Positions 1-64,000 of a stretch of 64,000 nucleotides of DNA are shown piece after piece. The notes under the pieces were generated by a model. The model had not been told where the DNA came from and ran no database searches. It was given only the letters and a program-made list of their open reading frames with translations. This stretch comes from Candidatus Aenigmatarchaeota archaeon. GTDB lineage: Archaea > Aenigmatarchaeota > Aenigmatarchaeia > QMZP01 > JAFGSV01. The translations under genes were made by a program, and so were the position numbers. The first letter of the stretch is position 1. Every line of letters starts with the position of its first letter. Location: positions 164,661 to 228,660 of the forward strand of contig JAFGFG010000009.1 of the NCBI GenBank assembly GCA_016931255.1, in the 5' to 3' direction.

Positions 1-1
1 T

Positions 2-1171
2 GAACGGAAGGAGGTCATAAAGGCCATAGAATGGGCATGGTTCATGAAACCTGACTATGGAGATGTGGCGCTCACAGCGCGGGCCGGAGGGCTCGACGGC
101 CTGAGAAAATCAGGGCTTGAGATTGGAAAGCCATTTCAGGTGCTTCTTGCCGAGAAGGCTCCCTCACTTGAAGATGCGCTTGGGGCTTACGAGAATGTGC
201 AGGTTGAGTGGAAGTTCGACGGGGCAAGAATTCAGGCCCACAAGGACGGAGACAGTATCTGGCTGTTCACAAGAAGGCTTGAGAATGTTACAAAGCAATT
301 TCCTGATGTTGTCAGGATCCTAAGGAAGAATGTCACAGCGGACAGGTGCGTTCTTGAGGGAGAGGTTCTCGCAGTGGGAAAGAACGGAAAGCCTGCGCCG
401 TTCCAGATACTCTCGCAGAGGATACGCAGGAAATACGACATAAGCAGGATGGTCTCAGAGATACCCGTAAAGATGGTGTGGTTCGACATCGTGCTTCTCA
501 ACGGGAAGCAGCTTTTCGACAGGCCTTTCTCGGAAAGGAGGAAGCTTCTCGAGGGTATCATAAATACTGAGCCGGGGAGGAACGTCCTTTCCGAACCCCT
601 TATGACAAAGGACATCAATGCTGCAAGGAAATTCTACGAGGATGCGCTTTACGCAGGCCAGGAAGGCGTCATGGTGAAGAACCTCGATGCTATTTATCAG
701 CCAGGAAGGCGCGTTTCCGGAGGCTGGCTGAAGGTGAAGCCAATAATGGAGACGCTGGACCTTGTGATAACAGGAGCCCAGTGGGGCACCGGGAAAAGGG
801 CCGGATGGATGGGCTCTTTCATGCTTGCATGCAGGGATGATGAAAGCGGGGAGTTCCTCGACTGCGGAATGATGGGCACAGGAGTCAAGGAGAAGAAGTC
901 AGCTGAGAGCGATGTCACTCTCAAGGAAATGACAGAGATGCTGAAGTCGGACATACTCGGTGAGGACGGGAACATGGTCAGGATAAAACCAAAAATTGTA
1001 CTGGAGATAGCCTACGAGGAGATACAGAAAAGCCCGACATACAGTTCAGGCTATGCCCTGAGGTTTCCGAGACTTGTCAGGGTCAGGGTGGACAAGAGCC
1101 CGGATGACGCCGACAGCATGGAAAGGATGTCAGTTCTTTACGCCCAGCAGAAGGGAAAGAGCTCAAAATAA
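2..1171 (+). CDS. lig: ATP-dependent DNA ligase, C-terminal part (5' end lies outside the window)
   Basis: The frame is open to the window start. The adenylation-site KxDG motif is present (VEWKFDGARIQ), followed by nucleotidyltransferase and OB-fold-like regions. About 200 aa of a typical archaeal ligase N-terminus are missing. Confidence 0.8.
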   Translation, partial: ERKEVIKAIEWAWFMKPDYGDVALTARAGGLDGLRKSGLEIGKPFQVLLAEKAPSLEDALGAYENVQVEWKFDGARIQAHKDGDSIWLFTRRLENVTKQFPDVVRILRKNVTADRCVLEGEVLAVGKNGKPAPFQILSQRIRRKYDISRMVSEIPVKMVWFDIVLLNGKQLFDRPFSERRKLLEGIINTEPGRNVLSEPLMTKDINAARKFYEDALYAGQEGVMVKNLDAIYQPGRRVSGGWLKVKPIMETLDLVITGAQWGTGKRAGWMGSFMLACRDDESGEFLDCGMMGTGVKEKKSAESDVTLKEMTEMLKSDILGEDGNMVRIKPKIVLEIAYEEIQKSPTYSSGYALRFPRLVRVRVDKSPDDADSMERMSVLYAQQKGKSSK

Positions 1172-1204
1172 CGGAAGAAAAAAATACAGATAAATACCAA
1201 TGCT

Positions 1205-1222
1205 GATAATAATATAATATTC
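1205..1222 (+). promoter_or_regulatory. Putative archaeal TATA/BRE promoter for the surface protein gene (near-leaderless)
   Basis: The AT-rich motif gataataatataatat lies about 20-30 nt upstream of the ATG at 1239. Confidence 0.3.
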
Positions 1223-1238
1223 ATATGGGAGCTACTAT

Positions 1239-4200
1239 ATGGCGCTGAAATGTATCATTGAAAAATCTGGACTCATTGCACTTCTTGCAGTATTTATCAT
1301 TGCAGCTTTCATCATCCCATCCGATGCCGCCATAAGCACTGATACATATTCAGACGTTGAAGTGAACCTTTCCACAGCAGGTAATGACAACTGGACGGAA
1401 TCAGGGAGCTACGAATATTTTTCATTCAACCTCACCAACTCCAATGCAACCCTTGAGATAAACGAGATAAACATAACAGTTCCTTCTTCAGGCGGTTATT
1501 CGCTGTTCACAGTGAACATGAGCACCAAGGGAACAGATAACTCCTCATGGACCTGCTACAGCCAGCAGAACGACAGCGCCGGAAACGTCTCGGTGCTCAC
1601 GTGCAACACCAGCACCGACAACATCACGAACGGCGACACACTTGGAATATTCTTCTTTGCAACCGCAGCCATGACCTCATCGGAGGATGTGCATTACTGG
1701 ACTGTTGAGGCATTCAACCTGACACCGGCAACAGTAACATTGAACCTTTCCAGCGGCATAGACGGCGCAGGCCCGGCAGTGACGCTCTCTACACCAGGAA
1801 CCAATACATGGAATGCAGCAGGCGATGTCGAGTTCGACTTTTCCGCAAACGATTCAAATGCGATGGACAACTGCACCGTATGGCTTGACAATGGAACCGC
1901 ATGGGTATCCACCAATGGAAGCGTAGATTCACCGGTGGACAACACGGTCTACAACATAACCATCAACGGCACAAGCGATGGCTCATACATTTGGAACGTC
2001 GAATGCAGCGACACCTTCGGCAACTCTGCATTCTCAGCCGCCAACCGCACAATCAATGTGGGCAACAGGTCGAACATAATCGTTAGCAGCATAATCCAGC
2101 ACGGCTCCGTAGCTCCGTATGATTATTACAACATAACAGTCAACGTAACGCTGACCAACAACGGAACCGCGAATGTATCCAAAACCACGACTCTGACGGT
2201 TTACTTCGACGATGATAATGCTCCTTTATCCTCTCCTCTGAAAGTCTCAACATACACAATATACAGCTACCAGCTAAACTACAGCGGGAGCTACACAGTC
2301 CAGCCTCAGTTCTACATGAATACAACAGCTGACAGGTACTGGGTGATGGCAGTGGCTGACAGCGGGCTCGTAGAGACGGAGCAGTCCGAAGGCGACAACA
2401 CCCTCACGGAGACATTCGACACCGTGTTCAATGTCAGCATAAATTCAGTGACACGCGGCGCTTTCCTAGTGAAGCCCAATGTCAATGTCACTCAGGATGT
2501 CGTTGTCAATGTGACAGTTCTCTACTCCAACGGAACCCCTGCATCAGGACTGGAGTTGCTGAACTTCAGCATCTACGATACGTGGATTGCCAAGGACATG
2601 GGTAGAACCGAGAGCAATGCGATGAACAGCAGCGCAGTGCTTTCAGACTTCGATGACAGCGCAGATGCTTCAGGCATATACATATTCAATTACAGCGTTG
2701 TCGAGATGCAGTTCTACAGCCACGACGATCTCATAGCTCGTTATGCCGAGTATGGACTGCACAGGATAAGCGTGAAGGCTGTCGGCAACAATACATGCGA
2801 GTACTACACGGGAACCAGCACTGCAAGGATTGCCTACAACATAACAGCGCCTTTCTTGGATGGCGTTGAGGGCATCGATGGTTCCGTGCGTGTAGGCGAT
2901 GAAGACGAGGGTATATTTCAGATAACAAATAACGGAAATGAGAACATCTCCGTCACGATAACAATATCTGCTGATGTTGCCAGTTCAATATTAGACCTTG
3001 ACGACTGGAATGGTACTGGCGGTACGGTAAACACCGTCGGACTCAGTATCGGCCAGATGAAAGCTGTTAATGGTACAGTTCAGGCAATTTCAGCAGGTGT
3101 AACAAATTTCACTCTTAACGTCACCTTCACACACGAAGGGGAATTCTACTTCTTCAATTTCTTGGAGGAGGTTGAAGTCGAGGCAGCCAGCACCGGCGGT
3201 GATGACGACACCACAACCACCACAACCACCACAACACCGACAATCGAATGCACGAGGGACAGCGACTGCGACTCCGATGAGGAGTGCAAGAGCCTTAAGT
3301 GCGTTGAACTGGACTGCGACGATGGCTATGTGGCATCAGACCACGAGTGCAAGCTGAAGTCTGTCTATGAGATAGCATTCAAGAACGCGACTTTCGGTTA
3401 TTCCCTTCTCCAGGATGATGTGCTCACAGCAAAGGTGTTCATCAAGAACACGGGAAACAAGGACATCACAGTCGAGCTGGATACTTCCCTTGAGGTGGAC
3501 GGGCTTGAGATAAACATAAGCCCCTCCGAACAGACCATAGCGGACGGCAAGGAAGGACTTTTCGTGGTGCTTTTCACAACAGCCGAGGACGCCAAGGTCG
3601 GCATAAATGAAGGCACATTCAAGGCAACAACTGATTTCTCCACAGCCAAGGCCGAGCAGGCGTTCACTGTTACAATAGAGCCGCTTCCTGCGACAATAGC
3701 AAAGATAAAGACAGACTATCCCGATTATACATCCAGAGTGAACTCGATGTTCGCAGAACTTGAGGCTGCCAAGGCATGGCTGACAGAGGGAAACCTCACT
3801 CTGGCTGAAGCAAAGGCAGTGGAACTGGAGGCACTTCTCAACAGCCTGACAGACGCAATGGATTCAGAGGACTTTGTCCATGCATCGATGTACATGGATG
3901 ACATTGATGCGCTGCTCAGCGATGCAAGGTCAATACTGGATGCGTCCGCTGTTCCGGGAGCTTCATTCGACTGGAATACAATATTCATGTGGATTATGAT
4001 AGTTGTCGTGGTCGCAGGTGCAGCAGGCCTGCTGTTCTACATGATGGCCCCGACCAAGGGCTATGCACTCGGAAAGGGTTATGTGTCACAGAGCGGGACA
4101 AAGAAGCTCTCAGGCATCATCACATCGATAAGAGAGAGTTTTACCAGCAAGCCGACGAGCGCCGGCCAGATAGTCCAGAAGTACAGGCCGACTGCTTACG

Positions 4201-4286
4201 GCAGTGCGTACAGCAAGCTTCCGATAACTTACAGGCCGCCAGCAAGGACGATGCAGGAACGAATGAAAAAGGCGATGAAGAGGTAG
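1239..4286 (+). CDS. Giant N-glycosylated type-I surface (S-layer-like) membrane protein, 1015 aa
   Basis: An N-terminal hydrophobic signal or anchor is followed by dozens of N-x-S/T sequons and a poly-Thr linker (TTTTTTTTTTPT). After that come a Cys-rich module (CTRDSDCDSDEECKSLKCVELDCDDGY), an IKNTGNKDITVELD beta-domain, a coiled-coil, a C-terminal TM (IFMWIMIVVVVAGAAGLLFYMM) and a basic tail. It is a paralog of 18790..22224. Confidence 0.7.
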   Translation: MALKCIIEKSGLIALLAVFIIAAFIIPSDAAISTDTYSDVEVNLSTAGNDNWTESGSYEYFSFNLTNSNATLEINEINITVPSSGGYSLFTVNMSTKGTDNSSWTCYSQQNDSAGNVSVLTCNTSTDNITNGDTLGIFFFATAAMTSSEDVHYWTVEAFNLTPATVTLNLSSGIDGAGPAVTLSTPGTNTWNAAGDVEFDFSANDSNAMDNCTVWLDNGTAWVSTNGSVDSPVDNTVYNITINGTSDGSYIWNVECSDTFGNSAFSAANRTINVGNRSNIIVSSIIQHGSVAPYDYYNITVNVTLTNNGTANVSKTTTLTVYFDDDNAPLSSPLKVSTYTIYSYQLNYSGSYTVQPQFYMNTTADRYWVMAVADSGLVETEQSEGDNTLTETFDTVFNVSINSVTRGAFLVKPNVNVTQDVVVNVTVLYSNGTPASGLELLNFSIYDTWIAKDMGRTESNAMNSSAVLSDFDDSADASGIYIFNYSVVEMQFYSHDDLIARYAEYGLHRISVKAVGNNTCEYYTGTSTARIAYNITAPFLDGVEGIDGSVRVGDEDEGIFQITNNGNENISVTITISADVASSILDLDDWNGTGGTVNTVGLSIGQMKAVNGTVQAISAGVTNFTLNVTFTHEGEFYFFNFLEEVEVEAASTGGDDDTTTTTTTTTPTIECTRDSDCDSDEECKSLKCVELDCDDGYVASDHECKLKSVYEIAFKNATFGYSLLQDDVLTAKVFIKNTGNKDITVELDTSLEVDGLEINISPSEQTIADGKEGLFVVLFTTAEDAKVGINEGTFKATTDFSTAKAEQAFTVTIEPLPATIAKIKTDYPDYTSRVNSMFAELEAAKAWLTEGNLTLAEAKAVELEALLNSLTDAMDSEDFVHASMYMDDIDALLSDARSILDASAVPGASFDWNTIFMWIMIVVVVAGAAGLLFYMMAPTKGYALGKGYVSQSGTKKLSGIITSIRESFTSKPTSAGQIVQKYRPTAYGSAYSKLPITYRPPARTMQERMKKAMKR

Positions 4287-4287
4287 A

Positions 4288-6375
4288 CTATTCGATAACA
4301 ACCGGGGAATATCCCCTGTGACTTCTGAATCTTTCTTCAAGCTCTTCTATCTTGTCGTGTATTTCCTTAAGGTCGAACTTGTGAACAGTGCTCTCAAGCC
4401 AGTCAGCCTTTGTCTTGAGTATCTCTATGTCCCTCATCACATTCACAACACCGGAATCCTCGACATTCCTGACTGTGGAATCGAATGAGCTAAGCCTTGT
4501 ATTGAGAGCCTTCATGTCAATGCCGAGGGTCTCGTTCTCCTTGTTTACATTGTCTTCAAGTTTCTTTATGCTGTCCTTCAGGGAATTCAGCTGCTTCTGG
4601 AAGCTCTCGAACTGCCTGAGTATCGTTGTCATCTTGGCCTCTGAGGGTTTCATCACGTCCTCCATCTTGGCAACATTCCTGTCAAGAAGGTCTATCTTTC
4701 CTTTTATCTGGTCTCCGAGAAGCTTGCTTATTGTTCCCGGCTGCGCAAGAAGCTGCTCGATTGTGTTCTCCACAATCTCTTCCTTCAGGTCATCAAGCTC
4801 CTTGAGCTTGCCCTTCAGCTGTAGGCTGAAATCATCTAGCCTGTGCTTCGTGTCGTTTCCTACATATTCAGGAAGCCATTCCCTGAGCTCTTCCATCCTC
4901 CTTTCGAGGTCCTTGAACTTATCATAACCGACTCCCTCGCCTATTTCCTTCTCAAGGGATTTTACCCTCTTCTCAAGGGCTTCACTTACACTGCCCTTGC
5001 CGCTGTCAGGGATGTCTATGGGCTTGAGTCCCTCAGCGAGAATGTTGAGCTTTGATGTGCTTTTTTCGAGCTTCTCAATCTTGCTTTTCATTGCATGTAT
5101 CTCTTCAATGGGTATCTCGCCCTTGAACTTCCTGAGTTCCTCAAGCGCATCCGGAGCCATTCCGACGCTTGCCGCCTTCTTCTCGATGCCGGATATCTGC
5201 TCACGGACAGAATTGATGTCCCGGGAAAGTGTGTCTATCTTTTCAAGCAGTCCCGCTCCCCCCTTGTCTGTCTTCAGATCAAGTATATCCTTGCCCTGGT
5301 CGTCTATGGACGTCCTTATGCTTTCAATCATGCTCCTGAGTTCTTCCACATCGCCGTTCTCCTTTTTCTCAGACTTCTTTCCTGACTTCACCTTCACAGC
5401 GCTGAGCTTTTCGACATTGCCTTCAAGCTCTTTGATTTTCCTGATAATGTCTTCAGGAATCGCTTTCTGCGGTTTCTGGGCAGGCTCTCGGAAAGCATCA
5501 ACCCTTTTCTCTATTTTTTCAAACCTTTCAAGAAGTTCATCCGGAGAGTCGTGCGGAAGCCCGTCTATGGAATCATTGAGCTTTTCTATACGGCCTTCCA
5601 TCCGCTCAAGCCTTTTCAGCAGGTCCTTCGATGGTTTTGCATTCACTTCAACGGGCTTTGCGTCTTCCCCGCCGCCGATTGCGGCCTCAAGCAGCTTCAG
5701 CCTGTCAAGAACATCATCATCCATTTCAGTCCCATCCCCCCCTGCTCTGGACTTTATGCCCGAAAGGATACTCTTTTGTTCGCCTATCTCATCCTTCAGC
5801 TTTTCCATCTGAGCTGAGAATCTTTCTATCTTTTCCAGCTTGCTGAGTATGCTTTTAGGGGTGGGTACCGCCTTGCCGGACGGTGCTGATGCCGAAGATG
5901 CATTGACAGGGCCTGCGGTCTCAAGCTTCTCTATCCTTTCCCTGAGTGCCCTGATTTCGCTGCTCCCGGGAGCTGTTACCTTCACTTTCTTCCCCACAGG
6001 AAGTTTTTCGAATTCATCGAGCCTCTCCCTGAGGCTGTCTATTTCACTGTTTATCCCGCTGAGGTCAACATTCGCACCTGGAACTTTCGCAACCTTGGCA
6101 GGCCTTCTGTTAATATCATCCCTGAGTTCCTCAAGTTCTGAAACCAGCTTTTCAGCCTTCTTTATGCTGTCAGCCTTCTCGACCAGCTTCCTTATCTCAG
6201 ACATCTGGTCGGATGTGACAGCTGAATTGCCATCGGAAAGGCTCGCCCTGTCCAGCTCGTTCTTGACATTGATTATGTCCAGCTTGTTCACCAGCTGGAG
6301 ATCCTCGAGCTCAGCCAGCTTATCGTTTATGGATTTCAGAATTTCGCTCTCTGTGTTCTGGTTTTCCTCTTCCAT
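4288..6375 (-). CDS. Large acidic coiled-coil protein (695 aa), possible cytoskeletal or membrane-associated scaffold
   Basis: The protein is nearly all heptad-like E/K/L/D-rich sequence, with no TM segment and no ATPase motifs. It is convergent with, and abuts, the surface protein gene. Confidence 0.55.
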   Translation of the reverse strand: MEEENQNTESEILKSINDKLAELEDLQLVNKLDIINVKNELDRASLSDGNSAVTSDQMSEIRKLVEKADSIKKAEKLVSELEELRDDINRRPAKVAKVPGANVDLSGINSEIDSLRERLDEFEKLPVGKKVKVTAPGSSEIRALRERIEKLETAGPVNASSASAPSGKAVPTPKSILSKLEKIERFSAQMEKLKDEIGEQKSILSGIKSRAGGDGTEMDDDVLDRLKLLEAAIGGGEDAKPVEVNAKPSKDLLKRLERMEGRIEKLNDSIDGLPHDSPDELLERFEKIEKRVDAFREPAQKPQKAIPEDIIRKIKELEGNVEKLSAVKVKSGKKSEKKENGDVEELRSMIESIRTSIDDQGKDILDLKTDKGGAGLLEKIDTLSRDINSVREQISGIEKKAASVGMAPDALEELRKFKGEIPIEEIHAMKSKIEKLEKSTSKLNILAEGLKPIDIPDSGKGSVSEALEKRVKSLEKEIGEGVGYDKFKDLERRMEELREWLPEYVGNDTKHRLDDFSLQLKGKLKELDDLKEEIVENTIEQLLAQPGTISKLLGDQIKGKIDLLDRNVAKMEDVMKPSEAKMTTILRQFESFQKQLNSLKDSIKKLEDNVNKENETLGIDMKALNTRLSSFDSTVRNVEDSGVVNVMRDIEILKTKADWLESTVHKFDLKEIHDKIEELEERFRSHRGYSPVVIE

Positions 6376-6411
6376 TTTATCACTTATATTATTGCTTTTC
6401 TGCTATAAATC

Positions 6412-6921
6412 TTACAATTCAATGCTTGGCGCCACTTCCGGGCAGACCGAACTGATAATCTTCACATCATTAAGGCTGGCTGTTGACGCATTGAAGTCTT
6501 CTGTGACATTGGCCTCTATGAAGGCTGACATCCCCGGTCTCAGGGGGTCTGACGCGCCTATGTCAGTGCTGTCTGTCAGCACGTAATGGTATATGTTTTC
6601 CACTGATGCATTCTCAACTGTCACCTCAAACGTGAAGCTGTAAAGGTCTATGTTTCCGGTGTTCACTATTTTCACCCTTATGAGGTCTGTTTCATTGTTA
6701 GAGACGTTGTAGCTGAAATTGGACATGACGCCGTAATAACCGTAACTGCTGTCGAAATCAAGTCCGGCTGACCGGCATTTCATCTGCTGCTGTGCACTGC
6801 TGCCGGTCTGATTGGACAGCGTGAATGTAAGCTCATACATCCACGGAGCCATCATCGATGCTATTGATATAGATATGACAATCAGGATTACAACTGAAAC
6901 AAGAGGAGAGAGGCCTTTCAT
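6412..6921 (-). CDS. Type IV pilin-like protein (class III signal peptide)
   Basis: The N-terminus MKG|LSPLVSVVILIVISISIA has a short basic leader, then Gly, then a hydrophobic helix, as in archaeal prepilins. The mature part has N-glycosylation sequons. Confidence 0.6.
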   Translation of the reverse strand: MKGLSPLVSVVILIVISISIASMMAPWMYELTFTLSNQTGSSAQQQMKCRSAGLDFDSSYGYYGVMSNFSYNVSNNETDLIRVKIVNTGNIDLYSFTFEVTVENASVENIYHYVLTDSTDIGASDPLRPGMSAFIEANVTEDFNASTASLNDVKIISSVCPEVAPSIEL

Positions 6922-6943
6922 GAATATAATTGCTTTCCTGTCC

Positions 6944-7669
6944 TTAAAATTCTTCAGCCTCTATGGTAATGAAATCAGCACCGGATTCGAGCGTGAATGT
7001 GATGCTGTAGTTGTTGAGGTAGACATATGATGTGTTTATGTAGGCATTGACCATTCCCCTTGGAAGGTTGTAGCCTTCATCAGCAAGCTCTGTGTAACCT
7101 GTGCCGTACATTGAGTCAGGGCTTCCGTCTATTGATATCTCAAGCCTCTCAAGGTCCATCCATGCGTCAAGGTCCTTGTTGTATACCTTCATGAGAAGCT
7201 CGCTTGTGTTATAGGCCTCAGGGGAGGACGAATTTCCTATGTTCTTCAGGTACACTACCAGATGCTGATTCTCGAGTATATGGGCTCCCTGGGTGCTGTT
7301 GGTATACGCGCTTGTGTCAAGGTTGGCGCCTACCATGAGGTTGCCCATCCTCTGATAGCTTCTCGGAGAGACTATCATGCTGCTGGTCTCCATTGTCCAT
7401 TTGATGCTGTCAGTGTCACTATCGAGCAGGAGCTCGCCGCCGCCGAGGTTTATGTAAATCGTCCTCTTGCTGCCCTTGCCTTCTGATGCGACTTCCTGTA
7501 TCTTCTCGTCAAGGTCCAGCATCATGGACTTGGTCTGCTCGAACACCGATGCGTCCTGCATGGACTTTATAACAGGTGTTGCCATGCTGTAGACAAGGAA
7601 TACGAGTGTCACGGTGATTGCGAGGAATATCACTTCTGTGGTGATTGCTAAACCTTTCATAATCATCAT
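6944..7669 (-). CDS. Type IV pilin-like protein (class III signal peptide)
   Basis: The N-terminus MMIMKG|LAITTEVIFLAITVTLVFLVY is followed by a beta-rich extracellular domain. It is co-oriented with, and tightly spaced to, its neighbours. Confidence 0.6.
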   Translation of the reverse strand: MMIMKGLAITTEVIFLAITVTLVFLVYSMATPVIKSMQDASVFEQTKSMMLDLDEKIQEVASEGKGSKRTIYINLGGGELLLDSDTDSIKWTMETSSMIVSPRSYQRMGNLMVGANLDTSAYTNSTQGAHILENQHLVVYLKNIGNSSSPEAYNTSELLMKVYNKDLDAWMDLERLEISIDGSPDSMYGTGYTELADEGYNLPRGMVNAYINTSYVYLNNYSITFTLESGADFITIEAEEF

Positions 7670-7677
7670 TTGTTCTT

Positions 7678-8268
7678 TCAGGCTAATATCTCTTTCCTGA
7701 CTGAATTGTCCCCGCTGCTCACAGATATGAGAGAGTACACGGATGTCTTGTTTGTCAGGACGTCCGCGCTGAATGTTTCCCCGTAAACTTCCATCGCAAG
7801 CAATAATGTATAATCAGGTGTGCTGAAGGTTGTCGAGTTCTGTGTGCCTGCATCCGCATAAAGCGTCTTGTAGGTTCCGGATATGTTTATTCCCAGTGTC
7901 ACCGGGCTGTCCATGAAATTGCCTGCAGTCACATTCATGCTTCCTGCCATGGGCTCGAACAGCACCCACAGGCAATCAAGCTCAGCACCTGAATCCGATG
8001 CTGCGCTGAGTGCATAAACCGTGAAATTTGTAAGCACGCCTGCTGCATTGGAAGCATTGACGCCGACACCTGCTGCATGGGGAATTTCCATCTCAAGGTT
8101 TTTAGCGATATTCTCTATTCCCGCTGATGATGTCGATACGAGCCTTACCGCAGGCGTGAGACCGAAGAACAGCAGCATGCATATGGCCAGTGCGCCGACA
8201 AGGAAGAACTGGCCTTTCTTACCTGAATACATATAGAATAACCTCCATCGGCTGGTAAGTATCGTCAC
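7678..8268 (-). CDS. Type IV pilin-like protein; the likely true start is the internal Met at 8232 (MYSGKKG|QFFLVGALAICMLLF)
   Basis: A class III signal peptide motif (KKGQ followed by a hydrophobic stretch). The start is ambiguous between 8268 and 8232. Confidence 0.55.
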   Translation of the reverse strand: MTILTSRWRLFYMYSGKKGQFFLVGALAICMLLFFGLTPAVRLVSTSSAGIENIAKNLEMEIPHAAGVGVNASNAAGVLTNFTVYALSAASDSGAELDCLWVLFEPMAGSMNVTAGNFMDSPVTLGINISGTYKTLYADAGTQNSTTFSTPDYTLLLAMEVYGETFSADVLTNKTSVYSLISVSSGDNSVRKEILA

Positions 8269-8593
8269 CTGAAAGAATTATCCTTGATGTCCACACATCG
8301 CTGCTTTCAGGCACGCTTCCTGTGCATGAACCCGAATAATCGCATATGGAAACAGCATGGCTTAGTCCTGAGAGATATCCGGTTTCCTCTATGGCATCAT
8401 CTATTGACATGGTGTCACCCTGCGCGGCAAACTCCCTCAGCATTCCTTTCATGTAGATGTCATTGAGCGCTTTTTGTCCATTGTCCGAGAAGTCAGCAGG
8501 TTTTTCCATGTATGTTGCTGATATGACTGCCAGGAAGAGCAGTATAACCACTCCGGCAAGCATTGACTCAACTGTCTTCCATTGTCCTTTCAT
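8219..8593 (-). CDS. Type IV pilin-like protein (124 aa). The start is re-assigned to an internal Met and shares its T with the upstream TAA stop (TAATG)
   Basis: The sequence MKG|QWKTVESMLAGVVILLFLAVISATYM begins at aa 68 of the tracked ORF. The long ORF N-terminus has no features. The ATG at 8593..8591 shares one base with the stop of gene 8593..9282. Confidence 0.6.
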   Translation of the reverse strand: MKGQWKTVESMLAGVVILLFLAVISATYMEKPADFSDNGQKALNDIYMKGMLREFAAQGDTMSIDDAIEETGYLSGLSHAVSICDYSGSCTGSVPESSDVWTSRIILSGDDTYQPMEVILYVFR

Positions 8594-9282
8594 TACCACA
8601 ACCTCACTGTTATGTTTACAGTCCCGTCTTCCCATAGCCTTCCGGACTTCCGGAATGCGAAGACATCCCTGTCTGTTATCGGAACCGGCGGGCCGCATGT
8701 CATTTCCGTGCCGTTGTCTACCAGGACATTGAAGTCCATATTCAGCCCTATGGAATCCTTCACAGACTGGTAGCTGCTGTTGATGACATGACACAAATCA
8801 AGGTTCTTTGAGTCTGAGAAAAATTCAATTATCTCCGTAGGCCATAATTTTGTCTGGTTCTCGTCTGTCTCAGCCAGTGATGCGCCGCACTGCACAGGCA
8901 TGCCGTAGTCCAGTGACTCTATGAAGAAGAAGTTGTCGCCTGTTTTGATGTCTCCGGTCCAGTACAGCCTGTCTCCTGATATCATGCATGGCAAGGATGA
9001 CCCGGAGTATCTTGAGAGGACAATCCTTGTGGAATCCTCAGTGTCTCCGGTCCAGTTCATGTAAGCCCACATCACTGCGTCATCTGCATCAGAAGGCGCG
9101 TCCAGATAGGCTGCATTGGAGATGGAATCAGCTGAAAGATATGACACCACATTCTCCCCTGCCCTGATGGCGTAGTCAGCCTTTTCTGTTACAGCTCCGC
9201 TGTTCATCATGCCGTAATATGCAAAGGCCCATGTCGAGAACATGAGAAACATGAATATGGCGATTATCCAGTCGATGCGCAT
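8593..9282 (-). CDS. Membrane-anchored extracellular protein of unknown function (pilus operon member)
   Basis: An N-terminal TM (IDWIIAIFMFLMFSTWAFAYY) is followed by an extracellular domain with sequons and Cys. It is translationally coupled to the downstream pilin. Confidence 0.5.
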   Translation of the reverse strand: MRIDWIIAIFMFLMFSTWAFAYYGMMNSGAVTEKADYAIRAGENVVSYLSADSISNAAYLDAPSDADDAVMWAYMNWTGDTEDSTRIVLSRYSGSSLPCMISGDRLYWTGDIKTGDNFFFIESLDYGMPVQCGASLAETDENQTKLWPTEIIEFFSDSKNLDLCHVINSSYQSVKDSIGLNMDFNVLVDNGTEMTCGPPVPITDRDVFAFRKSGRLWEDGTVNITVRLW

Positions 9283-9285
9283 ACT

Positions 9286-9840
9286 TTATTTTTCTCTTAG
9301 CGCGATTATATGCTTTCTCAGCTTTGCTGTCAGTCTGTCCCATTTCAGCCAGCACAGCCATATAACCAGCACAACTGCAAGCAAACCCAGTTGCCACAGC
9401 CAGTCGTGGACGAACATTGCCGTGTCGTAGCCATACAATGATTCTGTGAAGACAACCGCAAGAATCCTCAGGAGGTTGGCAGCATATATGAGCGGGATTC
9501 CCACAGCAAGGCCGAGCAGCTTCCTCCTGTAGCCTGCTTCCATGGTCGCGAACATGAGTGCGAACAGCAGCATCATGGATTTCCAGCCTGTGCAGTCCTC
9601 TCCTATATAGAAAGTGAAGGGTTCTCCCGGACCGCATACGAGTACGAGTCCCATGCTGCTGACGTCGAATCCGGAAGCTGATATGAGCCATTCGGAATGG
9701 GCTGCGACTGCCTGCTGGAGAGGAAGCATGCTTATGCCAAGCACAATCACGAGGTAAAGCGGAACTGAAAGCAGGATGAGCCTTACCACGAAGAGCAGCA
9801 GTCTGACTAGTTTTTCATTCTCAGGAACTTTCAGAACCAT
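9286..9840 (-). CDS. Short exosortase/archaeosortase-family-like polytopic membrane protein (putative)
   Basis: It has about five TM helices. The segment EDCTGWKSMMLLF resembles the C-[ST]-G-x-[RK]-S Cys motif of exosortases, and the downstream AANLLRI has the conserved Asn and Arg. It is the first gene of the pilin-like operon. Confidence 0.4.
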   Translation of the reverse strand: MVLKVPENEKLVRLLLFVVRLILLSVPLYLVIVLGISMLPLQQAVAAHSEWLISASGFDVSSMGLVLVCGPGEPFTFYIGEDCTGWKSMMLLFALMFATMEAGYRRKLLGLAVGIPLIYAANLLRILAVVFTESLYGYDTAMFVHDWLWQLGLLAVVLVIWLCWLKWDRLTAKLRKHIIALREK

Positions 9841-9882
9841 ATAAATTATAATGGCGTTATATCTTTATAGAAAGGTGATGTA

Positions 9883-10188
9883 ATGACAAGCAGATGCGAG
9901 AAAGCTGTTCATGACATTTTCCCTGTAGCCAGGGCAATGATAGCCAAGAGGCTTGTTGATGTCTACAAGTTTTCCCAGACCAGGTCAGCGAAATACATGG
10001 GCATATCCCAGCCTGCCATATCGCAGTACAGGAAGAACATGCGCGGCAATAAGAAAACCTCATTCATGGATGACGCAGGATTTCTGGATGTGATAAATGA
10101 AATTGCAAAAGGCATAGCCGAGGGAAGCATAAAGCCCGAGCAGGTAGATGACAGTATGTGCAGGATATGCAGGGAAGTTCAGAAGTAA
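9883..10188 (+). CDS. Small HTH transcriptional regulator
   Basis: The segment YMGISQPAISQY is a helix-turn-helix. It is divergent from the pilin operon, and an SD (aggtga) lies 6 nt upstream. Confidence 0.55.
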   Translation: MTSRCEKAVHDIFPVARAMIAKRLVDVYKFSQTRSAKYMGISQPAISQYRKNMRGNKKTSFMDDAGFLDVINEIAKGIAEGSIKPEQVDDSMCRICREVQK

Positions 10189-10234
10189 ACCCAAACATAT
10201 TTAAGTTATTATTACAATTTATTACAATTCGATT

Positions 10235-11362
10235 GTGATTCTTATGGCAAAAAAATCAAGGGAAAAGAAAAGAAAAGCCGATGCTGCAAAGAAGGCAGAA
10301 CCCGTCAAGGCTGTTGCTCCGAGTTCCCCTAAGAAGACCTGCTGCAGGCATGCGCCAAAGCAGATATTCCTTGCCATTGCTGTTCTTGCTGCCGTCGCAT
10401 TGATCTCATGGTACGCAGGTTCCATGATGTCAGGCAGCGGCCCGGCAGACGCCGGAGATGATGTTGTCGGGGACAAGGTGGTCTCATTCCTCCAGTCAAG
10501 GCTTGCTGTATCATATCCGGGCATTGAGGTCGAGCTCGCGGGAGTTGAGGACTACCCGAACATGACAGACACTTATGAGGTCATGGTCAGCATAACCTAT
10601 CAGGGCCGGACACAGGAACTTCCGTATTATGCTTCAAAGGACGGTAAGCAACTGTTCACCATAATAGGCGACCTTGACGAGGTCATTGAGGCATCTGCAC
10701 CAGCCACACCTTCAGAGAACACAGGTGACTTGTGTTCACAGCTTGGCATAACTAAGAGTGAAAAGCCAAGTGTTGAAGTATTCATAATGTCCTATTGCCC
10801 TTACGGGCTCCAGATGCAGAAGGCGGTGCTTCCTGTCATGACGCTTCTTGGCGGCAAGGCTGACATGGAGATAAAATGGGTATACTACATAATGCACGGA
10901 CAGAAGGAAATAGACGAGAATAATATCCAGGAATGCATAAAAACAGTGTATCCGGACAAGTATATTGATTACGCAACGTGCTTCACAGTCAGCGGAACAA
11001 GTGATGAATGCCTTACACAGGTTGGAATTGACAGCGCGACAATAGACACGTGCATAGCAGCACTTGACACAGAGTTCAGGATAAGCGAGCTTTACGCTGA
11101 CCAGAGCACATGGCTAAGCGGAAACTATCCATTATACAATGTTCATGCCGAAGACAATGCAAAGTACAGCGTTGGAGGCTCGCCGACAACAGTGATAAAC
11201 GGAAAGGTTGTCTCAGTGAGCAGGTCACCCGAGGCAGTCAAGCAGGCAGTCTGCTGTGCATTCACGAACCCCCCTCCTGAGTGCGACACAGTGCTGAGCA
11301 CAGCATCCGCATCAGCAGGAATAGGTGGCGGAGCAGGCGCTGACACAGCCGCAACCTGCTAA
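10235..11362 (+). CDS. Membrane-anchored thioredoxin-fold (DsbA-like) protein with a degenerate CPYG motif
   Basis: A Lys-rich cytoplasmic N-terminus is followed by a TM (IFLAIAVLAAVALISWY), the extracellular segment VFIMSYCPYGLQMQK, and a C-terminal Cys and Gly-rich tail. Confidence 0.4.
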   Translation: MILMAKKSREKKRKADAAKKAEPVKAVAPSSPKKTCCRHAPKQIFLAIAVLAAVALISWYAGSMMSGSGPADAGDDVVGDKVVSFLQSRLAVSYPGIEVELAGVEDYPNMTDTYEVMVSITYQGRTQELPYYASKDGKQLFTIIGDLDEVIEASAPATPSENTGDLCSQLGITKSEKPSVEVFIMSYCPYGLQMQKAVLPVMTLLGGKADMEIKWVYYIMHGQKEIDENNIQECIKTVYPDKYIDYATCFTVSGTSDECLTQVGIDSATIDTCIAALDTEFRISELYADQSTWLSGNYPLYNVHAEDNAKYSVGGSPTTVINGKVVSVSRSPEAVKQAVCCAFTNPPPECDTVLSTASASAGIGGGAGADTAATC

Positions 11363-11368
11363 GAATAA

Positions 11369-12223
11369 TCAGAATTCTATTCCCGATGACTTGAGCACAT
11401 CAGGTATCTTTTCTATGATGTCCGTTGCCAGAAGTCCCGGCCCCATTTCATCCTTGGAGAGGTCGCCCGCGCTTCCGCAGACGTAAGCAGCCGCTCCCGC
11501 AGCTTTCATTGAATCCAAGCCCATTGCAAGGAACGCGCCGCATATGCCCGCGAGCACATCGCCTGTGCCTCCGACTGTCATGAAAGGGTTCCCTGTTGAG
11601 TTCACCATGACCTTCGTGCCTTCTGCTATGACATCCTTGTATCCCTTGAGAAGCACAGTTGACCTGAATTCTTTCGTGAATCGCGTTGCCTCTTTAATCC
11701 TACCCTCGACCTTGCTGTAGAGCCTGTGACCGCTGAGATTGAAGAACTCCTGCGAATGCGGGGTTATCACCCATCCCTTCCTGAGCAGCTTCTTGTCATC
11801 GCTTATCAGATGGAGCGCATCAGCGTCTATGACGCAAGGCTTTTTGAGGTACGTAAGGAATTCATGCACAGCATCCTTCGACATTAACGTCCTTCCGAGC
11901 CCGTTCCCTATCAGGACGGCATCATGCTTCTCTGCGAGGGATTCAAGATGAGAGGTGTTTCCTGTGTTTATGTAATCCCCAAACAGCGGCTCGACAATGA
12001 GATTCGGGGAGAATGATGATATCACATCAGCAGCAGATTCCGGTGCTGCTATTGTGACGATGTCCACGCCTGAACGCAGCGCAGCCATTCCCGCAAGCGC
12101 AGGGGCGCCCTTGTATTTTCTGCTGCCGCCTACTATCAGCAGCCTTCCGTGGTCGCCTTTCCTGTCCCACTGGTGCCTTTTCGGATAGCACTTCAGAAGG
12201 AAGTCGGATGTCACTGTCTCCAT
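11369..12223 (-). CDS. nnrD: ADP-dependent NAD(P)H-hydrate dehydratase (YjeF C-terminal domain)
   Basis: The motifs DHGRLLIVGGSRKYKGAPALAGMAALRSGVD and GTGDVLAG are hallmarks of the carbohydrate-kinase-like YjeF_C domain. Confidence 0.8.
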   Translation of the reverse strand: METVTSDFLLKCYPKRHQWDRKGDHGRLLIVGGSRKYKGAPALAGMAALRSGVDIVTIAAPESAADVISSFSPNLIVEPLFGDYINTGNTSHLESLAEKHDAVLIGNGLGRTLMSKDAVHEFLTYLKKPCVIDADALHLISDDKKLLRKGWVITPHSQEFFNLSGHRLYSKVEGRIKEATRFTKEFRSTVLLKGYKDVIAEGTKVMVNSTGNPFMTVGGTGDVLAGICGAFLAMGLDSMKAAGAAAYVCGSAGDLSKDEMGPGLLATDIIEKIPDVLKSSGIEF

Positions 12224-12257
12224 ATTTAACTATTGTTCATCCCTGCTAAAAAAGTTC

Positions 12258-13166
12258 TCACTTCCAGTACGGGTTCTTTATCATCTTGTATGCAGCGTAA
12301 ACAGCCTTTTCCCCGGTTGCGAGCGCCTGAGGTATTCTTTTCAGCGATGATATCATGTCTCCGGCTGCGAAGAGTCCTTCAACACTTGTCATGCAGTTTT
12401 CGTCGACTTTCACAGAGCTTCCCTCAGCCGTGATTCCAAGCTTTTCAAGGCATGAAGTCGAAGGCAGAGAGCCTATGCATATGACAGCATTGTCTATTGA
12501 CAGCTTCTTCTTTCCTTCCTTTCCGGACAGCACAGCGCCTGAGAGCTTGTCTTTTCCGGTGAAATTAACAACCTCGTGGCTCCAGAGCATCTTGACGGAT
12601 GATCTGGATATGCTTTCCCTGTTCTCGTCAGTTGCCCGGAGCTCATCCTTCCTGTGTGCCATCCATACATTCGCACCTGCTTCCTCAAGCCCGAGTGCGC
12701 AGTCAGCTGCTGAGTCGCCGCCGCCAACAACGAGCACATTCCTTCCCTTCATTTCAGATGGGTCTGAGACAGAGTATGACACTCCTGTGAGGTCCTCTCC
12801 CGGAACGCCCAACTTCCTCGGTGTCCCCCTTATGCCTGTGGCAACTATCACAGTCCTGGAATCGTAAATGCCCTTGGAGGTCTTCACTGAGAAGTGGCTG
12901 CCTTTCGTTATCTCCAGCACGCATTCATTCTCTTTTATCTCCGCGCCGCTGTCCATGACATGCCTCACTATGACATCGGATATCTCCCCTCCCTTCTTCT
13001 TATGGAAACCAAGGAATGAGTCAACACCCTTCCACGGGTAACTCTGTGACAGGGCACCGCCTGCTTTGTCAGCCTCTATGACAAGCGTCCTGAGCTTCAG
13101 GTAATGTGCATCCAGGGCTGCAGCGAGACCACCAGGCCCTGCGCCAACGATGATAAGGTCGTACAT
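12258..13166 (-). CDS. FAD/NAD(P)-binding oxidoreductase, thioredoxin-reductase-like but lacking the redox CxxC
   Basis: It has LIIVGAGPGGLAAA (FAD GxGxxG) and a second VVGGGDSAADCAL. At the TrxB CATC position it reads VSYSVSD. Confidence 0.65.
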   Translation of the reverse strand: MYDLIIVGAGPGGLAAALDAHYLKLRTLVIEADKAGGALSQSYPWKGVDSFLGFHKKKGGEISDVIVRHVMDSGAEIKENECVLEITKGSHFSVKTSKGIYDSRTVIVATGIRGTPRKLGVPGEDLTGVSYSVSDPSEMKGRNVLVVGGGDSAADCALGLEEAGANVWMAHRKDELRATDENRESISRSSVKMLWSHEVVNFTGKDKLSGAVLSGKEGKKKLSIDNAVICIGSLPSTSCLEKLGITAEGSSVKVDENCMTSVEGLFAAGDMISSLKRIPQALATGEKAVYAAYKMIKNPYWK

Positions 13167-13237
13167 AGACTGTTATTGGCGAAAGGATTAAATAATTTTT
13201 TAAAGAATGAACGTCAAAAGAAGTTATTGGTGCTCTT

Positions 13238-14158
13238 ATGGAAAAGGAGATGAAAGGTACAATTCTGGCGCTTCTGACAGCGCTCATAAGCGGCGTGTCG
13301 ATAACAGCCAACAAGGTTTTCGTCGTGGGCATAGACCCCACTGTCTTCACATCGGTCAGGGCGCTGATAATAGGGCTCGCATTCCTTGTGATAATAGCCT
13401 ACACAAAGAAGTTCGACACGAAGCAGATGACAGCAGCTTTCAGGACAGCTGACTGGAGAGCGCTTCTCGCAATAGGCATAGTCGGCGGGGCAGTCGCATT
13501 CCTCATGTTCTTCTCAGGACTTCAGATGACAACAGGCGGCCGCGCATCGTTCATACACAAGACGCTTCCGATATACGTGGCCCTCCTTTCGTACTGGTTC
13601 CTGAAGGAGAAGATACCCATCAGGCAGACCTATGCGCTCATCATAATGCTCCTCGGCACTGTGCTGATATTCGGCTCCGCAATAGAGCCTTCAGCCCTCT
13701 GGTCGAACCCCACGCTCGGCGATGCCCTTGTACTTGGCGCAACAGTAATGTGGGCGGTTGAGAACACCATAGCGAGGAAGACCATGCTCAAGGGGGAGAC
13801 CAACTGGATAGTCGCGTTCTCAAGGATGTTCATAGGCGCGCTCATACTGTTCGGAGTTGCGGGACTCACCGGAAAGGCCGGTATGCTCATGGCACTGACA
13901 ACCACCCAGACAGTGAACATACTCATATCCACGGGATTCCTGTTCGGCTATGTGTTCTGCTGGTACTGGGCGATAAAGCTTATCAACGTTTCAAAGGCGG
14001 CAACAATACTGTTATTGGCTCCGGTCATATCAACTGTGGCAGGCGTGCTTGTGCTTTCAGAGCCGGTGCCGATGGTGCAGATGCTCGGCTCGGCGCTGAT
14101 AATTGCGGGAGCATACGCCGTGACAACCGTAAGAAGCGAGATGGCAACAGGCGTATAA
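13238..14158 (+). CDS. EamA/DMT-family transporter (10 TM)
   Basis: Two repeated five-TM halves with the typical EamA hydrophobic pattern. Confidence 0.7.
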   Translation: MEKEMKGTILALLTALISGVSITANKVFVVGIDPTVFTSVRALIIGLAFLVIIAYTKKFDTKQMTAAFRTADWRALLAIGIVGGAVAFLMFFSGLQMTTGGRASFIHKTLPIYVALLSYWFLKEKIPIRQTYALIIMLLGTVLIFGSAIEPSALWSNPTLGDALVLGATVMWAVENTIARKTMLKGETNWIVAFSRMFIGALILFGVAGLTGKAGMLMALTTTQTVNILISTGFLFGYVFCWYWAIKLINVSKAATILLLAPVISTVAGVLVLSEPVPMVQMLGSALIIAGAYAVTTVRSEMATGV

Positions 14159-14174
14159 AAAACAACTAAGAAAA

Positions 14175-14783
14175 TCATTTCTTATTCTTCTTGGAAGCTT
14201 CCATCTTTATGGCCTTCACAGGGATTCCGAGCTCTTCAAGGCTTACCTTGAATTTCGCAAGTGCTGTATGGATTTCTTCCTCTTTCCTGGCTCCGGTGCA
14301 GATTATCTTTCCGGTTCCGAAGAGCAGGAATGCCACCCGCGGGTCTGATATCCTGTAGACAAGCCCGGGGAACTGCTCCGGCTCGTATTCCGCGTTCTCA
14401 AGGTTGTATGCTATGTGCTCGAGATTGAGCTTCTCCTTTGCCTCTATCTGCGTTGAAGCCACTATGTTCTCGACTCCTGTGTGGTACTCTGTCGGAAGGT
14501 CTATGTTCAGCGCCCTCATGTCATCAACAACCTTGTTGACAGCTATTCTTGCGAATTCAGGGCTTCTTGCGCCTGTGCATACGATTTTCCCTGACGAGAA
14601 TATCAGCGCAGCTGTCTTCGGGTCCTTTACCCTGTACACGACACCCGGGAATGACTCCGGCTTGTATTCAGCTTCAAGAAGTTCCCTGGAAATCCTGTCC
14701 ATGGGGATGTCTTTCCCAAGGGTTGTGAAGACAACGACGTTTTCAATCTTTACATCAAACTTGCTTGAATTATTTACAGTCAA
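14175..14783 (-). CDS. tbp: TATA-box-binding protein
   Basis: Two direct repeats with ENIVAST, FPGLVYR and GKIICTGA signatures, plus an acidic tail. An AT-rich promoter-like stretch lies at 14790-14850. Confidence 0.95.
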   Translation of the reverse strand: MTVNNSSKFDVKIENVVVFTTLGKDIPMDRISRELLEAEYKPESFPGVVYRVKDPKTAALIFSSGKIVCTGARSPEFARIAVNKVVDDMRALNIDLPTEYHTGVENIVASTQIEAKEKLNLEHIAYNLENAEYEPEQFPGLVYRISDPRVAFLLFGTGKIICTGARKEEEIHTALAKFKVSLEELGIPVKAIKMEASKKNKK

Positions 14784-14897
14784 AGAATCACCGATATAAT
14801 ATATAGTGCGTTGGTGATATTTAAATCCTATAAAAAGGTGATACTACTGACCGATAACAAGAAACGCTAAAACGGGGGTAAAATCTCAGTGTCTTTA

Positions 14898-17069
14898 CTA
14901 ACTTTTTCCGAAATTCCTGCCTACCAATGAGAGATCATCTATGCATATAACGCCATCTTTGTTAAGGTCAGCTAATGGATTCCATTTGTCCTGTCTTTGC
15001 GGTAAACAATCGCATGAACCGCCTACAATGTAATCCGATGCACATGATTTCATTGATTTGGCTACTATTACGAGGTCTTTAACATCCACTATATCGTCAC
15101 CGTTGGCATCGCCTTTAGGCTTGCATTCACAACTTCCATAACAGTAATCGTCAATGTTGCAGTCTCCATCACTTTCACACTCAGCACCGCACTGTATGAT
15201 GTCGCATGTGTGTGTCAGCGTAACAGTTCCAGTTGTGCATACATCATTGGCTTCGTCACAGCTTGATGTGAATCCCGGGAACCAGTCCCATGTGAATGCT
15301 ATGCTGTCAGGGTCATTCGTGCATGTGGCTATTGAGAGAATATTATTGGCTGAACAATCAACTGCAATTCCAGCTTGGCAATCCAGAAGTGCGTCACATG
15401 TCTCACTGCCGTCGCACCAAAGTTCATTGTCACAGTTCCCATTATTTGGTGTATTTACTATCACATCATTTATTTCATCACAACTGTCGTCAGTGCATGT
15501 TACACCATCGTCTACAACAGGAGGAGTTCCTGCCTGACAGTCAAGGAGTGCGTCACAGAATTCATTCCCATTACAGAAAAGAGTGTCATCACAGAGAGCG
15601 TTATTTACCGAGTTCTCACATGAGTCTGTTTCCTCGTCGCACGAATCAACAGTGCAGCCTACGCCGTCCGAGCAGTCTCTGGATTCGCAACTGCATTCCC
15701 CAGACTGGCACACATCATTCACTGTGCAGAAGTTCCCGTCGTCGCAGGGCGTCCCATCATCCTTGTTGCTGCTCGTACCGGTGTCGACCCACTGCGTGTC
15801 CGTCACGGAGTACTCGCATCCTGAACCTCCACATATGTAATCCCTGTATTCCTCTTCCTTCTGCTCTTTTTCAGTGCACTCGCCGGTGGATACCCACTGT
15901 ATCTCTCCTGTGTCGTACCAGACGTCTGATGCATTACAATCCTCTGTGAGATAGAAACATGAACAGTCGCTCTCGCACGAGCCGCCGTAATTGTAGACAT
16001 CGCCTACACACTTGTCGCTGCACGGATTCTGGGAGTCGCATTCCGCACCGCACTGGGAAACGTTGCATGTGCTCGTTATGCTTACGGTTCCGGTAGTGCA
16101 CACGTCGTTCTCCTCATCGCATGCCGATACGAATCCAGTGAAAACATCCAGTGTCCAATCGTAGCCGTCAGGTGTGTAACTGCATATTGAAATCGGTTCT
16201 ATGTCATTGTTGGTACAGTCAAACGGCTGGAAGAAGCATCCGTCAGGACCCATGCATTCACCGTCATGTCCTTCGCACCAAAGACCGCTTTCAGGAAGCA
16301 GACACAATGCATCCCCATCGTCATCAATCACTCCATTGCAATCGCTATCATTTCCATCACATACTTCATCCACGCTTTCATCAGCGCTTGCACCAGGGTT
16401 CGTGGAGCAGTCAGCAGTGCTTGTTCCCGAACACTCGACCAGTCCCAGTCCGCACTTTCCAATGCCGTCGCATGTCTGGTTTATGTTCAGGCCCTGATAA
16501 GTGAAATCCTCATCACTCAATCCATCGCAGTCATCATCGAGGGCGTTGCAGGTTTCCGATGCAGAATTGTCACGCGTACCGCCCGGGTTCGACCAGCATG
16601 ATGCTGTATTTACATTAAAACACTCGACTTTACCAAAGCCACATGTACCGATTCCATAGCATCCCTGTCCGACATATCTAGACTCTTCATAAACAGGATC
16701 ATCATAATAAAATTCTTCGTCTGTACTGCCGTCGCAGTCATTGTCAAATGTATCGCATATTTCAACGCTAGAGTTATCATGACTTCCACCAGGATTTGTC
16801 CAACAATCTACCTCATTTGTAAAGTTCTCACACTCGACTTTACCAAAGCCACATGTACCGATTCCATAGCATCCCTGTCCGACATATCTAGACTCTTCAT
16901 AAACAGGATCATTATATTCGTCTATGTATCCATCTCCATCATTGTCGATACCATCGCAAATCTCAGTAGCGGCTTTGACATTAGTTGGAGCAAAAAGAAG
17001 AACTAAAGTTACGACTAAAAGAAGAGCCAGTGGAATTGGGCTAGATTTTGTCATCTTAATCCCATCCAT
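14898..17069 (-). CDS. Secreted Cys/Asp-rich protein with MopE-like C-x-DNDCDG-x-DE repeats, internally duplicated Cys modules and a C-terminal dockerin type-I module
   Basis: It has a Sec signal peptide (cleavage after VKA) and four repeats of the form EICDGIDNDGDGYIDE / EICDTFDNDCDGSTDEE. The segment YNDPVYEESRYVGQGCYGIGTCGFGKVEC is duplicated. The C-terminus reads DANGDDIVDVKDLVIVAKSM...DLNKDGVICIDDLSLVGRNF, a paired Ca-binding dockerin repeat. Confidence 0.7.
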   Translation of the reverse strand: MDGIKMTKSSPIPLALLLVVTLVLLFAPTNVKAATEICDGIDNDGDGYIDEYNDPVYEESRYVGQGCYGIGTCGFGKVECENFTNEVDCWTNPGGSHDNSSVEICDTFDNDCDGSTDEEFYYDDPVYEESRYVGQGCYGIGTCGFGKVECFNVNTASCWSNPGGTRDNSASETCNALDDDCDGLSDEDFTYQGLNINQTCDGIGKCGLGLVECSGTSTADCSTNPGASADESVDEVCDGNDSDCNGVIDDDGDALCLLPESGLWCEGHDGECMGPDGCFFQPFDCTNNDIEPISICSYTPDGYDWTLDVFTGFVSACDEENDVCTTGTVSITSTCNVSQCGAECDSQNPCSDKCVGDVYNYGGSCESDCSCFYLTEDCNASDVWYDTGEIQWVSTGECTEKEQKEEEYRDYICGGSGCEYSVTDTQWVDTGTSSNKDDGTPCDDGNFCTVNDVCQSGECSCESRDCSDGVGCTVDSCDEETDSCENSVNNALCDDTLFCNGNEFCDALLDCQAGTPPVVDDGVTCTDDSCDEINDVIVNTPNNGNCDNELWCDGSETCDALLDCQAGIAVDCSANNILSIATCTNDPDSIAFTWDWFPGFTSSCDEANDVCTTGTVTLTHTCDIIQCGAECESDGDCNIDDYCYGSCECKPKGDANGDDIVDVKDLVIVAKSMKSCASDYIVGGSCDCLPQRQDKWNPLADLNKDGVICIDDLSLVGRNFGKS
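16621..16922. repeat. Intragenic direct repeat. Two identical 82-bp copies (16621-16702 and 16841-16922) lie 220 bp apart
   Basis: The copies begin cactcgactttaccaaagccacatgtaccgattccatagcatccctgtccgacatatctagactcttcataaacaggatc and match exactly. Each encodes one of the duplicated YNDPVYEESRYVGQGCYGIGTCGFGKVEC segments. Confidence 0.85.
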
Positions 17070-17253
17070 ATTAGATTCTTGGTTACTTGGATAATTAATA
17101 TTTATCGATTGTATTTAATACTGTGAAGTAGTTACTTATAAAGATTTCCACCCTTTTTTAAGGTGAAAAGCTTTCCAAAAATATGATTTATGTTTAAACG
17201 GTCATGTATAAATCTTATACAAGCTTATAAAACTTACTCAAATAATTTGAATT

Positions 17254-17676
17254 ATGGATTGGCTTATAATGCCAAAAAGACAGTTCTTATACGATTTCTT
17301 ATACATTTTCATATTGAAATTCAGACAAAAATCACTTTTTACTTTTGTTGGACGGGGGATGCTGCTGATGTCTGACATTCCAATGCGCTACTATAAAATC
17401 ATTGATATTCATGGCAGGCTGAAAACTGTTTACAGGCCGGTTCATATGATGCAGCCCTATGTTGATACGGGATTGGCTATGGAAAGACTTTCTGATTATG
17501 ATGGCTGGAGACGTTGTTACAAAGGTATCAGGAAAGCTGGCGGTGGAAGAATTGAGGTTGAGCCTTTCAAATGGGATCACGAGAAGATGGCAGAGGCTTA
17601 CGCGCCACTCATGGCCGCTTACAGAAAAATACTTTCAGGTCAGATATTACCGCCAGAATATAGGAGTGTAGCGTGA
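17254..17676 (+). CDS. Hypothetical protein. The start probably lies downstream at about 17359 (MLLMSDIPMRYY...), based on the composition shift
   Basis: The first about 35 codons are AT-rich promoter-like DNA. The remainder has coding-like composition and no recognisable domain. Confidence 0.35.
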   Translation: MDWLIMPKRQFLYDFLYIFILKFRQKSLFTFVGRGMLLMSDIPMRYYKIIDIHGRLKTVYRPVHMMQPYVDTGLAMERLSDYDGWRRCYKGIRKAGGGRIEVEPFKWDHEKMAEAYAPLMAAYRKILSGQILPPEYRSVA

Positions 17677-17724
17677 CAAATCCCGCATGTTTCACGATTC
17701 CTAAAAATATAGAGGTGAAATAAA

Positions 17725-17919
17725 ATGGAAATTAAATTAAAACGTGACTGGAGAGGAAATTACAAAGGAATGGAAATAACTGGTCAGGAACATGAAGTCG
17801 AGGACGTTGGCATGTACAAGAACATCATAGAGATGTACATGAAGGAAAACGATATCGAGAAGATTGAAGGCAACTCCGGATTTGACCTCGCAAATAGACT
17901 TCGCAGAGGTGACTATTGA
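17725..17919 (+). CDS. Mini-protein 1 of 5 (64 aa) in a tandem paralogous array
   Basis: Its own SD (agaggtga) lies 8 nt upstream. The stop overlaps the next start (ATGA). Confidence 0.5.
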   Translation: MEIKLKRDWRGNYKGMEITGQEHEVEDVGMYKNIIEMYMKENDIEKIEGNSGFDLANRLRRGDY

Positions 17920-18098
17920 TGGCAGATGGGGAAGTCAAAGTCACCATTACCGAAGATATCAAGTATAAGGGAGTCTTCAGGAAGAGCACAGAGTACATAA
18001 CTGAGGTGAAGATTGAAGGTGAAGGCGACCTTGGGAAATTAGCAAACAACTTCGGAACTTACATTGATAGCAGAAGCATGAATTCATATGAGGAGTGA
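17916..18098 (+). CDS. Mini-protein 2 of 5 (60 aa)
   Basis: An SD (gaggtga) lies upstream. The sequence GEVKVTITEDIKYKG...EGEGDLGKLANNF is paralogous to neighbours 3 and 4. Confidence 0.5.
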   Translation: MMADGEVKVTITEDIKYKGVFRKSTEYITEVKIEGEGDLGKLANNFGTYIDSRSMNSYEE

Positions 18099-18302
18099 TT
18101 GCATATGGGAGAGATAGAAATAAAGGTGAGAGGAAAAGTGGAAGAAAGACTATTCGGAGAAGGAGTGAAAGTCTCCGGCTCTGGAGAATTCTCGACCGAT
18201 GACCACAGTTATAGTGAGACATTAGGCTCATCTGTTCCGCATTATGCAAGCAGGTTGGCTGAAGTTTCATCTTCTCGGCATAACGAGAAGTATGAGAAGT
18301 GA
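18099..18302 (+). CDS. Mini-protein 3 of 5 (67 aa)
   Basis: An SD (aggagtga) lies upstream. The sequence GEIEIKVRGKVEE...GEGVKVSGSGEF...HYASRLAEV is present. Confidence 0.5.
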   Translation: MHMGEIEIKVRGKVEERLFGEGVKVSGSGEFSTDDHSYSETLGSSVPHYASRLAEVSSSRHNEKYEK

Positions 18303-18306
18303 TAAA

Positions 18307-18519
18307 ATGAATTACAGCGGAAGTTTCAATTTTGAAGGAGAAGCATACAGAAGAAGTGATGACCATTCAGGAGTAAGAGGTTCAGGTAATCTCTACAGCA
18401 ACGATAAAGACATCGCAATAAATCTTTCGCACTCAGTACCAGATGCCGCACAGTGGGCGGCAGGACATGCATCGGACATGGTTCGGAGCATAAGATTAAG
18501 TAAGGAAGCACATAGGTGA
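18307..18519 (+). CDS. Mini-protein 4 of 5 (70 aa)
   Basis: The start is re-set to the Met that follows an SD-like gagaagtga. The sequence SGSFNFEGEAYRR...GSGNLYSNDKD...GHASDMVRSIRL is present. Confidence 0.45.
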   Translation: MNYSGSFNFEGEAYRRSDDHSGVRGSGNLYSNDKDIAINLSHSVPDAAQWAAGHASDMVRSIRLSKEAHR

Positions 18520-18525
18520 ATAGAA

Positions 18526-18660
18526 TGTTCGGTGGTAGATTCAGATTCAGCTTTGATGACATAGATGGTCATCGGGATAACTACAGGTACTCTGCATCAG
18601 CTTCTCATGGCTACCTGAACAGAATACTCGACAGGAAGCTAAGAGGTCTTTACATTTAGG
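18526..18660 (+). CDS. Mini-protein 5 of 5 (44 aa, below the ORF-track cutoff)
   Basis: An SD (aggtga) lies 6 nt upstream of the ATG. The sequence MFGGRFRFSFDDIDGHRDNYRYSASASHGYLNRILDRKLRGLYI shares the C-terminal [YL]-[AL]-[SN]-R-[LI] motif with the other four. Confidence 0.4.
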
Positions 18661-18789
18661 GCGGCGACGCCCTTTTGAATTTTTGTATCATGGTAAGCCA
18701 ATAAATGATTCAGTCGGATATTTCTTATTTCGTGCTAGAAAATTGATATTAAGAAAGACGCCCAATTATTTAATAACAGGTGTTAAACC

Positions 18790-21700
18790 GTGGCTTTGGA
18801 AGATGGCGCGACCAAAAACAGAGTTGTTGTTATAGCCTTGAGCATAGCGCTCGTATTCGCTGTTTATTTCATTCCGGCTAATTTCACGGGTTTTGTGGCT
18901 TATGCTGTTACTGAGGAAACAGTTGATGGGGAAGGAACGACTCTGGGTGATGGTACTCTTCAAGGAGCTACAGATTACACAGACACTAATTCATTCGACG
19001 GAAACTTTGAGTACATAGAAGAAAATATCAGTAGAAGAGTTAAATGGGACTACGTCTTTAATACAAATTATAATGACACAATACCAGCTAGAATGGAATT
19101 TTTTGCATATTATGTAAATTTTGCAGAATTTGTGATGTTTGGTATTTATAATTATGAATTTTCTCAGTGGGATGTATTGAATCAAACTACACAAAAAAAT
19201 CAAAATTTAAATCTTACATACGTGTTCTCTTGGGATGTAAAGAATCTGACAGATTATATAAATCCAGTAAATGGTGAAATCAAGATATACTTTGAAGACG
19301 TCAACTCCTCGTCCATTCAAAATCTATTTTCAATCGACTACCTCGCCATCAACGTCACTGTGTCGCCGCTGTATGACCTTTCCTATGTGCTGACGAACTC
19401 ATCTGGGGATGCGCAGTCGGACGGCGTCAATGTGACCAGAAGCGGCTACCTCAATGCCTCTGCGCTCTGGAACCTCTCAGGTGTGGAGCAGTCACTTGCA
19501 TGGCTCAATGCAAGCGGCTATGTGAGCACATACAGCTTCCCTCACTACGATTCCAATGACAACTGGACGAATCATACTTTCAACTTCACGAACTATACGC
19601 TGTGCCCGGTTGCCGGGAATGTCAGTGTGAGGCTGAAGGCTTACGATGAGTTCTACCAGCAGAACTTCACGCAGGAGACGCGGTACTTCTACCTGTGGGG
19701 GCAGAGTGCACTTGGAAGCACGATGCTGGTGAATGCCTCGATATACGATGAGAATTATACGATTGCATCCGGCTCTGTTTATCAGGTTTCCTGCATTGTC
19801 ATGGACGCCAACAGCAGTGCTGCTGTTCCCGGCCATAACGTCACTTTCTACGAGGACCATGCTTTCATAGGGTCGGCACTTACGAATTCTACGGGATGGG
19901 CGGGTTTTGTCCATACAGCTTCCAGTGGTGCGGGAAGCCATGACATCATCTGCAACATAACCGATGATGGTTCCGTTTATTATACACTCGGCGGGGCGAA
20001 CACCACCAACACGACAGTCTATTACATCGATGACGTCTACCCGCCTTATTTCACAGAGGACTGGTTCGAGTATGAGGGGCAGAGGCTTGCCAATACATCC
20101 GGCTATTATGAGGCACCTTTCTACAGGAACGTGACACTCGTGGTCAATGCCAGCGACAACACGACGTACGTCACCAGCGTCATAGCGGAGGTAACGCACA
20201 ACGCAGGCACCCATATCAATCATACGCTGGCTGAAGGAGGAGATGGTTTATGGAGGATGGACTTTGACAATTCAGATGCGACAATGTCACTGAACGCCTC
20301 CCTCACATTCCACTTCTATTATCAGGATGCAGGAGGCAACTGGAACAACACGAATGTCGTCGGGCCAGGAGGCAGCCTGAGCCCGAACTGGACCATGCAC
20401 ATAAACCTCACATCCTGGAATTCGTCCGCAGTGTACAACCGCGGCGAGAACCTCACATTCTTCGCTTCGGACATCCACTGGTTTGCCTTTGATGAGGCCA
20501 ACTGGTCGCTGAATGTGAGCAAGTACAACCAAACAGGCAGCAATCTCTTTACTGGCGGCACGCAGGGATACTTCAATTACAGCGTGAATGCTACAGACCC
20601 TCTGGGCAACTGGTCATTACTGGTCAACACTTCATGGATGGACAACAACGGCACTGCGGACTTCACTTTCAATGTAACGGACCAGCTTTCCGTTGCCTTC
20701 ACATCGCCTGCAGGGACAGTCTTCCAGCCGAGTCAGTCCATTAGTCCAATAGTCACTGTGAAGAATGTGAGAGGAGGGATTGTCCCGTGGAACGTCACTG
20801 TCAACGTATCGTGCAATGGCGGGGAATACATGACGCTACTGAGGTCAGGCAACAGCTACATAATGAACGCATCTGACAACTCGCATACATGCACTGCTCC
20901 GGGTTCTTACAGTGCGTCCTTCAGCATCTCGGCGAATGTCACATGCCCGTACAACAACAGCAATGTGCTTGAGACTCTGTCACTCTCGACTGTGTCTGAA
21001 GGCGGCGGGTCGAATCCACCGGGAAGCAGCGGAAGCACTGTCTACATACCGCCTGCCTGCAACTGCACTGAATGGAAGGACGTGGACTGCGGCTCAGGGA
21101 ACTGCACTGAGGACGAGATGTATCAGGAAAGGGTGTGCGTTCCTTCCGGTTGCGAGGCCGAGGCGAGATGCATAGCTGTATCGGAGTGCAGGGACAGGAA
21201 GAACTTCCAGATAACGTCATACACTGAAGTGGTTGAGGTTACGCAGGGAAAGAACGGCACTGCATTGTTCACAGTGGAGAACACAGGCAACAAGGACTTC
21301 AGCCTTGCGATAAAACTTGACCATGACTGCTGCAGCATGTTTCCGAGATTCAATGAGTTCAGTCTTCCACAGAAGACAAGCGTTAGCATTCCGATAGTCA
21401 TTCATGCACCGCTTTCACAGGAGCCGGGTGAATACACGATGGAGGTGAAATTCACGGAACAGGATTTCGAGAAGACGGAGACCGTGAGGATTATTGTCAA
21501 TCCCAATGAGATGATTGATGAGCTCAGCAGTTTCAGGTCTCTTCTCAACAGCCTGCGGGAGCAGATTGATGTACTGGAGAATGCCGGCGTGGATGTCACA
21601 GGCCTCAGGAGGCAGCTGGACGAGCTGGCAGCAGCCATAGATTCCGCCCAGAGAAGCACGATTGAAGACGACCTGAATGCATTTGGCGCAATGCTGGACA

Positions 21701-22224
21701 GCATCCAGTCGGTTTCTGATTCAGTGAATGAGTCGCTTCTTCCTGTGAAACTGCAGGGATTCTTCTACATGTCATGGTACATGTTCGCAGCGATTTTAAT
21801 GGCTGCTCTGGTTGAGGTGTACCTGCTGAGACAATTCATGCTTCCTCCTGTTATCAATGAGGGAAGAATAAGAAGGCTTCGCGGAAAGCTTGATGATATC
21901 ACAAGTGCAAAGAAAGACACCCTGCGCAAGTACAGCAACAGGAAGATAGATGAGAAGAGCTTCGGGACGCTCTCCGAGAAATACTCCAGCGAAACAAGCA
22001 TGGTGAATTCTGAGATCATCAGGCTGGAGGAAGAGAAGAGGAACGCTCTGTCATCAGGGCCCAGTTTCAGCGGCTTCGCACGATGGCTGCTTCACAGGAA
22101 GACAGAAGAGGAAAAGAAGAGGGAGACGTCATCAAAGAGCAAGGCGAAGAACACGAAGATGATGGATTTCCAGAAAAAGTATCTCGACGCCAAGAAGCGG
22201 CAGGAAGAGATGGACAGAAGATAG
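18790..22224 (+). CDS. Giant N-glycosylated type-I surface membrane protein (1144 aa). It starts with GTG and is a paralog of 1239..4286
   Basis: An N-terminal TM (VVVIALSIALVFAVYFIPA) is followed by a very high density of N-x-S/T sequons. The C-terminal part has a Cys-rich module (PACNCTEWKDVDCGSGNCTEDEMYQERVCVPSGCEAEARC), VENTGNKDFSLAIKLD, a coiled-coil, a TM (FFYMSWYMFAAILMAALVEVYLL) and a K/R/E-rich tail. Confidence 0.7.
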   Translation: MALEDGATKNRVVVIALSIALVFAVYFIPANFTGFVAYAVTEETVDGEGTTLGDGTLQGATDYTDTNSFDGNFEYIEENISRRVKWDYVFNTNYNDTIPARMEFFAYYVNFAEFVMFGIYNYEFSQWDVLNQTTQKNQNLNLTYVFSWDVKNLTDYINPVNGEIKIYFEDVNSSSIQNLFSIDYLAINVTVSPLYDLSYVLTNSSGDAQSDGVNVTRSGYLNASALWNLSGVEQSLAWLNASGYVSTYSFPHYDSNDNWTNHTFNFTNYTLCPVAGNVSVRLKAYDEFYQQNFTQETRYFYLWGQSALGSTMLVNASIYDENYTIASGSVYQVSCIVMDANSSAAVPGHNVTFYEDHAFIGSALTNSTGWAGFVHTASSGAGSHDIICNITDDGSVYYTLGGANTTNTTVYYIDDVYPPYFTEDWFEYEGQRLANTSGYYEAPFYRNVTLVVNASDNTTYVTSVIAEVTHNAGTHINHTLAEGGDGLWRMDFDNSDATMSLNASLTFHFYYQDAGGNWNNTNVVGPGGSLSPNWTMHINLTSWNSSAVYNRGENLTFFASDIHWFAFDEANWSLNVSKYNQTGSNLFTGGTQGYFNYSVNATDPLGNWSLLVNTSWMDNNGTADFTFNVTDQLSVAFTSPAGTVFQPSQSISPIVTVKNVRGGIVPWNVTVNVSCNGGEYMTLLRSGNSYIMNASDNSHTCTAPGSYSASFSISANVTCPYNNSNVLETLSLSTVSEGGGSNPPGSSGSTVYIPPACNCTEWKDVDCGSGNCTEDEMYQERVCVPSGCEAEARCIAVSECRDRKNFQITSYTEVVEVTQGKNGTALFTVENTGNKDFSLAIKLDHDCCSMFPRFNEFSLPQKTSVSIPIVIHAPLSQEPGEYTMEVKFTEQDFEKTETVRIIVNPNEMIDELSSFRSLLNSLREQIDVLENAGVDVTGLRRQLDELAAAIDSAQRSTIEDDLNAFGAMLDSIQSVSDSVNESLLPVKLQGFFYMSWYMFAAILMAALVEVYLLRQFMLPPVINEGRIRRLRGKLDDITSAKKDTLRKYSNRKIDEKSFGTLSEKYSSETSMVNSEIIRLEEEKRNALSSGPSFSGFARWLLHRKTEEEKKRETSSKSKAKNTKMMDFQKKYLDAKKRQEEMDRR

Positions 22225-22443
22225 TCAGTCTGCTGTGACGTCCATGTAGAGTATGTGCTTTCTGTTCTCCCTTACAGGGCCTTTGCAGTGATAGCAGAAC
22301 TGTCTGTTGCCGTCGACGAATCCCGGAATGTATCCCCCGTCATTGAGACTGACATCGGATTCCGGTATCATCACGAAGCCGCCTGAGAAAGGCGCAATGC
22401 TTATTTCCCTTCCGGTAATGTTAAGTTTCCTGTATTCGACCAT
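22225..22443 (-). CDS. Small hypothetical protein (72 aa) downstream of mscS
   Basis: A clean ORF with coding-like composition, a Gly-rich beta-like sequence and a single CYHC motif. No family is recognised. Confidence 0.3.
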   Translation of the reverse strand: MVEYRKLNITGREISIAPFSGGFVMIPESDVSLNDGGYIPGFVDGNRQFCYHCKGPVRENRKHILYMDVTAD

Positions 22444-22472
22444 GAGAATAAGTGGAGAAAAGAAATTAAAGT

Positions 22473-23588
22473 CTACTTCTTCCGCGGTTTTCTGGCGGCT
22501 TTCACATGTTTGGGCGCACTGCTGTCGAAGTGGACGTCCATCTGCGGGAACGCTATCTCTATGCCTTCCCTGTCGAAGCGCTTCTTGATGTTCTTGATGA
22601 AGCCGTGCGTCGCGAAGTACGTGTCTCCCAGCGTCTTCGTTCTCATTATCACGCGGAAGTTTATGCTGGAACTTCCGAATTCCCTGAACCTGAATACCGG
22701 CTCAAAATCCTTGACCCCGTTGTATTCATTCAATGTCTCTTTGGCCACTTCCAGAGCCACCTTCTCTACCTTCTCGAGGTCAGAATCATACGCAACCCCG
22801 CAGTCCACAGTGAATCCAGCTGTCGGGTCCGGGATGCTGTAGTTTATTATCTTGCTGTCAGCTATCTTGCTGTTCGGAAGGACAACGATGTTGTTGGTGA
22901 ATGTCCTTATCTTCGTGCTTCTCCATCCTATGTCCATGACAACGCCCTTCTCAAGCGACTCTATCTCTATGTAATCCCCTATCCTTATCGGCCTGTCGGC
23001 TACCATCTGCGCGCCTGAAAAGAAGTTGGTGAGAGTCGGCTGGAGCGCAAGGGCCACAGCGAGTCCGCCTATGCCCAGTGCCGCTATCGCGGTCTCGACC
23101 TTGACGCCAAGCTGGTTGAAGACTATGAGTATCAGCACGCCGAATATCAGGGCGTATATGAGCTTCTTGACTATCGGCAGAAGCTGGTCATCGACCTTGG
23201 AGTTGGTCTTCGAAGCCACTTCAGTTGTATACCAGTCAATGAGCCCTCCTGCTATTCTCGATGCAAGGTAGCCGATGAAAAGCGGCACCAGTATAGTGTA
23301 AATCATCCTTATCTCGTTGACATATGCGTCAAGGATTGACATGTATTCAAGCGCCATGACTATGCCTATTATGACTATACCCACCTTCAGCGGGCCCTTT
23401 ACTGCCTCAAGTATCTTGTCATCAAGGCTGATCTTGCTTCTGGATGTTATGTGCCTCTCTATGAGCGTGATGATGTAGCTGGCTATGTTTGCTATCATGA
23501 ATGACAGCGCTATCAGTATCGCGGAGACGACATACTGCGTGTAAACAGGTCCCGCAAATCCAGAAACAATGTTTATGAGCCAGTCCAT
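22473..23588 (-). CDS. mscS: Small-conductance mechanosensitive channel (MscS family). The start is re-set to MDWLINIV
   Basis: Three N-terminal TM helices, the pore helix AIAALGIGGLAVALALQPTLTNFFSG, and a beta-domain IRIGDYIEI...GVVMDIGWRSTKIRT. The upstream 50 aa of the tracked ORF are featureless. Confidence 0.8.
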   Translation of the reverse strand: MDWLINIVSGFAGPVYTQYVVSAILIALSFMIANIASYIITLIERHITSRSKISLDDKILEAVKGPLKVGIVIIGIVMALEYMSILDAYVNEIRMIYTILVPLFIGYLASRIAGGLIDWYTTEVASKTNSKVDDQLLPIVKKLIYALIFGVLILIVFNQLGVKVETAIAALGIGGLAVALALQPTLTNFFSGAQMVADRPIRIGDYIEIESLEKGVVMDIGWRSTKIRTFTNNIVVLPNSKIADSKIINYSIPDPTAGFTVDCGVAYDSDLEKVEKVALEVAKETLNEYNGVKDFEPVFRFREFGSSSINFRVIMRTKTLGDTYFATHGFIKNIKKRFDREGIEIAFPQMDVHFDSSAPKHVKAARKPRKK

Positions 23589-23631
23589 TCGTAGAATATT
23601 ATTTCGGTATTTAAAAAAGTCTGACCAATAG

Positions 23632-24453
23632 ATGTTTATGCCGGCAAAAAAGAGAAAATCCTCAAAGGAACACGGCCTTGAGAAAGGCGTGGAGAATTTC
23701 TCAGAGGAGATGGGGAAGCTGGGCGAGAGGTTTGGCAATCACTTCGAGAAGAAGGGAAAATCATTTGACACGTGGTTCAGCTCGACATTCGGGATAGTCG
23801 GTCCTTTTATTTCAAGCATCTTCGGGCTCATCATAATAGCGGTTATGCTCTGGGTGCTGTCGCTGGTTAACATGCCCATAGGAAGCGGGCTGCTCAATCA
23901 CATCTATTACTTCCTGGCTGCGCACATATCATGGTTCTTCCTGATATTGCTTTTCTTCTCATACACGGCATTCATTTCAAGGAAGTTCCCCGGAGAGTAC
24001 AGGCTGCTTTCGCCTGTTGTGTCAGCAGCTGTAATCGTTGTAGCTTTCTGGCTGATATCCAGCGCACTGAGGATAGCGAGCCTTTCACTGGGCGTTGAGC
24101 TGTTCACGTCCGCTGCAGTCTTCATTGACAGCATGCTCATAACATTCTTCTACATATTCACGCTTCTCGGATATCTCATACTCCTCCTGATAGCGCTGAC
24201 AAAAGGTTTTGAGAGGAAGGCAAAGAAACATGCATTTTCAGGAAAGGAGCTTCCGGGCAAGAGGCTCTACAGGTCTGGAGACGAGAGGATTCTCGGCGGC
24301 GTGTGCGGGGGGATAGGCGAATACCTCGGGGTGGACCCTGTGCTGATAAGGATACTCTGGGTTCTCGGCTCCCTCGCATGGGGCTCCGGAATAATAGCCT
24401 ACATACTGCTCTGGATAATAATACCTAGAAATCCCAGGCACAAATGGAATTGA
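23632..24453 (+). CDS. Membrane protein with a C-terminal PspC domain
   Basis: The segment RLYRSGDERILGGVCGGIGEYLGVDPVLIRILWVL matches the PspC signature, and at least four TM helices lie upstream of it. Confidence 0.7.
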   Translation: MFMPAKKRKSSKEHGLEKGVENFSEEMGKLGERFGNHFEKKGKSFDTWFSSTFGIVGPFISSIFGLIIIAVMLWVLSLVNMPIGSGLLNHIYYFLAAHISWFFLILLFFSYTAFISRKFPGEYRLLSPVVSAAVIVVAFWLISSALRIASLSLGVELFTSAAVFIDSMLITFFYIFTLLGYLILLLIALTKGFERKAKKHAFSGKELPGKRLYRSGDERILGGVCGGIGEYLGVDPVLIRILWVLGSLAWGSGIIAYILLWIIIPRNPRHKWN

Positions 24454-24456
24454 TAC

Positions 24457-24726
24457 CTAGCGTTTTCTGGAATAGTGCACCTTCATCGCGATGAGCAGGA
24501 TGGCCATTGCGAATATGGCTATGTTCGCGTATATCACCACTCCGTCGCCTATGTGGATGCCATATGCTATCCAGAGGAATATCCCGAGCGCTATTATGAT
24601 GAGATACCACATGGAGAAATCATCCATCTTCTTGGTGTGGTAACTTCTCGTCATCTGCGGCACGTATGACAGTATGACGCACAGCGTGGCGGCTAATCCT
24701 ACGGTTTCCCAGAACATGAAGCTCAC
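24457..24726 (-). CDS. SemiSWEET / PQ-loop sugar transporter (89 aa, 3 TM)
   Basis: The PQ motif LSYVPQMTRSYHTKK follows TM1. The size and topology fit semiSWEET. It overlaps the pgk stop by 4 nt. Confidence 0.6.
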   Translation of the reverse strand: MSFMFWETVGLAATLCVILSYVPQMTRSYHTKKMDDFSMWYLIIIALGIFLWIAYGIHIGDGVVIYANIAIFAMAILLIAMKVHYSRKR

Positions 24727-26084
24727 GACTCCAGCACTTCTATCCCTGGAAGGCTTCCTTTCTCAATGAATTCGAGTGTTGAGCCTCCGCCTATGCTGGC
24801 GTGGCTTATCTTCACACCGACTGTGTTAACGAGGAGAGTGCTTTCACCGCCTGCTGTGACTGTCACTACACCGTGCCTTGTGGCATCCTCGAGCGCCTTT
24901 GCAATCTTGGTGCTTCCCCTCGCTGCCTCAGGGACCTTCTTGTCGAACATTCCCACTGGTCCTGACATCACCACGAAGCCTGCGGAATTTATCACACCGA
25001 TGAATGCATCTATGGTTTTCGGACCTATGTCCAGCGCCTTCCAGCCCTTCTCAATTGATGACGATACCTTGAGCTCTTCCTTCTTCATCACGAGATGGTC
25101 TTCAGGAATCATGACATTTATTCCTTTCTCCCTTGCCTTGAGAAGGACTCTTCCCGCGAGCATAATCTGGTCGTGTATCTGGTCCTCTGCTATGTAGGAA
25201 TCTCCGATTATATTTTTGATGTCACCTGATGATATCTTTGACACGGCATCGGGACCGTCTCTCACCCTGCCGAGGTTCTCCCTGGCTATCATGAATGTGT
25301 ATGCAACAGCCCCGCCAACGAGTATCCTGTCCTGCTTCTGCATGCGGTCCAGAAGCTTGAGAGCCACAGTTATCTTTGACACCACACCCGGCTTGGTCTC
25401 TATTTTCTTGCCTGCGAGTATGAACACGAACGGCTTTCTTTTGGCTTTATCCAGTTCCTTGCTTATGTTTCCTATGTATTCTATCTCTTCCATTAGGTGG
25501 ATGCCTGCATACCTCTTCTCCATGTGCTTGGCCATTGGCACTATGTCAGCAGCAGGACGGTGCCTCTGCGCGAAATCATCAGCCACGTATATGTCGACCA
25601 TGTCAGCAAGCGTCCTGGCGTAGGACTCGTCACCCTTGTTGTACTGGCTGTCAAACCTCGGGTTCTCAAGGACCAGCACCTGGCCGTCCTGGAGTCCTGA
25701 AATGCTTTTCCTGATTATCTCAAAATTGTCAGCTATCCCCCTGAAATTTCCGTCAAGGTCTGACGGCGCGAATAGCAGCTCATGTTTCAGCAGCTTCATC
25801 TCACCAAGCCGCTTCTTTATGTAGTAGTAGACTGTTATGGTGCTCTTTTCCTTCTCGATACCGTCAGGCCTTCCAAGCCAGCCGGGCTGAAGGACAATCC
25901 GGGCGCCGTTTTTTATCAGGTAAGCCAGCGTTGGAAGGAATGACTCTATCCTTGATATGTCATTTATCCTTGATACGTCATCAAGCTCCCTGTCATCCCT
26001 CAGCGGGACGTCAGCTGAGCCTCTCAGAAAAACAACAGACCCCTTGAGGGCTGATTTCCTCAGTTCTTCAACAGAGTGAATCAT
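24723..26084 (-). CDS. pgk: Phosphoglycerate kinase
   Basis: It has the C-terminal GGGSTLEF signature and the N-terminal VVFLRGSADVPL substrate-binding region. It lies directly downstream of gap. Confidence 0.85.
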   Translation of the reverse strand: MIHSVEELRKSALKGSVVFLRGSADVPLRDDRELDDVSRINDISRIESFLPTLAYLIKNGARIVLQPGWLGRPDGIEKEKSTITVYYYIKKRLGEMKLLKHELLFAPSDLDGNFRGIADNFEIIRKSISGLQDGQVLVLENPRFDSQYNKGDESYARTLADMVDIYVADDFAQRHRPAADIVPMAKHMEKRYAGIHLMEEIEYIGNISKELDKAKRKPFVFILAGKKIETKPGVVSKITVALKLLDRMQKQDRILVGGAVAYTFMIARENLGRVRDGPDAVSKISSGDIKNIIGDSYIAEDQIHDQIMLAGRVLLKAREKGINVMIPEDHLVMKKEELKVSSSIEKGWKALDIGPKTIDAFIGVINSAGFVVMSGPVGMFDKKVPEAARGSTKIAKALEDATRHGVVTVTAGGESTLLVNTVGVKISHASIGGGSTLEFIEKGSLPGIEVLES

Positions 26085-26088
26085 CTGC

Positions 26089-27099
26089 TCACCTCCATTT
26101 TCTCTTCATGAAGTCAATGAGGTCAACAAGCCTGTTGGAATATCCCCATTCATTGTCGTACCATGAGAAAACCTCTATCAGGTCGCCTTCCGCATTGGTG
26201 AGAAGCGAGTCGAATATGGATGAGTGCGGATTCTTTATTATGTCAGTTGATACCAGCGGCTCCTCTGAATACTGCAGTATTCCCCTGAGATTGCCTTCAG
26301 CTGCCTTCTTCATCACCTCGTTCACCTTCTCGGGCGGTGTCGGCTTCTTCTTAAGTTCCACCACAAGGTCTACTATCGAGCCGTTTGCAACAGGCACTCT
26401 TATCGCAGAGCCTGTGATTTTTCCGCCAACCTTCGGTATGACCTTCCCGAGAGCTTTTGCAGCTCCTGTGCTTGTTGGTATTATGTTCAGCGCAGCAGCC
26501 CTCGCCCTTCTCATGTCCTTGTGTGGTGCGTCAAGCAGCATCTGGTCTGATGTGTATCCGTGTATGGTTGTCATGAAACCCTTGACTATGCCAAACTCGT
26601 CATCAAGCACCTTGACAACAGGCGCAAGGCAGTTTGTCGTGCACGATGCATTGGATATTATCATGTCCTTCTTGTGGTCGTATGTCTCCTCGTTGACCCC
26701 CAGAACTATCTGCTTTATGGGCTTGTCATCCTTCGGAGGGGCTGAGAGGACAACCTTTCTGGCGCCTGCATTCAGGTGCTTCTCCGCATCCTCATACTTC
26801 CTGAATCTTCCTGTTGATTCAAGGACAACGTCTATCTTCAGCTTTCCCCACGGAAGCATCGCAGGGTCCTTTTCAGCGAATGTGGAAATCTTCCTGTTGT
26901 TCACCTTTATGAAACCATTGCCCCACTCTGTCTTTCCGTCAAATGGACCAAAAACCGAATCATACTTGAAAAGCCTTCCCAATGTCTTGGCATCAGCAAG
27001 GTCATTTATCGCAACAACGCTGAAGGACCTGCTCCTAAGAGAAGCCTTCAGGAAGTTCCTTCCGATACGGCCGAAGCCGTTGATTGCAACTTTAAGCAT
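26089..27099 (-). CDS. gap: Glyceraldehyde-3-phosphate dehydrogenase, type I (bacterial-type). The start is re-set to MLKVAINGFGRIGR
   Basis: The NAD-binding N-terminus AINGFGRIGRNFLKA and the catalytic motif SNASCTTNCLAPV are both present. Confidence 0.9.
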   Translation of the reverse strand: MLKVAINGFGRIGRNFLKASLRSRSFSVVAINDLADAKTLGRLFKYDSVFGPFDGKTEWGNGFIKVNNRKISTFAEKDPAMLPWGKLKIDVVLESTGRFRKYEDAEKHLNAGARKVVLSAPPKDDKPIKQIVLGVNEETYDHKKDMIISNASCTTNCLAPVVKVLDDEFGIVKGFMTTIHGYTSDQMLLDAPHKDMRRARAAALNIIPTSTGAAKALGKVIPKVGGKITGSAIRVPVANGSIVDLVVELKKKPTPPEKVNEVMKKAAEGNLRGILQYSEEPLVSTDIIKNPHSSIFDSLLTNAEGDLIEVFSWYDNEWGYSNRLVDLIDFMKRKWR

Positions 27100-27149
27100 A
27101 TAATCAACCTGTAACAATGTGTATAATTGCATTAATATCCTAAAAAGGT

Positions 27150-29624
27150 TTAACGTCTCCCTTTCCTGATGAAATTGGACAGGGAAGACTGCGTGTCCCC
27201 GTCTGTTATTATGTCCTCTTCTGTGTATCCCAATGCCGCGAGAACCCTGAGTGCTGTCGGCACCACCTGATTGTTTATGTAGTAGTCGGGGTCATAATTC
27301 GTGGCATCTTCAGCTGGCTCAGCCCTTTCGGATATCGAGCCGCTGCCCTTCGTTATCACGTAGGATATCATCGAGCCCTGCGCCACAGGCCTGCCCCTTG
27401 AAAGCGCCTTCCGCGCTGCTGCTATGTGCGGGCCTGTCTGTTCATAGTCCTTGAGGGGCCTTGTGAGCTGCGTGTGTATTATCATCTTCTCCATTGGCAC
27501 GGCCTCCTTCTGTATCCGGTTTATGGCTCTTCTTGCAATAGACAGCGCCTCATCCTCTGAATCATCCCTCAGTATGGCCATGAGAATCTTCTCCTGTGTC
27601 TCCCTTGCGATCGGGGACCAGTCCCTCCTGACTATCTCGAAGCCCCTTATGACCATTTCATCGTTCCTGTCCACGAGCGCGTACCTCTTCTTGGCTGCAA
27701 GCCCTGTCTTGGCAGGCACGAATATACCCGCCCTGTATATGCCCTGGAACTCCAGCTCCATCGCGCCCGGAAGGGTCTTGTTGACGCCATCTAGTAGCTC
27801 TAGTGCACTCTTCTTGGACCTGAGCTTGACAAAAAGCGAATCAGTATCCCCGTAAATCACTTCGTATCCGAGGTTCTCCACCCTTCTCATGACCCTCTGT
27901 ATGTAGTACCTGCCCCAGGCGGTTATGCTCTGGGCGCATACCCTTGAGTACCAGCGGGAGCCTGCGTACCCGTAGTATCCGTAGCTTGCATTGGCAAGTA
28001 TCTTGAGCGCGTACTGGCGGTTGTAAATGGATCTGTACTCCTCGCTGTCCCTGCTTTTTTTCATGAGTTCGGCTTTCAGCTCCCTTCTCTTCTCCACTAT
28101 GTCTTTCAGCGTCCTCGATACGAATCCTGCATGCGTCTTGCAGAAAAAGTATTCCTTTCCGGGAACCTTATGCACAGGCCCGTCATCTGACCCGTTGCAG
28201 CAGTGGCAGTTGAGGGTTTCCGGCGATATGTTGTGGGTTATGGTTATGCTCGGGTAAAGGCTCATGAAGTCGAACAGCGCTATGTTCTTGTGTATCCCCT
28301 CCTTTGGCGGGAAGACGTATCCGCCCTCGTAGGACGCGGCCTTTCTCCTTATTTGTATGACATCGTAATTAGGCCTCTCGGGTATCAGCTCTCCCGCCTT
28401 TCTTGTCTCCCTCATGAGCATCCATTCAACCAGCTGGGAGTATGTCATCCTGTTTATGTCGAACAGTCCCTGGCCGACTATCCTGCACAGCTCAGCCATC
28501 TGTGGTATGAATGTCTTCGTCAGCGAAAGCGTCAGTTCGGAATCGGTCATGCAGTACTTGACAATCCTTTCAAGCCCACTGGATTCCTCCCAGGCCTTCT
28601 GGAGGTCGTCCCATTCCATCTTGCGTTTCCCCCTTCCTATGATTTCCCGGGAGACGCTGTCAAGGCTCTTGGAATCGGATGAAAGCGTGTCAGAGAGTAT
28701 GTTGTCGACGAATTCGTATGCATCCACGTGAACCCTTCCCTCAATCCATGCCGCATAGAACCTTCCCCTCTTCTTCAGCATAGCGTGCTTGTCAGTCCTT
28801 CCGAGCACGAGCCCGATCTTGTGCTTCGCTGACCTGTCGATAAGGTGCTTGAAATCGAACCGGTCACCGTTGTATGTTGTTATGATATCCGGGTCCCTTG
28901 CCCTGACAATCTCCATGAGCCTTACGATGAGAGCCTTCTCGTCGCTGACCACCTCAAGGAAACCAACATCAGCTTTCTTGTAGCTTATGACCTTCCTAAA
29001 TCCGCGGTTGTCCTTGACGGAAACCATGATTATCTTCTCCTCATCGTTTTCCTCAACAAGCTCTATGTCCATTGCCATTATGCTGAGCCTTGGGAGTTCT
29101 GTGTCTTCGCATGGAGTTATGCTGCTTGAAGAAATTATTGCATAGCTGCCGTCTGTTGATGAGACACCTTCAACTTCGACCCATGACATCGGCCTTACCT
29201 GCCTCTCCAGAAGATACCTCCTGTAGAATGTTAACGACTGCTCGTGCATGGCCTTCACCTCCATCCAGTCTTTCAGCTTTTCCCTGAACCTTATGGCATC
29301 AGACGGCCTCGGAAGTTCTATTTTCAGAAGGTTTTTTTCCTTTCCGAAGAATCGTCGTGTTACAGGCCCGACCTTAAGGGGCTTGATACCTTCTATGGAA
29401 AGCTCTGAAACCTTTCTGGAAAGCTCTTCAACATCATCATCTTTCAGCGTGGCCTTGTACTCGATGAAGAAGAACGGATGAAAAGACCTGTCTATGACTA
29501 AAGCTGGTTCACCGCGCTCTGTCTTTCCCCAGAGAAGTATTTCATTACTGTCCTGCCCCCTCTGGCTGACGTCCAGTATGAAGAACTTGAGAGACTCAGG
29601 CATACACTTTAGTTTTGATTCCAT
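27150..29624 (-). CDS. polB: Family B DNA polymerase
   Basis: Exo I MAMDIELVE, Exo II YNGDRFDF, motif A FMSLYPSI, motif B KILANASYGYYGY and motif C YGDTDS are all present. Confidence 0.95.
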   Translation of the reverse strand: MESKLKCMPESLKFFILDVSQRGQDSNEILLWGKTERGEPALVIDRSFHPFFFIEYKATLKDDDVEELSRKVSELSIEGIKPLKVGPVTRRFFGKEKNLLKIELPRPSDAIRFREKLKDWMEVKAMHEQSLTFYRRYLLERQVRPMSWVEVEGVSSTDGSYAIISSSSITPCEDTELPRLSIMAMDIELVEENDEEKIIMVSVKDNRGFRKVISYKKADVGFLEVVSDEKALIVRLMEIVRARDPDIITTYNGDRFDFKHLIDRSAKHKIGLVLGRTDKHAMLKKRGRFYAAWIEGRVHVDAYEFVDNILSDTLSSDSKSLDSVSREIIGRGKRKMEWDDLQKAWEESSGLERIVKYCMTDSELTLSLTKTFIPQMAELCRIVGQGLFDINRMTYSQLVEWMLMRETRKAGELIPERPNYDVIQIRRKAASYEGGYVFPPKEGIHKNIALFDFMSLYPSITITHNISPETLNCHCCNGSDDGPVHKVPGKEYFFCKTHAGFVSRTLKDIVEKRRELKAELMKKSRDSEEYRSIYNRQYALKILANASYGYYGYAGSRWYSRVCAQSITAWGRYYIQRVMRRVENLGYEVIYGDTDSLFVKLRSKKSALELLDGVNKTLPGAMELEFQGIYRAGIFVPAKTGLAAKKRYALVDRNDEMVIRGFEIVRRDWSPIARETQEKILMAILRDDSEDEALSIARRAINRIQKEAVPMEKMIIHTQLTRPLKDYEQTGPHIAAARKALSRGRPVAQGSMISYVITKGSGSISERAEPAEDATNYDPDYYINNQVVPTALRVLAALGYTEEDIITDGDTQSSLSNFIRKGRR

Positions 29625-29633
29625 GATTTAAAA

Positions 29634-30425
29634 TTAACTGCCGAGCGCAGCGCCTATTGCCGCGCAGTACTCCGCGTTCTTAGGAACAGTGGCCATCCCG
29701 CCCATAAGTTTGACTGTTTCCGTTACAGTCTTCTTTACAATGCCGTTCATGGCAACCCTTCCGCAGACCAGTATGTTCTTCTCCTGGCTGACAGACTTTG
29801 CAGCGAAATATGCCATCACTCCGATGGTCTCGCCTGCCATCTTCAGCAGGCTGTGCGCTATCTCGGACTTGGGCGGTTTCCTTCCGACAGAACCGAAATT
29901 GGACGCTGTCGCATCACCCGGAATCCTGCCGACACCCGAGCCCACAATGTCCTTTACAGTCAGGTCAAGCCTGCCGTAGCCTTTCTTTGACATCTTCTCG
30001 GTCTGTGTTATGCTGCTGCTGAGGAGCAGTTGTGAAAGTCCCTGGAGAGTGCCGCCTCCCATGCCTGTTCCTCCCACATGCACAGACCTGCTGTTCTTGA
30101 CTGAAACGAATGCAGTGCCGGTTCCTATGCTTACGGTGAATATGTTCTTCTTCCCGGACAAGAACATTCCCCCTTTTCCGATGGCCTTTATCTCACTCAT
30201 GATTGCAAAAGGTTCGCCGATGTCCTTTCGTGTGACTTTTCTGGACCCACCTCCTGTGAAAACAAGCCTGTATTTTTTTCCATTAGCCTTCCTGACAAGA
30301 TAATCATGGCATTTCCTTACATGCTTCAATTCATTGCCCTTGACTGATATGCCTGCAACCAGCTTCTTCCTGTCGAAAAGAACCCCATGGGTGTTGGTCC
30401 CGCCTATATCTATTCCCACTATCAT
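29634..30425 (-). CDS. ASKHA-superfamily kinase resembling type II pantothenate kinase (Fumble-like)
   Basis: The motifs MIVGIDIGGTNT (phosphate-1), RLVFTGGGSRKV and VGGTGMGGGTLQGL match. It is 263 aa. Confidence 0.45.
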   Translation of the reverse strand: MIVGIDIGGTNTHGVLFDRKKLVAGISVKGNELKHVRKCHDYLVRKANGKKYRLVFTGGGSRKVTRKDIGEPFAIMSEIKAIGKGGMFLSGKKNIFTVSIGTGTAFVSVKNSRSVHVGGTGMGGGTLQGLSQLLLSSSITQTEKMSKKGYGRLDLTVKDIVGSGVGRIPGDATASNFGSVGRKPPKSEIAHSLLKMAGETIGVMAYFAAKSVSQEKNILVCGRVAMNGIVKKTVTETVKLMGGMATVPKNAEYCAAIGAALGS

Positions 30426-32164
30426 TTCATCAGCCTCTTCCTCGTTGCAACTGAAAGCAGAAGCACTGCTGCGAACAGCGCAAAGAGCGCAGCTGCTGCA
30501 ACTGTGAAGTCAGCTCCTGCCACGAACAGCGCCTTATGCCCGAGCCCTGCAATGCCTTCGCCGCCCATTATCCCTGCTGCTGTTATTATACCGACTGCAG
30601 TGAATATGCTTGCATTCCTCCTGTCCGTGATGTACCTGGCGATACCCCCTATCGCAAGGAGTATTCCCAACAGTGTTCCGAGGAACAGCCCTATTCCGAA
30701 TACCATGGGCATCACAGGCGCCTTCCTCCTTGAAATCGTCTCAGCGACTATCCATGCAAATGCTATGATGAATCCTGTATAGAATGCCCAGGGCTGTGCG
30801 AATCCGAATATGGAGCCAGCCACCATCTGGGCCTGGGGAGCAGGCATCGCCGCTGTGAAGAATTCCGAGCTGTAAACATCCGTTATCATTCCCAGGACAA
30901 AAGGTGCCAGAAGGCCGGCCACTATGACAGCTATGAGGTCAACGCGTATTATGTCACTGGCCCTTGTGCCGAGTATCTTTGCGGACTTGTAATCATGGCC
31001 TATGTCACCAGCGATAGCTGATGCTATGGAAACGAATACCACTATGAGGAATGCTGAAAGGTAGTCGAGCTGCATGCCTATGAGCGCAAAGAAGCCGATT
31101 GCGACCAATCCTATGATAATCCCGAACTGCTCAAGCGGGTCTATGTCAGTCTCACCTGTCATCATGGATGTCACGCTGACCATCACCCATACGCCAAGCA
31201 CTGCTATCAGAGCACCAAGGGGGTGTATCCCTGCAAGTGACAATATCACGAAAGCTGCCACTGAGAATAGCGGAGTGTATCTCGTGTACCACTTACTGTT
31301 CTTCCTTGAGAACAGCGGACTGAATATCCTTCTGGCCCTCGGAAGCACGTATGAAGCGAAGAAACCTATGCCGGCGCCTATGACCATGCCCATGCCGGCA
31401 TTCTGCATCATGCTTGCGCCCACATCAGGTGCGGCGTATCCAAGTCCTGCAAGTAATGGTATCAGTACGAACCATCCAAGAGCAGAGCCGCCGAACCAAG
31501 AGTTCACAGCAGCCTTCGGGCCGAGGAGATATCCTATACCTACAGCCAGCGGCATCGGATAAAGAGCAAGAGTGAGCCCTATCTCAGGTGCAATCGGGAA
31601 GGAACATCCGGCAGGGAAGTACAGCTCGCGCAGCAGAACGAATATGCCTGTCAGCGAGAGCGCGACTGCCAGGAAGAAAGTCCCCCTTCCCATGCTGCTC
31701 TCGGCCTTTATGACCTCTGCACCTGCTGTTCCGCTGGGATAAGGAAGGTTCTCATCGTCCACGAAGACACGCCTCATGGGAACTGAAAGCAGTACGCCAA
31801 GCACGCCTGCGGTGACGCACACCGCTGCCAGAGAAAGCGCTCCGGGCATGGATACAGGAACACCTTGGCTCTGGAGGTAAAGTATTCCGGGTATTGTGAA
31901 CACAACTCCTGAAGCCATGAGGCCGCCGATGGTGCCGCCGGCCTGTGCTACATTAATCTCATGCCTGCCGGTCTTTTTTCCGAATTTCGAAAACAGCTGG
32001 AGGAGCGTTCCTGCTGCAACAGCACTGAATATTATAGGCCATGGCAGCGCCCCCATCTTCAGGGCTATGTAGCTTGAGATGACGAGAAGGAATACCGTAA
32101 GCATGACAGCAACAGAAACAGACCTCAATGTGAATCCTGAATCACCGGTTTCCTCTGGTTGCAT
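30422..32164 (-). CDS. OPT-family oligopeptide transporter
   Basis: About 16 TM helices, an N-terminus MGALPWPIIFSAV and Gly-rich helices typical of the OPT superfamily. Confidence 0.55.
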   Translation of the reverse strand: MQPEETGDSGFTLRSVSVAVMLTVFLLVISSYIALKMGALPWPIIFSAVAAGTLLQLFSKFGKKTGRHEINVAQAGGTIGGLMASGVVFTIPGILYLQSQGVPVSMPGALSLAAVCVTAGVLGVLLSVPMRRVFVDDENLPYPSGTAGAEVIKAESSMGRGTFFLAVALSLTGIFVLLRELYFPAGCSFPIAPEIGLTLALYPMPLAVGIGYLLGPKAAVNSWFGGSALGWFVLIPLLAGLGYAAPDVGASMMQNAGMGMVIGAGIGFFASYVLPRARRIFSPLFSRKNSKWYTRYTPLFSVAAFVILSLAGIHPLGALIAVLGVWVMVSVTSMMTGETDIDPLEQFGIIIGLVAIGFFALIGMQLDYLSAFLIVVFVSIASAIAGDIGHDYKSAKILGTRASDIIRVDLIAVIVAGLLAPFVLGMITDVYSSEFFTAAMPAPQAQMVAGSIFGFAQPWAFYTGFIIAFAWIVAETISRRKAPVMPMVFGIGLFLGTLLGILLAIGGIARYITDRRNASIFTAVGIITAAGIMGGEGIAGLGHKALFVAGADFTVAAAALFALFAAVLLLSVATRKRLMK

Positions 32165-32232
32165 GATAACACCAATATTACCTAAGTCAGTCCTGAATCC
32201 TTAAATATGTTAGTTAATCTACTCGTTGATTG

Positions 32233-33429
32233 TCATGGTTTCAGCCACTCTATCTCGTAGTAGTCGTACTCGGAATCCCTGAGCCTTATCTTGTTGAGGG
32301 CGTAATATGTTATAGCAGTTTCACGGTCTGTTATCGAGAGTATGAGGTTCATTCCCATTACAGCGGATTTTGCAAGGAGTGATGCCAGTTCAACGCCTCC
32401 TATGTGCTCCTCCTCGCTCATTGCAGCAAGAAGGTATCTCGGCCTGTCCTTTGGCGGTGCTTCCCTTATCCAGTCCTTTCCCCTCTTCTTCCTCCTGTAA
32501 GCAGCGAAATCAGCAGGATAGTCCATGAAATCCTTCTTTGTTATCTTCGGGACACCCAGTATGAATGTCTTCTTGACGCCGTGAGCGACCCTGACAGCCC
32601 TAGCCCACTCCGAGACCAGCAGCTTCTCCTCTTTCGGGAATATGTGCAGCACATGCTTTGAGTGCACCCACTTTCCGTCGCCTGTCTCCCTGAGCGGCGA
32701 TGCATCAGGGAAGTATATCCTGAAATGCGTCCCGAACTTGAAACCTGTCTTCACTATGTATCCGCGCAGCCTCCAGTCCTCGTAAGCCTGGTACATGGCT
32801 TTGGCGAACTCCCTTCTCTTTGATATTTCATCCATTATCTTTCCGGATGTCGTGGCCTTTCCGGTCTTTGCATCAACGACCTTGAATCCGAAGCGCTTCG
32901 ACAGCAGCATGACCTCGAAGAAGTTCAGCTTGAGTATGCTTCCCCTCTCCTGCTTGTATACCCCTATCTGGCCGAGCCACCAGTCCTTGTAAAGCTCGAT
33001 ACCCGCCTTGTCATCGAAGACACCCATCGCGGATTCGGAATCCCATATGATTTTTGCTGCTGACTTCCTGATTTTCATTACATTCTCAGGGTATTTCTTT
33101 ACATGGCTCTCCCGGCTGCTTCCGCCTTTCGTGTATTCGTCCACCCTCTTGACTATGAGTCCGCGGTCCCTCCAGTCCCTGTAGGCGTTGTACTTTATCA
33201 TGAGCCTTGTGTCTTTTGAGGCGTAGGCGATAACGATATCCCCGAATCCCATTACAGCCTTTCCGTGCTTTATCTTCCCGTTCATAAGGTCGATTATGTA
33301 AAGCGCTTCCTCCGGATTGAGCCAGAGCTTGTCAGAGACCTGCTCGCCAAAAGAATTATTCCTGAGCCTGTCCGCATCCTCCTTCTCTGCCCATAGTCCC
33401 TTCTTGGGGTCGTAATTGATTTCTATCAT
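32233..33429 (-). CDS. endA: tRNA-splicing endonuclease, long two-repeat form
   Basis: The C-terminal catalytic unit LRGYIVKTGFKFGTHFRIY...HSKHV matches the EndA catalytic motif, and a degenerate N-terminal repeat is present (YRDWRDRGLIVKRVDEY). Confidence 0.8.
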   Translation of the reverse strand: MIEINYDPKKGLWAEKEDADRLRNNSFGEQVSDKLWLNPEEALYIIDLMNGKIKHGKAVMGFGDIVIAYASKDTRLMIKYNAYRDWRDRGLIVKRVDEYTKGGSSRESHVKKYPENVMKIRKSAAKIIWDSESAMGVFDDKAGIELYKDWWLGQIGVYKQERGSILKLNFFEVMLLSKRFGFKVVDAKTGKATTSGKIMDEISKRREFAKAMYQAYEDWRLRGYIVKTGFKFGTHFRIYFPDASPLRETGDGKWVHSKHVLHIFPKEEKLLVSEWARAVRVAHGVKKTFILGVPKITKKDFMDYPADFAAYRRKKRGKDWIREAPPKDRPRYLLAAMSEEEHIGGVELASLLAKSAVMGMNLILSITDRETAITYYALNKIRLRDSEYDYYEIEWLKP

Positions 33430-34247
33430 GCGAATGCATCTTCTATGACCGAGAGCTTGTCGCCGCTCTGGTCGAATGTGTATATCATCACTCCGTCTGT
33501 ATGTTGCTTCGCAAGGTTTAAAAGCTCCCCTATGTATTCGGGCGTTGTCGGAAACTGGGAAGAAGCAGGCGTCGCATAAACACCTATGACTATCATGCCT
33601 TTATACTTTTTACGGACATCTTCCACCATTCCTGTGAAAAAGTCAGCTTCGCTTGCGCCAGCTTCAGGGAAATGCGTGTAGTAAAGCTGTATGCCGTCGA
33701 AATACTGCTTCCTGTCAGCGAATTCAGCTGACATGACGTTATTGTAGTATACGACAGGAATGAATTTCAGCTCCGAATGCTCTTTCCCGGCCTCGGTTAT
33801 GCTCTTCAGGTAGGCGGGCGTGAAATACCTGTAGTCAAGGAGGACATTGTCCAGGCTCCATGCCTTCAGCGCGGGGTATTCCTCTGAGAGAGAAGACAGC
33901 CTCCTTGCTATCCCTATGTAGTCTGTGAAGCTATTGTTGTTCCTGTTGGCGTCTGAAAGCTCTGAAGGAGGCAGTATGGTGACCCAGACATCCACGCCTA
34001 TCCGTTCAGCCTCAGGAAGGAATTCCTCAAGCACCGGTATGTCCCTCTCAGGGCTCTGCACAAGGAAATTGTATGTATTCGCATTCCTTTTCGAAAGCAT
34101 CTGCGCCAGCTTCCCGGTGTCAGGCTTTCCGTCTGTACTGGGAAGCGCATCGTAATATCCTTTCACGAATGGGCCTGCATGCAGCTGCAATGCGACCAAA
34201 GCCAGCAGCACTGCGACGACAGGCACTGCGAGAAATTTCCTTTTCAT
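33426..34247 (-). CDS. Secreted protein, possible TIM-barrel glycoside-hydrolase-like
   Basis: A Sec signal peptide (LALVALQLHAGP) is followed by alternating beta/alpha-like segments. No definite catalytic motif was found. Confidence 0.3.
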   Translation of the reverse strand: MKRKFLAVPVVAVLLALVALQLHAGPFVKGYYDALPSTDGKPDTGKLAQMLSKRNANTYNFLVQSPERDIPVLEEFLPEAERIGVDVWVTILPPSELSDANRNNNSFTDYIGIARRLSSLSEEYPALKAWSLDNVLLDYRYFTPAYLKSITEAGKEHSELKFIPVVYYNNVMSAEFADRKQYFDGIQLYYTHFPEAGASEADFFTGMVEDVRKKYKGMIVIGVYATPASSQFPTTPEYIGELLNLAKQHTDGVMIYTFDQSGDKLSVIEDAFA

Positions 34248-34286
34248 CTTTAAAATAGGCTGTGGTAAATTAAATTAGGTGCTTTT

Positions 34287-34697
34287 ATGGACCTTGTGAT
34301 TTACACGGACGGCGGCTCAAGGGGAAACCCAGGGCCGGCTGCATTCGCGCTCCTGATATACGACATTAAAGGCAAGCTTCTGGAAAGCCACAGCGAGTAC
34401 ATAGGCGAGAACACGAACAATGTGGCTGAATACAGGGGCATGCTGAAGGCGCTCAAGATGGCGAAAAAGCACGGTGACGGGAATGTCACGTGCACGATGG
34501 ACAGCGAGCTTGCTGTCATGCAGCTTTCCGGAAAGTACAAGGTGAAGAAGCCGCACCTGAAGGAACTTTATGAAATGGTCAAGGCAGAGGAGAAGAACTT
34601 CAGGTCTGTGAAGTATGAACATGTCAAACGGGAAAACCAGTACATAACATGCGCAGATGCCATGCTCAACAGGACACTGGACAGGGTGAAAAAATGA
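34287..34697 (+). CDS. rnhA: Ribonuclease HI
   Basis: It has YTDGGSRGNPGPAA, NNVAEY and DSELAV with the catalytic D/E/D residues. Confidence 0.85.
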   Translation: MDLVIYTDGGSRGNPGPAAFALLIYDIKGKLLESHSEYIGENTNNVAEYRGMLKALKMAKKHGDGNVTCTMDSELAVMQLSGKYKVKKPHLKELYEMVKAEEKNFRSVKYEHVKRENQYITCADAMLNRTLDRVKK

Positions 34698-35524
34698 ACA
34701 TGAAGGATGTCCTGAAAGGCAAGCTTTCTGAAGAAGAACTTTCAAAGGTCCCGCGGGCATTCGATATCGTTGGTGACATAGCCATAATCGAGATACCATT
34801 CGAGCTCAAGCACAGGAAGATGGATATCGCGGAGGCCCTTCTGAAGGTAAACAAACACGTGAAGACAGTCTGCGACAAGTACGGCGAGCGTTCCGGAGAC
34901 TACAGGCTTAATGAAATCGAGATACTCATCGGCGAAAGCACAGTAACGGAGCACAAGGAAAACAACTGCAGGTTCAGAGTCGACCTGAGCAAGGCGTATT
35001 TCTCTGCAAGGGAGTCCACTGAAAGGCTGAGGATAGGCCGGATGATAAAGCCCGGAGAGAATGTCCTGGTGATGTTCAGCGGCGTGTGCCCCTCGCCGAT
35101 AACCTATGCGAGGATGCAGAAGAAGATAGGCAGCGCGTACGGGGTTGAGCTGAATCCGGACGCCCACACATATGCTGAAGAGAATGTCAGGCTGAACAAG
35201 GTCGAAGGGAAAGTCATACCTATATGCGGGAATGTAAGGGAAGCATGCCCCAAACTCGGAAAGAAGTTCGACAGGATAACCATGCCGCTTCCAAAAGGCG
35301 CATACGAGTTTCTGGACACTGTATTTGAAGTGGCTGCCAGGGGTTGCGTCGTCCATTTCTACTACTACGACCGTCAGGATGCTCTTTACGGGAAAGCGCT
35401 GGAATATGTTAAAAACGCGGCCAAGAAAGCCAAGAGAAAAATAAAAATATTGGACAAGCGAAAAGTGCTTCCTTACGGCCCGAGAATCTGGAAGGTATGC
35501 GTGGAGTTCAGGGTTCTTGACTGA
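34694..35524 (+). CDS. trm5: tRNA (m1G37) methyltransferase, Trm5/Taw2 family. The start is re-set to the ATG that overlaps the rnhA stop (ATGA)
   Basis: The archaeal Trm5/TYW2 N-terminal motif AFDIVGDIAIIEIP is present, followed by a class-I SAM-MTase fold. Confidence 0.7.
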   Translation: MNMKDVLKGKLSEEELSKVPRAFDIVGDIAIIEIPFELKHRKMDIAEALLKVNKHVKTVCDKYGERSGDYRLNEIEILIGESTVTEHKENNCRFRVDLSKAYFSARESTERLRIGRMIKPGENVLVMFSGVCPSPITYARMQKKIGSAYGVELNPDAHTYAEENVRLNKVEGKVIPICGNVREACPKLGKKFDRITMPLPKGAYEFLDTVFEVAARGCVVHFYYYDRQDALYGKALEYVKNAAKKAKRKIKILDKRKVLPYGPRIWKVCVEFRVLD

Positions 35525-35531
35525 TTCAGTT

Positions 35532-35963
35532 CTATTTGTGATACGAGAAAATCTCTTCCGGTGTTATGTATTTTGTTCTCGTGAGATTTGCACTGTAAGC
35601 GCTTGAAGCAGGACTCCTGTTCAGGTCGATCATGTTTCCGCACGGATTATATGCATCTATCCACTGAACATTGTCGCTGTCTGTACCCATGTCAGGAATA
35701 AAAATTGATTCATTTTCCCTGCTGACTCTAAGCTTGTTACCGTCAGGAAGCTCCAGAATGTCGCCCTTATCCATCTTGCTCAGATAAGGCTTAAGATTTC
35801 CGTTGAAATCCTCAGGTAGGATTATCTCATTCCTTATCTCTGCGTTATCCAGATATTTCGGGCCGTTTGTCTCGCAAGCTGCGTATGTAAGTCCGGCTAA
35901 TGTTGCGATGCCTGCACCCTTCAATATATCCTTTCCTGTTATTTTAATATTCATAATAATCAC
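35532..35963 (-). CDS. Putative secreted lipoprotein
   Basis: A signal peptide is followed by AAC (possible lipobox). No family is recognised. Confidence 0.35.
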   Translation of the reverse strand: MIIMNIKITGKDILKGAGIATLAGLTYAACETNGPKYLDNAEIRNEIILPEDFNGNLKPYLSKMDKGDILELPDGNKLRVSRENESIFIPDMGTDSDNVQWIDAYNPCGNMIDLNRSPASSAYSANLTRTKYITPEEIFSYHK

Positions 35964-36119
35964 TATTCAGTAGTTAATTTAATCCTTTATAAAGGTATCT
36001 GATGTTCTCATGATGCTGGTATTAACAATGAAAACACTGATTTTTAAGCTTTTCCGGGAAACCTTCCGGGGAAAGTACTGCGAAAGCTGGAATAAGGGTT
36101 GGCTACCTGCCTGAAGCCA

Positions 36120-36545
36120 TCATAACGGAATGAATCCGCGTACAATGCCTGTCAGCGTGGGCATGACGTATATGCTCACGAAGTAGCAGACAACGCTCAT
36201 TATCAGAAGAGGCAGAAGCTCCATCTCGCCAAAGAACACCTTCAGGAGACCGAACCACACGAGTACCGGAAGTGCGAACAGGAGTATGCTTCCGAATGGT
36301 ATCATCGCTAGGAATCCTCCGAGCAGTCCCATGATTCCGAAGATGTTTATGAGCGACACTATCAGCGCCACGATGAATGCGTTCTTCGGTGATATGCTCC
36401 CTGACGAGAACTTCTTTGCGAATATCTCCACAATAATCAGTATGACAATGCCGCCGACTATCGTGGAAAGTATCACCCCGATAACAAGACCCACCGGATT
36501 AGCGAACGAAAGCCCTGCCAGTGCTGATGAAAATGGATCCGCCAT
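36120..36545 (-). CDS. Small integral membrane protein (4 TM)
   Basis: The sequence is strongly hydrophobic. Confidence 0.4.
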   Translation of the reverse strand: MADPFSSALAGLSFANPVGLVIGVILSTIVGGIVILIIVEIFAKKFSSGSISPKNAFIVALIVSLINIFGIMGLLGGFLAMIPFGSILLFALPVLVWFGLLKVFFGEMELLPLLIMSVVCYFVSIYVMPTLTGIVRGFIPL

Positions 36546-36567
36546 AATGAATATTGTCTTTCCACCC

Positions 36568-37713
36568 TTAAATCTGCTTGTGGACTTTTCCTGCGCTGAG
36601 GAAGCTGCCGGGCTTTATCATCGCGCCGGGCATTATGGACGAGTTTATTCCTGTCCTGACATTGTCTCCCATGATGCAGCCGAGCTTCCGCCTGCCTGTG
36701 TCAACGGCCTTCCCTTTTATTTCCATCTTCACTGCACTGTCATCGAACCTGAGATTGGCAATCTTCGTGCCTGCGCCGAAATTGCAGTTCCTTCCTATCA
36801 CGGAATCCCCCACATATGAGAGGTGCGGTATCTTCGTTCCTTCCATGATTATTGAATTCTTGATTTCAACGAAGTTGCCTATGACGGCATTATCGCCTAT
36901 GACAGTATACGGCCTTATGACTGCGTTCTTGATTTCAGCGTTCTTGCCTATTATCACGTTCTTGTCAATCCTTGCAGACCTGTCAATCTTAGCTGCCGGG
37001 TCTATGCGGCCGCCGTGCTTCTTTATCATGTATTCGTTGACCCTGAGAATGTCCCATGGATACGTGATGAACTCGCATACGGATGCCTCGACTGCATGTA
37101 TATCATCCTCCTTTGCAAGGCTGACAATCGCATCGGTTATCTCATATTCGCCTCTCCTTGTCTTGGGCATCTTCATGCCGAATATCTTCCGGTCCAGAAC
37201 GTAAAGCGCAGCATTTGCCAGGCTGCTCTTCGGCTTCGCTGGTTTTTCATCGATATCCTTCAGGAGACCTTTTTCGATTTCGCATATCCCGAATATCTTC
37301 GGATTCTCCACAATCCTTGTGAGAATGGAATAATCATGTTTTATGCATCTCTCGATATCCTTCCTTTCGTAGAGGTTGTCGCCCATCATGAAAATGAACC
37401 TGTCCTTTATCAGTGCCTTCGCCTGAAGGAGCGCATGCCCTGTGCCCAGCTGCTCTTTCTGGACAGCATACGATATCTTCATGCCGAGAAACTCGTTTCC
37501 GAAATGGTTCCTGATAATTTCTTTCCTGTACCCGACTACGAGTATCACTTCATCGACAAGCCCCCTGAGCTTCTCGATGTTATGCTCCAGGATAGGTCTG
37601 TTGGCCACAGGAAGCATTACCTTGGGTACAGTCTCCGTGAGCGGCCGTAACCTTTCTCCTTTCCCTGCGGCCAGTATAACAGCTTGCATTTTATCGACCT
37701 TTATTTCCACCAC
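36568..37713 (-). CDS. glmU: Bifunctional sugar-1-phosphate nucleotidyltransferase / acyltransferase (GlmU-like, archaeal type)
   Basis: An N-terminal NTP-transferase motif [16 protein letters not shown] is followed by C-terminal left-handed beta-helix hexapeptide repeats. It lies in a cluster with glmS. Confidence 0.75.
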
Positions 37714-38732
37714 TGCTTGAGACCCATTGCTGTGTCAGTCTTCCTGACACTCGTCAGCGGGTCGCTTTCCATCTCGAGCATGGCCCTTATTGCGTCAACA
37801 TTCTCCGGCACGATATCACTTTCCTGATGGATAGCCTGCATGTAGAATAGTTCGCCTTTCCTGGCATTTATGCTTTCATGCCATACAGCTATTTCATTCA
37901 GGTCCGACCTCTGCCTTCCAAGCTCTTTAGCCCATTCCATTATGTGGGCTGTGGACTTTATTCCCTCTGCTGCCTTGATGAGCACAACCCTCGGAGCCTT
38001 CTCGAAGAGCCCGATTACATCGTCGGTGCTCGTGCCGTTCTTCAGCTTCACGTTCACTGTGTGCATGTGCATCAGGGTCGTCGGCACCTTCAGGGCCACT
38101 GTGGTTATGTTCAGGTCAGGGAATATGGTGTTGACATCCGGTCCGTGGTGGGATGGTACTGTCACTGGATCTGGAACAATGGCGTTCACCGGTCCCTTCT
38201 TTATGTCAGCCGGGTCCGGCCCTCTTCGTATCATGACTGCGCTGACGCTTTCTATTCCGTAGTTGCTGATTATGGGTCCGAGTGTCCTGCAGAGTCCTGT
38301 GGTGTTGCACGAGACCACCCTGACGAACTGCCTGCCAATGGAATTCTTGTAGTTGGATGTTGAGTTGAAGGAGACATCCGCAGTTCCGGGCTTCTCTCCG
38401 CCCTGGAATATTACCTTCTTTTTCATATGTATATAGAATTTTTCCTTGTTCTCTATGCCTATGCCGTCAGGTGCGCCGTCAACGATTATGTCTGCCTCGT
38501 CGATAAGCTCTTTTACAAGTCCTTCCACTTTCAGTCCTGCTTCCTCGAACAGCCTGATGTTCTCTTTGCTGGTTGTGTAAAGGGGGTAATTCTTGTTCAT
38601 AGCGCTGAAGGCCTCGAATGTGGGCTTGGTCTTGACTACACCGACTATCTTCATATCCTTCTGCACTGCCACTGCATCAGCAACCCGCCTGCCAACTGTT
38701 CCGTATCCGTTGATTGCCACTTTTACTGCCAC
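37701..38732 (-). CDS. gap2: Glyceraldehyde-3-phosphate dehydrogenase, type II (archaeal)
   Basis: It has [17 protein letters not shown], the catalytic [20 protein letters not shown] and VPTTLMH. It is near-colinear with methanogen GAPDH. Confidence 0.9.
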
Positions 38733-38759
38733 TTTTTCACCTCGCTAATTTAACATGAT

Positions 38760-40553
38760 TCATTCCACTGTCACTGACTTTGCCAGATTCCTCGGCTTGT
38801 CTACATCCAGCCCCTTCCTGTCAGCTATGTAGTATGCAAGGAGCTGCAGCGGAATTATGTTGACTACCGGTGACACTTCGTCCATGGTTTCCGGCACCCT
38901 TATCACCCAGTCGGCGAGCCTCTTTATGTCCATGTCGCCTTCTGTTGCTATTGCGATTATCTTCCCGCGTCTTGCCTTCACTTCTTCCATGTTCGATATG
39001 ATTTTGTCATAACCCTTTCCCTTGTTGGCAATGAAGACAATCGGCATGTTCTCGTCTATAAGCGCTATGGGGCCATGCTTCATCTCAGCTGCGGGGTAGC
39101 CCTCTGCGTGTATGTATGATATCTCCTTGAGCTTCAGCGCGCCTTCAAGCGCAGTGGGGTAGTTTATGCCCCTTCCGAGGTACAGGAAATTGCTGTGGTC
39201 CGCAACTGCATCCGCTATTGCCTTTATTTTCTTGTTCTGCTTCAGCACATGATCCACCTTTTCCGGAAGCCCCCTTATCTCCGAGATAATGTTGCTGTCC
39301 AGTGTCTTGCCATTGCTCTGCCTGAGATCGAGCGCCAGAAGCATTAATGCAACCAGCTGGTTGGTGTACGCTTTCGTGGATGCGACGCCTATCTCAGGCC
39401 CTGCGTGTATGTATATCCCGGTGTCCGCTTCCCTTGCTATGGTGGACCCGACCACGTTTATTATTCCCATTGTCTTTGCTCCCCTCTTCTTGGCTTCCTT
39501 CAGCGCGGCCAGCGTGTCGGCTGTCTCGCCTGACTGCGATATGACAACCACAAGGTCGTTCTTGCCGACAAGAGGTTCCCTGTACCTGAATTCAGATGCA
39601 TAGTCCACTTCTGTGGGTATCTCCGCTATGGACTCGATGAGATACCGTCCTATGAGGGCTGAATGCCAGGAGGTTCCGCACGCCACTATGATGATGCGCC
39701 TGCAATCGGAGAGTGTGCCGTTGACGCTGAGTTTTATGGTCTTTCCTATCCTTCCCCTCATGACGTTTCTGAGTGATTCCGGCTGCTCGAATATCTCCTT
39801 AAGCATGAAATGCTTGAAGCCTCCCTTCTCTATCTGGTCAAGGTCCCATCCTATTTCCTCAACTTCCTTGTCTATTTTCTTGTCAAAGAGGTTCTTCACA
39901 GTGACCTTGCCTGCCTTTATTGAGGCAATCTCCTTGTCTTCAAGGTATATCATCTTCTTTGTGTGCTCAAGTATAGCGGAAGCGTCAGAAGCTGTGAATG
40001 TCTCGTCGTCCTTGACACCTATTATGAGAGGAGACCCGTTCCTCGCCACTATTATCTCTTCGTGGTTCCTGTGTATCACAGCGATGCCGTACGTTCCCCT
40101 CACCTTGATGAGCGCTTTGCTCACAGCTCCCATGAAGTTTCCGGTGTAGAACTTCTCTATGAGATGCGCGAGAACCTCGGTGTCTGTGTCTGTCTGGAAT
40201 GTGTGCCCCTCGCTTTCAAGGAGGTCCCTGAGTGTGCTGTAGTTTTCAATTATACCATTATGCACAAGAGCAAGGTCGCCGTTGCATGCAGTATGCGGAT
40301 GGGCATTGACCATGTTCGGCTCTCCGTGGGTTGCCCATCTTGTATGGGCTATGCCTATTTTTCCGCCGAGTTTGCTGAAGTCGTGCTTTGTGTCAACCTC
40401 GTCTATCTTTCCGCTGTCTTTTATAACATCAAGGCTGCTGTTGAGCACAGCCATGCCCGCTGAGTCATAACCCCTGTACTCAAGCCTTTTCAGGCATTTC
40501 AGCAGTATGGGCGATGCCTTTCTCGGCCCTATGTAACCCACTATTCCGCACAT
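38760..40553 (-). CDS. glmS: Glutamine--fructose-6-phosphate aminotransferase. The start is re-set to MCGIVGY
   Basis: An N-terminal Cys nucleophile (MCGIVGYIG) is followed by two SIS domains and the C-terminal motif NLAKSVTVE. Confidence 0.9.
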   Translation of the reverse strand: MCGIVGYIGPRKASPILLKCLKRLEYRGYDSAGMAVLNSSLDVIKDSGKIDEVDTKHDFSKLGGKIGIAHTRWATHGEPNMVNAHPHTACNGDLALVHNGIIENYSTLRDLLESEGHTFQTDTDTEVLAHLIEKFYTGNFMGAVSKALIKVRGTYGIAVIHRNHEEIIVARNGSPLIIGVKDDETFTASDASAILEHTKKMIYLEDKEIASIKAGKVTVKNLFDKKIDKEVEEIGWDLDQIEKGGFKHFMLKEIFEQPESLRNVMRGRIGKTIKLSVNGTLSDCRRIIIVACGTSWHSALIGRYLIESIAEIPTEVDYASEFRYREPLVGKNDLVVVISQSGETADTLAALKEAKKRGAKTMGIINVVGSTIAREADTGIYIHAGPEIGVASTKAYTNQLVALMLLALDLRQSNGKTLDSNIISEIRGLPEKVDHVLKQNKKIKAIADAVADHSNFLYLGRGINYPTALEGALKLKEISYIHAEGYPAAEMKHGPIALIDENMPIVFIANKGKGYDKIISNMEEVKARRGKIIAIATEGDMDIKRLADWVIRVPETMDEVSPVVNIIPLQLLAYYIADRKGLDVDKPRNLAKSVTVE

Positions 40554-40595
40554 AATATCACCAAGGATAAGTAGAGACTTGTTGGGCATTATTTA

Positions 40596-40620
40596 AAGAC
40601 ATTACTGATAAAAATGTCTT
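40596..40620. terminator. Perfect 8-bp inverted repeat (aagacatt-N9-aatgtctt) in the glmS upstream / HTH-gene upstream intergenic region
   Basis: The palindrome is seen directly in the sequence. It is flanked by two TTATAAAT TATA-like boxes at about 40660 and 40685. Confidence 0.3.
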
Positions 40621-40715
40621 AATAGATGCCGGTTCTGGGGCATGAATTGGGTAAATGCTTATAAATGGTCCTATGGAAAACTTATAAATATTAAAACAAA
40701 ATTCATAAAGGTACT

Positions 40716-41642
40716 ATGTCAAAATATTTCCTCTTAAAGAGCGGCAAGGAGAATGAGGTAGCTCCTGTGCTGATTTTCAAGAATCCCTCAAGGCTGAGTG
40801 TCCTCACTTCAGAGCTTGGATGGAAGATATTCACAATGATGTCCCAGCCGCAGTGCCCGATGGACCTGGCGAAGAAGCTTGGCCTTCATGAGCAGAAGGT
40901 TTACTATTACATAAAGAAGCTCAGGGAAAGCGGGCTGATACATGAGCTCAGGACAGAGCAGAGGCACGGCGCAGTGGCAAAGTTCTATCAGGCATCCGAC
41001 GAGGCATTTGCGCTGGCATCTGAGAATGTCACATTCAGTAAGCTGAGCATAAAGTCTCCGCAGAAGTCGCGCCTGCTAAACCCTTTCATAAAGGATGGGA
41101 GGCTGAATTCAACCATAGTCGTTGGCTCCCCTGACCCGCACGGCCCGTACAAGGCCCGTGCGAGCGATGCCTGCTGCGCAATAGACCTCGCTCTCTTCAT
41201 GGGGGCATTCACGTCAGGCGACAACCTTCCCAATTACAAGCTGGACACAGAGGTCAGGGATGACACACTCAGAGGCAACATGGTCCTGATAGGCGGGCCG
41301 ACAGCGAACATGATAACAATGAAGCACAACAGGGAATTCCCGATATACATAGACATGGAGCACGAGAGGAACATCATCTCCACACTCTCCAAGAAGACAT
41401 ACACAGATGATGACACGGGCATAGTCAGCATAATACAGAATCCGGAGAACCCTGAGAAGAAGATACTCATGCTGGCGGGAAAGAGGTTCGCAGGAACCCG
41501 TGCGTCCATACTTTCAGTTGTGACAAGGTTCGAGGAGTTTCTTGATGGAAACAAGTTCAGCAGTGATGTCAAGGCGCGCGTTGTCAAGGGCTACGACATG
41601 GACGGCGACGGCATAATAGACACAGCAGAGTTCTTGGAGTAA
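40716..41642 (+). CDS. Winged-HTH regulator with a C-terminal EF-hand-like Ca-binding loop
   Basis: An N-terminal ArsR/TrmB-like wHTH (LAKKLGLHEQKVYYYIKKLRESGLI) and a C-terminal GYDMDGDGIIDTAEFLE (DxDxDGxIxxxE). Confidence 0.5.
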   Translation: MSKYFLLKSGKENEVAPVLIFKNPSRLSVLTSELGWKIFTMMSQPQCPMDLAKKLGLHEQKVYYYIKKLRESGLIHELRTEQRHGAVAKFYQASDEAFALASENVTFSKLSIKSPQKSRLLNPFIKDGRLNSTIVVGSPDPHGPYKARASDACCAIDLALFMGAFTSGDNLPNYKLDTEVRDDTLRGNMVLIGGPTANMITMKHNREFPIYIDMEHERNIISTLSKKTYTDDDTGIVSIIQNPENPEKKILMLAGKRFAGTRASILSVVTRFEEFLDGNKFSSDVKARVVKGYDMDGDGIIDTAEFLE

Positions 41643-41673
41643 CAGATTTTAATCATCTATACGATAAACACAT

Positions 41674-42564
41674 ATGATTTCAGAAGATGAGATTGCGAAG
41701 TACAGGGAAGCCGGCGCCATTGTGGCAAAACTTCGTGTGGACATGCTTAAGACAATCAGGCCCGGAACAAAGCTGCTGGACATCGGAGAGAAGATTGAAG
41801 GAACGATACTGAAAGCCGGCGCAAAGCCCGCGTTTCCTGTGAACATAAGCATAAACGAGTCCGCTGCCCATTATACGCCACAGATAGGCGATGAAAAGAC
41901 TGTTGGTGACGGAGACCTTGTGAAGATAGACATAGGCGCGCATGTCGATGGCTATGTGGCTGACATGGCTTTCACCTACTGCTCAGAGAAGAGCCCGCTC
42001 ATAAAGGCAGCGGAGGATGCGCTCAGAGAGGGCATATCCGTCATAAGGCCCGGTGTGAAGGTTTCAGAGATTAGCCAGGCGATTTATGGAAGCATGAAGT
42101 CTTCGGGATGCGCTCCTGTTGTGAACCTTTCCGGACACGGCATAGGCCGTTACGATTTTCACGGCAGGTTCTCCATACCCAATGTCCCGAACAACAGCAG
42201 CATCGTGCTGGGGGAAGGCGATGTCATAGCGCTTGAGCCTTTCGTTGCGGAAAGCGCTGTGCATGTGACCGAGGCGAACCCTGTTGAGATTTACCAGTTC
42301 GCGCAGAAAAGGCCAGTGAGAATGATGGAGTCGCGAAAGATAATGTCCTTGGCCGAGAATGATTACAGCAGCTTCCCGTTCGCGAAGCGGTGGCTTGCTA
42401 AGCACATATCGCCCATGAAGATAAAGATGGCGCTTCTTGAGCTTGAGCGCGCAGGCGCACTCCAGTCCTATCCTGTGCTCAAGGACATGCAGGGCCGAAA
42501 GATTGCTCAGGCAGAGGACACAATCATCGTCATGGACAAGCCCATAGTCACGACAAGACTTTAG
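41674..42564 (+). CDS. map: Methionine aminopeptidase, type 2
   Basis: Pita-bread fold with metal ligands (D...D...H...E...E) and the GHGIGRYDFHG motif. Confidence 0.85.
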   Translation: MISEDEIAKYREAGAIVAKLRVDMLKTIRPGTKLLDIGEKIEGTILKAGAKPAFPVNISINESAAHYTPQIGDEKTVGDGDLVKIDIGAHVDGYVADMAFTYCSEKSPLIKAAEDALREGISVIRPGVKVSEISQAIYGSMKSSGCAPVVNLSGHGIGRYDFHGRFSIPNVPNNSSIVLGEGDVIALEPFVAESAVHVTEANPVEIYQFAQKRPVRMMESRKIMSLAENDYSSFPFAKRWLAKHISPMKIKMALLELERAGALQSYPVLKDMQGRKIAQAEDTIIVMDKPIVTTRL

Positions 42565-42851
42565 AATACGTGTATATACTTCCCGTCGATTTTCCCGTTT
42601 CGGACTTCTATGCCGCTATCTTTCAGGAGCCTGATTTTTCCATTTACCCCGTCTCTTCCGGAATAACCGCCAACTGAGCCGTCAGATGAGATGACGCGGA
42701 AGCACTGCAGATTTTCAGTGTCCCTGTTCGTTTTCATGTAAACGGCAACAGCGCGCGGATGAATTCCTGCAGCTCTGGCAAGTTCCTTATAAGTGGTTAC
42801 CTTGCTTTTTGGTAACTGTTTCAGAAGTTTGTAGACCTTTTCTCTGGACAT
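42561..42851 (-). CDS. ogt: Methylated-DNA-protein-cysteine methyltransferase (DNA-binding/active-site domain only, 96 aa). The start is re-set to MSREKVY
   Basis: The motif LQCFRVISSDGSVGGYSG aligns to the Ogt active-site PCHRVV...GGY region. A single-domain form. Confidence 0.6.
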   Translation of the reverse strand: MSREKVYKLLKQLPKSKVTTYKELARAAGIHPRAVAVYMKTNRDTENLQCFRVISSDGSVGGYSGRDGVNGKIRLLKDSGIEVRNGKIDGKYIHVF

Positions 42852-42852
42852 C

Positions 42853-43008
42853 TCAGCTCCAGAAGTCTTCCTGTTCGTGTTCGGTTTCCAGCACAACGCC
42901 GAATCTTGAGAATATGGAACAGCAGTTCGGGCATTTCCATACCTCCGGGTTCTTATTCCACAGCTTGCCTTTGGTACCACATGTGTGGCATTTTTCCGTG
43001 AATACCAT
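42853..43008 (-). CDS. Unlisted 51-aa zinc-ribbon protein (MVFTEKCHTCGTKGKLWNKNPEVWKCPNCCSIF...)
   Basis: It has a CxxC-N15-CxxC pattern. The ATG lies 9 nt after the rpl32e stop, and its TGA stop is 1 nt from the ogt ATG, which indicates translational coupling. Confidence 0.45.
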   Translation of the reverse strand: MVFTEKCHTCGTKGKLWNKNPEVWKCPNCCSIFSRFGVVLETEHEQEDFWS

Positions 43009-43017
43009 AGTGCCAAC

Positions 43018-43422
43018 TCACTTTGAGCCCGGAAGCTTCGCCCTGTAAGCATTGCTGACTTTTATCTTAAGTTTTTCAGCTTCCTGAACTATTTCCATTC
43101 GCTTCTTTTTTCCAACACTGGACCTGATTATTGCGATTTCCTTCTTGCTATCTACTTTTCTCAGTTCTTCAACATTGGAAATGTGAACAGGAATGAATCC
43201 TTGCTTTGTCATTCCCTTTACAGCCTTTGGCGATCCGAATCCTGTTGAGGGCTTCTTTCCTCTAGGCTTCCTGCATTTTCTGAGCTTTGAATGCCTGCCT
43301 CTCGGCCTTCTCCAAACATCATCGAGCTTCTCGTACCTGTATCCTTCCTGCCGGACGAAATCAGGCTTCTTAGCCTTCTTTTTCTTCCTTATGCTGAGAA
43401 GCTTTGAAATTATTCCTGCCAT
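43018..43422 (-). CDS. rpl32e: 50S ribosomal protein L32e
   Basis: The sequence KKPDFVRQEGYRYEKLDDVWRRPRGRHSKLR is present. The start is set to MAGIIS, 1 nt after the rpl6 stop. Confidence 0.85.
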   Translation of the reverse strand: MAGIISKLLSIRKKKKAKKPDFVRQEGYRYEKLDDVWRRPRGRHSKLRKCRKPRGKKPSTGFGSPKAVKGMTKQGFIPVHISNVEELRKVDSKKEIAIIRSSVGKKKRMEIVQEAEKLKIKVSNAYRAKLPGSK

Positions 43423-43423
43423 A

Positions 43424-43960
43424 TCAACCATCCTCTGTCTTCGGCTTTCCAAGGGGGTATATGCCGTCCTGGAATACCCTTCTGTCGAATCCCCTTACAT
43501 GCGTTGCCTTCTCGATGTTGGCCACGCACTGTCCGACCTTCTCCTTGTCCGCTCCCGAGACTGTAATCTGGTCACCCTCTATCTTGACGTTTACACCGTC
43601 TTCGAGAACAGCCTTCCTGTCAGACCTTGCCCCTATGAAGTTCTTTATTATGAGTTCATTATCCTTCTGTTCAAGCTTTACAGGGAAATGCGCGTAGACG
43701 AGCTTCATTGAAGATGTCCATCCCTTTGTGGCACCCTTTATCATGTTGTTCATGTGCGCTCTCCATGTGCCCATCATGGATTTTATCTTCTTCTTGTCCT
43801 CTTCGGACCTGATAACTATCTTGTCATCTTTCTTTTCCACTTTTATCTTCGGATGTGAGAATGTCCTGCTGAGTTCGCCCTTCGCGCCCCTGACCTTGAG
43901 TAGGCTGCCCTCCATGGTCACTTCAGCGCCTTCTTCAATCCTGACTTCGTATTCTAGCAT
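43424..43960 (-). CDS. rpl6: 50S ribosomal protein L6
   Basis: Two L6 alpha/beta repeats (VKVRGAKGELSRTF ... VEDGVNVKIEGDQITVSG). Confidence 0.85.
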   Translation of the reverse strand: MLEYEVRIEEGAEVTMEGSLLKVRGAKGELSRTFSHPKIKVEKKDDKIVIRSEEDKKKIKSMMGTWRAHMNNMIKGATKGWTSSMKLVYAHFPVKLEQKDNELIIKNFIGARSDRKAVLEDGVNVKIEGDQITVSGADKEKVGQCVANIEKATHVRGFDRRVFQDGIYPLGKPKTEDG

Positions 43961-44070
43961 TCATTCACCTGATAAATTATCTAAATACTTGTAAGTATAC
44001 TTATAAATATTTGCTTTCTTCCTGAAAAGATTTAAAACACTGAAATATTAACTTGAATGGAGGTGTATGC

Positions 44071-44355
44071 ATGCTGTCGCAAATACCAATAGATTTCAAT
44101 CAGGTGAAAAAGAAAGGCATTGACATGGAAATACTCAGAGTCGGGATGATAGCCGAACTGGACGCCGTGAACCTTTATGAGCAGCTGGCTGCCATGGCGG
44201 AAAACGTGAACATCAGGAAAGCCCTCATGGACATAGCGAAGGAAGAGAAGACTCATATGGGTGAATTCCAGGCGCTTCTTCTGGAAGTGGACAAGGAACA
44301 GAAAAAGGAACTGGAAGAAGGCAAAAAAGAGATAGAAGAGATGTCAGGGAAATGA
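44071..44355 (+). CDS. Small ferritin-like/rubrerythrin-family diiron-carboxylate protein (single E...ExxH half)
   Basis: AELDAVNLYEQLA and AKEEKTHMGEF form one E/ExxH pair on a two-helix hairpin. The start is re-set to MLSQIP. Confidence 0.45.
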   Translation: MLSQIPIDFNQVKKKGIDMEILRVGMIAELDAVNLYEQLAAMAENVNIRKALMDIAKEEKTHMGEFQALLLEVDKEQKKELEEGKKEIEEMSGK

Positions 44356-44439
44356 ACAGACACTTCAGGATGCCAATAACATCATTTCCGGGAAGCCGTG
44401 TCTCACTCAATTTTTAAATCCCTGAGTTTTTCTACTATT

Positions 44440-45282
44440 ATGAGCGAGCTGTATGTTGAGAATCCACTGGAATTCTGGTGCAACAACTATGGAATGAGCT
44501 CTGCTGATGTTGTTTTCCTCGGAGTGCCTTTTGACGGGACCAGTACAGGAAGAGTGGGAAGCAGGGAGGCACCGAACGAGATAAGGAAGATGTCGTACAA
44601 TCTGGAGACTTTCAGCAAATATAACAAGCGCGACCTCTCGAAGCTGAAGATGCTTGATTACGGCAACCTTATAGTTGTTCCCGGAGACACTGACAAGACG
44701 CTTGACAGGCTTGAAAAGACAGTGAAAGAGCTGAAAGAAAAATTCCCCGTGGTAATAGGCGGAGAGCACATAATAACACTGCCAGTTGTAAAAATGATGC
44801 TTAAGCAGCATCCGAACCTGAAGGTAATACAGTTTGACGCGCACATGGACCTGAAGGATGAGTATATTGAAAACAATTATTCCCATGTGACTGTCATGAG
44901 ACGGATTTCAGAGATTATAGGCGACGGCCGCATCATACAGGTCGGGACGCGCTCATTTGACCCTGAAGAAAAGGAATACGCAAAGAAGCATACAATCACC
45001 AAGACTCCTGCGAATCTGCTGGATTACGCAGTTAAGGGACCTGTGTACATAACCGTGGACATGGATGTCTTCGACCCTGCAATAGCACCGGGAGTGTCGA
45101 CTCCGGCGCCTGGAGGCATGAGTTTCACTGAATACGTTGAACTTATCAATAAACTGTCAGAAAAGCTGGAAGTTGTGGGATTCGATGTCGTAGAGACATG
45201 CCCGCCCCATGACGATGCATCGATGACGTCGCTTCTCGCTGCTGAAGTCGTGAAAGAGACGATTCTGGCTTTCAGAAAATGA
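44440..45282 (+). CDS. speB: Agmatinase/arginase-family ureohydrolase
   Basis: The Mn-binding motifs GGEHIIT, DAHMD and DMDVFDPAIAPGVSTPAPGG are present. The start is re-set to MSELYVENP. Confidence 0.8.
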   Translation: MSELYVENPLEFWCNNYGMSSADVVFLGVPFDGTSTGRVGSREAPNEIRKMSYNLETFSKYNKRDLSKLKMLDYGNLIVVPGDTDKTLDRLEKTVKELKEKFPVVIGGEHIITLPVVKMMLKQHPNLKVIQFDAHMDLKDEYIENNYSHVTVMRRISEIIGDGRIIQVGTRSFDPEEKEYAKKHTITKTPANLLDYAVKGPVYITVDMDVFDPAIAPGVSTPAPGGMSFTEYVELINKLSEKLEVVGFDVVETCPPHDDASMTSLLAAEVVKETILAFRK

Positions 45283-46446
45283 TTACTTCTTTTTTGCAGT
45301 TTTTTTCGGCGCGGGCTTCTTGGTTTCTTTCTTTTCTATCTTCTTCTCGGCCTTCGGTTTCCATTCTGCCTTCTTTTCGGTCTTTTTCTCCACCTTCGGC
45401 TTTTCCGCTTTTATGGGTTCAGCCTTTTCCTTGGCTGCCGGCTTCATGGGAACCTTCGGGATGTCTCCGTAAAGGTCGAATGAGCCTGTGCCTGCCGGTA
45501 TGACCTGATTCACCATGATGTTTTCGACTATTCCGGAAAGGTCGTCTTCATCGTTCCTGATTGCAGCTGATATCAGATGTTTCTTGGTTTCCTCGAAAGC
45601 CGCCCTTGCGAGCACTGAGTCCTTCTCCCCAGCGATTCCGTAACGGCCTATTGCTTTTATTGTTCCTGAGAATGTCATAAGGTCTGCGAGAAGCATTATG
45701 TATCTTACGTCCACATGGAGTCCCTGCTCGTCCAGAGTGTACTTGGACTGGTTTATTATGGAGTTTCGTGCAGCCTCGACACCGAGCACTTCCAGTATCT
45801 CGAATATGCTGTTGCATGTGGTCTTGTAAGGGTCCACACCCTCTATTTTCTGGACTTTCTTGAGACTGGAGCCAAGTGTGTTGATTATCCACTCTCCGTT
45901 GTCCTTGTTGACTATGGCCTGCGTCACACCCTTGATGCCCTTCATGTGCAGCTCGAGAAGCTTGTACTTGAGCTTGTGAAGGTTCTTGACATCAACACCC
46001 ATGCTTGCCACCCTGAGTTCGTTTCCTGTGCCATCGACCTTGACCTTCTTCAGTTTGACTGCCTTCTTTATCTTTTCGATGTCCAGTTCAAGCTCTTTCA
46101 GCAATTTTGCATCAAGCTTGCATATGACCTCAAGGTTTGTCATGTCGAGCATGTCAGCTGTCACAAGGTCTTTGAGCTTCACTTCCTTGATGTTCTCAGC
46201 GACTTTTTTGGCCTTTTCAACTGTCTGATGGTCCTTGTCAAGATGAATCTCCATAGTCGGAGTTGCAAGCTCTTTCCTTGCGTCAAAAATCTCTATAATC
46301 CTAGGCAGACCCAGTGTCACCTGTATGCCTGCAGTTCCTGCGAAGTGATATGTTCGCATCGTCATCTGCGTAGCCGGCTCTGAAAGCGACTGGGCTGCCA
46401 CTACGCCTATTGCCTCTTCAGGACTGAACATTCTTTTTCCTTTCAT
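45283..46446 (-). CDS. rpoA2: DNA-directed RNA polymerase subunit A'' with a Lys-rich C-terminal extension
   Basis: It has [21 protein letters not shown]. The last about 60 aa are [39 protein letters not shown]. Confidence 0.9.
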
Positions 46447-48920
46447 TCTTTATCACTCCATTGTACTTTTGCTGGATCCACGCCATCCTCGCCGGCCTTG
46501 AACTGGACTATTTCTCCGTTGGAGTTCTTGACCGAGAGCGAGGTTGTCACGCGGAGGTCCTGCAATGCATTGACAAGCCTTCTCTGCATGTAACCGCTTT
46601 TCCTTGTTCTCAGTGATTTGTCCATAAGGCCTTCACGGCCGTTCATTATGTTCCAGAATAATTCTGTGGGGCTGAGTTCCTGCTTGAAACCATTCTTAAC
46701 GAAACCATGCCCGGCTGCTGAAAGGTCACCCTTCCTGAAATGAGGAAGCGTCCTGTTGAAGAAACCCCTCTTTATCCTCTGGCCGAGTATAGCCTCCTGG
46801 CCGACGCATGCAGCCATCTGCGTTGCGTTGATAAGAGAACCCTTTGATCCTGAATTTGTCATCGTAAGTATGTCACTGTCCTTGATGTTCTCCTTCACTA
46901 TCTCAGAAACGCTGTTTAGCCCTTCTGCAAGAACATTGAGTATCTGGCTTTCGAGCGACTCACTCTTTGTCATCCCAGGCAGTATCCTAATCTCTCCGGC
47001 GTTGTATTTCTCGATGAGGTCATTCGAATGCTTCTCCGCAAGGTCTACCCTTTTCTTGACCTTGACAAGCGTCTCTTCCGGAAGGTCGAGGTCTGATATG
47101 CCTATTGAGAATCCCCTTCTTGCTATGAATGCAACAGCAAGCCTGCCGGCATTGTCTATGAAGTTCTTTATTTCCTCGGTCTCGACAATCCCGTGGAGTT
47201 TGCTTATTATCTTACCCTTAAGTGCGCCGACAGCTGATGAGTCTATTGCACCCTGAAGCAGATGCCCATCCTTTATCTTTACGTAAGAATCAAACTTGCA
47301 TGCATCGCCGATGCATTTATCACACTGCTTGCAGCAGTTCGCCTTGAAATCCATGTTGAGACCCCTCGGAAGTAACAGGCTGAATATTTCCTTTCCTGTG
47401 AATTCCTTCCGTCCGTCAGGGAGGTCTATGTCTATACCAGCCCTTCCGAAAAGATTTGCCGTTTCCTTCCTGCTGACTTTTACATCGCCGTGCGTCAGAA
47501 GATACATGCCTGATATCTGGTCAAGGTCTAGTCCTATTAACGGACCGCCGAACCTTGGTGAAATTATGTTGTTCTTCACATCTATGAGCTCTGATGCTTC
47601 TACCCTTGATTCCTCTGTCTGTAGTGCGTGGAGGTTCATCTCGTCGCCGTCGAAGTCTGCGTTGTATGGCGGGCACACCTGAGGGGATATCCTGAAGGTC
47701 TTCCCTGGCATGACCCTTACTCTATGGGCCATTATGGATGGCCTGTGAAGGGATGGCTGCCTGTTGAAAAGGACTATGTCACTGTCAGTGAGCTGCCTGT
47801 CGATAATCCAGTCGCTTGTTATGTTCTCTATAAGCTCTTCCTTGTTATCATCTGTCACCTTTATTCTCCTTCCGTCAGGCCTCTTTGCGTAGTTGGCCTT
47901 GCCAGATCTTATGAGTTCTTTTATGTGGTTTATGCTGAGCTTCGTTACAGGAACCTCAATTGTCAGTTCTTTGGCTATAACATCCGGAACACCGACCTCG
48001 TTGATTGAAATCCTCGGGTCAGGCGATATGACTGTTCGTGCAGAGAAGTTTACCCTCTTGCCGAGAAGGTTGCCTCGTATCCTTCCTTCCTTCCCCTTCA
48101 TCCTCTGTATCATTCCCTTGAGCGGCCTTCCGCTCCTGTGCCTTGCCTGAGGTATGCCGGTAAGCTCGTTGTCGAAGTATGTTGTAACATGATACTGCAG
48201 AAGCTCCCACAGGTCCTTGATAATGAAATCAGGCGCACCTATGTCTATGTTCTCCCTGAGTGACTGGTTTATCCTGACTATGTCCACGAGCTTGTGCGTG
48301 AGGTCGTCCTCTGACTTCTCACCGCTTTCCAGTGTGATGCTAGGTCTTGTTGTCACAGGTGAAACCGGGAAGAGTGTAAGTATCATGCTTTCAGGCCTTC
48401 CGCCCTTGAACCCAACCCTCTTCAGCTCGTCTTCGGGTATGGCTTCAAATCGTTCCCTTATTTCCTGGGGTGAAAGCTCTTCCTTCTCCTCGTAGAATGT
48501 ATTGGGCTTGAGGAACTTTATCTTTCCCTGCTCTGCTCCGCAATGCGGGCACTTGCTTGGTGGGTTCCTTCCGAGCTCCTTGCTTGCCTTCTTGTCTTCA
48601 GGCTTTGAAAGTATCTTTCCGCACTTTGTGCAGGATATCTTGAGCATCTTGTATATGGCTTTTGTGTAAAGTATGTTTACAACAGGCTTCGCAAGCTCGA
48701 GATATCCGAAATGGCCCGGGCAGTCTCCTATTCCTGCACCGCATGTCCTGCAGTGAAGGCCTGGGTCCACGACACCGAGCCTTGGGTCCATGACGCCGCC
48801 TTCAACCGGATATCCGTCCACATCATATAGGTCTGAAGTGACTATTCTCACAGCTGCCAGTGACTTCACGTCTTCAGGTGTCAGTATGCTGAAACTTATA
48901 CCCTTTATCCTTGATACCAT
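46443..48920 (-). CDS. rpoA1: DNA-directed RNA polymerase subunit A'
   Basis: Zn-binding CxxC N-terminus, [10 protein letters not shown] (catalytic Mg) and the clamp and dock regions. Confidence 0.95.
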
Positions 48921-51900
48921 TATGCGTCACCAACCTTGAGTTTTGGAATTATGCACATTGAAGTCACCTCATCAAGCAGGAGCTTGAATGCGTATGATGT
49001 CTCCACCCATCTGACCTTGCTTTCCTTGCAAAGCTGGCAGTGTGTGCGGTTGTTCGACTTGTCATGTATCGCCATCATTCCGCAGTTCTCGCATACAGGT
49101 ATCATAGCTTTGTCCGAGTCGAACCTTTCCTTAAGCGTAAGTGCAGCACCGTGCGCCACAAGGCACTGCTGCTCCATTTCTCCGAGTCTCAGTCCGCCCT
49201 TCTTTGCACGGCCTTCTGTAGGCTGCCTTGTAAGAAGTGCAACAGGACCCCTTGACCTTGCATGGAGCTTATTTGCTACCATGTGATCGAGCTTGAGATA
49301 GAATGAAATTCCTGTGAATATCATCACTTCGTAGGCCTTTCCTGTTCTGCCGTCATAAAGTATTTCCTTTCCGTCTTCCCTGAATCCGGACCCAAGAAGA
49401 AGCCTTCTTATCTCTTCCTCTCTCATGTGTTCGAATGCGGTGCCCTTTATGTCTGCATTGGCGGTCATGGCCTTTGTCTTGCCTGCGAGTATCTCAAGCA
49501 GCTGGCCCATGGTCATCCTGCTTGGCACGCCGTGGGGGTTGAATATTATGTCAGGCACAACGCCCTTCGATGAGAATGGCATGTCTTCCTGAGGAACCAT
49601 GAGGCTTACGACACCCTTCTGTCCGTGCCTTGAAGCGAACTTGTCACCTATCTCAGGTATGCGCCTGTCACGCACCCTTATCTTGACTACGTGATTGCCG
49701 TTTGTGCTCTCTGATATCAGAATCTTGTCAGCAACACCCTGCTCTCCGTGCCTGACTGTTATTGACGTCTCCCTCTGGTTCTCTATTCCGGCTGCGAACT
49801 CCTCACCTGAAAGGAACCTCAGAGGGGATGTTTTTCCCACGAGAACTGAATCTGAATTTACCTGGGTTTCAGGATTTATTATGCCGTCAGCTGAAAGATG
49901 GGCATACGCTTCTTCGCCCCTGTGACCCTTTATGCCGGGTTCCGGTATGCTGATTTCATCCTCCTGTCCGCCCCAGTATCTCTTTTTCTCGGTTTCATAA
50001 GTTCTGTAGTACATTGACCTGAGGAGACCCCTGTCAACAGAGGACTTGTTCATTATTATGGCGTCGTTAAGGTTGTACCCGTCCATTGACATGACTGCTA
50101 ATACCACATTCTGTCCGCCCGGATAATCCCTTATGATTTGGGATGTGGCTGTGTCTATCAGTGGTGCCTGCGGGTAAATGAGTGTATTGAACTTTGTGTC
50201 AGTTCTTACCAGGAAATTGGTTGACGGGATGCCTATTGACTGTCCGACCATCTTTGCTCCGTAGTTAATCCTGTCACCTCTGTTATATCCCGGGTATGGT
50301 ATAAGCGTGGCCGGAAGGCCGAGCATTGCAAGGGGGGTTACCTCCGCGTGCGTGTGCTCTGCTGTGAGATTGACAGGCTTCATTGCGATGTATGAGTTTT
50401 CTTCTTCCTCAGCATCAATGTATTCCATCAGCCCGTGCTTCAGGAGGTATGATGTGTCAATTTCTCCCTTCGCCATTTTTGCGAGTATGTCATCAGTGAG
50501 CTTTATCTTCCCGTTCTCTGCAATAAGAAGAGGCCTTCGTGCCCTTCCGTTGTCTGTGTTTATCCTTATCTCGCCGAATTCAGCATAAATGACTACATTG
50601 AGCTGGTCGTTTATCAGGCCTGTCCTTCTTTTCTTCCTGAGGTTTTCCGTGACCTTTGTGGGTGCGAAAGTCCTTCCCATGAAGTCGCCGTTGAAATAAA
50701 TGTCATAAGCATGCTTTACTTCCTTGCCTGTGGCTTTTTCCATTTCAGCCCTAACGGACTTCACAAGCACATCATTCTCAGTCTTGCTGAGCCCCGGTGT
50801 TATCTCTGACAGGAGTGCAAGGTGCTTCCTGAGGCCGATTGAACTGCCTTCCGGTGTTTCTGCAGGGCAAAGCCTTCCCCATTCTGTGGGATGTATTTCT
50901 CGGGCGCTGAAGTGCTCCTGTGTGGTTGTAAGCGGCGACACAACGCTCCTGAGGTGTGAAATCGTCTTGAGGTAGCAGCTTCTGTCAAGTCTCTGGCTGA
51001 CGCCTGACCTGCCTCCTATCCAGTTTCCTGTTGCAAGTGATGAAAGAATCTGTTTTGTGACAGCGTTCGCCTCGACAATTCCCTGGACTGACGGCTGCTG
51101 TCCCCTCTTCGTAAGCTTCTGATAGTTGTAGGTCATCTTGGCGATGAGTCCCCATCGTCCAAGAAGCACAGACCTGAACAGCTGGGAAAGAAGCTCTCCT
51201 GACATGAGCAGCCTCTTGTTTCCGTAGTGGTCTATGTCATCCTCAGGTATCGCATCAAGCGATACTGATATGACCTTCTTCATTATCCTTGAAAGATAAA
51301 GTGCCTTTGACATCCTGTTGGATTTTTCCTGTCCGATGTGCGGAAGCAGGTACCTGTCAAGTATCTGGTTCACCCTTTCTATCCTGTAGTCTTCAGAAAC
51401 CTTGAGCTTCCTGCCCATCTCGTCGATGGCCTCGTTCTCGTCTATAGGCTCTGATTCGTAAAGTGAAACATAAAGTTCGTTCAGTATCTTCGGGTCGCTG
51501 CTTATGTTGTCGCAGATATCCTTGTCAGTTGACATCCCGAGCGCCTTGAGAAGGGTGACTATGGAAAGCCTTCTGATGTTTGCGAATGATATGGTGAGAG
51601 TGCCTTCAGGCCTTCTCTCTATCAGGTGCCTCTGTTTGAATCCGCTCCTCTCAGAGTTGACCCTTACTGTGACAGCGTCATCGTTCTTCTCGAAGACAGG
51701 CTTGTTGCCTGCTATCTCCTCTATAAGGACAAGTGCCCTCTCTGTTCCGTTGACAATGAAATATCCTGTTGCGTCATCAGGGTCTTCCCCTGCTTCTATG
51801 AGCTCCTTTCGTGTGATTCCGTATGTTGAGCAGAGCTTTGAACCTATCATGACCGGAAGGTCTCCGATGTGGACCCTTTCTGTCTTCTCCTGAACGCCGT

Positions 51901-52255
51901 TGACTATAGGTGTTATATTTACCCATATAGGGGCGGCATATGTGAAATTCCTTATCCTGCATTCATTCGGGAAAAGCGGGCTCTTGGTCTCCTTTGACCT
52001 TTTGTAGCCGTCGGATTCTATGAGATAAGGGCTTCCAACTTCGACCTTTCCGAATGAGAGCTTAACGTCACCCATGTCAGGAATGAGGTCAATGGTGCCT
52101 ATCTCGTTTATTATGTGCTGGAGACCGTTGTCAACAAATGCATTGAAAGAGTCTATCTGGAACTGGGTCCAGCCGTTCTCCTTTTCAAGGGTATTGAGAA
52201 CAGTAAGCAAGTCCATACCAGTGCCTACCCTTTTAACACCCTTTCCCTTAGTCAT
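48920..52255 (-). CDS. rpoB: DNA-directed RNA polymerase subunit B (unsplit, 1111 aa)
   Basis: A single ORF covers both the B'' and B' regions. It has GEMEQQCL and the C-terminal Zn ribbon CENCGMM...CQLCK. Confidence 0.95.
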   Translation of the reverse strand: MTKGKGVKRVGTGMDLLTVLNTLEKENGWTQFQIDSFNAFVDNGLQHIINEIGTIDLIPDMGDVKLSFGKVEVGSPYLIESDGYKRSKETKSPLFPNECRIRNFTYAAPIWVNITPIVNGVQEKTERVHIGDLPVMIGSKLCSTYGITRKELIEAGEDPDDATGYFIVNGTERALVLIEEIAGNKPVFEKNDDAVTVRVNSERSGFKQRHLIERRPEGTLTISFANIRRLSIVTLLKALGMSTDKDICDNISSDPKILNELYVSLYESEPIDENEAIDEMGRKLKVSEDYRIERVNQILDRYLLPHIGQEKSNRMSKALYLSRIMKKVISVSLDAIPEDDIDHYGNKRLLMSGELLSQLFRSVLLGRWGLIAKMTYNYQKLTKRGQQPSVQGIVEANAVTKQILSSLATGNWIGGRSGVSQRLDRSCYLKTISHLRSVVSPLTTTQEHFSAREIHPTEWGRLCPAETPEGSSIGLRKHLALLSEITPGLSKTENDVLVKSVRAEMEKATGKEVKHAYDIYFNGDFMGRTFAPTKVTENLRKKRRTGLINDQLNVVIYAEFGEIRINTDNGRARRPLLIAENGKIKLTDDILAKMAKGEIDTSYLLKHGLMEYIDAEEEENSYIAMKPVNLTAEHTHAEVTPLAMLGLPATLIPYPGYNRGDRINYGAKMVGQSIGIPSTNFLVRTDTKFNTLIYPQAPLIDTATSQIIRDYPGGQNVVLAVMSMDGYNLNDAIIMNKSSVDRGLLRSMYYRTYETEKKRYWGGQEDEISIPEPGIKGHRGEEAYAHLSADGIINPETQVNSDSVLVGKTSPLRFLSGEEFAAGIENQRETSITVRHGEQGVADKILISESTNGNHVVKIRVRDRRIPEIGDKFASRHGQKGVVSLMVPQEDMPFSSKGVVPDIIFNPHGVPSRMTMGQLLEILAGKTKAMTANADIKGTAFEHMREEEIRRLLLGSGFREDGKEILYDGRTGKAYEVMIFTGISFYLKLDHMVANKLHARSRGPVALLTRQPTEGRAKKGGLRLGEMEQQCLVAHGAALTLKERFDSDKAMIPVCENCGMMAIHDKSNNRTHCQLCKESKVRWVETSYAFKLLLDEVTSMCIIPKLKVGDA

Positions 52256-52256
52256 G

Positions 52257-52523
52257 TCACTTCACTACAAGCCTGAAATAATCAGCCTCACCGGCTGTCT
52301 GGGACTTTCTTGTTATCTTTATTACCTGACCAGGGACTGCTCCAATCATCTCTATGACCGGATCAGAAGAACGTATTTTCGGCAACTGGCTTTCTGTGAC
52401 ACCGTATTTTTCTAAAACAGCTTTCTTTTCTGCGTCCTTAAGAATTTCATGTTTCGGCACAAGTTCATGTTTCGTTATATCTACTATGCAATCACCCTCG
52501 AGTCTGCGAATCCCCAGTAACAT
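52257..52523 (-). CDS. rpoH: DNA-directed RNA polymerase subunit H
   Basis: Rpb5-like, with HELVPKHEIL and GQVIKITR. Confidence 0.85.
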   Translation of the reverse strand: MLLGIRRLEGDCIVDITKHELVPKHEILKDAEKKAVLEKYGVTESQLPKIRSSDPVIEMIGAVPGQVIKITRKSQTAGEADYFRLVVK

Positions 52524-52549
52524 TGTAAATAGATGAATTAACTATTAAA

Positions 52550-52575
52550 TCACTCGCATATATATAAACCTTTCG
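52550..52575 (-). promoter_or_regulatory. Putative TATA box for the rpoH-rpoB-rpoA operon
   Basis: On the minus strand, GGTTTATATATATGCG lies about 35 nt upstream of the rpoH ATG. Confidence 0.35.
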
Positions 52576-52649
52576 GTGTTTGGGCCAAAAACTCCTCAAA
52601 ACAGCGTTTTCGCATGCAAATATTCATTCTGCGGTCTGTAAAAATGTAA

Positions 52650-52887
52650 TGGGCCCGGCAGGATTTGAACCCGCGACACCCAGGTTTGTTCTGTCATCGG
52701 ACCCTTTTGCGGTTCAGTGGTTCGCAAAGCGTCCACGGAAAACCTCCGCTTGGGGGTCCTTTACACGCTTTTAACGCGTTTGCTGAAGCTTTTTGAAAGC
52801 TCCAATGACATTAAAAGCTTCACCTGAGGTGCTGCACAACGTGCAACACGCTCGTCTAGTGCTCTAGCCAGACTGAGCTACGGGCCC
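52650..52887 (-). tRNA. tRNA-like gene with a ~160-nt structured insert (probably one or more introns). Isotype and exon junctions are unresolved
   Basis: The minus strand begins GGGCCCG-TA-GCTC-AGTCTGGCTA-GAGC (acceptor and D-arm). It ends A-CCTGG-GTGTC-GCGGG-TTCAAAT-CCTGC-CGGGCCC-A (anticodon-stem 3' half, variable loop, T-arm, acceptor, discriminator). In between are 9-10-bp hairpins (GAAGCTTTT/AAAAGCTTC) and a TAGACGAGC motif shared with the tRNA-Tyr intron. Confidence 0.55.
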
Positions 52888-53183
52888 ATTGCAAAGAAAT
52901 ATGGTTTCGTACTTTTAAATTAGTTAAGAAGAATCCGGACAGGACCCCTGGCGCAAAAGGCCCTGTCCGGCATGGAGGAATTTAATTTTCACGGACTATC
53001 GAATCATAGTCTTTTTCCCTTTCCAGGTGCTGCGAGCACAGGCACACTGTAAGGTCCTTTATGGTGCATCTGAATTCACTGTTTAATCCGCACGCTATGC
53101 AGGTCATGATAAAGCATTTGTATTCCGCTTATAAAGACTTTTCCCGACTTCTGTCCAGTGTTATTCCCAAATCTTTTCCGAGT

Positions 53184-53465
53184 CTATTCCCAGGTCACGT
53201 ACAGAAGCACGAGAAGTCCCATCATCTCAAGGAACTTGACAACTAGATGGAATGTCGTTATGGATGTTATTCCCTGCAAAAGAAGGGAGTTGTAGAAGTA
53301 CAGGCTCATAGCGTTCTCTAAGAGGAACATGACAGCGAAGAACAGCATCCCCATTGTCATCTTTGATTTAACGAGCTTGTGGTTCCTGGAGTATATGTAT
53401 ATGAGAACCAGCGTGAGGACCACATTCAGGCCGCTTATCCCGAGAACTATCTCATCAAACATCAC
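53184..53465 (-). CDS. Small membrane protein (3 TM), partner of the wHTH regulator
   Basis: Hydrophobic. Its start overlaps the upstream stop (ATGA). Confidence 0.45.
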   Translation of the reverse strand: MMFDEIVLGISGLNVVLTLVLIYIYSRNHKLVKSKMTMGMLFFAVMFLLENAMSLYFYNSLLLQGITSITTFHLVVKFLEMMGLLVLLYVTWE

Positions 53466-53755
53466 TTCTCACCTACCTTATTCTTTATTTCATTAAATAT
53501 ATCTTTTACGTTTTCGAACATTGCTGACGGGAAGTAAATTGTGCCGTATTTCTTCTCCTCTGCTGTGAGCACCCTGTTTTCCTCAAGGACGCGTATGTGG
53601 TGCTGGACAGTCTTGTAGTCGAGTTTGAGCTCCTTGCTTATCTGATGCATGTTGTATGGTCTCTTTTCGAGAAGGTTAACTATCCGTACCCTTGTCGGGC
53701 CGCCTTTGGTTGTAGCAAAGACATACCACAAAATCCGGCCGAAATTCCCGTTCAT
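53462..53755 (-). CDS. Winged-HTH transcriptional regulator
   Basis: It has ILWYVFATTKGGPTRVRIVNLL and MHQISKELKLDYKTVQHHIRVLEE. Confidence 0.6.
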   Translation of the reverse strand: MNGNFGRILWYVFATTKGGPTRVRIVNLLEKRPYNMHQISKELKLDYKTVQHHIRVLEENRVLTAEEKKYGTIYFPSAMFENVKDIFNEIKNKVGEK

Positions 53756-53789
53756 TGCTTTATTTTTCGTCAGAGAATTAAAAAAACAG

Positions 53790-53862
53790 CGCCCCGACCG
53801 GGATTTGAACCCGGGTCATGACCGTGACAGGGTCATATGCTAGGCCACTACACCATCGAGGC
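53790..53862 (-). tRNA. tRNA-Asp (GUC)
   Basis: The minus strand reads GCCTCGA-TG-GTGT-AGTGGCCTA-GCAT-A-TGACC-CTGTCAC-GGTCA-TGAC-CCGGG-TTCAAAT-CCCGG-TCGGGGC plus discriminator G. It forms a cloverleaf with anticodon loop CUGUCAC. Confidence 0.85.
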
Positions 53863-54093
53863 AGGTGAAATAAATTATGCAGCAACATCTTTTAAAGGTT
53901 TGCTGTTTCCGAGAAATATAAGAATTGGCAGCGATCTGGATTTCCCAGCCGAAACCAGTAATGTCCAGACCGTCAGAGAGCTTGACTTCCGTGTTCGAAA
54001 AGGGAACGGGTAAACCTCTCTCCTTTGGCCGCCGAATATTATATTACATGTGTCATTTATAAAGGTATTCCTTTGAAGGTTTCTATTGGTAAT

Positions 54094-54729
54094 ATGATAA
54101 AGGCAGTGATATTCGACTGGGACGGAACCCTTGCAGACAGCCTGAAGTACCATTATGCAGCATACAAGGTTGCACTTGAGCCTTATATGAAGCTGAAACC
54201 CGGGGACATCTATAAGAGGGAAGGCGGAAAGAGTATGGATATTATTTCAGACCTTCTGAGGAACGTTCAGATAGATGAGTATGAGATGAAGAGGATTGTT
54301 GAAAGAAAGCAGAAGTATTACAAATATAATGCAGTCTCAATCAGGATGCTTCCTGGTGGAAGGAAACTCATAGAGAATCTGAGGAAACTCAATTTCAAAA
54401 TAGGGCTTGCGACAGGCACTCACAGGGAAGGTCTTATGATGAGCCTTAAGGAAGACGAAGTCGGACTGTTCGATTATATTCTCACAGCTGACGAGACCAA
54501 GAAGGCAAAGCCGGACCCTGAGCCTTACATTAACTGCATGAAGGCGCTTGACGTGAGGCCCGAGGAGACCGTAGTAATCGAGAATGCGCCTCTCGGAGTC
54601 GAGTCAGCCAAGAGCGCAGGATGCCTTTGCGTGGCCATAACGAGCACCGTGAAAAAAGAAGACCTGAAAAGGGCTGATTTCGTGGTCGGGAGCCTCGATG
54701 AAGTCGGGGACATCATAAAGAGCCTCTGA
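54094..54729 (+). CDS. HAD-IA family hydrolase (beta-phosphoglucomutase/phosphatase-like)
   Basis: Motif I VIFDWDGTLADS, motif II GLATGT and motif IV ENAPLGVESAKSAG. The start is re-set to MIKAVIFDWDG. Confidence 0.75.
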   Translation: MIKAVIFDWDGTLADSLKYHYAAYKVALEPYMKLKPGDIYKREGGKSMDIISDLLRNVQIDEYEMKRIVERKQKYYKYNAVSIRMLPGGRKLIENLRKLNFKIGLATGTHREGLMMSLKEDEVGLFDYILTADETKKAKPDPEPYINCMKALDVRPEETVVIENAPLGVESAKSAGCLCVAITSTVKKEDLKRADFVVGSLDEVGDIIKSL

Positions 54730-54811
54730 GTTTTCCGCTATCTTCTCGCTGCACATTCCAAACTTCCGTTTTCTGGCGTGCGCCACTGGGAAATGTTTAT
54801 AAATCCGGCTT

Positions 54812-55363
54812 TTGAATACACCCATCTATATGAAAGCCAACATCGTGCTGGAGGACATCGGTTCCAATGCATGGGAGAAATATGCAGGCCATATAATGCA
54901 GCTTGAGAATACATATCCCGAGTCCATGAGGTCCACTGAGGACGACATGGCTTATATACTGGATTCTGAGAAGAAAGTGGCCAAGATAGCATTTTCAGGC
55001 AATGAATGTCTGGGTGCTATCATAGGATTTCATGTCGCTCCGGAAGATTACGACTACTACGGGCTCTCCGGAATTCCCGAAGGCGCGAAAGTTATATACC
55101 TCATGAACATGGTCGTTAATCCGAAATACAGGGGAATGGGCTTCGGAAGGATGCTCCTGAATGAATTCATAAAGGATTCCAGAAAGAATGAATTCCATGT
55201 GATTGCAGGCCATTTCAGGCAGTCTTCCTCGCTTAATGCATTCAGGAAATCCGGTGGAGTGGAGAAGGCAGTCTTCAGTAACTGGGAAGGATCCGGAGAG
55301 GATTTCGTGCTCTGCTACCTGAATCTCTTCGGCATGACTCAGTCTCTTCCTGTCCCGGCATAG
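54812..55363 (+). CDS. GNAT-family N-acetyltransferase
   Basis: Motif A VVNPKYRGMGFGRMLL. Confidence 0.65.
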   Translation: MNTPIYMKANIVLEDIGSNAWEKYAGHIMQLENTYPESMRSTEDDMAYILDSEKKVAKIAFSGNECLGAIIGFHVAPEDYDYYGLSGIPEGAKVIYLMNMVVNPKYRGMGFGRMLLNEFIKDSRKNEFHVIAGHFRQSSSLNAFRKSGGVEKAVFSNWEGSGEDFVLCYLNLFGMTQSLPVPA

Positions 55364-55852
55364 TGAAAGCCTCGCGATTGAAAAACATATTTTCCTCACA
55401 TCTATGAAATTATGAAGGACATGTATCTGCGGCTACGGGGTCCAAGAACGAATGACCCCGCTAAACCGAATCTGTATCGAATATGTATCTATTCCTGCCC
55501 GGAGCCGGTGTAACCTGAGTCGTCACGGCTCCTGCGGCCGGAACGTAGTCTGCCTTCCCGTCAGCATACGAATGGAATATGCTTTCCAGATCCCATATGT
55601 CGCACATCTTTTCCATTTTTTCCATAAAGTCTTCGGTCATATTCAACCTCCTTAATTACATGTACCCGCAAGACCAGGACGAAAAGATTAACTTCTTCTG
55701 CCATGAAGGAGAACCAGTCCGCACCCGGCAACGGCTAATGAAATCACAGAGACTTCATTAGCACGATTAGCAATGCTGGGTGCATGGAATATTATTGGCC
55801 GCGCACCTTTTTAAGCATAGTGCTTTCACACGTGTTCCGGAAAAAATAAGAA

Positions 55853-56048
55853 ATCCCGAGAGGGAGATTTGTCCGCTCCTTTTCCGTTGACGCTTTTTCA
55901 TGTCTCTAACCGAAAAGGGTCATTGAACTCCCGGCCTATCGGTCTCTTTCGAGCGACTGCGTCCAACAAACACACTCATAAGACCGTGCATATATCACGG
56001 TGTGCTCGTCTACAGCCGATCGCTCTAGCCAGTCTGAGCTACCTCGGG
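55853..56048 (-). tRNA. tRNA-Tyr (GUA) with two putative introns (66 nt after position 37, and about 50 nt in the T-loop)
   Basis: The minus strand begins CCCGAGG-TA-GCTC-AGACTGGCTA-GAGC-G-ATCGG-CUGUAG. A 66-nt intron follows, then A-CCGAT-AGGCC-GGGAG-TTCA, a second insert, then AAAT-CTCCC-(T)-TCTCGGG-A. The anticodon loop CUGUAGA equals the canonical archaeal tRNA-Tyr loop. The anticodon stem ATCGG/CCGAT, the T stem GGGAG/CTCCC and the acceptor CCCGAGG/TCTCGGG pair perfectly or with one G-U. There is one extra T at the T-stem/acceptor junction. Confidence 0.55.
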
Positions 56049-56092
56049 ATTTGTATAGAATATAAGAAGAGATAAACCTTAAAAAAGTAAGC

Positions 56093-57439
56093 TTATGCGG
56101 CCAGATGGATGTCTTTCGTCCTGACCTTTGTTTTCTTGCCCTTTTCTGTCACATATCTCATGTAGGCTTTAGGCACCTTGAGATTGCCCTTCACAAGAGG
56201 GGTGACCCTGTAGTGGATTATCCGGTGGTCGCCCGGCTCTATGACAGGAAGATTCCAGATGAGCTCTGTGCCGTCTTCCATGTGCTTGAGCACAGGCTTG
56301 ACGGACTCAAATTCGTGCCTGACCTTGAATAGTGGTGATACAACGTCCCTCACGACAACATCGGTTATTTTCCTTCCCGCATTCTTTATCTCGATGACTG
56401 CAGTGTATGAACCATCATCTCCTGTTTTGAATTTCTTGCTGAGTGCCGGAACATTTATCCTGTTCCAGCCGAAAATAATGAAACCTCCGAGAAGAACTGC
56501 TATCAGGAGTCCTTCAGCGAACAGCGGCCAGTATTCTATTCTGTACTTTATCTCTGCGCTTTCCTTCGGCCCGAGCGAAAGCGTCCATTCGCATTCCCCG
56601 TTCTCGCACTTGTCGGGCTGCTGGACGAATGACACGAATCCTGTCGGAAGCGTTGATACAACAGTGTATCCGTCTTCATGGACATTACCCTCGTTAGACA
56701 CGCTTATGATTTTTTCATCGTACATCGACCCGGACACATCGTTTTCTGTTGTCACAATCATTCTTACAGGCTCTACTTTTACAATATCCTCAAAAGCGAT
56801 TGTTGTCCCTTTCACATATACTTTCAGCGTGTATGTCCCAGCTTCAAGTTCTCCAGTGAGGTCAAGCGTTTCAGTCACTTGGGTTTCCCCGTTTATCATG
56901 TATGACTTCGTGTACGCAGCTGAGTTAATGCCCCCTGAATTAACGAGAATGTAATCAACTGTTATATCCTCTTTCTGGGATGAGACAAGGTTCATTGTTA
57001 CAGTCGCTGCGTTGTCTTTCATGGTTATGCTGTGTCCCATGTCATCAACCTTCTCCCCTGAACGTACAATAAGCGTTATGTCTTTGCTGACCTTCAGCGA
57101 CTTGTCAAGGAATGATTGGAGGTGTACAATGTATTCGTATACGCCGGTCTTGTCATTGGGATAGAACTCCATCTCTATGTCCTTGGCATTAAGCAAGGGC
57201 ATATCAATGTAAGAGGTTCCCATGCTTATCCAGCTTGAAGGAGTCCCTTCAATGAACAGGTAAAGTCCTCCTTCCTGCATGTCGCTCTCGACATGCGCTG
57301 TGAAGAACGCAGAATTGAACGGTGTTGTGGTTTTCTCGTTTTCAGCTATATCCAGGCTGAAATCCATGGCCGAAGCAAAACTGAATGTGAGAAGAAACAC
57401 AATGAACATCGACGTCAAAATCTTTTTCACAATAACCAC
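56093..57439 (-). CDS. Secreted, membrane-anchored surface protein of unknown function
   Basis: A Sec signal (FIVFLLTFSFASA), a beta-rich ectodomain, a TM (LLIAVLLGGFIIFGW) and a C-terminal about 125-aa domain. Confidence 0.45.
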   Translation of the reverse strand: MVIVKKILTSMFIVFLLTFSFASAMDFSLDIAENEKTTTPFNSAFFTAHVESDMQEGGLYLFIEGTPSSWISMGTSYIDMPLLNAKDIEMEFYPNDKTGVYEYIVHLQSFLDKSLKVSKDITLIVRSGEKVDDMGHSITMKDNAATVTMNLVSSQKEDITVDYILVNSGGINSAAYTKSYMINGETQVTETLDLTGELEAGTYTLKVYVKGTTIAFEDIVKVEPVRMIVTTENDVSGSMYDEKIISVSNEGNVHEDGYTVVSTLPTGFVSFVQQPDKCENGECEWTLSLGPKESAEIKYRIEYWPLFAEGLLIAVLLGGFIIFGWNRINVPALSKKFKTGDDGSYTAVIEIKNAGRKITDVVVRDVVSPLFKVRHEFESVKPVLKHMEDGTELIWNLPVIEPGDHRIIHYRVTPLVKGNLKVPKAYMRYVTEKGKKTKVRTKDIHLAA

Positions 57440-57542
57440 CTAATCATTTGTGGTAGTTTATTGAATCTTAAATTTATAAAGGCTACTACAGAAAGGAAAA
57501 CAGCCAAGATTTATATTTGATTTTTTCAATATAGTCGTACAC

Positions 57543-57617
57543 GGGATCGTAGTGTAGCTTGGCCTAGCATCGGAGCTTCGGGAGTTCCAGACCTGAGTTC
57601 AAATCTCAGCGATCCCA
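57543..57617 (+). tRNA. tRNA-Pro (CGG)
   Basis: GGGATCG-TA-GTGT-AGCTTGGCCTA-GCAT-C-GGAGC-TTCGGGA-GTTCC-AGAC-CTGAG-TTCAAAT-CTCAG-CGATCCC-A. Confidence 0.85.
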
Positions 57618-57638
57618 TCAGTAATCAACTGGAAATGG

Positions 57639-57713
57639 GGGGCCGTAGTGTAGCTTGGCCTATCACTCGGGGCTGGGGGTCCCGTAACCGGAGTTCGAAT
57701 CTCCGCGGCCCCA
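57639..57713 (+). tRNA. tRNA-Pro (GGG)
   Basis: GGGGCCG-TA-GTGT-AGCTTGGCCTA-TCAC-T-CGGGG-CTGGGGG-TCCCG-TAAC-CGGAG-TTCGAAT-CTCCG-CGGCCCC-A. Confidence 0.8.
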
Positions 57714-57788
57714 TTGAACACTTTTAGAAAAAGCGCTCCCGGAAAATCCTGAAAGGTCTTTTTTATTTGATTTAGGACAACTATTACT

Positions 57789-58637
57789 ATGCTTGGCTGG
57801 ATACTGCTCGCCATTGGAATCGCCGGTTTCGGCTATGGCGGCTGGAAAGACCTAAAGACAACGGAATTCCATGACTGGCTTCCGTACTCAATGATAATAG
57901 CAGCACTCGCTGTGCGGGGGATTTTCTCCTATATCACAGGAGACCTTTCCATCATAACAGGTTCCGTCTTCTATGGGCTGCTGTTCCTCGGCTTCGGATA
58001 TCTCCTCTACTTCGCAAGGCAGTGGGGTGATGGCGATGCATGGCTCATGGGCGCATTGGGATTCCTCTTTCCGGACAGCGCAGGTTTCATTCCACCGCTG
58101 ACAGACATAATGCCTTTCCCGTTCGTCCTTGTTTTTAACTTCTTCCTGCTTTCCCTCTTGTACCTCATAGGATATGCGTTTATACTCGGAATGATGAAGC
58201 CGCATGTTGTCAGGACTTTCAGGAAGAATCTGAAGAGCAGGATAAAAGCGATATATGCGATATTCATATCAACAGGCATTGCATCTGTTGCAGTTCCCCT
58301 TTACATGAGTTATACTTATTCAGTTCCTCTTGAAAGCTTCGCGGGCATTTTCACCATTCCGTTCATAGGGCTTTTCATGATGTTCTTTTTCCAGTATGCA
58401 AGGGCTGTTGAGAACGACTTGTTCAAGAGGAAGATAAAGGCCAAGGATCTTCATGAAGGTGATGTGATAATAACTGACAAATGGAGAGGCATTACGGAGA
58501 AGGAAGTCAAAGAGCTTAAGATAAAAGGCGGGGATGTGTGGATAAAGGAGGGGGTGCGGTTTGCACCTGTGTTCATTCTCACGCTTCTCTTCACAGTTTT
58601 CGTCGGCAGTCTTACGGTTATACTATTTCCTCTTTGA
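57789..58637 (+). CDS. Archaeal prepilin/preflagellin peptidase (A24 family, FlaK/PibD-like)
   Basis: The first catalytic Asp motif WKDLKTTEF (DLKxRxI-like) follows TM1. The second is QWGDGDAWLMGALG (GxGDxKL-like). It has 6 or more TM helices plus a C-terminal domain. Confidence 0.6.
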   Translation: MLGWILLAIGIAGFGYGGWKDLKTTEFHDWLPYSMIIAALAVRGIFSYITGDLSIITGSVFYGLLFLGFGYLLYFARQWGDGDAWLMGALGFLFPDSAGFIPPLTDIMPFPFVLVFNFFLLSLLYLIGYAFILGMMKPHVVRTFRKNLKSRIKAIYAIFISTGIASVAVPLYMSYTYSVPLESFAGIFTIPFIGLFMMFFFQYARAVENDLFKRKIKAKDLHEGDVIITDKWRGITEKEVKELKIKGGDVWIKEGVRFAPVFILTLLFTVFVGSLTVILFPL

Positions 58638-58699
58638 CGTTCTGAAGTAAGATGGCGCATTTTTCTCTAATCGCTTGTTAAACAGTTTTTCAGCTTTCC

Positions 58700-59303
58700 C
58701 GCGTTCCTTAACTTACAGTGTATCCAGTCCTGTATATTTCATTTCGAGTCCCAGTGTTTTCCGGTCATCTGCCGGAAGCCTGTCGTCATACCTGTCAATC
58801 AGGAACTTTGCCACATCAAGATCGTTCCTTGTTCCTCCGTGTAACAACGCATCACCCGGAAGTGCCATAATCGCTAGTGTGGCGAATCCTCCGCCAATTG
58901 CATATCTCCATTTTTTGGGATAATGTGAATGCGGGAATCGAGCTTACTGGCTTCCCTTATAAGGTAATCGGGTATGTCATCTATCTTCATGGGGCTCAGG
59001 CAGTCCGCCAATCATAACCTTCCCTGACGACGCTGCTGTGCCTCCTGTCTGCGTTATATACCTTTCGAGCTCTTCCTTTATGTTGCCGTTGCCTATCATG
59101 CTCGGGATGACACCTATGCGCCTTTCGGAGTATGTCGGTGACATGTTATTTTTTTCGTAGTCCCTGAATGTGAAAACAAACTCATCGTCTGTTCTCTCTA
59201 TGTAGAGGTCGAATTGCTTGTATCTTCCTTTCTCTGGATCTTTCGGGATTACGGTCATTGATGATGTGAATTTCTTCATGATATCGCCAAAAGCAATAAT
59301 CAT
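58700..59303 (-). pseudogene. Probable disrupted gene. Three consecutive minus-strand reading-frame pieces are interrupted by a stop and a frameshift
   Basis: ORF 58977..59303 ends at a TAG (...GKVMIGGLPEPHEDR). Immediately downstream, MKIDDIPDYLIREASKLDSRIHIIP continues in frame to another stop. Then ...GGGFATLAIMALPGDALLHGGTRNDLDVAKFLIDRY... continues in the +1 frame. Confidence 0.4.
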
Positions 59304-59475
59304 AATTGAGAATAAGTTTTTAAGTCTGCCCTTTGCGGTAGTTTAAGTTCATCGCTAAGGTCTTTTTAGATTCGGTGTATAAATAAGTATCGTTTATTGC
59401 ACGCTTGCTATTGTTTTTCATTTATTTTTACTTTATCATATTACTCCAATCATCGTAGGCTGGGGATGGCATCCT

Positions 59476-59847
59476 TCAGTAAAAGCTCATCCAGATTAGC
59501 CACGCTCCCAGAAGCATCAGGACAACTGTGCTAAGAGCCTGCTTGTTCTTGAACCTCTGAGCCTGCTTGTGAATGTGTTCTGGGAATCCAATCTTCATAA
59601 TCCCCTTGATTAAGGTGAACCAGCCCAAAAGCGTGATTACAATCCTCCAGTCGGCAACCCAGACGTTGTGCAGGATTACCGTAGCCAGTCCCATAAGAAG
59701 TGTTATGTAACCCGTGGAGATTACAAACGATTTATCCTCTGTCATCTCTATCGTTTTGCCCAGCTGCCTCGTTATGATGAACAATAAGCCGAAAATCACA
59801 AAGAAACCGCCCAGGAATCTTGCGAGAAATATCGAGACTTCAATCAT
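59476..59847 (-). CDS. Small integral membrane protein (4 TM)
   Basis: Four hydrophobic helices. No family is recognised. Confidence 0.45.
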   Translation of the reverse strand: MIEVSIFLARFLGGFFVIFGLLFIITRQLGKTIEMTEDKSFVISTGYITLLMGLATVILHNVWVADWRIVITLLGWFTLIKGIMKIGFPEHIHKQAQRFKNKQALSTVVLMLLGAWLIWMSFY

Positions 59848-59948
59848 ATTTTATTATTATCTCCAGAGGATATAAAGTTTTATCTGGCTCCCAGGCTTAT
59901 CTTATAATATACTCAAAGTAGTTGAAAAGGAAAGGTCTTTCCCTACCT

Positions 59949-60632
59949 TCACCATTTTCTTGGACAGGTGGCTGCCCTCTGTATAATCCAGGCAACCCTA
60001 TTGCTTGAAATCCTTGTAGCGGTTTTGTCCTTTTCTCTTATGGTCACGAATAACGGCAGGTTCTGCCTGTTGGCATTGGTTCTGTAAGGGTATTCATTGA
60101 GCCAGGCCTTGATACTTTCCATACATGCAACGGCTGGCACCTCACGCTTTCCAGTTTTTCCGTTCAGGTTGACCTTGAAATAGTTGCCACAAAAAGTTAA
60201 ATCGCCTATGTTCAGATTGCATAACTCACCAAGCCTTGCCCCGTTTTCGGATAGCAGGCTTAGCATTGCCCTGTCCCTTGTATTCGCTGTACAGCCTATT
60301 ATCTGCTTGATTTCCTCGCTGGTCAGGAGGTCTTTTGCCTGAAGCGAACGTTCCTGGGCTCTGCATATTCTGTTTATCTTTAATCCAGCCACGCAGTCTG
60401 GATATACCCCACGCTTCTTTATGCCATACAAGAACCTGACGAATTTCCTTAATGTAAATTTGTACAGATTCATCGTTGAACTATTTTGAATCTGCTGCCT
60501 TACCACTGGGTTCTTCTTGCCGTGCTTCTGCCAGCAGTTAGAATATTTTCTGTTCAGCACGTTCATTGCATCAATCTTTTTTATGTACTTTGCGTAGATA
60601 TCTTCTCCTTTATCTTCAGGCATATCAAACAC
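59949..60632 (-). pseudogene. Tyrosine recombinase (XerC/D-like integrase) fragment lacking the C-terminal HxxR...Y catalytic boxes
   Basis: It has a core-binding domain and box I with the catalytic Arg (TRDRAMLSLLSENGARLGELCNLNIGDL). The ORF ends (...RVAWIIQRAATCPRKW*) just before the position of the HxxR box, and no downstream continuation was found. Confidence 0.6.
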
Positions 60633-60767
60633 CCCTTATTAAGCCCTCTTTCGGACTCAATTTAAGCAACGATGGCTTAAGCCATCGTTAGGGGTGCCAA
60701 AAAGTTTTTTAAGGGTTGGCGTGTTTGTAAAAACAAAAGAAAAAGAAAAACAGGGAAGAAGTCAAAA

Positions 60768-61052
60768 TCAGAACTTCTTTACCCTCTCAACGCCGGACTT
60801 CTTAACTACCGGCTTCTTGACCTTGGCTGGAAGCCATGACGGCCTGTTGGCGGGTGCATTGATTACCTTGACAGAACCCTTGAACCTGTGGATGGTGTAA
60901 GTACCGTCCTTGTTCCTCCTGCCTCTCTCCCTGAGCTTTATGTCACCGAAGCCTCGTGCTGCGGCCTTAAGAGCTGCCTGTCTGGGAGATTTTCCGGTAA
61001 ATACATGCTTGTTGCTGCCAGCCTTCATCTCATAATATTTTTTAGCTACCAT
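60768..61052 (-). CDS. Archaeal chromosomal protein MC1
   Basis: The segments HVFTGKSPRQAALKAAARG...IKLRERGRR...HRFKG...APANRPSWLP...KPVVKK align closely with Methanosarcina MC1. Confidence 0.75.
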   Translation of the reverse strand: MVAKKYYEMKAGSNKHVFTGKSPRQAALKAAARGFGDIKLRERGRRNKDGTYTIHRFKGSVKVINAPANRPSWLPAKVKKPVVKKSGVERVKKF

Positions 61053-61185
61053 ATTATTTACCTCCCGTAGAAGATTTCTATAAAACTTTTGCTTTTATGG
61101 TTTATAAAAGTTTACGCTAAGTGCCTGTTTCCGGAGCAAATAGTAACAAAAACGGACACATGAGCTTTAATTCACTAAAAAATCG

Positions 61186-62073
61186 CTATCTTGCGGACTT
61201 GTACCATTCAACCATTTTTGCAGACTCCTTATCGAAGTCTGCTTTCGGCTCGAACCCGAGCTCCCTTCTGGCCTTCCTTATGACATAATGCCTGTTCATT
61301 GTGAGGACGTTGAGATATATGCCCATCTTCATTGCTGCGGCTGCTGCCCTGACCATGAAGAAAGGAAGATGCCTGGGCTTTTTTCCGAGGAGCGTAAGAA
61401 GCTTATCTGCAAAGTCAGTGAAATGCATGGGAGAACTGTCAGCTATGTTGTAGGTTCCGCTGCCTTTTTCAACAGCTTTTACGAATGCGTCAGCAGCATC
61501 TGTTACATGGAGTACATGGGTCATATTGTCTGTATTAGGTACAGGGAATCCCTTTTCAAGAAGCTTCAGGTTCTTTTTCCAGCTTGGGCTGCCTTTCCCG
61601 TATACAGGCGCCATTCTCAGTATAACGTGGTTTATTCCCGAATCCCGGACGAACTGCTCGGCCTTCAGCTTTGACTCCCCGTATGGCGTTGAAGGAGTAG
61701 CAGGATAGTTCTCATCCGCCTCCCCCTTTACCTCTCCGTAAACCGAGACGCTCGATGCGTGTATGAATTTCTTTACGCCAGCGCACTGCTGGAGCAGATG
61801 CTTCGTTCCTATGGCATTGATTCTGAAAAGCTCCTCTGTCGAAAGAGAATATGATACAATTCCCGCAAGATGTATTACTATGTCAACACCGTCCGTGGCG
61901 CTTATCAGGGTCTGTTCTTTTGTGATGTCTCCCTCAACAGCCTCAACGCCTTTCGGAAGGGATGCTATGCTGTTTCTGTTCATGCACAGTGCCCTGACTT
62001 TGTAGCCTTTCTCAATAAGTCTTTTGGTAACTTCGCTTCCGACAAAACCAGTAGCGCCTGTGACGAGAATCAT
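61186..62073 (-). CDS. NAD-dependent epimerase/dehydratase (extended SDR)
   Basis: The Rossmann motif MILVTGATGFVGSEV is followed by an SDR catalytic region. Confidence 0.75.
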   Translation of the reverse strand: MILVTGATGFVGSEVTKRLIEKGYKVRALCMNRNSIASLPKGVEAVEGDITKEQTLISATDGVDIVIHLAGIVSYSLSTEELFRINAIGTKHLLQQCAGVKKFIHASSVSVYGEVKGEADENYPATPSTPYGESKLKAEQFVRDSGINHVILRMAPVYGKGSPSWKKNLKLLEKGFPVPNTDNMTHVLHVTDAADAFVKAVEKGSGTYNIADSSPMHFTDFADKLLTLLGKKPRHLPFFMVRAAAAAMKMGIYLNVLTMNRHYVIRKARRELGFEPKADFDKESAKMVEWYKSAR

Positions 62074-62124
62074 ACTTTATTCTTCTCTCGGGTACATTTA
62101 AAAACCTGTGGACAATCTATAACA
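62074..62124. promoter_or_regulatory. Short bidirectional intergenic region with a TTTAAAAA TATA-like box between the divergent SDR and GGGPS genes
   Basis: The sequence ...ggtacatttaaaaacctgtgg... lies about 25-30 nt from either start. Confidence 0.3.
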
Positions 62125-62937
62125 ATGGCAAGAAAGATGGGCCGGTATGTCCGGAAGATAATACCAGGCAAGAAGAATGTTGTCAAGAAAGGAAAGGTCG
62201 AAAAATACATTGATTCTATCATAGCTGACAGGAGAGGCGTCTTCATGGGACTCATAGACCCGGAAAAGCATACTTCTGAGAACGGAGCCAAGCTCGCCAA
62301 GACGATGTACGAGGGCGGTGCTGATGTAATAATGCTCGGAGGCTCCATAGGCGCTCAGGGTAATGTACTTGACGAGATGGCGAAAATTATAAAGGAGAAT
62401 ATTTCGGTTCCTCTTCATCTCTTCCCGGGAAATGTGAGCAACATAACGAGCCATGCTGATTCGATGTACTTCATGAGCCTCCTGAATTCCAAGAACCCAT
62501 ACTGGATAACAGGCGCCCAGTCACTTGGAGCAGGCACTGTCAGGAAGTATGAGATAGAGTCAGTGCCGACAGCCTACCTGGTCTTCGAACCAGGACAGAC
62601 TGTGGGATATGTCGGCGAGGCGAACCTGCTTCCAAGGGAGAAGGTCGACCTTCCTGTTGCATATGCGCTCGCAGCCCAGTATATGGGAATGAGGTTCGTC
62701 ATACTCGAGTCAGGCTCGGGAGCACCGGCTCATGTGCCTCTGGAGACTGTTGCCGCCATAAGGCAGATGACCAATGTGAACATAGTGATAGCAGGAGGGG
62801 TTAAGACACCGGAGGACGCCAGGAGCCTGATAAAGTCAGGAGCCAACTGCATACATATAGGAACCAAGATAGAGGACGAGAAGAACCCACTTGAGCAGGC
62901 GAAGAAGTTCGCAAAGGCCATACACGCCAAAAGGTAA
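62125..62937 (+). CDS. Geranylgeranylglyceryl phosphate synthase (PcrB/GGGPS family). The start is re-set to MARKMGRYV
   Basis: It has GGADVIMLGGS, HLFPG and FVILESGSGA, which fit a TIM-barrel GGGPS. The upstream 85 aa of the tracked ORF are antisense to the SDR gene. Confidence 0.75.
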   Translation: MARKMGRYVRKIIPGKKNVVKKGKVEKYIDSIIADRRGVFMGLIDPEKHTSENGAKLAKTMYEGGADVIMLGGSIGAQGNVLDEMAKIIKENISVPLHLFPGNVSNITSHADSMYFMSLLNSKNPYWITGAQSLGAGTVRKYEIESVPTAYLVFEPGQTVGYVGEANLLPREKVDLPVAYALAAQYMGMRFVILESGSGAPAHVPLETVAAIRQMTNVNIVIAGGVKTPEDARSLIKSGANCIHIGTKIEDEKNPLEQAKKFAKAIHAKR

Positions 62938-63084
62938 AGAATAAAATCTACTTGCATCGTTATTTAAGTTAAGGACATAAAATGTAGTATGAAAATCGGG
63001 AAAGTAATTAATAGGTCGCATGATACCAAATATCACTTCTTCGGTGGAAAGCGAATGAATTGAAATTCGCCCATTTAAGGAGGA

Positions 63085-63978
63085 GTGGGTAAGACATCCA
63101 TGGCAACAGCCACAGCAGTCACGCTGGCAGGCCGCGGGAAGAAAGTGCTTCTCATATCAACTGACCCCGCCCACTCACTCTCGGATTCCCTTGAGACTGA
63201 AATAGGGGGCGAAGTAAAGAATATGATGAAAAACCTCTTCGCTGTGGAGATAGACCCCCGGAAGTCGATGGATGATTACAAGGCGAAGATAATGCCCAAG
63301 ATTGAGGGCATGAATGTACTCAAAGGGCTCGGACTTGGAGACACATTCGACATGATGGGCATGACACCTGGAATAGATGAGATGGCTGCGATGGACAAGT
63401 TCATGCTGTACATGCGCTCGAAGGAGTACGATGTCATAATATTCGACACGGCCCCGACGGGTCATACGCTGAGATTCCTTTCGCTGCCTGAGGTCATGGA
63501 TTCCTGGGTGGGAAAGATGATAATGGTAAGGATGCGCTTCTCCGGGATGATAGGCGCGTTCAAGAAGATACTTCCTTTCACGAAAGATGAGGATTCTGAT
63601 GACATGGGGCTTGAGCAGCTGCAGGAGATGAAAGTCCGCATGGAGGAGGCCCGCAAGACCATGTCAGACCCCGAAAAGACACTTTACAATCTGGTCATGA
63701 TACCGGAGGAGATGAGCATACTGGAATCCGAGAGGACGCTTCCTGTCCTCAGGCAGTATGGCATAAACATCGGCAGCGTCATCGTCAACCAGATAATCCC
63801 CGCCAATTCGAAATGCAGCTTCTGCTCCGAAAAAAGGAAGCAGCAGATGGAAAGGCTGAAGATGGTGGAGAAGAAGTTCAGTAGCTTCCCGATAAAGCAT
63901 GTCGAGCTTTCGAAGGAAGAGGTGAAGGGCATGAGGATGCTCAAGAAGATAGGAAATGCTCTTGAGGCAAAACAATAA
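63085..63978 (+). CDS. ArsA/Get3-family ATPase with an apparently disrupted N-terminal P-loop
   Basis: It has VLLISTDPAHSLSDS, DVIIFDTAPTGHTLR and a CxxC (CSFC). A GGVGKTS is encoded in frame directly after a TAA stop, so no start exists that would include the full GKGGVGKT Walker A. Confidence 0.55.
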   Translation: MGKTSMATATAVTLAGRGKKVLLISTDPAHSLSDSLETEIGGEVKNMMKNLFAVEIDPRKSMDDYKAKIMPKIEGMNVLKGLGLGDTFDMMGMTPGIDEMAAMDKFMLYMRSKEYDVIIFDTAPTGHTLRFLSLPEVMDSWVGKMIMVRMRFSGMIGAFKKILPFTKDEDSDDMGLEQLQEMKVRMEEARKTMSDPEKTLYNLVMIPEEMSILESERTLPVLRQYGINIGSVIVNQIIPANSKCSFCSEKRKQQMERLKMVEKKFSSFPIKHVELSKEEVKGMRMLKKIGNALEAKQ

Positions 63979-64000
63979 ATACTCCTGTCTACTATAATAT

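Follow-up and report, generated by a model that had tools for sequence, protein, structure and literature searches.

Introduction

Archaeal S-layer proteins that are anchored by a transmembrane (TM) helix combine a signal peptide, glycosylated Ig-like domains, a helical stalk and a C-terminal TM helix, and lattice proteins usually number one or two per genome. SlaB of the Sulfolobales and tetrabrachion of Staphylothermus, which belong to the protein envelopes of wall-less archaea, follow this plan: glycosylated beta-sandwiches are carried on an alpha-helical stalk near the membrane, a long coiled coil of three or four chains, and one C-terminal TM helix provides the anchor. The Haloferax S-layer glycoprotein (PGF-CTERM) and the PACE-CTERM proteins of Pacearchaeota (NF033506) are likewise Ig-rich surface proteins, heavily N-glycosylated and anchored by a hydrophobic C-terminal segment; PEP-CTERM and PGF-CTERM signals consist of a short motif, a TM segment and a handful of basic residues, placed at the very end of the protein. 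At the level of single domains, the CARDB (PF07705), NEW3/NPCBM_assoc (PF10633) and ASH/PapD families are beta-sandwiches with a V-x-V-x-N-x-G strand.

Here we describe two ORFs, P1 and P2, from a 64,000-nucleotide stretch of a Candidatus Aenigmatarchaeota archaeon (GCA_016931255.1 JAFGFG010000009.1:164661-228660; hereafter the window). We suggest that they are probably distantly related representatives of a family of giant surface proteins that has so far gone unannotated and occurs in DPANN archaea, mainly Aenigmatarchaeota, and that they act as type-I anchored cell-coat or adhesion glycoproteins. The window is archaeal, with genes for TBP, PolB, a split RpoA and GGGP synthase, and its DNA ligase shares 73% identity with that of a Ca. 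Aenigmatarchaeota chromosome; as no sign of a polymer wall was seen, the protein-based envelope envisaged in a preliminary description of this DNA fits the setting.

Results and discussion

The preliminary description had assigned to both ORFs an N-terminal signal, a sequon-rich ectodomain, a Cys cluster, an NTGNKD beta-domain, helices, a TM segment and a basic tail, and all of these are present (Table 1); the strings it quoted from the beta-domain, IKNTGNKDITVELD (P1, 735-748) and VENTGNKDFSLAIKLD (P2, 829-844), are exact. P1 has the same sequence as P0002 of the protein collection. By hydropathy, each protein has two hydrophobic segments and no more (residues ~1-34 and 907-939 of P1, ~7-40 and 990-1018 of P2), and the signal peptide of P1 may be cleaved between PSDA and AI; N-termini of the n-h-c type are also present in P1 orthologs. 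Cleavage, which would give a type I rather than a doubly anchored topology, is presumed for both proteins.

Table 1. Features of P1 and P2, numbered from the first nucleotide of the window
Feature	Position	Strand	Description
P1 ORF	1239..4286	+	1015 aa, ATG start; Ig-chain ectodomain of the common (P1) type
P1 Sec-type signal peptide	1239..1328	+	residues 1-30; hydropathy peak 1-34
P1 ectodomain	1329..3203	+	residues 31-655; 41 sequons; chain of Ig-like domains
P1 Cys-rich mini-domain	3249..3350	+	C671-C704, 6 Cys; AF2 pLDDT ~88-93
P1 membrane-proximal Ig-like beta-sandwich	3372..3680	+	residues ~712-814; IKNTGNKDITVELD at 735-748
P1 antiparallel three-helix bundle	3687..3947	+	residues ~817-903; conserved exposed sequon NLT
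P1 C-terminal TM helix	3957..4055	+	residues 907-939; hydropathy; AF2 model helix 275-299
P1 cytoplasmic tail	4056..4286	+	76 aa; motif GYxxGKGY; basic end; 16 K+R, 2 D+E, net +14
P2 ORF	18790..22224	+	1144 aa; GTG start, AGGTG 8 nt upstream; family member with unique ectodomain
P2 N-terminal signal peptide or anchor	18790..18909	+	residues 1-40; hydropathy segment 7-40
P2 ectodomain	18910..21024	+	residues 41-745; 51 sequons; unrelated to P1-type ectodomain
P2 Cys-rich segment	21058..21189	+	C757-C800, 8 Cys; position equivalent to family Cys knot; AF2 pLDDT ~50-60
P2 membrane-proximal Ig-like beta-sandwich	21196..21501	+	residues ~803-904; VENTGNKDFSLAIKLD at 829-844; AF2 pLDDT > 90
P2 three-helix bundle	21508..21756	+	residues ~907-989; AF2 model helices 199-223, 229-250, 254-285, pLDDT > 90
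P2 C-terminal TM helix	21757..21843	+	residues 990-1018; hydropathy; AF2 model helix 288-309
P2 cytoplasmic tail	21844..22224	+	126 aa, K/R/E-rich; four predicted helices; 33 K+R, 21 D+E, net +12

P1 holds 44 N-X-S/T sequons against 15.2 +/- 3.4 in composition-matched shuffles (z = 8.5) and P2 holds 56 against 17.3 +/- 3.6 (z = 10.8), which amounts to 4.3-4.9 per 100 aa as compared with 0.2-1.1 in the housekeeping proteins of the window and a family median of 5; beyond the C-terminal TM helix there are none in either protein. From this pattern, both proteins are likely to be N-glycosylated. No oligosaccharyltransferase (AglB) gene was seen within the window.

Compared directly, P1 and P2 give a collinear C-terminal match that is not significant (whole-protein BLASTP, E = 0.072), and their TM segments and tails are without similarity. 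Furthermore, the N-x-G-N strand motif recurs at P1 301-310 and 563-569 and in the ORF at 6412-6921, as would suit a resemblance arising by chance or composition from a generic CARDB 'NTGN' strand, a low-complexity helix and a TM segment. A Smith-Waterman comparison of the Cys and beta segments, however, gave z = 8.2 (p ~1e-5), a two-sequence profile of the P1 clade, run on 415 ORFs of the window, reached P2 at E = 0.005, and a family profile built from 147 modules, with P2 left out, matched P2 at 89.5 bits (E = 4.5e-27; P1, 331 bits) in one collinear alignment that covers profile positions 34-435 across the Ig-like domain and the bundle. Control P2 modules, whether reversed, locally shuffled or globally shuffled, scored at most 8.2 bits with this profile (locally shuffled, at most 2.7; reversed, -18.6), and no other window ORF exceeded 11 bits, carriers of CARDB-like domains included. 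As neither shuffled modules nor other CARDB-containing ORFs scored like P2, and as the predicted folds agree in order, chance resemblance was rejected as highly improbable.

The homologous C-terminal stalk and anchor cassette proposed in the preliminary description is thus borne out by the family profile, even though the pairwise alignment fell short, and the similarity is not restricted to low-complexity helix. Scored separately, the Ig-like domain of P2 gives the strongest signal (46 bits, E = 6.9e-14) and its helices give 14.5 bits (E = 2.6e-4), while no sequence homology to the family is detectable in its Cys region (0.5 bits, not significant), TM segment or tail. The Cys-rich knot, put forward as a shared part, stands for P1, which fits the family consensus C-T-x-D-x-x-C...C...C...C...H-x-C, and is optional in the family (at least 5 Cys in 50 of the 101 modules scored), the P2 copy being not individually significant. 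Similarly, the tails are both net basic and not detectably homologous in sequence. The P2 core module retrieved 77 of 153 family proteins at E < 1e-3 in a pairwise search, and BLASTP of P2 against the P1 orthologs gave E = 1e-8 to 2e-6; at the sequence level, the homology of the two cassettes is established via relatives, not by direct pairwise comparison. With P1-P2 identity at ~15% in a profile-guided alignment and P2 about equidistant from all family members, the two can be called paralogous in a distant sense, and a close kinship does not hold.

The AF2 models of the two modules both proceed from a beta-sandwich to an antiparallel three-helix bundle to a TM helix, with pLDDT > 90 for the Ig domain and helices in each. 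The segment previously taken for a coiled coil is thus predicted to be a short bundle and not a long coiled coil; the models are of monomers, and the helices could instead make intermolecular coiled coils in an oligomer. The NTGNKD domain is modelled as a seven-stranded Ig-like beta-sandwich of the PapD/ASH/CARDB kind, with structural matches that include HYDIN, CEP192 and MSP, in agreement with the earlier guess of a CARDB-like fold. In P1 and P2, the only Pfam match to this domain is a HYDIN-like Ig model at E ~0.2, below the gathering score, whereas the same position passes in other members (P0131, NEW3, 42.8 bits; P0069, CARDB, 23.2 bits). The likeness to CARDB, NEW3 and ASH/PapD, which extends to the characteristic strand, is at the domain level only, and the bundle, TM helix and tail lie outside those families.

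By its cassette, the family comprises at least 358 clusters (50% identity), the number of representatives that match at E <= 1e-3, with 212 still matching at E <= 1e-10; this is consistent with the surface-protein family that had been suggested. Matches are located in the C-terminal 300-400 aa of proteins that are mostly 800-1400 aa long. Pfam and NCBIfam contain no model for the cassette, and the named members, all annotated "hypothetical protein" and mostly from Aenigmatarchaeota MAGs, belong to Ca. Aenigmatarchaeota apart from one labelled Nanoarchaeota. The order of the cassette is an optional disulfide-rich mini-domain, a CARDB/NEW3/PapD-like Ig domain with a V-x-V-x-N-T-G-N strand, a three-helix bundle, a TM helix and a net-positive tail of ~80 aa. 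Of 89 full-length members, 77 have a hydrophobic segment at the N-terminus and all 89 a net-positive tail, preceded by a single C-terminal TM helix; P1 and P2 both show the profile match, the single C-terminal TM helix, the net-positive tail and the N-terminal signal. The family tails (median 78 aa) carry conserved motifs, G[YF]-x3-6-G[YF] following the TM helix in 93 of 149 representatives, and P-x-x-G-Y-x-x-x-G-Y with a distal Y-x-x-G-Y-x-K in ~62% of members. In P1 the post-TM motif reads GYALGKGY. The tail of P2 lacks the GY motif, but since other members are also without it, P2 is not ruled out as a member on this ground.

These tails also bear on the mode of anchoring. P1 adjoins a conserved cluster of pilin-like and exosortase-like genes, and the small exosortase/archaeosortase-family gene at 9286-9840, which scores 66 bits with TIGR04178 (cut-off 23), is part of the block conserved beside P1 in all relatives. 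In addition, 7 of 24 modules gave NCBIfam matches to 'PACE-CTERM putative S-layer protein' (NF033506), weak and far below cut-off. P1 and P2 might on these grounds be exosortase or archaeosortase substrates in which the TM helix and tail are exchanged for a lipid anchor, as in PGF-CTERM/ArtA, a reading that we consider improbable. Unlike the PGF-CTERM and PACE-CTERM proteins, P1 and P2 continue beyond the TM helix for 76 and 126 aa, and in the family at large the tail is conserved and about 80 aa long; no CTERM model matched above its cut-off, no tripartite sorting signal and no conserved Pro-containing motif ahead of the TM helix were found, and neither P2 nor P0023, a family member in an unrelated housekeeping gene context, has such an enzyme adjacent to it.

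In the family ectodomains, Ig-like domains (CARDB, Big_13, DUF11, MG2) follow one another in a chain; P1 has a CARDB domain at residues 291-390 (nt 2109-2408; Pfam E = 5.4e-6, above the gathering score). The P1-type ectodomain is homologous in 112 of 150 family representatives, and at least half of it is common to ~83% of full-length members; therefore, the family appears to be mostly inherited whole, with the ectodomain occasionally replaced. In P2 and 10 of 89 full-length members (~11%), the cassette is joined to ectodomains unrelated to the P1 type. The notion of a shared cassette with divergent ectodomains is thus apt for P2 and this minority, and not for the ~83% that keep the P1 ectodomain. 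The P2 ectodomain had no family match in jackhmmer, was unmatched by a P1-ectodomain profile and has no sequence relative in the PDB; its sole Pfam match, an Ig-like domain at residues 638-734, is sub-threshold.

P1 is found in every related genome examined, with orthologs of 33-40% identity in six loci (L001-L003 and L005-L007) where synteny is kept. Given also that its architecture, from signal peptide to C-terminal TM helix, fits the general plan of TM-anchored archaeal S-layer proteins outlined above, and that the window yielded no secreted protein of the canonical S_layer_N/C kind, P1-type proteins could conceivably build the actual S-layer lattice of Aenigmatarchaeota, with subunit and anchor fused, helices that oligomerise like the stalks of SlaB and tetrabrachion, and P2 as a minor variant inserted in the lattice. 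We regard this as rather unlikely. Neither protein matches any solved S-layer protein in sequence or fold, SlaB and tetrabrachion included; the bundle is modelled as intramolecular and is only ~85 aa in length, in contrast to the long coiled coils of those proteins; and the window alone holds two members. The long conserved basic cytoplasmic tail is a further difference from SlaB, no SlaA-like partner was identified, and S_layer_N (PF05123) and S_layer_C (PF05124) matched none of P1, P2 or 24 modules.

Alternatively, both proteins could be adhesins whose main role is to attach an episymbiotic DPANN cell to its host, the ectodomain setting host specificity and the cassette serving as a portable, recombined anchor. 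The non-P1 ectodomains carried by P2 and the 10 other members would suit such a role, as would the pilin-like and exosortase-like cluster next to P1 and the lack of close relatives or orthologs of P2 in protein and metagenome searches, which is consistent with fast turnover. In Nanoarchaeota, the highest densities of non-synonymous SNPs are found in hypothetical cell-surface proteins (PMC6142677). This alternative nevertheless seems doubtful as an account of both proteins. Among P1 orthologs, the ectodomain is conserved like the module (34-43% versus 37-44% identity) and so gives no sign of ectodomain-specific diversification, no lectin, CBM or other binding domain was identified, and the symbiotic lifestyle of the organism is itself presumptive.

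We therefore retain the view of P1 and P2 as distant members of one coat and adhesion family, a function suggested by their architecture. The proteins would be exported via the Sec-type signal peptide, N-glycosylated at their extracellular N-X-S/T sites and fixed in the cytoplasmic membrane in type I orientation by the C-terminal TM helix and positive-inside tail. The rigid three-helix bundle and Ig domain would form a stalk of roughly 8 nm that lifts the glycosylated Ig-like chain above the membrane, providing a protein coat and a contact surface. P1, being conserved and syntenic, has the stronger claim to be the main, S-layer-like coat protein; P2, with the same anchor and a lineage-specific ectodomain, may rather have an accessory role in adhesion or host contact.

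Class II fusogens of the archaeal Fsx1/HAP2 type, which are recognised by domains I and II bearing fusion loops and by a domain III, a stem and a TM segment, were also considered, and P1 and P2 do not fit this domain set. The three-helix-bundle stalk NR-alpha of the Streptococcus parasanguinis adhesin Fap1 is comparable at the level of fold only (6-8% identity), as the organisms, the anchoring (LPXTG versus TM) and the type of glycosylation all differ.

Anatomy and common cassette of the two probable surface proteins

Both open reading frames named in the preliminary description of this DNA are present, and the encoded proteins are referred to here as P1 and P2. The anatomy claimed for them was confirmed. 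Exactly two hydrophobic segments occur in each, at the N-terminus and some 80–130 residues before the C-terminus. P1 carries 44 N-X-S/T sequons and P2 carries 56, against 15 and 17 in composition-matched shuffles (z = 8.5 and 10.8); nearly all are placed in the ectodomain and none beyond the C-terminal transmembrane (TM) segment, and their density is 4.3–4.9 per 100 aa versus 0.2–1.1 in the cytoplasmic housekeeping proteins of the window. Cys clusters (C671–C704 in P1, C757–C800 in P2), exact NTGNKD strings, and net basic tails (+14 and +12, respectively) are likewise found in both.

Positions of P1, P2 and the genes of the block beside P1 in the window
Feature	Position	Strand	Remarks
P1	1239..4286	+	1015 aa, ATG start
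P2	18790..22224	+	1144 aa, GTG start, AGGTG 8 nt upstream
Coiled-coil protein, 695 aa	4288-6375	-	block beside P1
Five small proteins, pilin-like N-terminal helices, many sequons	6412-9282	-	includes overlapped ORF 8219-8794
Exosortase/archaeosortase-family protein, 184 aa	9286-9840	-	TIGR04178, 66 bits
ORF, 101 aa	9883-10188	+	block beside P1
Trx/GILT-like membrane protein	10235-11362	+	block beside P1

The similarity of the two C-terminal modules, as judged by direct comparison of the sequences, would barely pass as real. Whole-protein BLASTP of P1 against P2 gave a collinear C-terminal alignment at E = 0.072, and in a Smith-Waterman shuffle test the Cys plus beta segment reached z = 8.2, the beta-domain or the helices alone 3–4, and the TM plus tail showed no similarity. 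Word-indexed protein searches returned a single family member, P0001, for the P1 module and zero matches for that of P2; with a 24-sequence family profile, P0001 was again the one member among the 8000 candidates compared. A profile built from the P1 module and P0001 was searched exhaustively (HMMER) against 1.84 billion representatives, yielding 358 proteins at E ≤ 1e-3, 212 of them at E ≤ 1e-10; in nearly all, the match occupies the C-terminal 300–400 residues of a protein of 800–1400 aa. A second profile, made from 147 family modules without any P2-derived sequence, was scored against all 415 ORFs of the window. P1 scored 331 bits and P2 89.5 bits (E = 4.5e-27), the latter in a single collinear alignment to profile positions 34–435, and the next ORF scored 11 bits.

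A chance or compositional origin of this similarity is excluded by the controls, as the reversed P2 module scored -18.6 bits against the family profile and 500 locally and 500 globally shuffled P2 modules reached at most 2.7 and 8.2 bits. Taken alone, the Ig-like domain of P2 scored 46 bits (E = 7e-14) and its helices 14.5 bits (E = 2.6e-4), while its Cys region, TM and tail each gave no signal. The proposed C-terminal similarity is therefore significant and is not confined to a coiled-coil. In pairwise comparisons the P2 core module matched 77 of 153 family proteins at E < 1e-3, P1 orthologs among them, and P1 itself was among its weakest matches. P1 and P2 are thus paralogues, as had been supposed, though only distant ones, about 15% identical. 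The suggested survey for further paralogs brought no third copy of the cassette to light in the window (415 ORFs) or in the fetched flanks.

Predicted fold of the cassette

AlphaFold2 models of both modules, built on the family alignments, place a beta-sandwich first and then three helices in succession, each some 25 residues long; pLDDT exceeds 90 for all of these, and the TM helix comes next. In the P1 model only, the small Cys-rich domain is also confident. Within the PDB nothing resembles the whole cassette. Among 24 modules, the sandwich matched Cep192_D3 in 11, NEW3 in nine, HYDIN-Ig in seven and CARDB in six, and two family members exceed the Pfam thresholds for NEW3 or CARDB exactly at the sandwich position. 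The early guess of a CARDB-like NTGNKD domain proved correct at the level of fold. The segment previously called a coiled-coil is, on the models of both proteins, better described as a three-helix bundle. The likeness to fusogens is that of a generic Ig domain only, and membership of that group was rejected.

A third 'VNTGN' strand (IVNTGNIDLYSF) occurs within the CARDB-like domain of a 169-aa pilin-like protein (6412-6921, - strand), whose match to the cassette profile is only weak (E = 0.09). The motif thus marks CARDB-type Ig domains in general and not the cassette in particular.

An undescribed family with a largely conserved ectodomain

Every named member of the cassette family is annotated as 'hypothetical protein', and all come from Ca. 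Aenigmatarchaeota MAGs apart from two, which are labelled Nanoarchaeota and 'archaeon'. The cassette reached the threshold of no Pfam or NCBIfam model, and no description of the family was found in the literature retrieved; on these searches, cassette and family, which are large, are both unannotated and undescribed. Membership of SlaB and of S_layer_N/C was rejected, and the Micrarchaeota S-layer protein has a different S-layer domain (bioRxiv 10.1101/2021.04.28.441871). Median values for the members are 1201 aa in length and 5 sequons per 100 aa, and 77 of the 89 full-length ones carry an N-terminal hydrophobic signal. The tail (median 78 aa) is net positive in all 89, in favour of an N-out/C-in topology. 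A G[YF]-x3-6-G[YF] motif directly follows the TM in 93 of 149 members, and about half of the scored modules have the Cys knot.

The preliminary description envisaged a modular family in which a constant anchor carries divergent ectodomains. This holds for a minority only: ten full-length members, plus P2, bear the cassette on an unrelated ectodomain, while at least half of the P1 ectodomain is common to 74 of the 89 full-length members. A jackhmmer search with the P1 ectodomain recovered 112 of 150 representatives, and among P1 orthologs ectodomain and cassette are about equally conserved. Ig-like domains (Big_13, CARDB, DUF11, MG2) strung in a chain make up the P1-type ectodomains. The P2 ectodomain found no match in the family (jackhmmer) or in the PDB (sequence search), and no P2 relatives were found in JGI metagenome contigs; metagenome scans with alignment A1 recovered P1-clade loci only, and none on viral contigs.

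Genomic context

In six fetched loci, orthologs of P1 at 33–40% identity always lie downstream of a DNA ligase gene and adjoin a conserved block that encodes a Trx-like membrane protein, a small ORF, a small exosortase/archaeosortase-family protein, five pilin-like proteins and a coiled-coil protein of 600–700 aa. Relative to the other loci, the block (4288-11362) is wholly inverted in the window. The neighbours of another family member, P0023, are unrelated housekeeping genes. That P1 and P2 are processed by an archaeosortase is unlikely: in the cassette proteins the TM is not preceded by a sorting motif, and a conserved tail of ~80 aa comes after it; no proteins with a C-terminal sorting signal were found near the sortase-like gene.

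Directly upstream of P2, an AT-rich stretch (17725-18659, + strand; GC 0.32–0.43 versus 0.48 for the window) contains five tightly packed small ORFs of about 45–70 aa. The series closes with a hairpin (GGGCGGCGACGCCC) and a T-run behind it, and its genes may form an islet that is foreign or evolves fast. Between P1 and P2, a gene at 14898-17069 (-) encodes a secreted, extremely Cys-rich protein of 723 aa with repeated MopE-like C-x-D-x-x-D-N-D-C-D-G motifs and a dockerin-like C-terminus (D-x-N-x-D-G); a homologue occupies the same relative position in one of the fetched loci (L001).

Possible roles of P1 and P2

We suggest that P1 and P2 are probably surface proteins of a wall-less DPANN archaeon, exported by the Sec route, heavily N-glycosylated and anchored as type I proteins. 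The Ig domain and three-helix bundle would form a stalk that is short and rigid, and the TM would serve as anchor together with its basic tail. As main coat (S-layer-like) protein P1, which is conserved and syntenic, is the better candidate, and P2, with the same anchor and a unique ectodomain, is more likely an accessory adhesin. As specific roles, a lattice S-layer and an adhesin are equally likely on the sequence data, and each is less likely than not. A wider model, which we consider rather improbable, would make P1-type proteins the Aenigmatarchaeota cell-coat (S-layer) protein and the cassette, with its GY-motif tail, a DPANN-specific transmembrane coupler between the coat and a partner inside the cell, and also a portable anchor reused for new ectodomains (as in P2) that change host or surface specificity.

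The literature searched describes no culture of Aenigmatarchaeota, and to our knowledge the construction of DPANN envelopes and their contact with hosts are largely obscure. The cassette, found in at least 358 clusters and without a Pfam or NCBIfam model, provides a searchable handle for annotating the dominant Aenigmatarchaeota surface proteins in MAGs, for choosing antigens for labelling or enrichment, and for reading cryo-ET densities, and its family shows that a constant anchor can bear exchanged ectodomains. The kind of protein is itself familiar, glycosylated Ig-rich proteins with a helical stalk and C-terminal TM being known from other archaea, so that what is new here is a family and its cassette rather than a principle.

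Source organism and other genes of the window

The window is a piece of archaeal chromosome, encoding TBP, family-B DNA polymerase, RpoB, split RpoA'/A'', tRNA-intron endonuclease and GGGP synthase. The DNA ligase encoded here shares 73% identity with that of Ca. Aenigmatarchaeota chromosome CP070804.1, and P1 has its closest relative in a Ca. Aenigmarchaeota MAG, which places the source organism among the DPANN archaea, in the Aenigmatarchaeota.

A 308-aa protein (40716-41642, +) has an HTH at its N-terminus in addition to an S_layer_C (PF05124) domain and lacks a signal peptide; a conventional S-layer protein it is not. Two divergent glyceraldehyde-3-phosphate dehydrogenase-like genes (26089-27132 and 37701-38732, both -) lie less than 12 kb apart. 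Further along, the - strand encodes a DUF11/CARDB-like protein of 448 aa (56093-57439) that has a TM in mid-protein and lacks sequons, and the + strand carries two tRNA-Pro genes (57543-57713) as well as a prepilin-peptidase-like A24 gene (57789-58637). A phage-integrase-family gene (59949-60632, -) is found where the surrounding 52-60 kb is lower in GC (about 0.45), and this region is possibly an integrated element.

Follow-up and report, generated by a model that had tools for sequence, protein, structure and literature searches.

Related sorting enzymes and archaeal pilin loci

Haloferax volcanii ArtA, the archaeosortase of the archaeosortase A/PGF-CTERM system, is a member of the PF09721/TIGR04178 family with a conserved Cys, Arg, and His. 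Its PGF-CTERM signal follows a tripartite plan in which a PG-containing motif precedes a transmembrane (TM) helix and basic residues. In the bacterial PEP-CTERM system, the polytopic exosortase EpsH is followed by its accessory protein EpsI (TIGR02914), which crosses the membrane once and has some 200 residues in an extracytoplasmic domain; occasionally EpsI occurs instead as a C-terminal fusion. The Gram-positive class C sortases are Cys transpeptidases encoded with the pilus subunits that they join into covalent polymers through C-terminal LPXTG signals.

For the short archaeosortase-family protein ArtE of Methanococcus maripaludis (MMJJ_17200), no client is known. Cells need it for natural transformation, which in turn relies on type IV-like pili (PMC10133366); artE does not adjoin the epd pilin genes. 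Euryarchaeal type IV pilus loci contain about five minor-pilin-like genes and encode a coiled-coil protein that stays inside the cell as well as a large S-layer-like protein whose C-terminus carries a TM segment, while the ATPase/TadC module and the peptidase are encoded elsewhere (Makarova, Koonin and Albers 2016, PMC4858521). No type IV pilus locus in that survey contains a sortase-family gene, and we found no published description of an archaeosortase inside a pilin operon, in keeping with the first-pass annotation of this DNA, which had called a sortase-like enzyme coupled to pilins an undescribed arrangement.

Organization of the operon

The window is the whole 64-kb stretch of DNA analysed, from an uncultured archaeon of the Aenigmatarchaeota. 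Positions 4288-10188 form a tightly packed operon that is kept across this lineage, with the gene order divergent helix-turn-helix (HTH) gene, Art, B230, four pilin-like proteins with class III signals, and a coiled-coil protein (Table 1). The full operon is present in about 13 loci of different Aenigmatarchaeota metagenome-assembled genomes (MAGs) at 40-70% amino-acid identity. The minus strand carries every operon gene described in the first-pass annotation, and the tight coupling described there is real: the B230 stop codon overlaps the C124 start codon in a TAATG junction at 8591-8595, Art and B230 are separated by a single codon (TAA AGT ATG), the C124 and D180 genes share 14 nt, and the remaining gaps are 8-36 nt. 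The operon also extends beyond the earlier description, taking in the coiled-coil gene and the divergent HTH gene. The HTH gene has weak matches to Cro, DUF134, and HTH_3 and is kept at the same position in 11 full-operon loci.

Table 1. Features of the operon and related genes in the window
Feature	Position	Strand	Remarks
HTH regulator candidate, 101 aa	9883..10188	+	divergent; start codon 42 nt from that of Art
Art, archaeosortase-family protein, 184 aa	9286..9840	-	TIGR04178, PF09721
B230, leaderless type IV pilin-like protein, 229 aa	8593..9282	-	starts MRIDW, ends in Trp
C124, class III signal pilin-like	8219..8593	-	MKG/QWKTVES
D180, class III signal pilin-like	7678..8232	-	MYSGKKG/QFFLVG
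E239, class III signal pilin-like	6944..7660	-	MKG/LAITTEV
F169, class III signal pilin-like	6412..6921	-	MKG/LSPLV; archaeal pilin/archaellin-type N-terminus
Gcc, coiled-coil protein, 695 aa	4288..6375	-	closes the operon, 36 nt beyond F169
S-layer-like surface protein, 1015 aa	1239..4286	+	operon neighbour; Sec signal, CARDB domain
Putative A24 (FlaK/PibD-type) prepilin peptidase	57789..58637	+	in trans; PF01478, WGDGDAW motif

Art

Art is, judged by its sequence, a true member of the exosortase/archaeosortase family and not a prepilin peptidase, as had been proposed. It scores 66.3 bits against TIGR04178 (cut-off 23) and 58.6 bits against PF09721 (cut-off 25.7), and in the profile comparison it reaches the cut-off of none of the named Art/Xrt subfamilies. 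It is much shorter than the 271-position ArtA model, against which it scores 36.8 bits (cut-off 75), and it scores 22.1 bits against ArtE (cut-off 95). Art represents a subfamily that is so far unclassified and is confined to Aenigmatarchaeota.

Residues C83, R125, and H145 are invariant in 18 homologues and correspond to the Cys/Arg/His triad proposed for the family (Haft preprint, 10.1101/2023.06.07.544157). The signature had earlier been read as Cys-Arg-Asn, which should be Cys-Arg-His; N122 is invariant too, as are D82, T84, W86, K87, S88, and D146. Hydropathy yields four to five membrane segments rather than a definite five, and together with the positive-inside rule it predicts that C83, R125, and H145 face the outside of the cell.

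Three clades of Art occur in Aenigmatarchaeota, with one archaeosortase match per MAG in a scan of genome contigs. Clade II genes are set among sugar-nucleotide and glycosylation genes and have no adjacent B230, which suggests that Art can work without a neighbouring B230.

B230 and its association with Art

B230, previously described as a membrane-anchored extracellular protein preceding the pilins, is indeed encoded at that position but is itself a leaderless type IV pilin-like protein. Its family comprises 133 cluster representatives and has a conserved C-terminal Trp. Distant members carry class III leaders of the form [KR]G/xxxx[DE][WYFM], and one of them lies 2.3 kb from an operon with T2SSE and two T2SSF genes; close members begin with M-x-[ILV]-D-W. 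Having lost the leader, B230 starts a single residue into the mature pilin sequence and does not need the prepilin peptidase. Its AlphaFold (AF2) model (pLDDT 95.5) has a 47-residue N-terminal helix (residues 3-49) followed by a beta-rich head. Hydropathy finds no C-terminal TM helix in B230, and its sole helix is oriented N-in/C-out. Strongly conserved residues lie within this helix and at the C-terminus. The stored annotation of one relative labels its B230, weakly, as PF23958.

In each of the approximately 20 loci with a close homologue of B230, this gene lies directly downstream of Art. The two genes are translationally coupled, usually through the stop-one-codon-start spacing, which the window and eight relatives have (nine clade I loci), with ATGA overlaps elsewhere. 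One MAG encodes a natural Art-B230 fusion of 409 residues (P0090), in which Ser replaces the catalytic Cys of the Art domain. The pair is also kept without the other four pilins in six loci, clade III loci included (L010, L022, L031, L037, L039, and L043), and distant B230-like blocks occur without Art in three others (L040, L041, and L054). The archaeosortase had been described as coupled to the four class III pilins; however, in two of the three Art clades the locus lacks these pilins, so the coupling is not specific to them, and comparison of the loci identifies B230 as the conserved partner. This lock to a pilin-like protein is not reported for ArtA.

The order of Art and B230 resembles that of EpsH and EpsI, in which a sorting enzyme is followed by, and occasionally fused to, a single-pass protein with an extracytoplasmic domain. 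In contrast to EpsI, B230 has type IV pilin-like proteins as its family, with class III leaders in the distant members, and EpsI models give no sequence match to B230 even at E-values up to 10.

Class III signal pilins and Gcc

The [KR][GA]-plus-hydrophobic N-termini of C124, D180, E239, and F169 are conserved in orthologues from seven to nine other genomes, and so are not chance occurrences. The four processable N-termini noted earlier therefore hold up in alignment, with the amendment that B230 brings the pilin-like proteins of the operon to five. The C124 N-terminus is conserved in nine orthologues, and a C124-like gene follows the B230-like gene of the distant locus L041 (HMM E-value 2e-4). 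D180 keeps its [KR]G/QFF motif and hydrophobic helix in nine orthologues and has six N-glycosylation sequons. Conservation within the set is highest for E239, whose N-terminus is conserved as well; its open reading frame could also start at 7669, but the orthologues start at MKG. Over residues 63-113, E239 locally resembles a blade of beta-propeller proteins of the cell surface in the PDB. F169 matches Arch_flagellin (E-value 2.5e-4) and UpsA (E-value 1.8e-4) weakly, both under cut-off, and with its profile the N-termini of an archaeal flagellin and archaeal pilins of solved structure are matched (8fk7, 8gi2, and 9myg).

B230, C124, and E239 have weak N-terminal matches to the uncharacterized archaeal Pfam families DUF7287, DUF7288, and DUF7289, respectively, with scores of 13-19 bits against a gathering threshold of 27, mainly in the N-terminal helix region. 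DUF7287 matches eight of 13 B230 members, DUF7288 one C124 orthologue, and DUF7289 seven of eight E239 orthologues (best E-value 2e-5; all under the curated cut-off). The genes for B230 and C124 are adjacent, and that for E239 lies two genes beyond, with D180 between. We found no literature on these three families.

Gcc has coiled-coil-type matches only and no TM segments. It is kept after F169 in full-operon loci, and in L033 the gene right after Art encodes a homologue.

Sorting tails and assembly machinery

No operon protein has a C-terminal sorting tail, and tripartite tails, of the FPGL type or any other, are missing from the whole 64-kb window as well as from about 150 kb of sequence around clade I Art genes. 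In relatives from sister clades, 13 distinct tails consisting of FPGL-x-x-W, a TM helix, and basic residues occur on Sec-signal proteins of 167-1685 residues. The genes for such proteins lie directly beside Art in L030, L039, and L043, and in the latter two they adjoin the same Art-B230 pair. These tails share the tripartite plan and PG-containing motif of PGF-CTERM but differ in the motif itself. They are matched by no NCBIfam sorting-domain model and are apparently undescribed, and the proteins that bear them are probably the clients of Art in these relatives.

The putative A24 peptidase, 48 kb away as first reported, scores just under the PF01478 gathering threshold (25.1 against 26.5 bits; E-value 2.6e-5) and has the GxGD-type motif WGDGDAW. 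As noted earlier, the window has no assembly ATPase or platform gene: no Walker A motif occurs among its open reading frames of at least 150 residues, and the large ones tested are housekeeping genes. This is not an anomaly, since many archaea as a rule encode their pilin sets apart from the ATPase/TadC module (PMC4858521). FlaI/FlaJ are reported in most Aenigmarchaeota MAGs (PMC8407114).

Proposed function and alternative explanations

The region may represent a cell-surface appendage operon specific to Aenigmatarchaeota and built from two joined modules. Taken as a whole, with the Art-B230 complex and accessory role included, we consider this explanation about evenly balanced between right and wrong. 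One module would be a standard archaeal pilin set of five type IV pilin-like proteins, an intracellular coiled-coil protein, and an S-layer-like neighbour, as in the euryarchaeal loci but with one leaderless subunit and in a DPANN lineage. Its four leader-bearing subunits would be trimmed by the distant A24 peptidase and assembled by a FlaI/TadC-type machine encoded elsewhere. The other module would be Art, a predicted intramembrane transpeptidase or protease with an intact Cys/Arg/His triad, whose ordinary clients probably are surface proteins that Sec exports and that end in a PGF-like FPGL-x-x-W tail, as encoded beside Art in sister lineages; the clients in this genome may be of the same kind. 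Art appears locked to B230, the first pilin-like protein, and the two may form a 1:1 membrane complex in which the pilin helix of B230 docks to Art. By analogy with EpsI, B230 could be the accessory or docking subunit of Art, and through it surface proteins would undergo sortase-type anchoring where pilins are assembled. The arrangement points to a link between the anchoring of surface proteins and the building of pili in these tiny archaea.

Alternatively, a housekeeping Art and an ordinary minor-pilin operon may be transcribed from a common promoter since both serve to build the cell surface, while Art has no direct link, physical or enzymatic, to any pilin-like protein. This reading is unlikely but credible: clade II Art sits among glycosylation genes without B230, the single match per MAG makes a second archaeosortase improbable, so that Art has to act on general clients, and both the lack of sorting tails in the operon and the B230-like blocks without Art are consistent with it. 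However, the Art-B230 pair outlasts the loss of the other four pilins, and simple co-regulation predicts neither a fusion nor the keeping of exactly one pilin-like gene next to a translationally coupled Art. The strict adjacency could instead mean that B230 is the dedicated client of Art, as single-client sorting enzymes are typically encoded in tandem with their clients (Haft preprint, 10.1101/2023.06.07.544157) and no other client was found near clade I Art genes. Art would then recognize the N-terminal helix (M-x-I-D-W...W..F.YY) or the invariant C-terminal V-R-L-W, both regions with strongly conserved residues, and would cleave or modify B230, for example by releasing or lipid-anchoring its head domain. 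We regard a one-enzyme, one-substrate pair as rather improbable, since the N-in/C-out helix of B230 is opposite to every known exosortase/archaeosortase signal, canonical tail-bearing proteins adjoin the same pair in sister clades, and the fused version lacks the catalytic Cys.

The shared operon, the lack of an ATPase within 64 kb, and the requirement for ArtE in transformation could also be read as a sortase-built pilus, in which Art polymerizes or anchors the class III pilins covalently and replaces ATPase-driven assembly. The likeness to class C sortases is conceptual, as their fold is unrelated and their LPXTG-type signals have no counterpart on the pilins here. These pilins retain typical prepilin-peptidase sites alongside an A24 peptidase, are missing in two of three Art clades, and belong to a lineage in which most MAGs are reported to carry FlaI/FlaJ, and encoding in trans is normal for pilin sets; nor does artE adjoin the epd pilin genes in M. 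maripaludis. A pilus of this kind is very improbable.

Neighbouring surface protein

The S-layer-like protein encoded beside the operon has a CARDB match of 27 bits, 44 N-glycosylation sequons, and one C-terminal TM segment followed by a conserved cytoplasmic tail of about 85 residues; the FPGL-tail HMM does not match this protein. Homologues lie within three genes of the operon in L001-3, L009, L013, and L035.

Operon organization

The operon consists of seven minus-strand genes packed head to tail. Its first product, Art, shares 100% identity with a protein from a 323-kb MAG contig, which marks the window as DPANN archaeal DNA. These encode Art, an archaeosortase-family protein; B230, a leaderless pilin-like protein; C124, D180, E239, and F169, four pilin-like proteins with class III signals; and Gcc, a coiled-coil protein. 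At the Art/B230 junction, the sequence TAA AGT ATG supplies a stop, a single codon, and a start. The TAATG motif described in the first-pass annotation does couple the B230 stop to the C124 start. C124 and D180 overlap by 14 nt, and the remaining gaps are 8-36 nt. The same annotation counted four pilin-like proteins and took the gene before them for a mere membrane-anchored extracellular protein; B230 itself belongs to a pilin-like family, which makes five, the fifth being leaderless.

Features of the operon, its flanking genes, and FPGL-tail proteins at other loci
Feature	Location	Strand	Description
Art	9286-9840	-	184-aa archaeosortase
B230	8593-9282	-	leaderless pilin-like
C124	8219-8593	-	class III pilin-like
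D180	7678-8232	-	class III pilin-like
E239	6944-7660	-	class III pilin-like
F169	6412-6921	-	class III pilin-like
Gcc	4288-6375	-	695-aa coiled-coil protein
HTH gene	9883-10188	+	101 aa; divergent from Art, 42 nt between
big1015	1239-4286	+	1015-aa surface protein; convergent with Gcc
FPGL-tail protein	L039 6868-7383	-	
FPGL-tail protein	L039 2-2188	-	
FPGL-tail protein	L030 7574-8746	-	
FPGL-tail proteins	L042 3979-4482, 4479-8120		among loci L042-L052
FPGL-tail proteins	L043 1036-3123, 6444-8549		among loci L042-L052

The archaeosortase Art

Art is a member of the exosortase/archaeosortase family, as had been proposed, scoring 66.3 bits with TIGR04178 (cut-off 23) and 58.6 with PF09721 (GA 25.7). 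In a profile scan against the named subfamilies (ArtA-F, XrtH, pacearchaeosortase, heimdallarchaeosortase, and others), it falls below every Art/Xrt cut-off. XrtH is nearest (59.5 versus 86), and the other scores and cut-offs include ArtA 36.8/75, ArtB 32.4/150, ArtC 33.1/100, ArtD 23.8/125, ArtE 22.1/95, ArtF 18.8/150, and pacearchaeosortase 17.2/80. Art represents an unclassified archaeosortase subfamily.

Residues D82-C83-T84, W86-K87-S88, N122, R125, and H145-D146 are invariant across 18 Art homologs. C83, R125, and H145 correspond to the Cys/Arg/His triad that has been put forward for this family (10.1101/2023.06.07.544157). Of 34 Art sequences, 33 retain the Cys motif; only the natural Art-B230 fusion P0090 departs from it, with Ser replacing the catalytic Cys83 (PDSTGWKS). 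Kyte-Doolittle hydropathy and the positive-inside rule predict that the K/R-rich segments 1-14, 104-107, and 166-184 are cytoplasmic and that C83, R125, and H145 face outward. Art is a genuine and probably active archaeosortase.

A scan of 185,579 species-representative genomes with the single peptide pattern [GNS][PE]DCTGWK, which diverged Art paralogs without the motif would escape, located 31 Art loci, each in a different Aenigmatarchaeota MAG. The neighbor-joining Art tree contains three clades. Clade I comprises the window and about 12 other loci, all with the full operon. Clade II loci lack B230, and Art is followed by sugar-nucleotide, epimerase, glycosyltransferase, and flippase genes. 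Clade III loci have the order DUF460-Art-B230 with the other four pilins absent (L010, L022, L031, L037); L012 and L030 also belong to this clade, yet B230 does not adjoin Art there. The DUF460 gene (PF04312) is consistently directly upstream of Art in six clade III loci (L010, L012, L030, L031, L037, L038).

The Art-B230 pair

B230 directly follows Art in every locus with a close B230 homolog (about 20 loci). Most loci have a single codon between the two genes or an overlap of 4 or 11 nt; in L008-L010, L031, and L037, the genes stand 19-42 nt apart. P0090 is a 409-aa Art-B230 fusion in Aenigmarchaeota MAG GCA_016202725.1 (L038 3104-4333), and its linker contains a class III-like site (...RRRKG|DFGIDF...). 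It may be an assembly artifact, since it occurs in a single MAG. The Art-B230 pair is thus conserved, translationally coupled, and once fused, and it offers a directly testable archaeosortase/leaderless-pilin pair.

Read-through at the in-frame stop between Art and B230 was considered and rejected, as the arrangement is common to related genomes and inherited translational coupling explains it equally well. A second, independent pilin-Art adjacency is found at L017, a locus of the glycosylation-linked Art clade, where a 137-aa class III pilin (MKG|ITPIISIIILL; 1802-2215, plus strand) lies directly upstream of Art (2244-2813). At L033, a 421-aa Gcc-like coiled-coil gene (1954-3219) directly follows Art, with pilin genes absent between them.

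The leaderless pilin-like protein B230

B230 represents a leaderless pilin family, the fixed partner of Art. An exhaustive profile search returned 133 cluster representatives, with E-values of 1e-30 or better for 78, whereas word-index searches sampled the family badly and returned 6 and 12 homologs. Most close members begin with M-x-[ILV]-D-W, and a C-terminal Trp is conserved throughout. Nearly all distant members and a minority of close ones combine a class III leader with an acidic residue at position +5 (for example MRRG|LVGVDW, MKG|EIPIDW, MRKG|FSQIDY, and MQKRG|ISHIEV). The start of B230 in the window cannot move upstream because the in-frame stop of Art precedes its ATG by two codons. 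The protein begins at approximately mature position +2 and is therefore independent of prepilin peptidase. A large pilin family with this property bears on the priming of type IV filaments.

The AlphaFold model of B230 built from a 103-sequence alignment (pLDDT 95.5) contains a 47-residue helix (residues 3-49) followed by a beta-sandwich and an alpha/beta domain, a predicted pilin "lollipop" architecture. That alignment depth was needed for a usable model, and an AF2 model from 7 sequences was discarded (pLDDT 53). A profile search of the PDB gave zero matches to B230, and no close solved relative of its head was found.

One leader-bearing distant member lies 2.3 kb from an operon of T2SSE and two T2SSF genes (L054). 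In another archaeal lineage, a B230-like gene is located inside a conserved block (L040 1101-8405, L054 1034-12733) with the order FmrO methyltransferase, B230-like gene, ~145-aa gene, ~740-aa gene, GTPase, and OapB; in L054, this block is a short way downstream of the T2SSE ATPase and two T2SSF genes. At L041 (9001-13296), a distant 428-aa B230-like gene with the leader KRG|LTYTDW heads a block that continues with a C124-like 125-aa protein, 172-aa and 233-aa proteins whose N-termini lack a class III signal, and a presenilin/SPP-type aspartyl protease (PF06550). An archaeosortase is absent from the L041 block.

The class III pilin-like proteins and assembly machinery

C124, D180, E239, and F169 are pilin-like proteins whose class III N-termini, read initially from the window, stand up in comparison: the [KR][GAS] site and hydrophobic helix are kept in 7-9 orthologs each (40-70% identity). 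The conserved N-termini are MKG|QWKTVE in C124, [KR]G|QFF in D180, MKG|(L/I)(A/S)I(T/S)TE in E239, and MK(G/A)|LSP(I/L)V in F169. D180, E239, and F169 contain N-glycosylation sequons, C124 being the exception among the four. Profile-profile comparison of the five pilin-like families finds similarity confined to the N-terminal helix, so they are not recent paralogs.

No curated pilin or archaellin model passed for these proteins, and C124, D180, and B230 had no match above cut-off. Fast-evolving pilins often fall short of such models. F169 scored below threshold with Arch_flagellin (21.9 versus 29.5) and UpsA (21.7 versus 130), and at the profile level it matches archaeal flagellin and pilins of known structure at their N-termini. 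B230, C124, and E239 show weak matches to the N-terminal portions of DUF7287, DUF7288, and DUF7289, respectively; the DUF7289 match recurs in 7 of 8 E239 orthologs (best E 2e-5; 16.8 bits versus a cut-off of 27). A full-text literature search for DUF7287-9 found nothing. E239 residues 63-113 also give a local profile match to single beta-propeller blades of designed and natural "cell surface protein" structures (8prj, 8pra, and the Cake and Scone designs), with E-values of 1e-12 to 1e-5 that are summed over repeats in the targets. This suggests that the E239 pilin head contains a propeller-blade-like hairpin motif.

The machinery for pilin processing and assembly would be encoded away from the operon. 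The A24-type peptidase was correctly placed at a distance, at 57789-58637; it has a GDGD motif and scores just below threshold (25.1 bits versus GA 26.5). The reported lack of an assembly ATPase and platform in the window also holds, with no ORF of at least 150 aa bearing a Walker A motif and no platform gene found. In archaeal type IV pilus loci, it is standard for pilin sets to stand apart from the ATPase/TadC module and to include at least five minor pilins, an S-layer-like protein with a C-terminal TM segment, and an intracellular coiled-coil protein (PMC4858521). The missing ATPase is unremarkable for this reason, and most Aenigmarchaeota MAGs reportedly carry FlaI and FlaJ (PMC8407114).

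A candidate sorting signal in relatives

The FPGL tail is a C-terminal element found on Sec-exported proteins in relatives. In L039 and L043, a divergent operon of Sec-signal proteins faces the Art-B230 pair, and two proteins per locus bear the tail; in L030, a tail-bearing Sec-signal protein also adjoins Art. The tail consists of ...[YFW]P[AP][SD]FPG[LI]-x-x-W (with [YF] as the first position in L039 and L043), a hydrophobic helix of ~15 residues, and K/R. This tripartite architecture, recognized by eye, is what classically marks an archaeosortase client family, with a PGF-like signal. A metagenome scan with the tail returned 11 loci, giving 13 distinct tails when earlier loci are included. 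The proteins span 167-1685 aa and often occur in tandem.

In an NCBIfam scan that admitted E-values as high as 10, sorting-domain models (PGF-CTERM, PEF-CTERM, VPXXXP-CTERM, PEP-CTERM, and others) matched none of three tail-bearing proteins, and the FPGL tail is thus a candidate new PGF-like sorting signal. The tail-bearing proteins beside Art are its probable clients. An FPGL-tail HMM had zero matches in the 64-kb window and all clade I loci, and no tripartite C-terminal sorting signal of any kind was found there. The FPGL-x-x-W tail could predict surface proteins in Aenigmatarchaeota.

A proposed role for Art and B230

EpsI adjoins, or is fused to, bacterial exosortases. By analogy, B230 may be a pilin-derived accessory or docking subunit of Art, and the two proteins would form a membrane complex. 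The likeness is limited to gene arrangement: none of 13 B230 family members matched an EpsI model (TIGR02914/PF11984) in Pfam or NCBIfam, with E-values as high as 10 admitted. Such a complex would tie sortase-type surface-protein anchoring to type IV pilin assembly, which would be built by the peptidase and the ATPase/platform, both acting in trans. Were the link real, it would join two surface-biogenesis pathways so far held separate. The rival explanation is pure co-regulation of Art and the pilin genes, under which the operon would still provide useful annotation for five "hypothetical" gene families.

B230 as a dedicated client of Art is disfavored because the sole TM helix of B230 is oriented the wrong way and relatives possess real tails. 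A sortase-polymerized pilus is unlikely; C124, D180, E239, and F169 all lack a C-terminal TM segment and a sorting tail. There is only a slim chance that Art cleaves the tails of adhesins or other surface proteins and transfers these proteins onto B230 or a B230-nucleated pilin complex instead of a membrane lipid. If Art did decorate a pilus in this manner, adhesins would be covalently mounted on the pilus of a host-dependent DPANN archaeon, a hybrid of sortase-type and type IV-type pilus biogenesis that is, to our knowledge, known from no organism. DPANN cell-surface structures mediate host-cell attachment and, as far as we know, are almost unstudied.

The new elements here are the Art subfamily, its leaderless pilin partner family, and the candidate C-terminal sorting signal in relatives, while the mechanism is proposed. 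We know of no partners or mechanism for archaeosortases except ArtA. Full-text literature searches turned up no pilin operon described as containing an archaeosortase or exosortase, in agreement with the first-pass annotation. The nearest functional hint of an archaeosortase-pilus link is ArtE of M. maripaludis, which is needed for natural transformation, a process dependent on type IV-like pili (PMC10133366). Pilin genes are not adjacent to artE in that organism.

Neighboring surface and coiled-coil proteins

Besides a Sec signal and a CARDB domain, the S-layer-like protein big1015 has 44 N-glycosylation sequons and one C-terminal TM segment, beyond which lies a conserved ~85-aa cytoplasmic tail (GKGY...SAGQIV.KY[RK]P.AY...). 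This tail and the lack of a match to the FPGL-tail HMM rule it out as an Art client. Homologs of big1015 are always within three genes of the operon despite rearranged gene order, and its cytoplasmic tail could contact the cytoplasmic coiled-coil protein. In Gcc, the middle is variable and both ends are sharply conserved (N-terminal LxELEDLQLVNKLDIINVKNELD; C-terminal ..DLEILKTKADWLESTIHKLDL..).

Envelope proteins are abundant in the window. A predicted 723-aa surface protein (14898-17069, minus strand) has a weak MopE-like metal-binding motif, and a predicted 1144-aa surface protein (18790-22224, plus strand) combines 56 N-glycosylation sequons with a C-terminal TM segment that leads into a charged tail.

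Follow-up and report, generated by a model that had tools for sequence, protein, structure and literature searches.

The protein that we describe here has its closest counterparts among the dockerin-bearing proteins of archaea (e.g. those of Archaeoglobus fulgidus, and the dockerin/cohesin proteins of ANME-1 and ANME-2) and among the dockerins of clostridial cellulosomes (e.g. 2y3n_B of Bacteroides cellulosolvens Cel48, 1ohz/2ccl of Xyn10B and 1daq of CelS). Non-cellulosomal dockerin proteins have been described from archaea (Peer et al. 2009, as cited in passages of PMC9012536 and PMC10066038). Archaea with dockerins are generally without scaffoldins, and the role of the dockerin in them is unclear (PMC9012536); passages of the same article cite Bayer 1999 and Haimovitz 2008 for specific binding by archaeal cohesin–dockerin pairs. 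Other parts of the protein resemble the MopE/CorA proteins of methanotrophs, with which they have a short motif in common, C-x-D-x-x-D-N-D-C-D-G-x-x-D, and the ‘cysteine-rich repeat’ proteins of Myxococcota and Planctomycetota (PF00526, Dicty_CTDC; PF13948, DUF4215). The MopE motif is generic: its Pfam model, PF11617, represents no more than a small part of MopE/CorA and ‘lacks specificity’ (PMC6189053), and the motif is present also in teneurins and algal gametolysins (PMC3278476).

The gene lies at 14898..17069, on the minus strand, of a 64-kb stretch of DNA (‘the window’) from the metagenome-assembled genome of an Aenigmarchaeota (DPANN) archaeon, a tiny organism that is probably symbiotic. 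It specifies a secreted Cys/Asp-rich repeat protein of 723 amino acids (aa), with coordinates exactly as given in the first-pass annotation. An identical protein is named ‘dockerin type I repeat-containing protein [Candidatus Aenigmarchaeota archaeon]’ in NCBI; the gene is an already-annotated case of a well-known phenomenon, the non-cellulosomal dockerin. Like the archaeal dockerin proteins, it joins a C-terminal module of the PF00404 family, with two Ca-loop/helix segments, to an exported, non-cellulolytic carrier, in an organism without an obvious multi-cohesin scaffoldin, as far as the window shows. It differs from them in the Cys-containing insertion of ~14 residues in its linker, in its DPANN host and in its cargo: where they carry a substrate-binding protein or enzyme, it carries a putative stalk of Cys/Asp-rich repeats. 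A literature search of a limited collection found nothing tying dockerins to Aenigmarchaeota. With a little better than even confidence, we read the protein as an exported, non-catalytic surface or adhesion protein, stabilized by disulfides and Ca2+, that carries a dockerin tether and a patch of gene conversion.

The protein and its export

The protein is very acidic (148 D + E, 25 K + R), and 10% of its residues (73) are Cys. Five types of module make it up, and the module coordinates given below refer to the minus strand. Its first 33 aa (16971..17069), read by eye, have the form of a Sec signal peptide, as had been claimed: MDGIKMTKSSPIPLALLLVVTLVLLFAPTNVKA, followed by ATE, has a basic n-region, then a hydrophobic core, and lastly V-K-A, a motif of the cleavage type, and this N-terminus aligns with that of the orthologue P0007. 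Because P0007 begins MSGISPIP, the actual start may be at M6 (nt 17054). No transmembrane segment is present, and Pfam and NCBIfam detected PF11617 as the sole domain, with no catalytic or CBM domain; the dockerin does not sit on a carbohydrate-active enzyme. From these features, the protein is predicted to be exported and non-catalytic. Its nearest full-length relatives are archaeal (P0007, P0014, P0093 and P0094), and the architecture of P0007 equals its own. Repeat composition inflates the E-values of the homologue search (e.g. 1e-200 at 17–25% coverage), to which we give no weight as evidence of orthology.

The C-terminal dockerin

Dockerins comprise two segments of ~22 residues, each a 12-residue Ca loop (D1, N/D3, D5, D/N9, D12) followed by a helix, and this is the organization of the C-terminus here. 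Segment 1 (aa 654–673; 15051..15110) has the loop D654-N656-D658-D662-D665 and a helix. Segment 2 (aa 696–722; 14904..14984) begins with a W-N-P-x-A-D lead-in and has the loop D701-N703-D705-(C709)-D712, in which C709 occupies the fourth ligand position, and again a helix. The linker between them (aa 674–695; 14985..15050) contains three Cys and is ~14 residues longer than usual; similar long, Cys-bearing linkers occur in P0007 and P0170. When the C-terminus is aligned with 20 relatives, D1, D5 and D12 are invariant in both loops.

The first-pass annotation had set the dockerin profile threshold beforehand as one of its refuting tests. The isolated C-terminus matches positions 1–54 of the 57 in PF00404 at 19.8–20.1 bits (E 7.5e-4 to 9e-4), under the gathering threshold of 22.9 bits, and PF00404 was not reported in the Pfam scan of the whole protein. 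The shortfall coincides with the linker insertion and is attributed to it, and other comparisons place the C-terminus, by sequence, in the dockerin family. On its own it matches the solved dockerin 2y3n_B across both segments (phmmer, E 2.4e-6). An exhaustive HMMER search of 1.8 billion representative proteins returned 306 relatives at E≤1e-3; a word-indexed search with the C-terminal 103 aa returned none, because there are no words in common. All 21 members of the alignment match PF00404 (best, 2.6e-13), and the profile built from it finds 2y3n_B in the PDB at 4.4e-18, together with more than 15 other dockerins (2b59_B, 4fl4_A, 1ohz_B, 2ccl_B, 1daq_A and others). The AlphaFold2 model has a pLDDT of only ~35 over aa 671–723, since the alignment is shallow there. 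The dockerin assignment stands, then, at the level of the family, with its own score below the cut-off. The further label, ‘type I’, does not: it is merely the name of the Pfam family, and the best solved matches include dockerins of type II systems.

The likeness to the clostridial cellulosomal dockerins is of two kinds, the two-segment F-hand pattern and family profile matches at E 4e-18 to 1e-4. The differences are that our protein is accompanied by no glycoside hydrolase, CBM or nearby cohesin, that its longer linker takes the single-sequence score under the Pfam threshold, and that no type (I, II or III) can be given to it.

Neighbouring genes and candidate receptors

A dockerin had been taken to imply a cohesin-bearing partner, and the ‘adjacent giant surface proteins’ had been proposed as scaffolds. 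One of these genes is truly adjacent: at 18790..22224 (plus strand), and divergently transcribed, it encodes a 1144-aa membrane glycoprotein with 56 N-x-S/T sequons, about six beta-sandwich domains, a conserved Cys-knot, a transmembrane helix and a cytoplasmic coiled coil. The other (1239–4286) lies 10 kb from the dockerin gene. Pfam finds no cohesin (PF00963) at E≤1 in 10 signal-peptide or membrane proteins of the window, nor at E≤0.01 in seven further proteins of the window, and no cohesin module was found in the adjacent giant protein. A purpose-built cohesin HMM, narrow enough that control cohesins from the PDB matched it at E 1e-3 only, found none in the six-frame translation of the window or in 21 related loci. 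A scaffold role for the adjacent protein therefore remains conjecture, to which the conserved adjacency of the two genes lends some indirect support.

That adjacency is recurrent. A Cys-rich homologue lies divergently beside a giant gene at six of nine informative loci (the window, L001, L002, L007, L014 and L015), across which identity between the giant proteins falls to ~30%, and we regard the adjacent glycoprotein as the conserved partner and a candidate receptor. At the equivalent locus, the orthologues P0014 and P0093 end in a different C-terminal module, one with no Pfam match, which means that the conserved gene pair can do without the dockerin. Dockerins are also present on other exoproteins of Aenigmarchaeota (S8 peptidase, C45-like, BNR-like, CARDB and fn3 proteins), which implies a common receptor. 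Six small intergenic ORFs have no Pfam or PHROG match.

The most serious rival to our preferred reading, and one to which we assign a real if minority chance, is that the module has no canonical cohesin for a partner and binds, in a Ca-dependent manner, some other kind of ligand, or is a mere Ca-stabilized cap at the end of the chain. Such a ligand could be the Cys-knot or a beta-sandwich of the giant glycoprotein, the S-layer, a glycan or a molecule on the surface of a host cell. The empty cohesin searches and the unusually long, Cys-bearing linker speak for this, as do the conserved adjacency of the giant gene, the scarcity of scaffoldins among dockerin-bearing archaea (PMC9012536) and a weak motif (pairwise E 8e-5) common to the giant protein’s Cys-knot and to one of the Cys-rich modules described below (module B). 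Against it, the searches covered 64 kb of the genome plus ~200 kb of related loci, the module keeps all of the dockerin hallmarks, and archaeal cohesins and dockerins bind one another specifically in the studies cited above.

A bolder version is that the Aenigmarchaeota-specific glycoproteins of ~1150 aa and their divergent Cys-rich partners form a conserved surface module of two genes, and that the giant protein, or the pair, acts as a cohesin-less receptor platform for the dockerin-tagged exoproteins listed above, a set that would extend across the lineage. This we consider a long shot; if true, dockerins would have a receptor of a new kind here, with which a DPANN symbiont arms its surface for contact with a host.

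Cys-rich modules of the proposed stalk

The middle of the protein is built from Cys-rich modules, of which one, module A, occurs twice, in agreement with an earlier claim of internal duplication. Copy 1 (aa 289–345; 16035..16205), with the motifs TPDGYDWTLDVFTGFVSACDEENDVCTTGTV and CGAEC, is conserved in P0007, P0014 and P0093, and 31 of 55 aa in copy 2 (aa 578–637; 15159..15338) are identical to it. Module B (aa 346–440; 15750..16034) consists, in the AlphaFold2 model, of long beta-hairpins with the pattern W..W..GECTEKEQKEEEYRDYICGGSGCE, the later part at a pLDDT of ~90. Then follow repeats of the CDDxLFCNGxExCDALLDCQAG / DDGVxCTxDSCDE type (aa 441–575; 15345..15749; pLDDT ~90), and it is this region that draws hundreds of bacterial ‘cysteine-rich repeat’ proteins in homologue searches.

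The repeats of the Myxococcota and Planctomycetota proteins (CDDGLFCNGxExCD...CQxG...DDGVxCTxDxCDE) are of the same kind, and this set includes proteins that combine a cohesin, the repeats and a dockerin-like module (P0034, P0037, P0043, P0050 and P0062). In those proteins a single repeat type is strung into long arrays, whereas ours is a mosaic, with modules of five types. The likeness to PF00526 and PF13948 is visible solely through homologues annotated with these families; the sequence of aa 254–650 itself gives no Pfam match at E≤10. Foldseek with the AlphaFold2 model of the full protein gave no match at E≤1e-3. The best, to the Cys-rich Gal/GalNAc lectin of Entamoeba, had an E-value of only 0.03, and we do not rely on it.

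An exact repeat within the gene

Upstream of these modules are three tandem units of ~63–69 aa, in each of which an Asp/Cys motif of the PF11617 family is joined to a Cys-rich hairpin; a fourth motif completes the array (16320..16958). The units are ~50% identical to one another, and the first two contain an exact direct repeat of 83 nt (16830..16912, encoding aa 53–80, DPVYEESRYVGQGCYGIGTCGFGKVEC; and 16620..16702, encoding aa 123–150). The identical copies had been reported as 82 nt long and 220 bp apart; they are 83 nt long (86 of 87 nt when extended to 87), with a start-to-start spacing of 210 nt. No other direct repeat of at least 35 nt exists in the window, and the pair is thus far beyond chance.

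Very recent duplication or gene conversion had been offered as explanations, and we favour the latter. Where the two units have identical residues, the codons are the same at 28 of 28 positions inside the patch and at 10 of 21 outside it, where nucleotide identity is 58%. Units 1 and 2 have been homogenized in orthologous loci too, over 150 nt at 97% identity in L001 (the third unit is at 62%) and over 179 nt at 82% in L007. For these reasons the patch is best read, from sequence comparison, as a recent gene-conversion tract between units 1 and 2, and the process is the ordinary concerted evolution of tandem repeats. In a metagenome-assembled genome such as this, one could suspect that short-read assembly had collapsed a repeat or produced a chimeric one, but we find this very improbable: typical reads or inserts are longer than a repeat of 83 nt at a spacing of 210 nt, the reading frame is unbroken, the flanking sequences have diverged but are still homologous, and orthologues in independent assemblies have the same near-identity.

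The Asp/Cys motifs

All four of the claimed repeats, of the form E-x-C-D-x-x-D-N-D-C-D-G-x-x-D-E, were recovered by pattern match (C[DN]xxD[NDS]D[CG][DN]GxxD[EDN], preceded in each case by E-x) at aa 38–51, 105–118, 174–187 and 237–250. Calling the protein ‘MopE-like’ is apt for this 14-residue motif and goes no further. A structure of MopE*, reportedly by Helland et al. in 2008 (cited in PMC3278476), is in the PDB, and the full protein has no match to MopE structures at E≤1 among all PDB sequences, where the sole return is the dockerin 2y3n_B. LDL-receptor class A, thrombospondin type 3 and TSP1 domains were considered for the motifs, and gave no Pfam match at E≤10. We therefore give next to no credence to a MopE/CorA-type role in copper acquisition, with the motifs as metal sites: PF11617 (‘Cu-binding_MopE’) does match four stretches of the N-terminal fragment at 47.7 bits (cut-off 27), but the whole protein scores 24.6 bits, the motif is generic (see above) with Asp/Asn-rich ligands like those of Ca2+ loops, similarity to the solved copper-binding domain is absent, and the biological context differs, the host being an Aenigmarchaeota archaeon and not a methanotroph.

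Proposed role and significance

In the reading that we prefer, of an exported surface or adhesion protein with a dockerin tether, the Sec system would export the chain and the signal peptide would be cleaved. Some 36 disulfides would form, perhaps assisted by a membrane-anchored thioredoxin/GILT-like protein encoded nearby (10235..11362, plus strand), possibly an extracytoplasmic disulfide oxidoreductase that serves exported proteins rich in Cys. The Asp-rich loops of the N-terminal motifs and the two dockerin loops would bind Ca2+, and the rigid Cys-rich modules would make up an extended stalk. The dockerin-family C-terminus would dock, by non-covalent contacts, with a receptor module that another surface protein carries, and so display the stalk on the cell. 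The sequences show the architecture, the homology to dockerins, the conserved divergent pairing with the giant glycoprotein and the presence of dockerins on several other exported proteins of Aenigmarchaeota; Ca2+ binding, the tether, which protein is the receptor, and adhesion to a host or matrix are inferred.

DPANN archaea are thought to be attached to other cells, and to our knowledge the molecules that mediate this contact are largely unknown. The locus shows that Aenigmarchaeota have dockerin-tagged secreted proteins, and that a Cys-rich, Ca-loop-rich family, in which the dockerin can be exchanged for another C-terminal module, occurs repeatedly beside the gene for a lineage-specific giant glycoprotein. 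Together, the Cys-rich protein and the giant glycoprotein offer a pair of surface-interaction candidates that is concrete and can be tested.

The dockerin protein and its C-terminal module

The open reading frame at 14898–17069 (minus strand) codes for a protein of 723 aa, and an identical protein is named ‘dockerin type I repeat-containing protein [Candidatus Aenigmarchaeota archaeon]’ in GenBank/NCBI. Read by eye, the N-terminal sequence, MDGIKMTKSSPIPLALLLVVTLVLLFAPTNVKA|ATE, falls into the n, h and c regions of the Sec signal peptide that the first-pass annotation proposed. Translation may in fact begin at M6, given that P0007, the closest orthologue, starts MSGISPIP. The mature protein contains 73 Cys (10%) and 148 Asp+Glu, with just 25 Lys+Arg. 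The four Cys/Asp motifs described earlier are present (E-x-C-[DN]-x-x-D-[NDS]-D-[CG]-[DN]-G-x-x-D-[ED]; aa 38–51, 105–118, 174–187 and 237–250), and such motifs head three tandem units of ~63–69 aa with ~50% mutual identity. So, too, are the internally duplicated Cys-rich modules: aa 289–345 and 578–637 agree at 31 of 55 residues, and between the two copies lie a beta-hairpin Cys module (aa ~346–440) and CDDxLFCNGxExCDALLDCQAG / DDGVxCTxDSCDE repeats (aa 441–575). AlphaFold2 models the protein with high confidence (pLDDT ~90) only for ~aa 380–570, and is uninformative over the dockerin region (pLDDT ~35).

Judged from its sequence relatives, the C-terminus is a dockerin-family module. Comparison of the whole protein with Pfam reported no dockerin, and with NCBIfam gave no match. 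The isolated C-terminus aligns with PF00404 over profile positions 1–54 of 57, at 19.8–20.1 bits (E ~8e-4). This falls below the gathering score of 22.9 bits because the linker, with three Cys in it, exceeds the usual length by ~14 residues; P0007 and P0170, a fragment, have a comparably long linker with Cys. Family membership follows instead from other comparisons. Among all PDB sequences, the top phmmer match is a solved dockerin, 2y3n_B (E 2.4e-6), with both segments aligned, and when 1.84 billion representative proteins were searched exhaustively with HMMER, 306 relatives came up at E ≤ 1e-3. When the C-terminus is aligned with 20 of these (21 members in all), both segments have Asp without exception at positions 1, 5 and 12 of the loop; the W-N-P-x-A-D lead-in to segment 2 is near-invariant. 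Every one of the 21 members matches PF00404 (best 2.6e-13), and the alignment profile finds 2y3n_B at 4.4e-18 together with more than 15 other solved dockerins. These belong to type-I and type-II systems both. The ‘type I’ label of the first-pass annotation is the name of the Pfam family and assigns no type here.

The search for a cohesin

The first-pass annotation took the dockerin to imply a cohesin-bearing partner, with the adjacent giant surface proteins as candidate scaffolds. The immediate neighbour is a divergently encoded, 1144-aa membrane glycoprotein, here called the giant protein. Neither expectation was borne out in the window or the related loci. The window is archaeal, with genes for TBP, RNA polymerase subunits, PolB and archaellin/pilin-like proteins; PF00963 is absent from the ten window proteins for which a signal peptide or membrane segment is predicted (Pfam, E ≤ 1) and from seven further proteins (E ≤ 0.01). 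A narrow cohesin HMM, built from six cohesin-bearing matches and finding PDB cohesins only at E 1e-3 in a control, matched nothing in six-frame translations of the window and 21 related loci. For the giant protein itself, hhalign against cohesin gave a probability of 0.07%, a profile search of the PDB gave no cohesin signal, and Foldseek returned no cohesin, its top matches being alpha-2-macroglobulin/complement MG-domain chains. Cohesin signal being absent by every method tried, the scaffold idea has no support from fold or sequence. That the dockerin-like module binds a cohesin-independent ligand is possible, if rather unlikely.

Homogenization of the repeat units

The perfect 82-bp repeat noted earlier is real, but it is 83 nt long (16620–16702 = 16830–16912) and spaced at 210 nt, start to start, rather than 220; identity extends to 86 of 87 nt. 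It is the sole direct repeat of at least 35 nt in the 64-kb window. Within the patch, units 1 and 2 agree at 28 of 29 residues, and every one of the 28 has an identical codon in both. Outside it, the two units align over 37 codons; here 21 residues are identical, only 10 of these keep a common codon, and the nucleotides agree at 58%. By this contrast, units 1 and 2 are old duplicates bearing a sharply bounded, very recently homogenized tract, such as gene conversion yields; of the original ‘very recent duplication or gene conversion’, it is the second that fits better. Units 1 and 2 are also alike over 150 nt at 97% in the orthologue at locus L001 (third unit, 62%), and over 179 nt at 82% in that at L007. 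These come from independent assemblies, which argues for recurrent concerted evolution and makes an assembly artefact very improbable.

The PF11617 motif

PF11617, which models just a ~30-residue motif, matches the N-terminal fragment alone in four stretches (47.7 bits). It is the only family that Pfam reports for the whole protein, at 24.6 bits, below the cut-off of 27. According to PMC6189053, the model takes in no more than a small part of MopE/CorA and is not specific; teneurins and algal gametolysins have the same motif (PMC3278476). ‘MopE-like’ is thus accurate for the motif and no further. Compared with solved structures at E ≤ 1, the full protein matched nothing except the dockerin, and so has no similarity to the copper-binding domain of MopE, MopE*, which has been crystallized. 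We reject membership of the MopE/CorA family and consider a MopE-type copper protein very unlikely. The Asp/Asn-rich loops resemble Ca2+ sites.

Pairing with a giant glycoprotein

The giant gene (18790–22224, plus strand) belongs to a family with 13 matches, almost all in Aenigmarchaeota. Its product has 56 N-glycosylation sequons, and the AlphaFold2 model (pLDDT 63) has about six beta-sandwich domains and a conserved Cys-knot, as well as a TM helix and, on the cytoplasmic side, a long coiled coil. The NCBI version, P0121, is 1000 aa with a later start; the longer, GTG-initiated ORF adds a hydrophobic stretch at the N-terminus, conserved among homologues, and the deposited start is therefore probably too far downstream.

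We scanned GTDB species genomes with the giant-protein alignment, and the loci found with a motif and HMM scan. Leaving out three loci that end uninformatively at a contig edge, a divergent Cys-rich PF11617-motif gene lies beside the giant gene in six of nine informative loci: the window, L001/L013, L002/L012, L007 (31% identity), L014 and L015, and not L003, L004/5/8 or L016. At L001, the dockerin gene has a 1155-aa giant homologue (41% identical) upstream of it, in divergent orientation.

A motif is common to module B of the dockerin protein (15750–16034, minus strand; W..W..GECTEKEQKEEEYRDYICGGSGCE) and the Cys-knot that is most conserved in the giant protein (21058–21190, plus strand; CNCTEWKDVDCGSGNCTEDEMYQERVCVPSGCE); BLASTP aligns the two over 48 aa at 33% (pairwise E 8e-5). 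The motif recalls thrombospondin type-1 repeats, Pfam support being absent, and the Cys-knot alone also matches loci of Nanoarchaeia, Saccharibacteria and Christensenella. Six short ORFs (140, 64, 60, 67, ~71 and 47 aa), closely packed or overlapping, fill the divergent intergenic space between the two genes (17254–18659, plus strand), and none matches Pfam or PHROG. In L001 the equivalent slot contains a DDE transposase and small ORFs, which makes the space look like a site of variable insertion.

The C-terminal module of the Cys-rich partner varies. It is a dockerin in the window and L001, and an unannotated region of ~170–200 aa in orthologues P0014 and P0093. In CP070804.1 (L002, a nominally complete Aenigmatarchaeota chromosome), a 100-N gap at 8883–8982 cuts the ‘300-aa’ MopE-motif gene, whose product is probably one protein with the 785-aa product (fn3 plus internal dockerin). 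Dockerins also occur elsewhere: at L004, on an S8 peptidase whose gene lies 1 kb downstream of the giant one, and at L019 (JAUWZW010000019.1, another Aenigmatarchaeota MAG; 3–12073), at the end of each of five consecutive ORFs. Cargo domains there include CARDB, C45 acyltransferase-like and BNR-like; two ORFs have no recognized cargo domain, and one carries the giant-protein Cys-knot. L019 is a cluster of dockerin-tagged exoproteins.

Implications

Non-cellulosomal dockerins are established in archaea (Archaeoglobus, ANME and the work of Peer et al. 2009, of which PMC9012536 gives a summary), and an adhesin role has been suggested for them in ultra-small Omnitrophota (PMC10066038). The dockerin annotation of the identical GenBank protein was likewise known. 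Our host, in contrast to Archaeoglobus and ANME, is a DPANN archaeon, and among the papers that our literature search returned, none connects dockerins to Aenigmarchaeota or to any other DPANN phylum by name. Four points are modestly new: this context, a lineage-specific giant glycoprotein as conserved gene partner, a C-terminal module that can be exchanged, and conversion that has recurred between the repeat units.

An exosortase/archaeosortase-like EpsH protein (9286–9840, minus strand; PF09721, E 7.8e-16) adjoins four small proteins with pilin/archaellin-like hydrophobic N-termini (6412–9282, minus strand), one weakly matching Arch_flagellin and one DUF7289; the large surface proteins checked have no obvious C-terminal sorting signal. 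The 5S rRNA beside a tRNA (53790–54036, minus strand) and two more tRNAs (57543–57713, plus strand) are the only Rfam gathering-level matches in the window. At 10235–11362 (plus strand), 3.5 kb from the dockerin gene, whose product needs ~36 disulfides, lies a gene whose membrane-anchored product combines Thioredoxin_3 and GILT domains with a redox motif of the C-P-Y-G type. As a candidate disulfide oxidoreductase outside the cytoplasm, this protein could support disulfide formation.

We lean, by a little, towards the following mechanism as a whole. The dockerin protein would be exported and oxidized into a disulfide-rich, Ca2+-loaded stalk, which its dockerin would tether to a receptor module belonging either to the cell's own surface or to a partner cell; there the Cys-rich modules would play structural or adhesive roles. 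Aenigmarchaeota have a repertoire of dockerin-tagged exoproteins, and the existence of several implies a common putative receptor.
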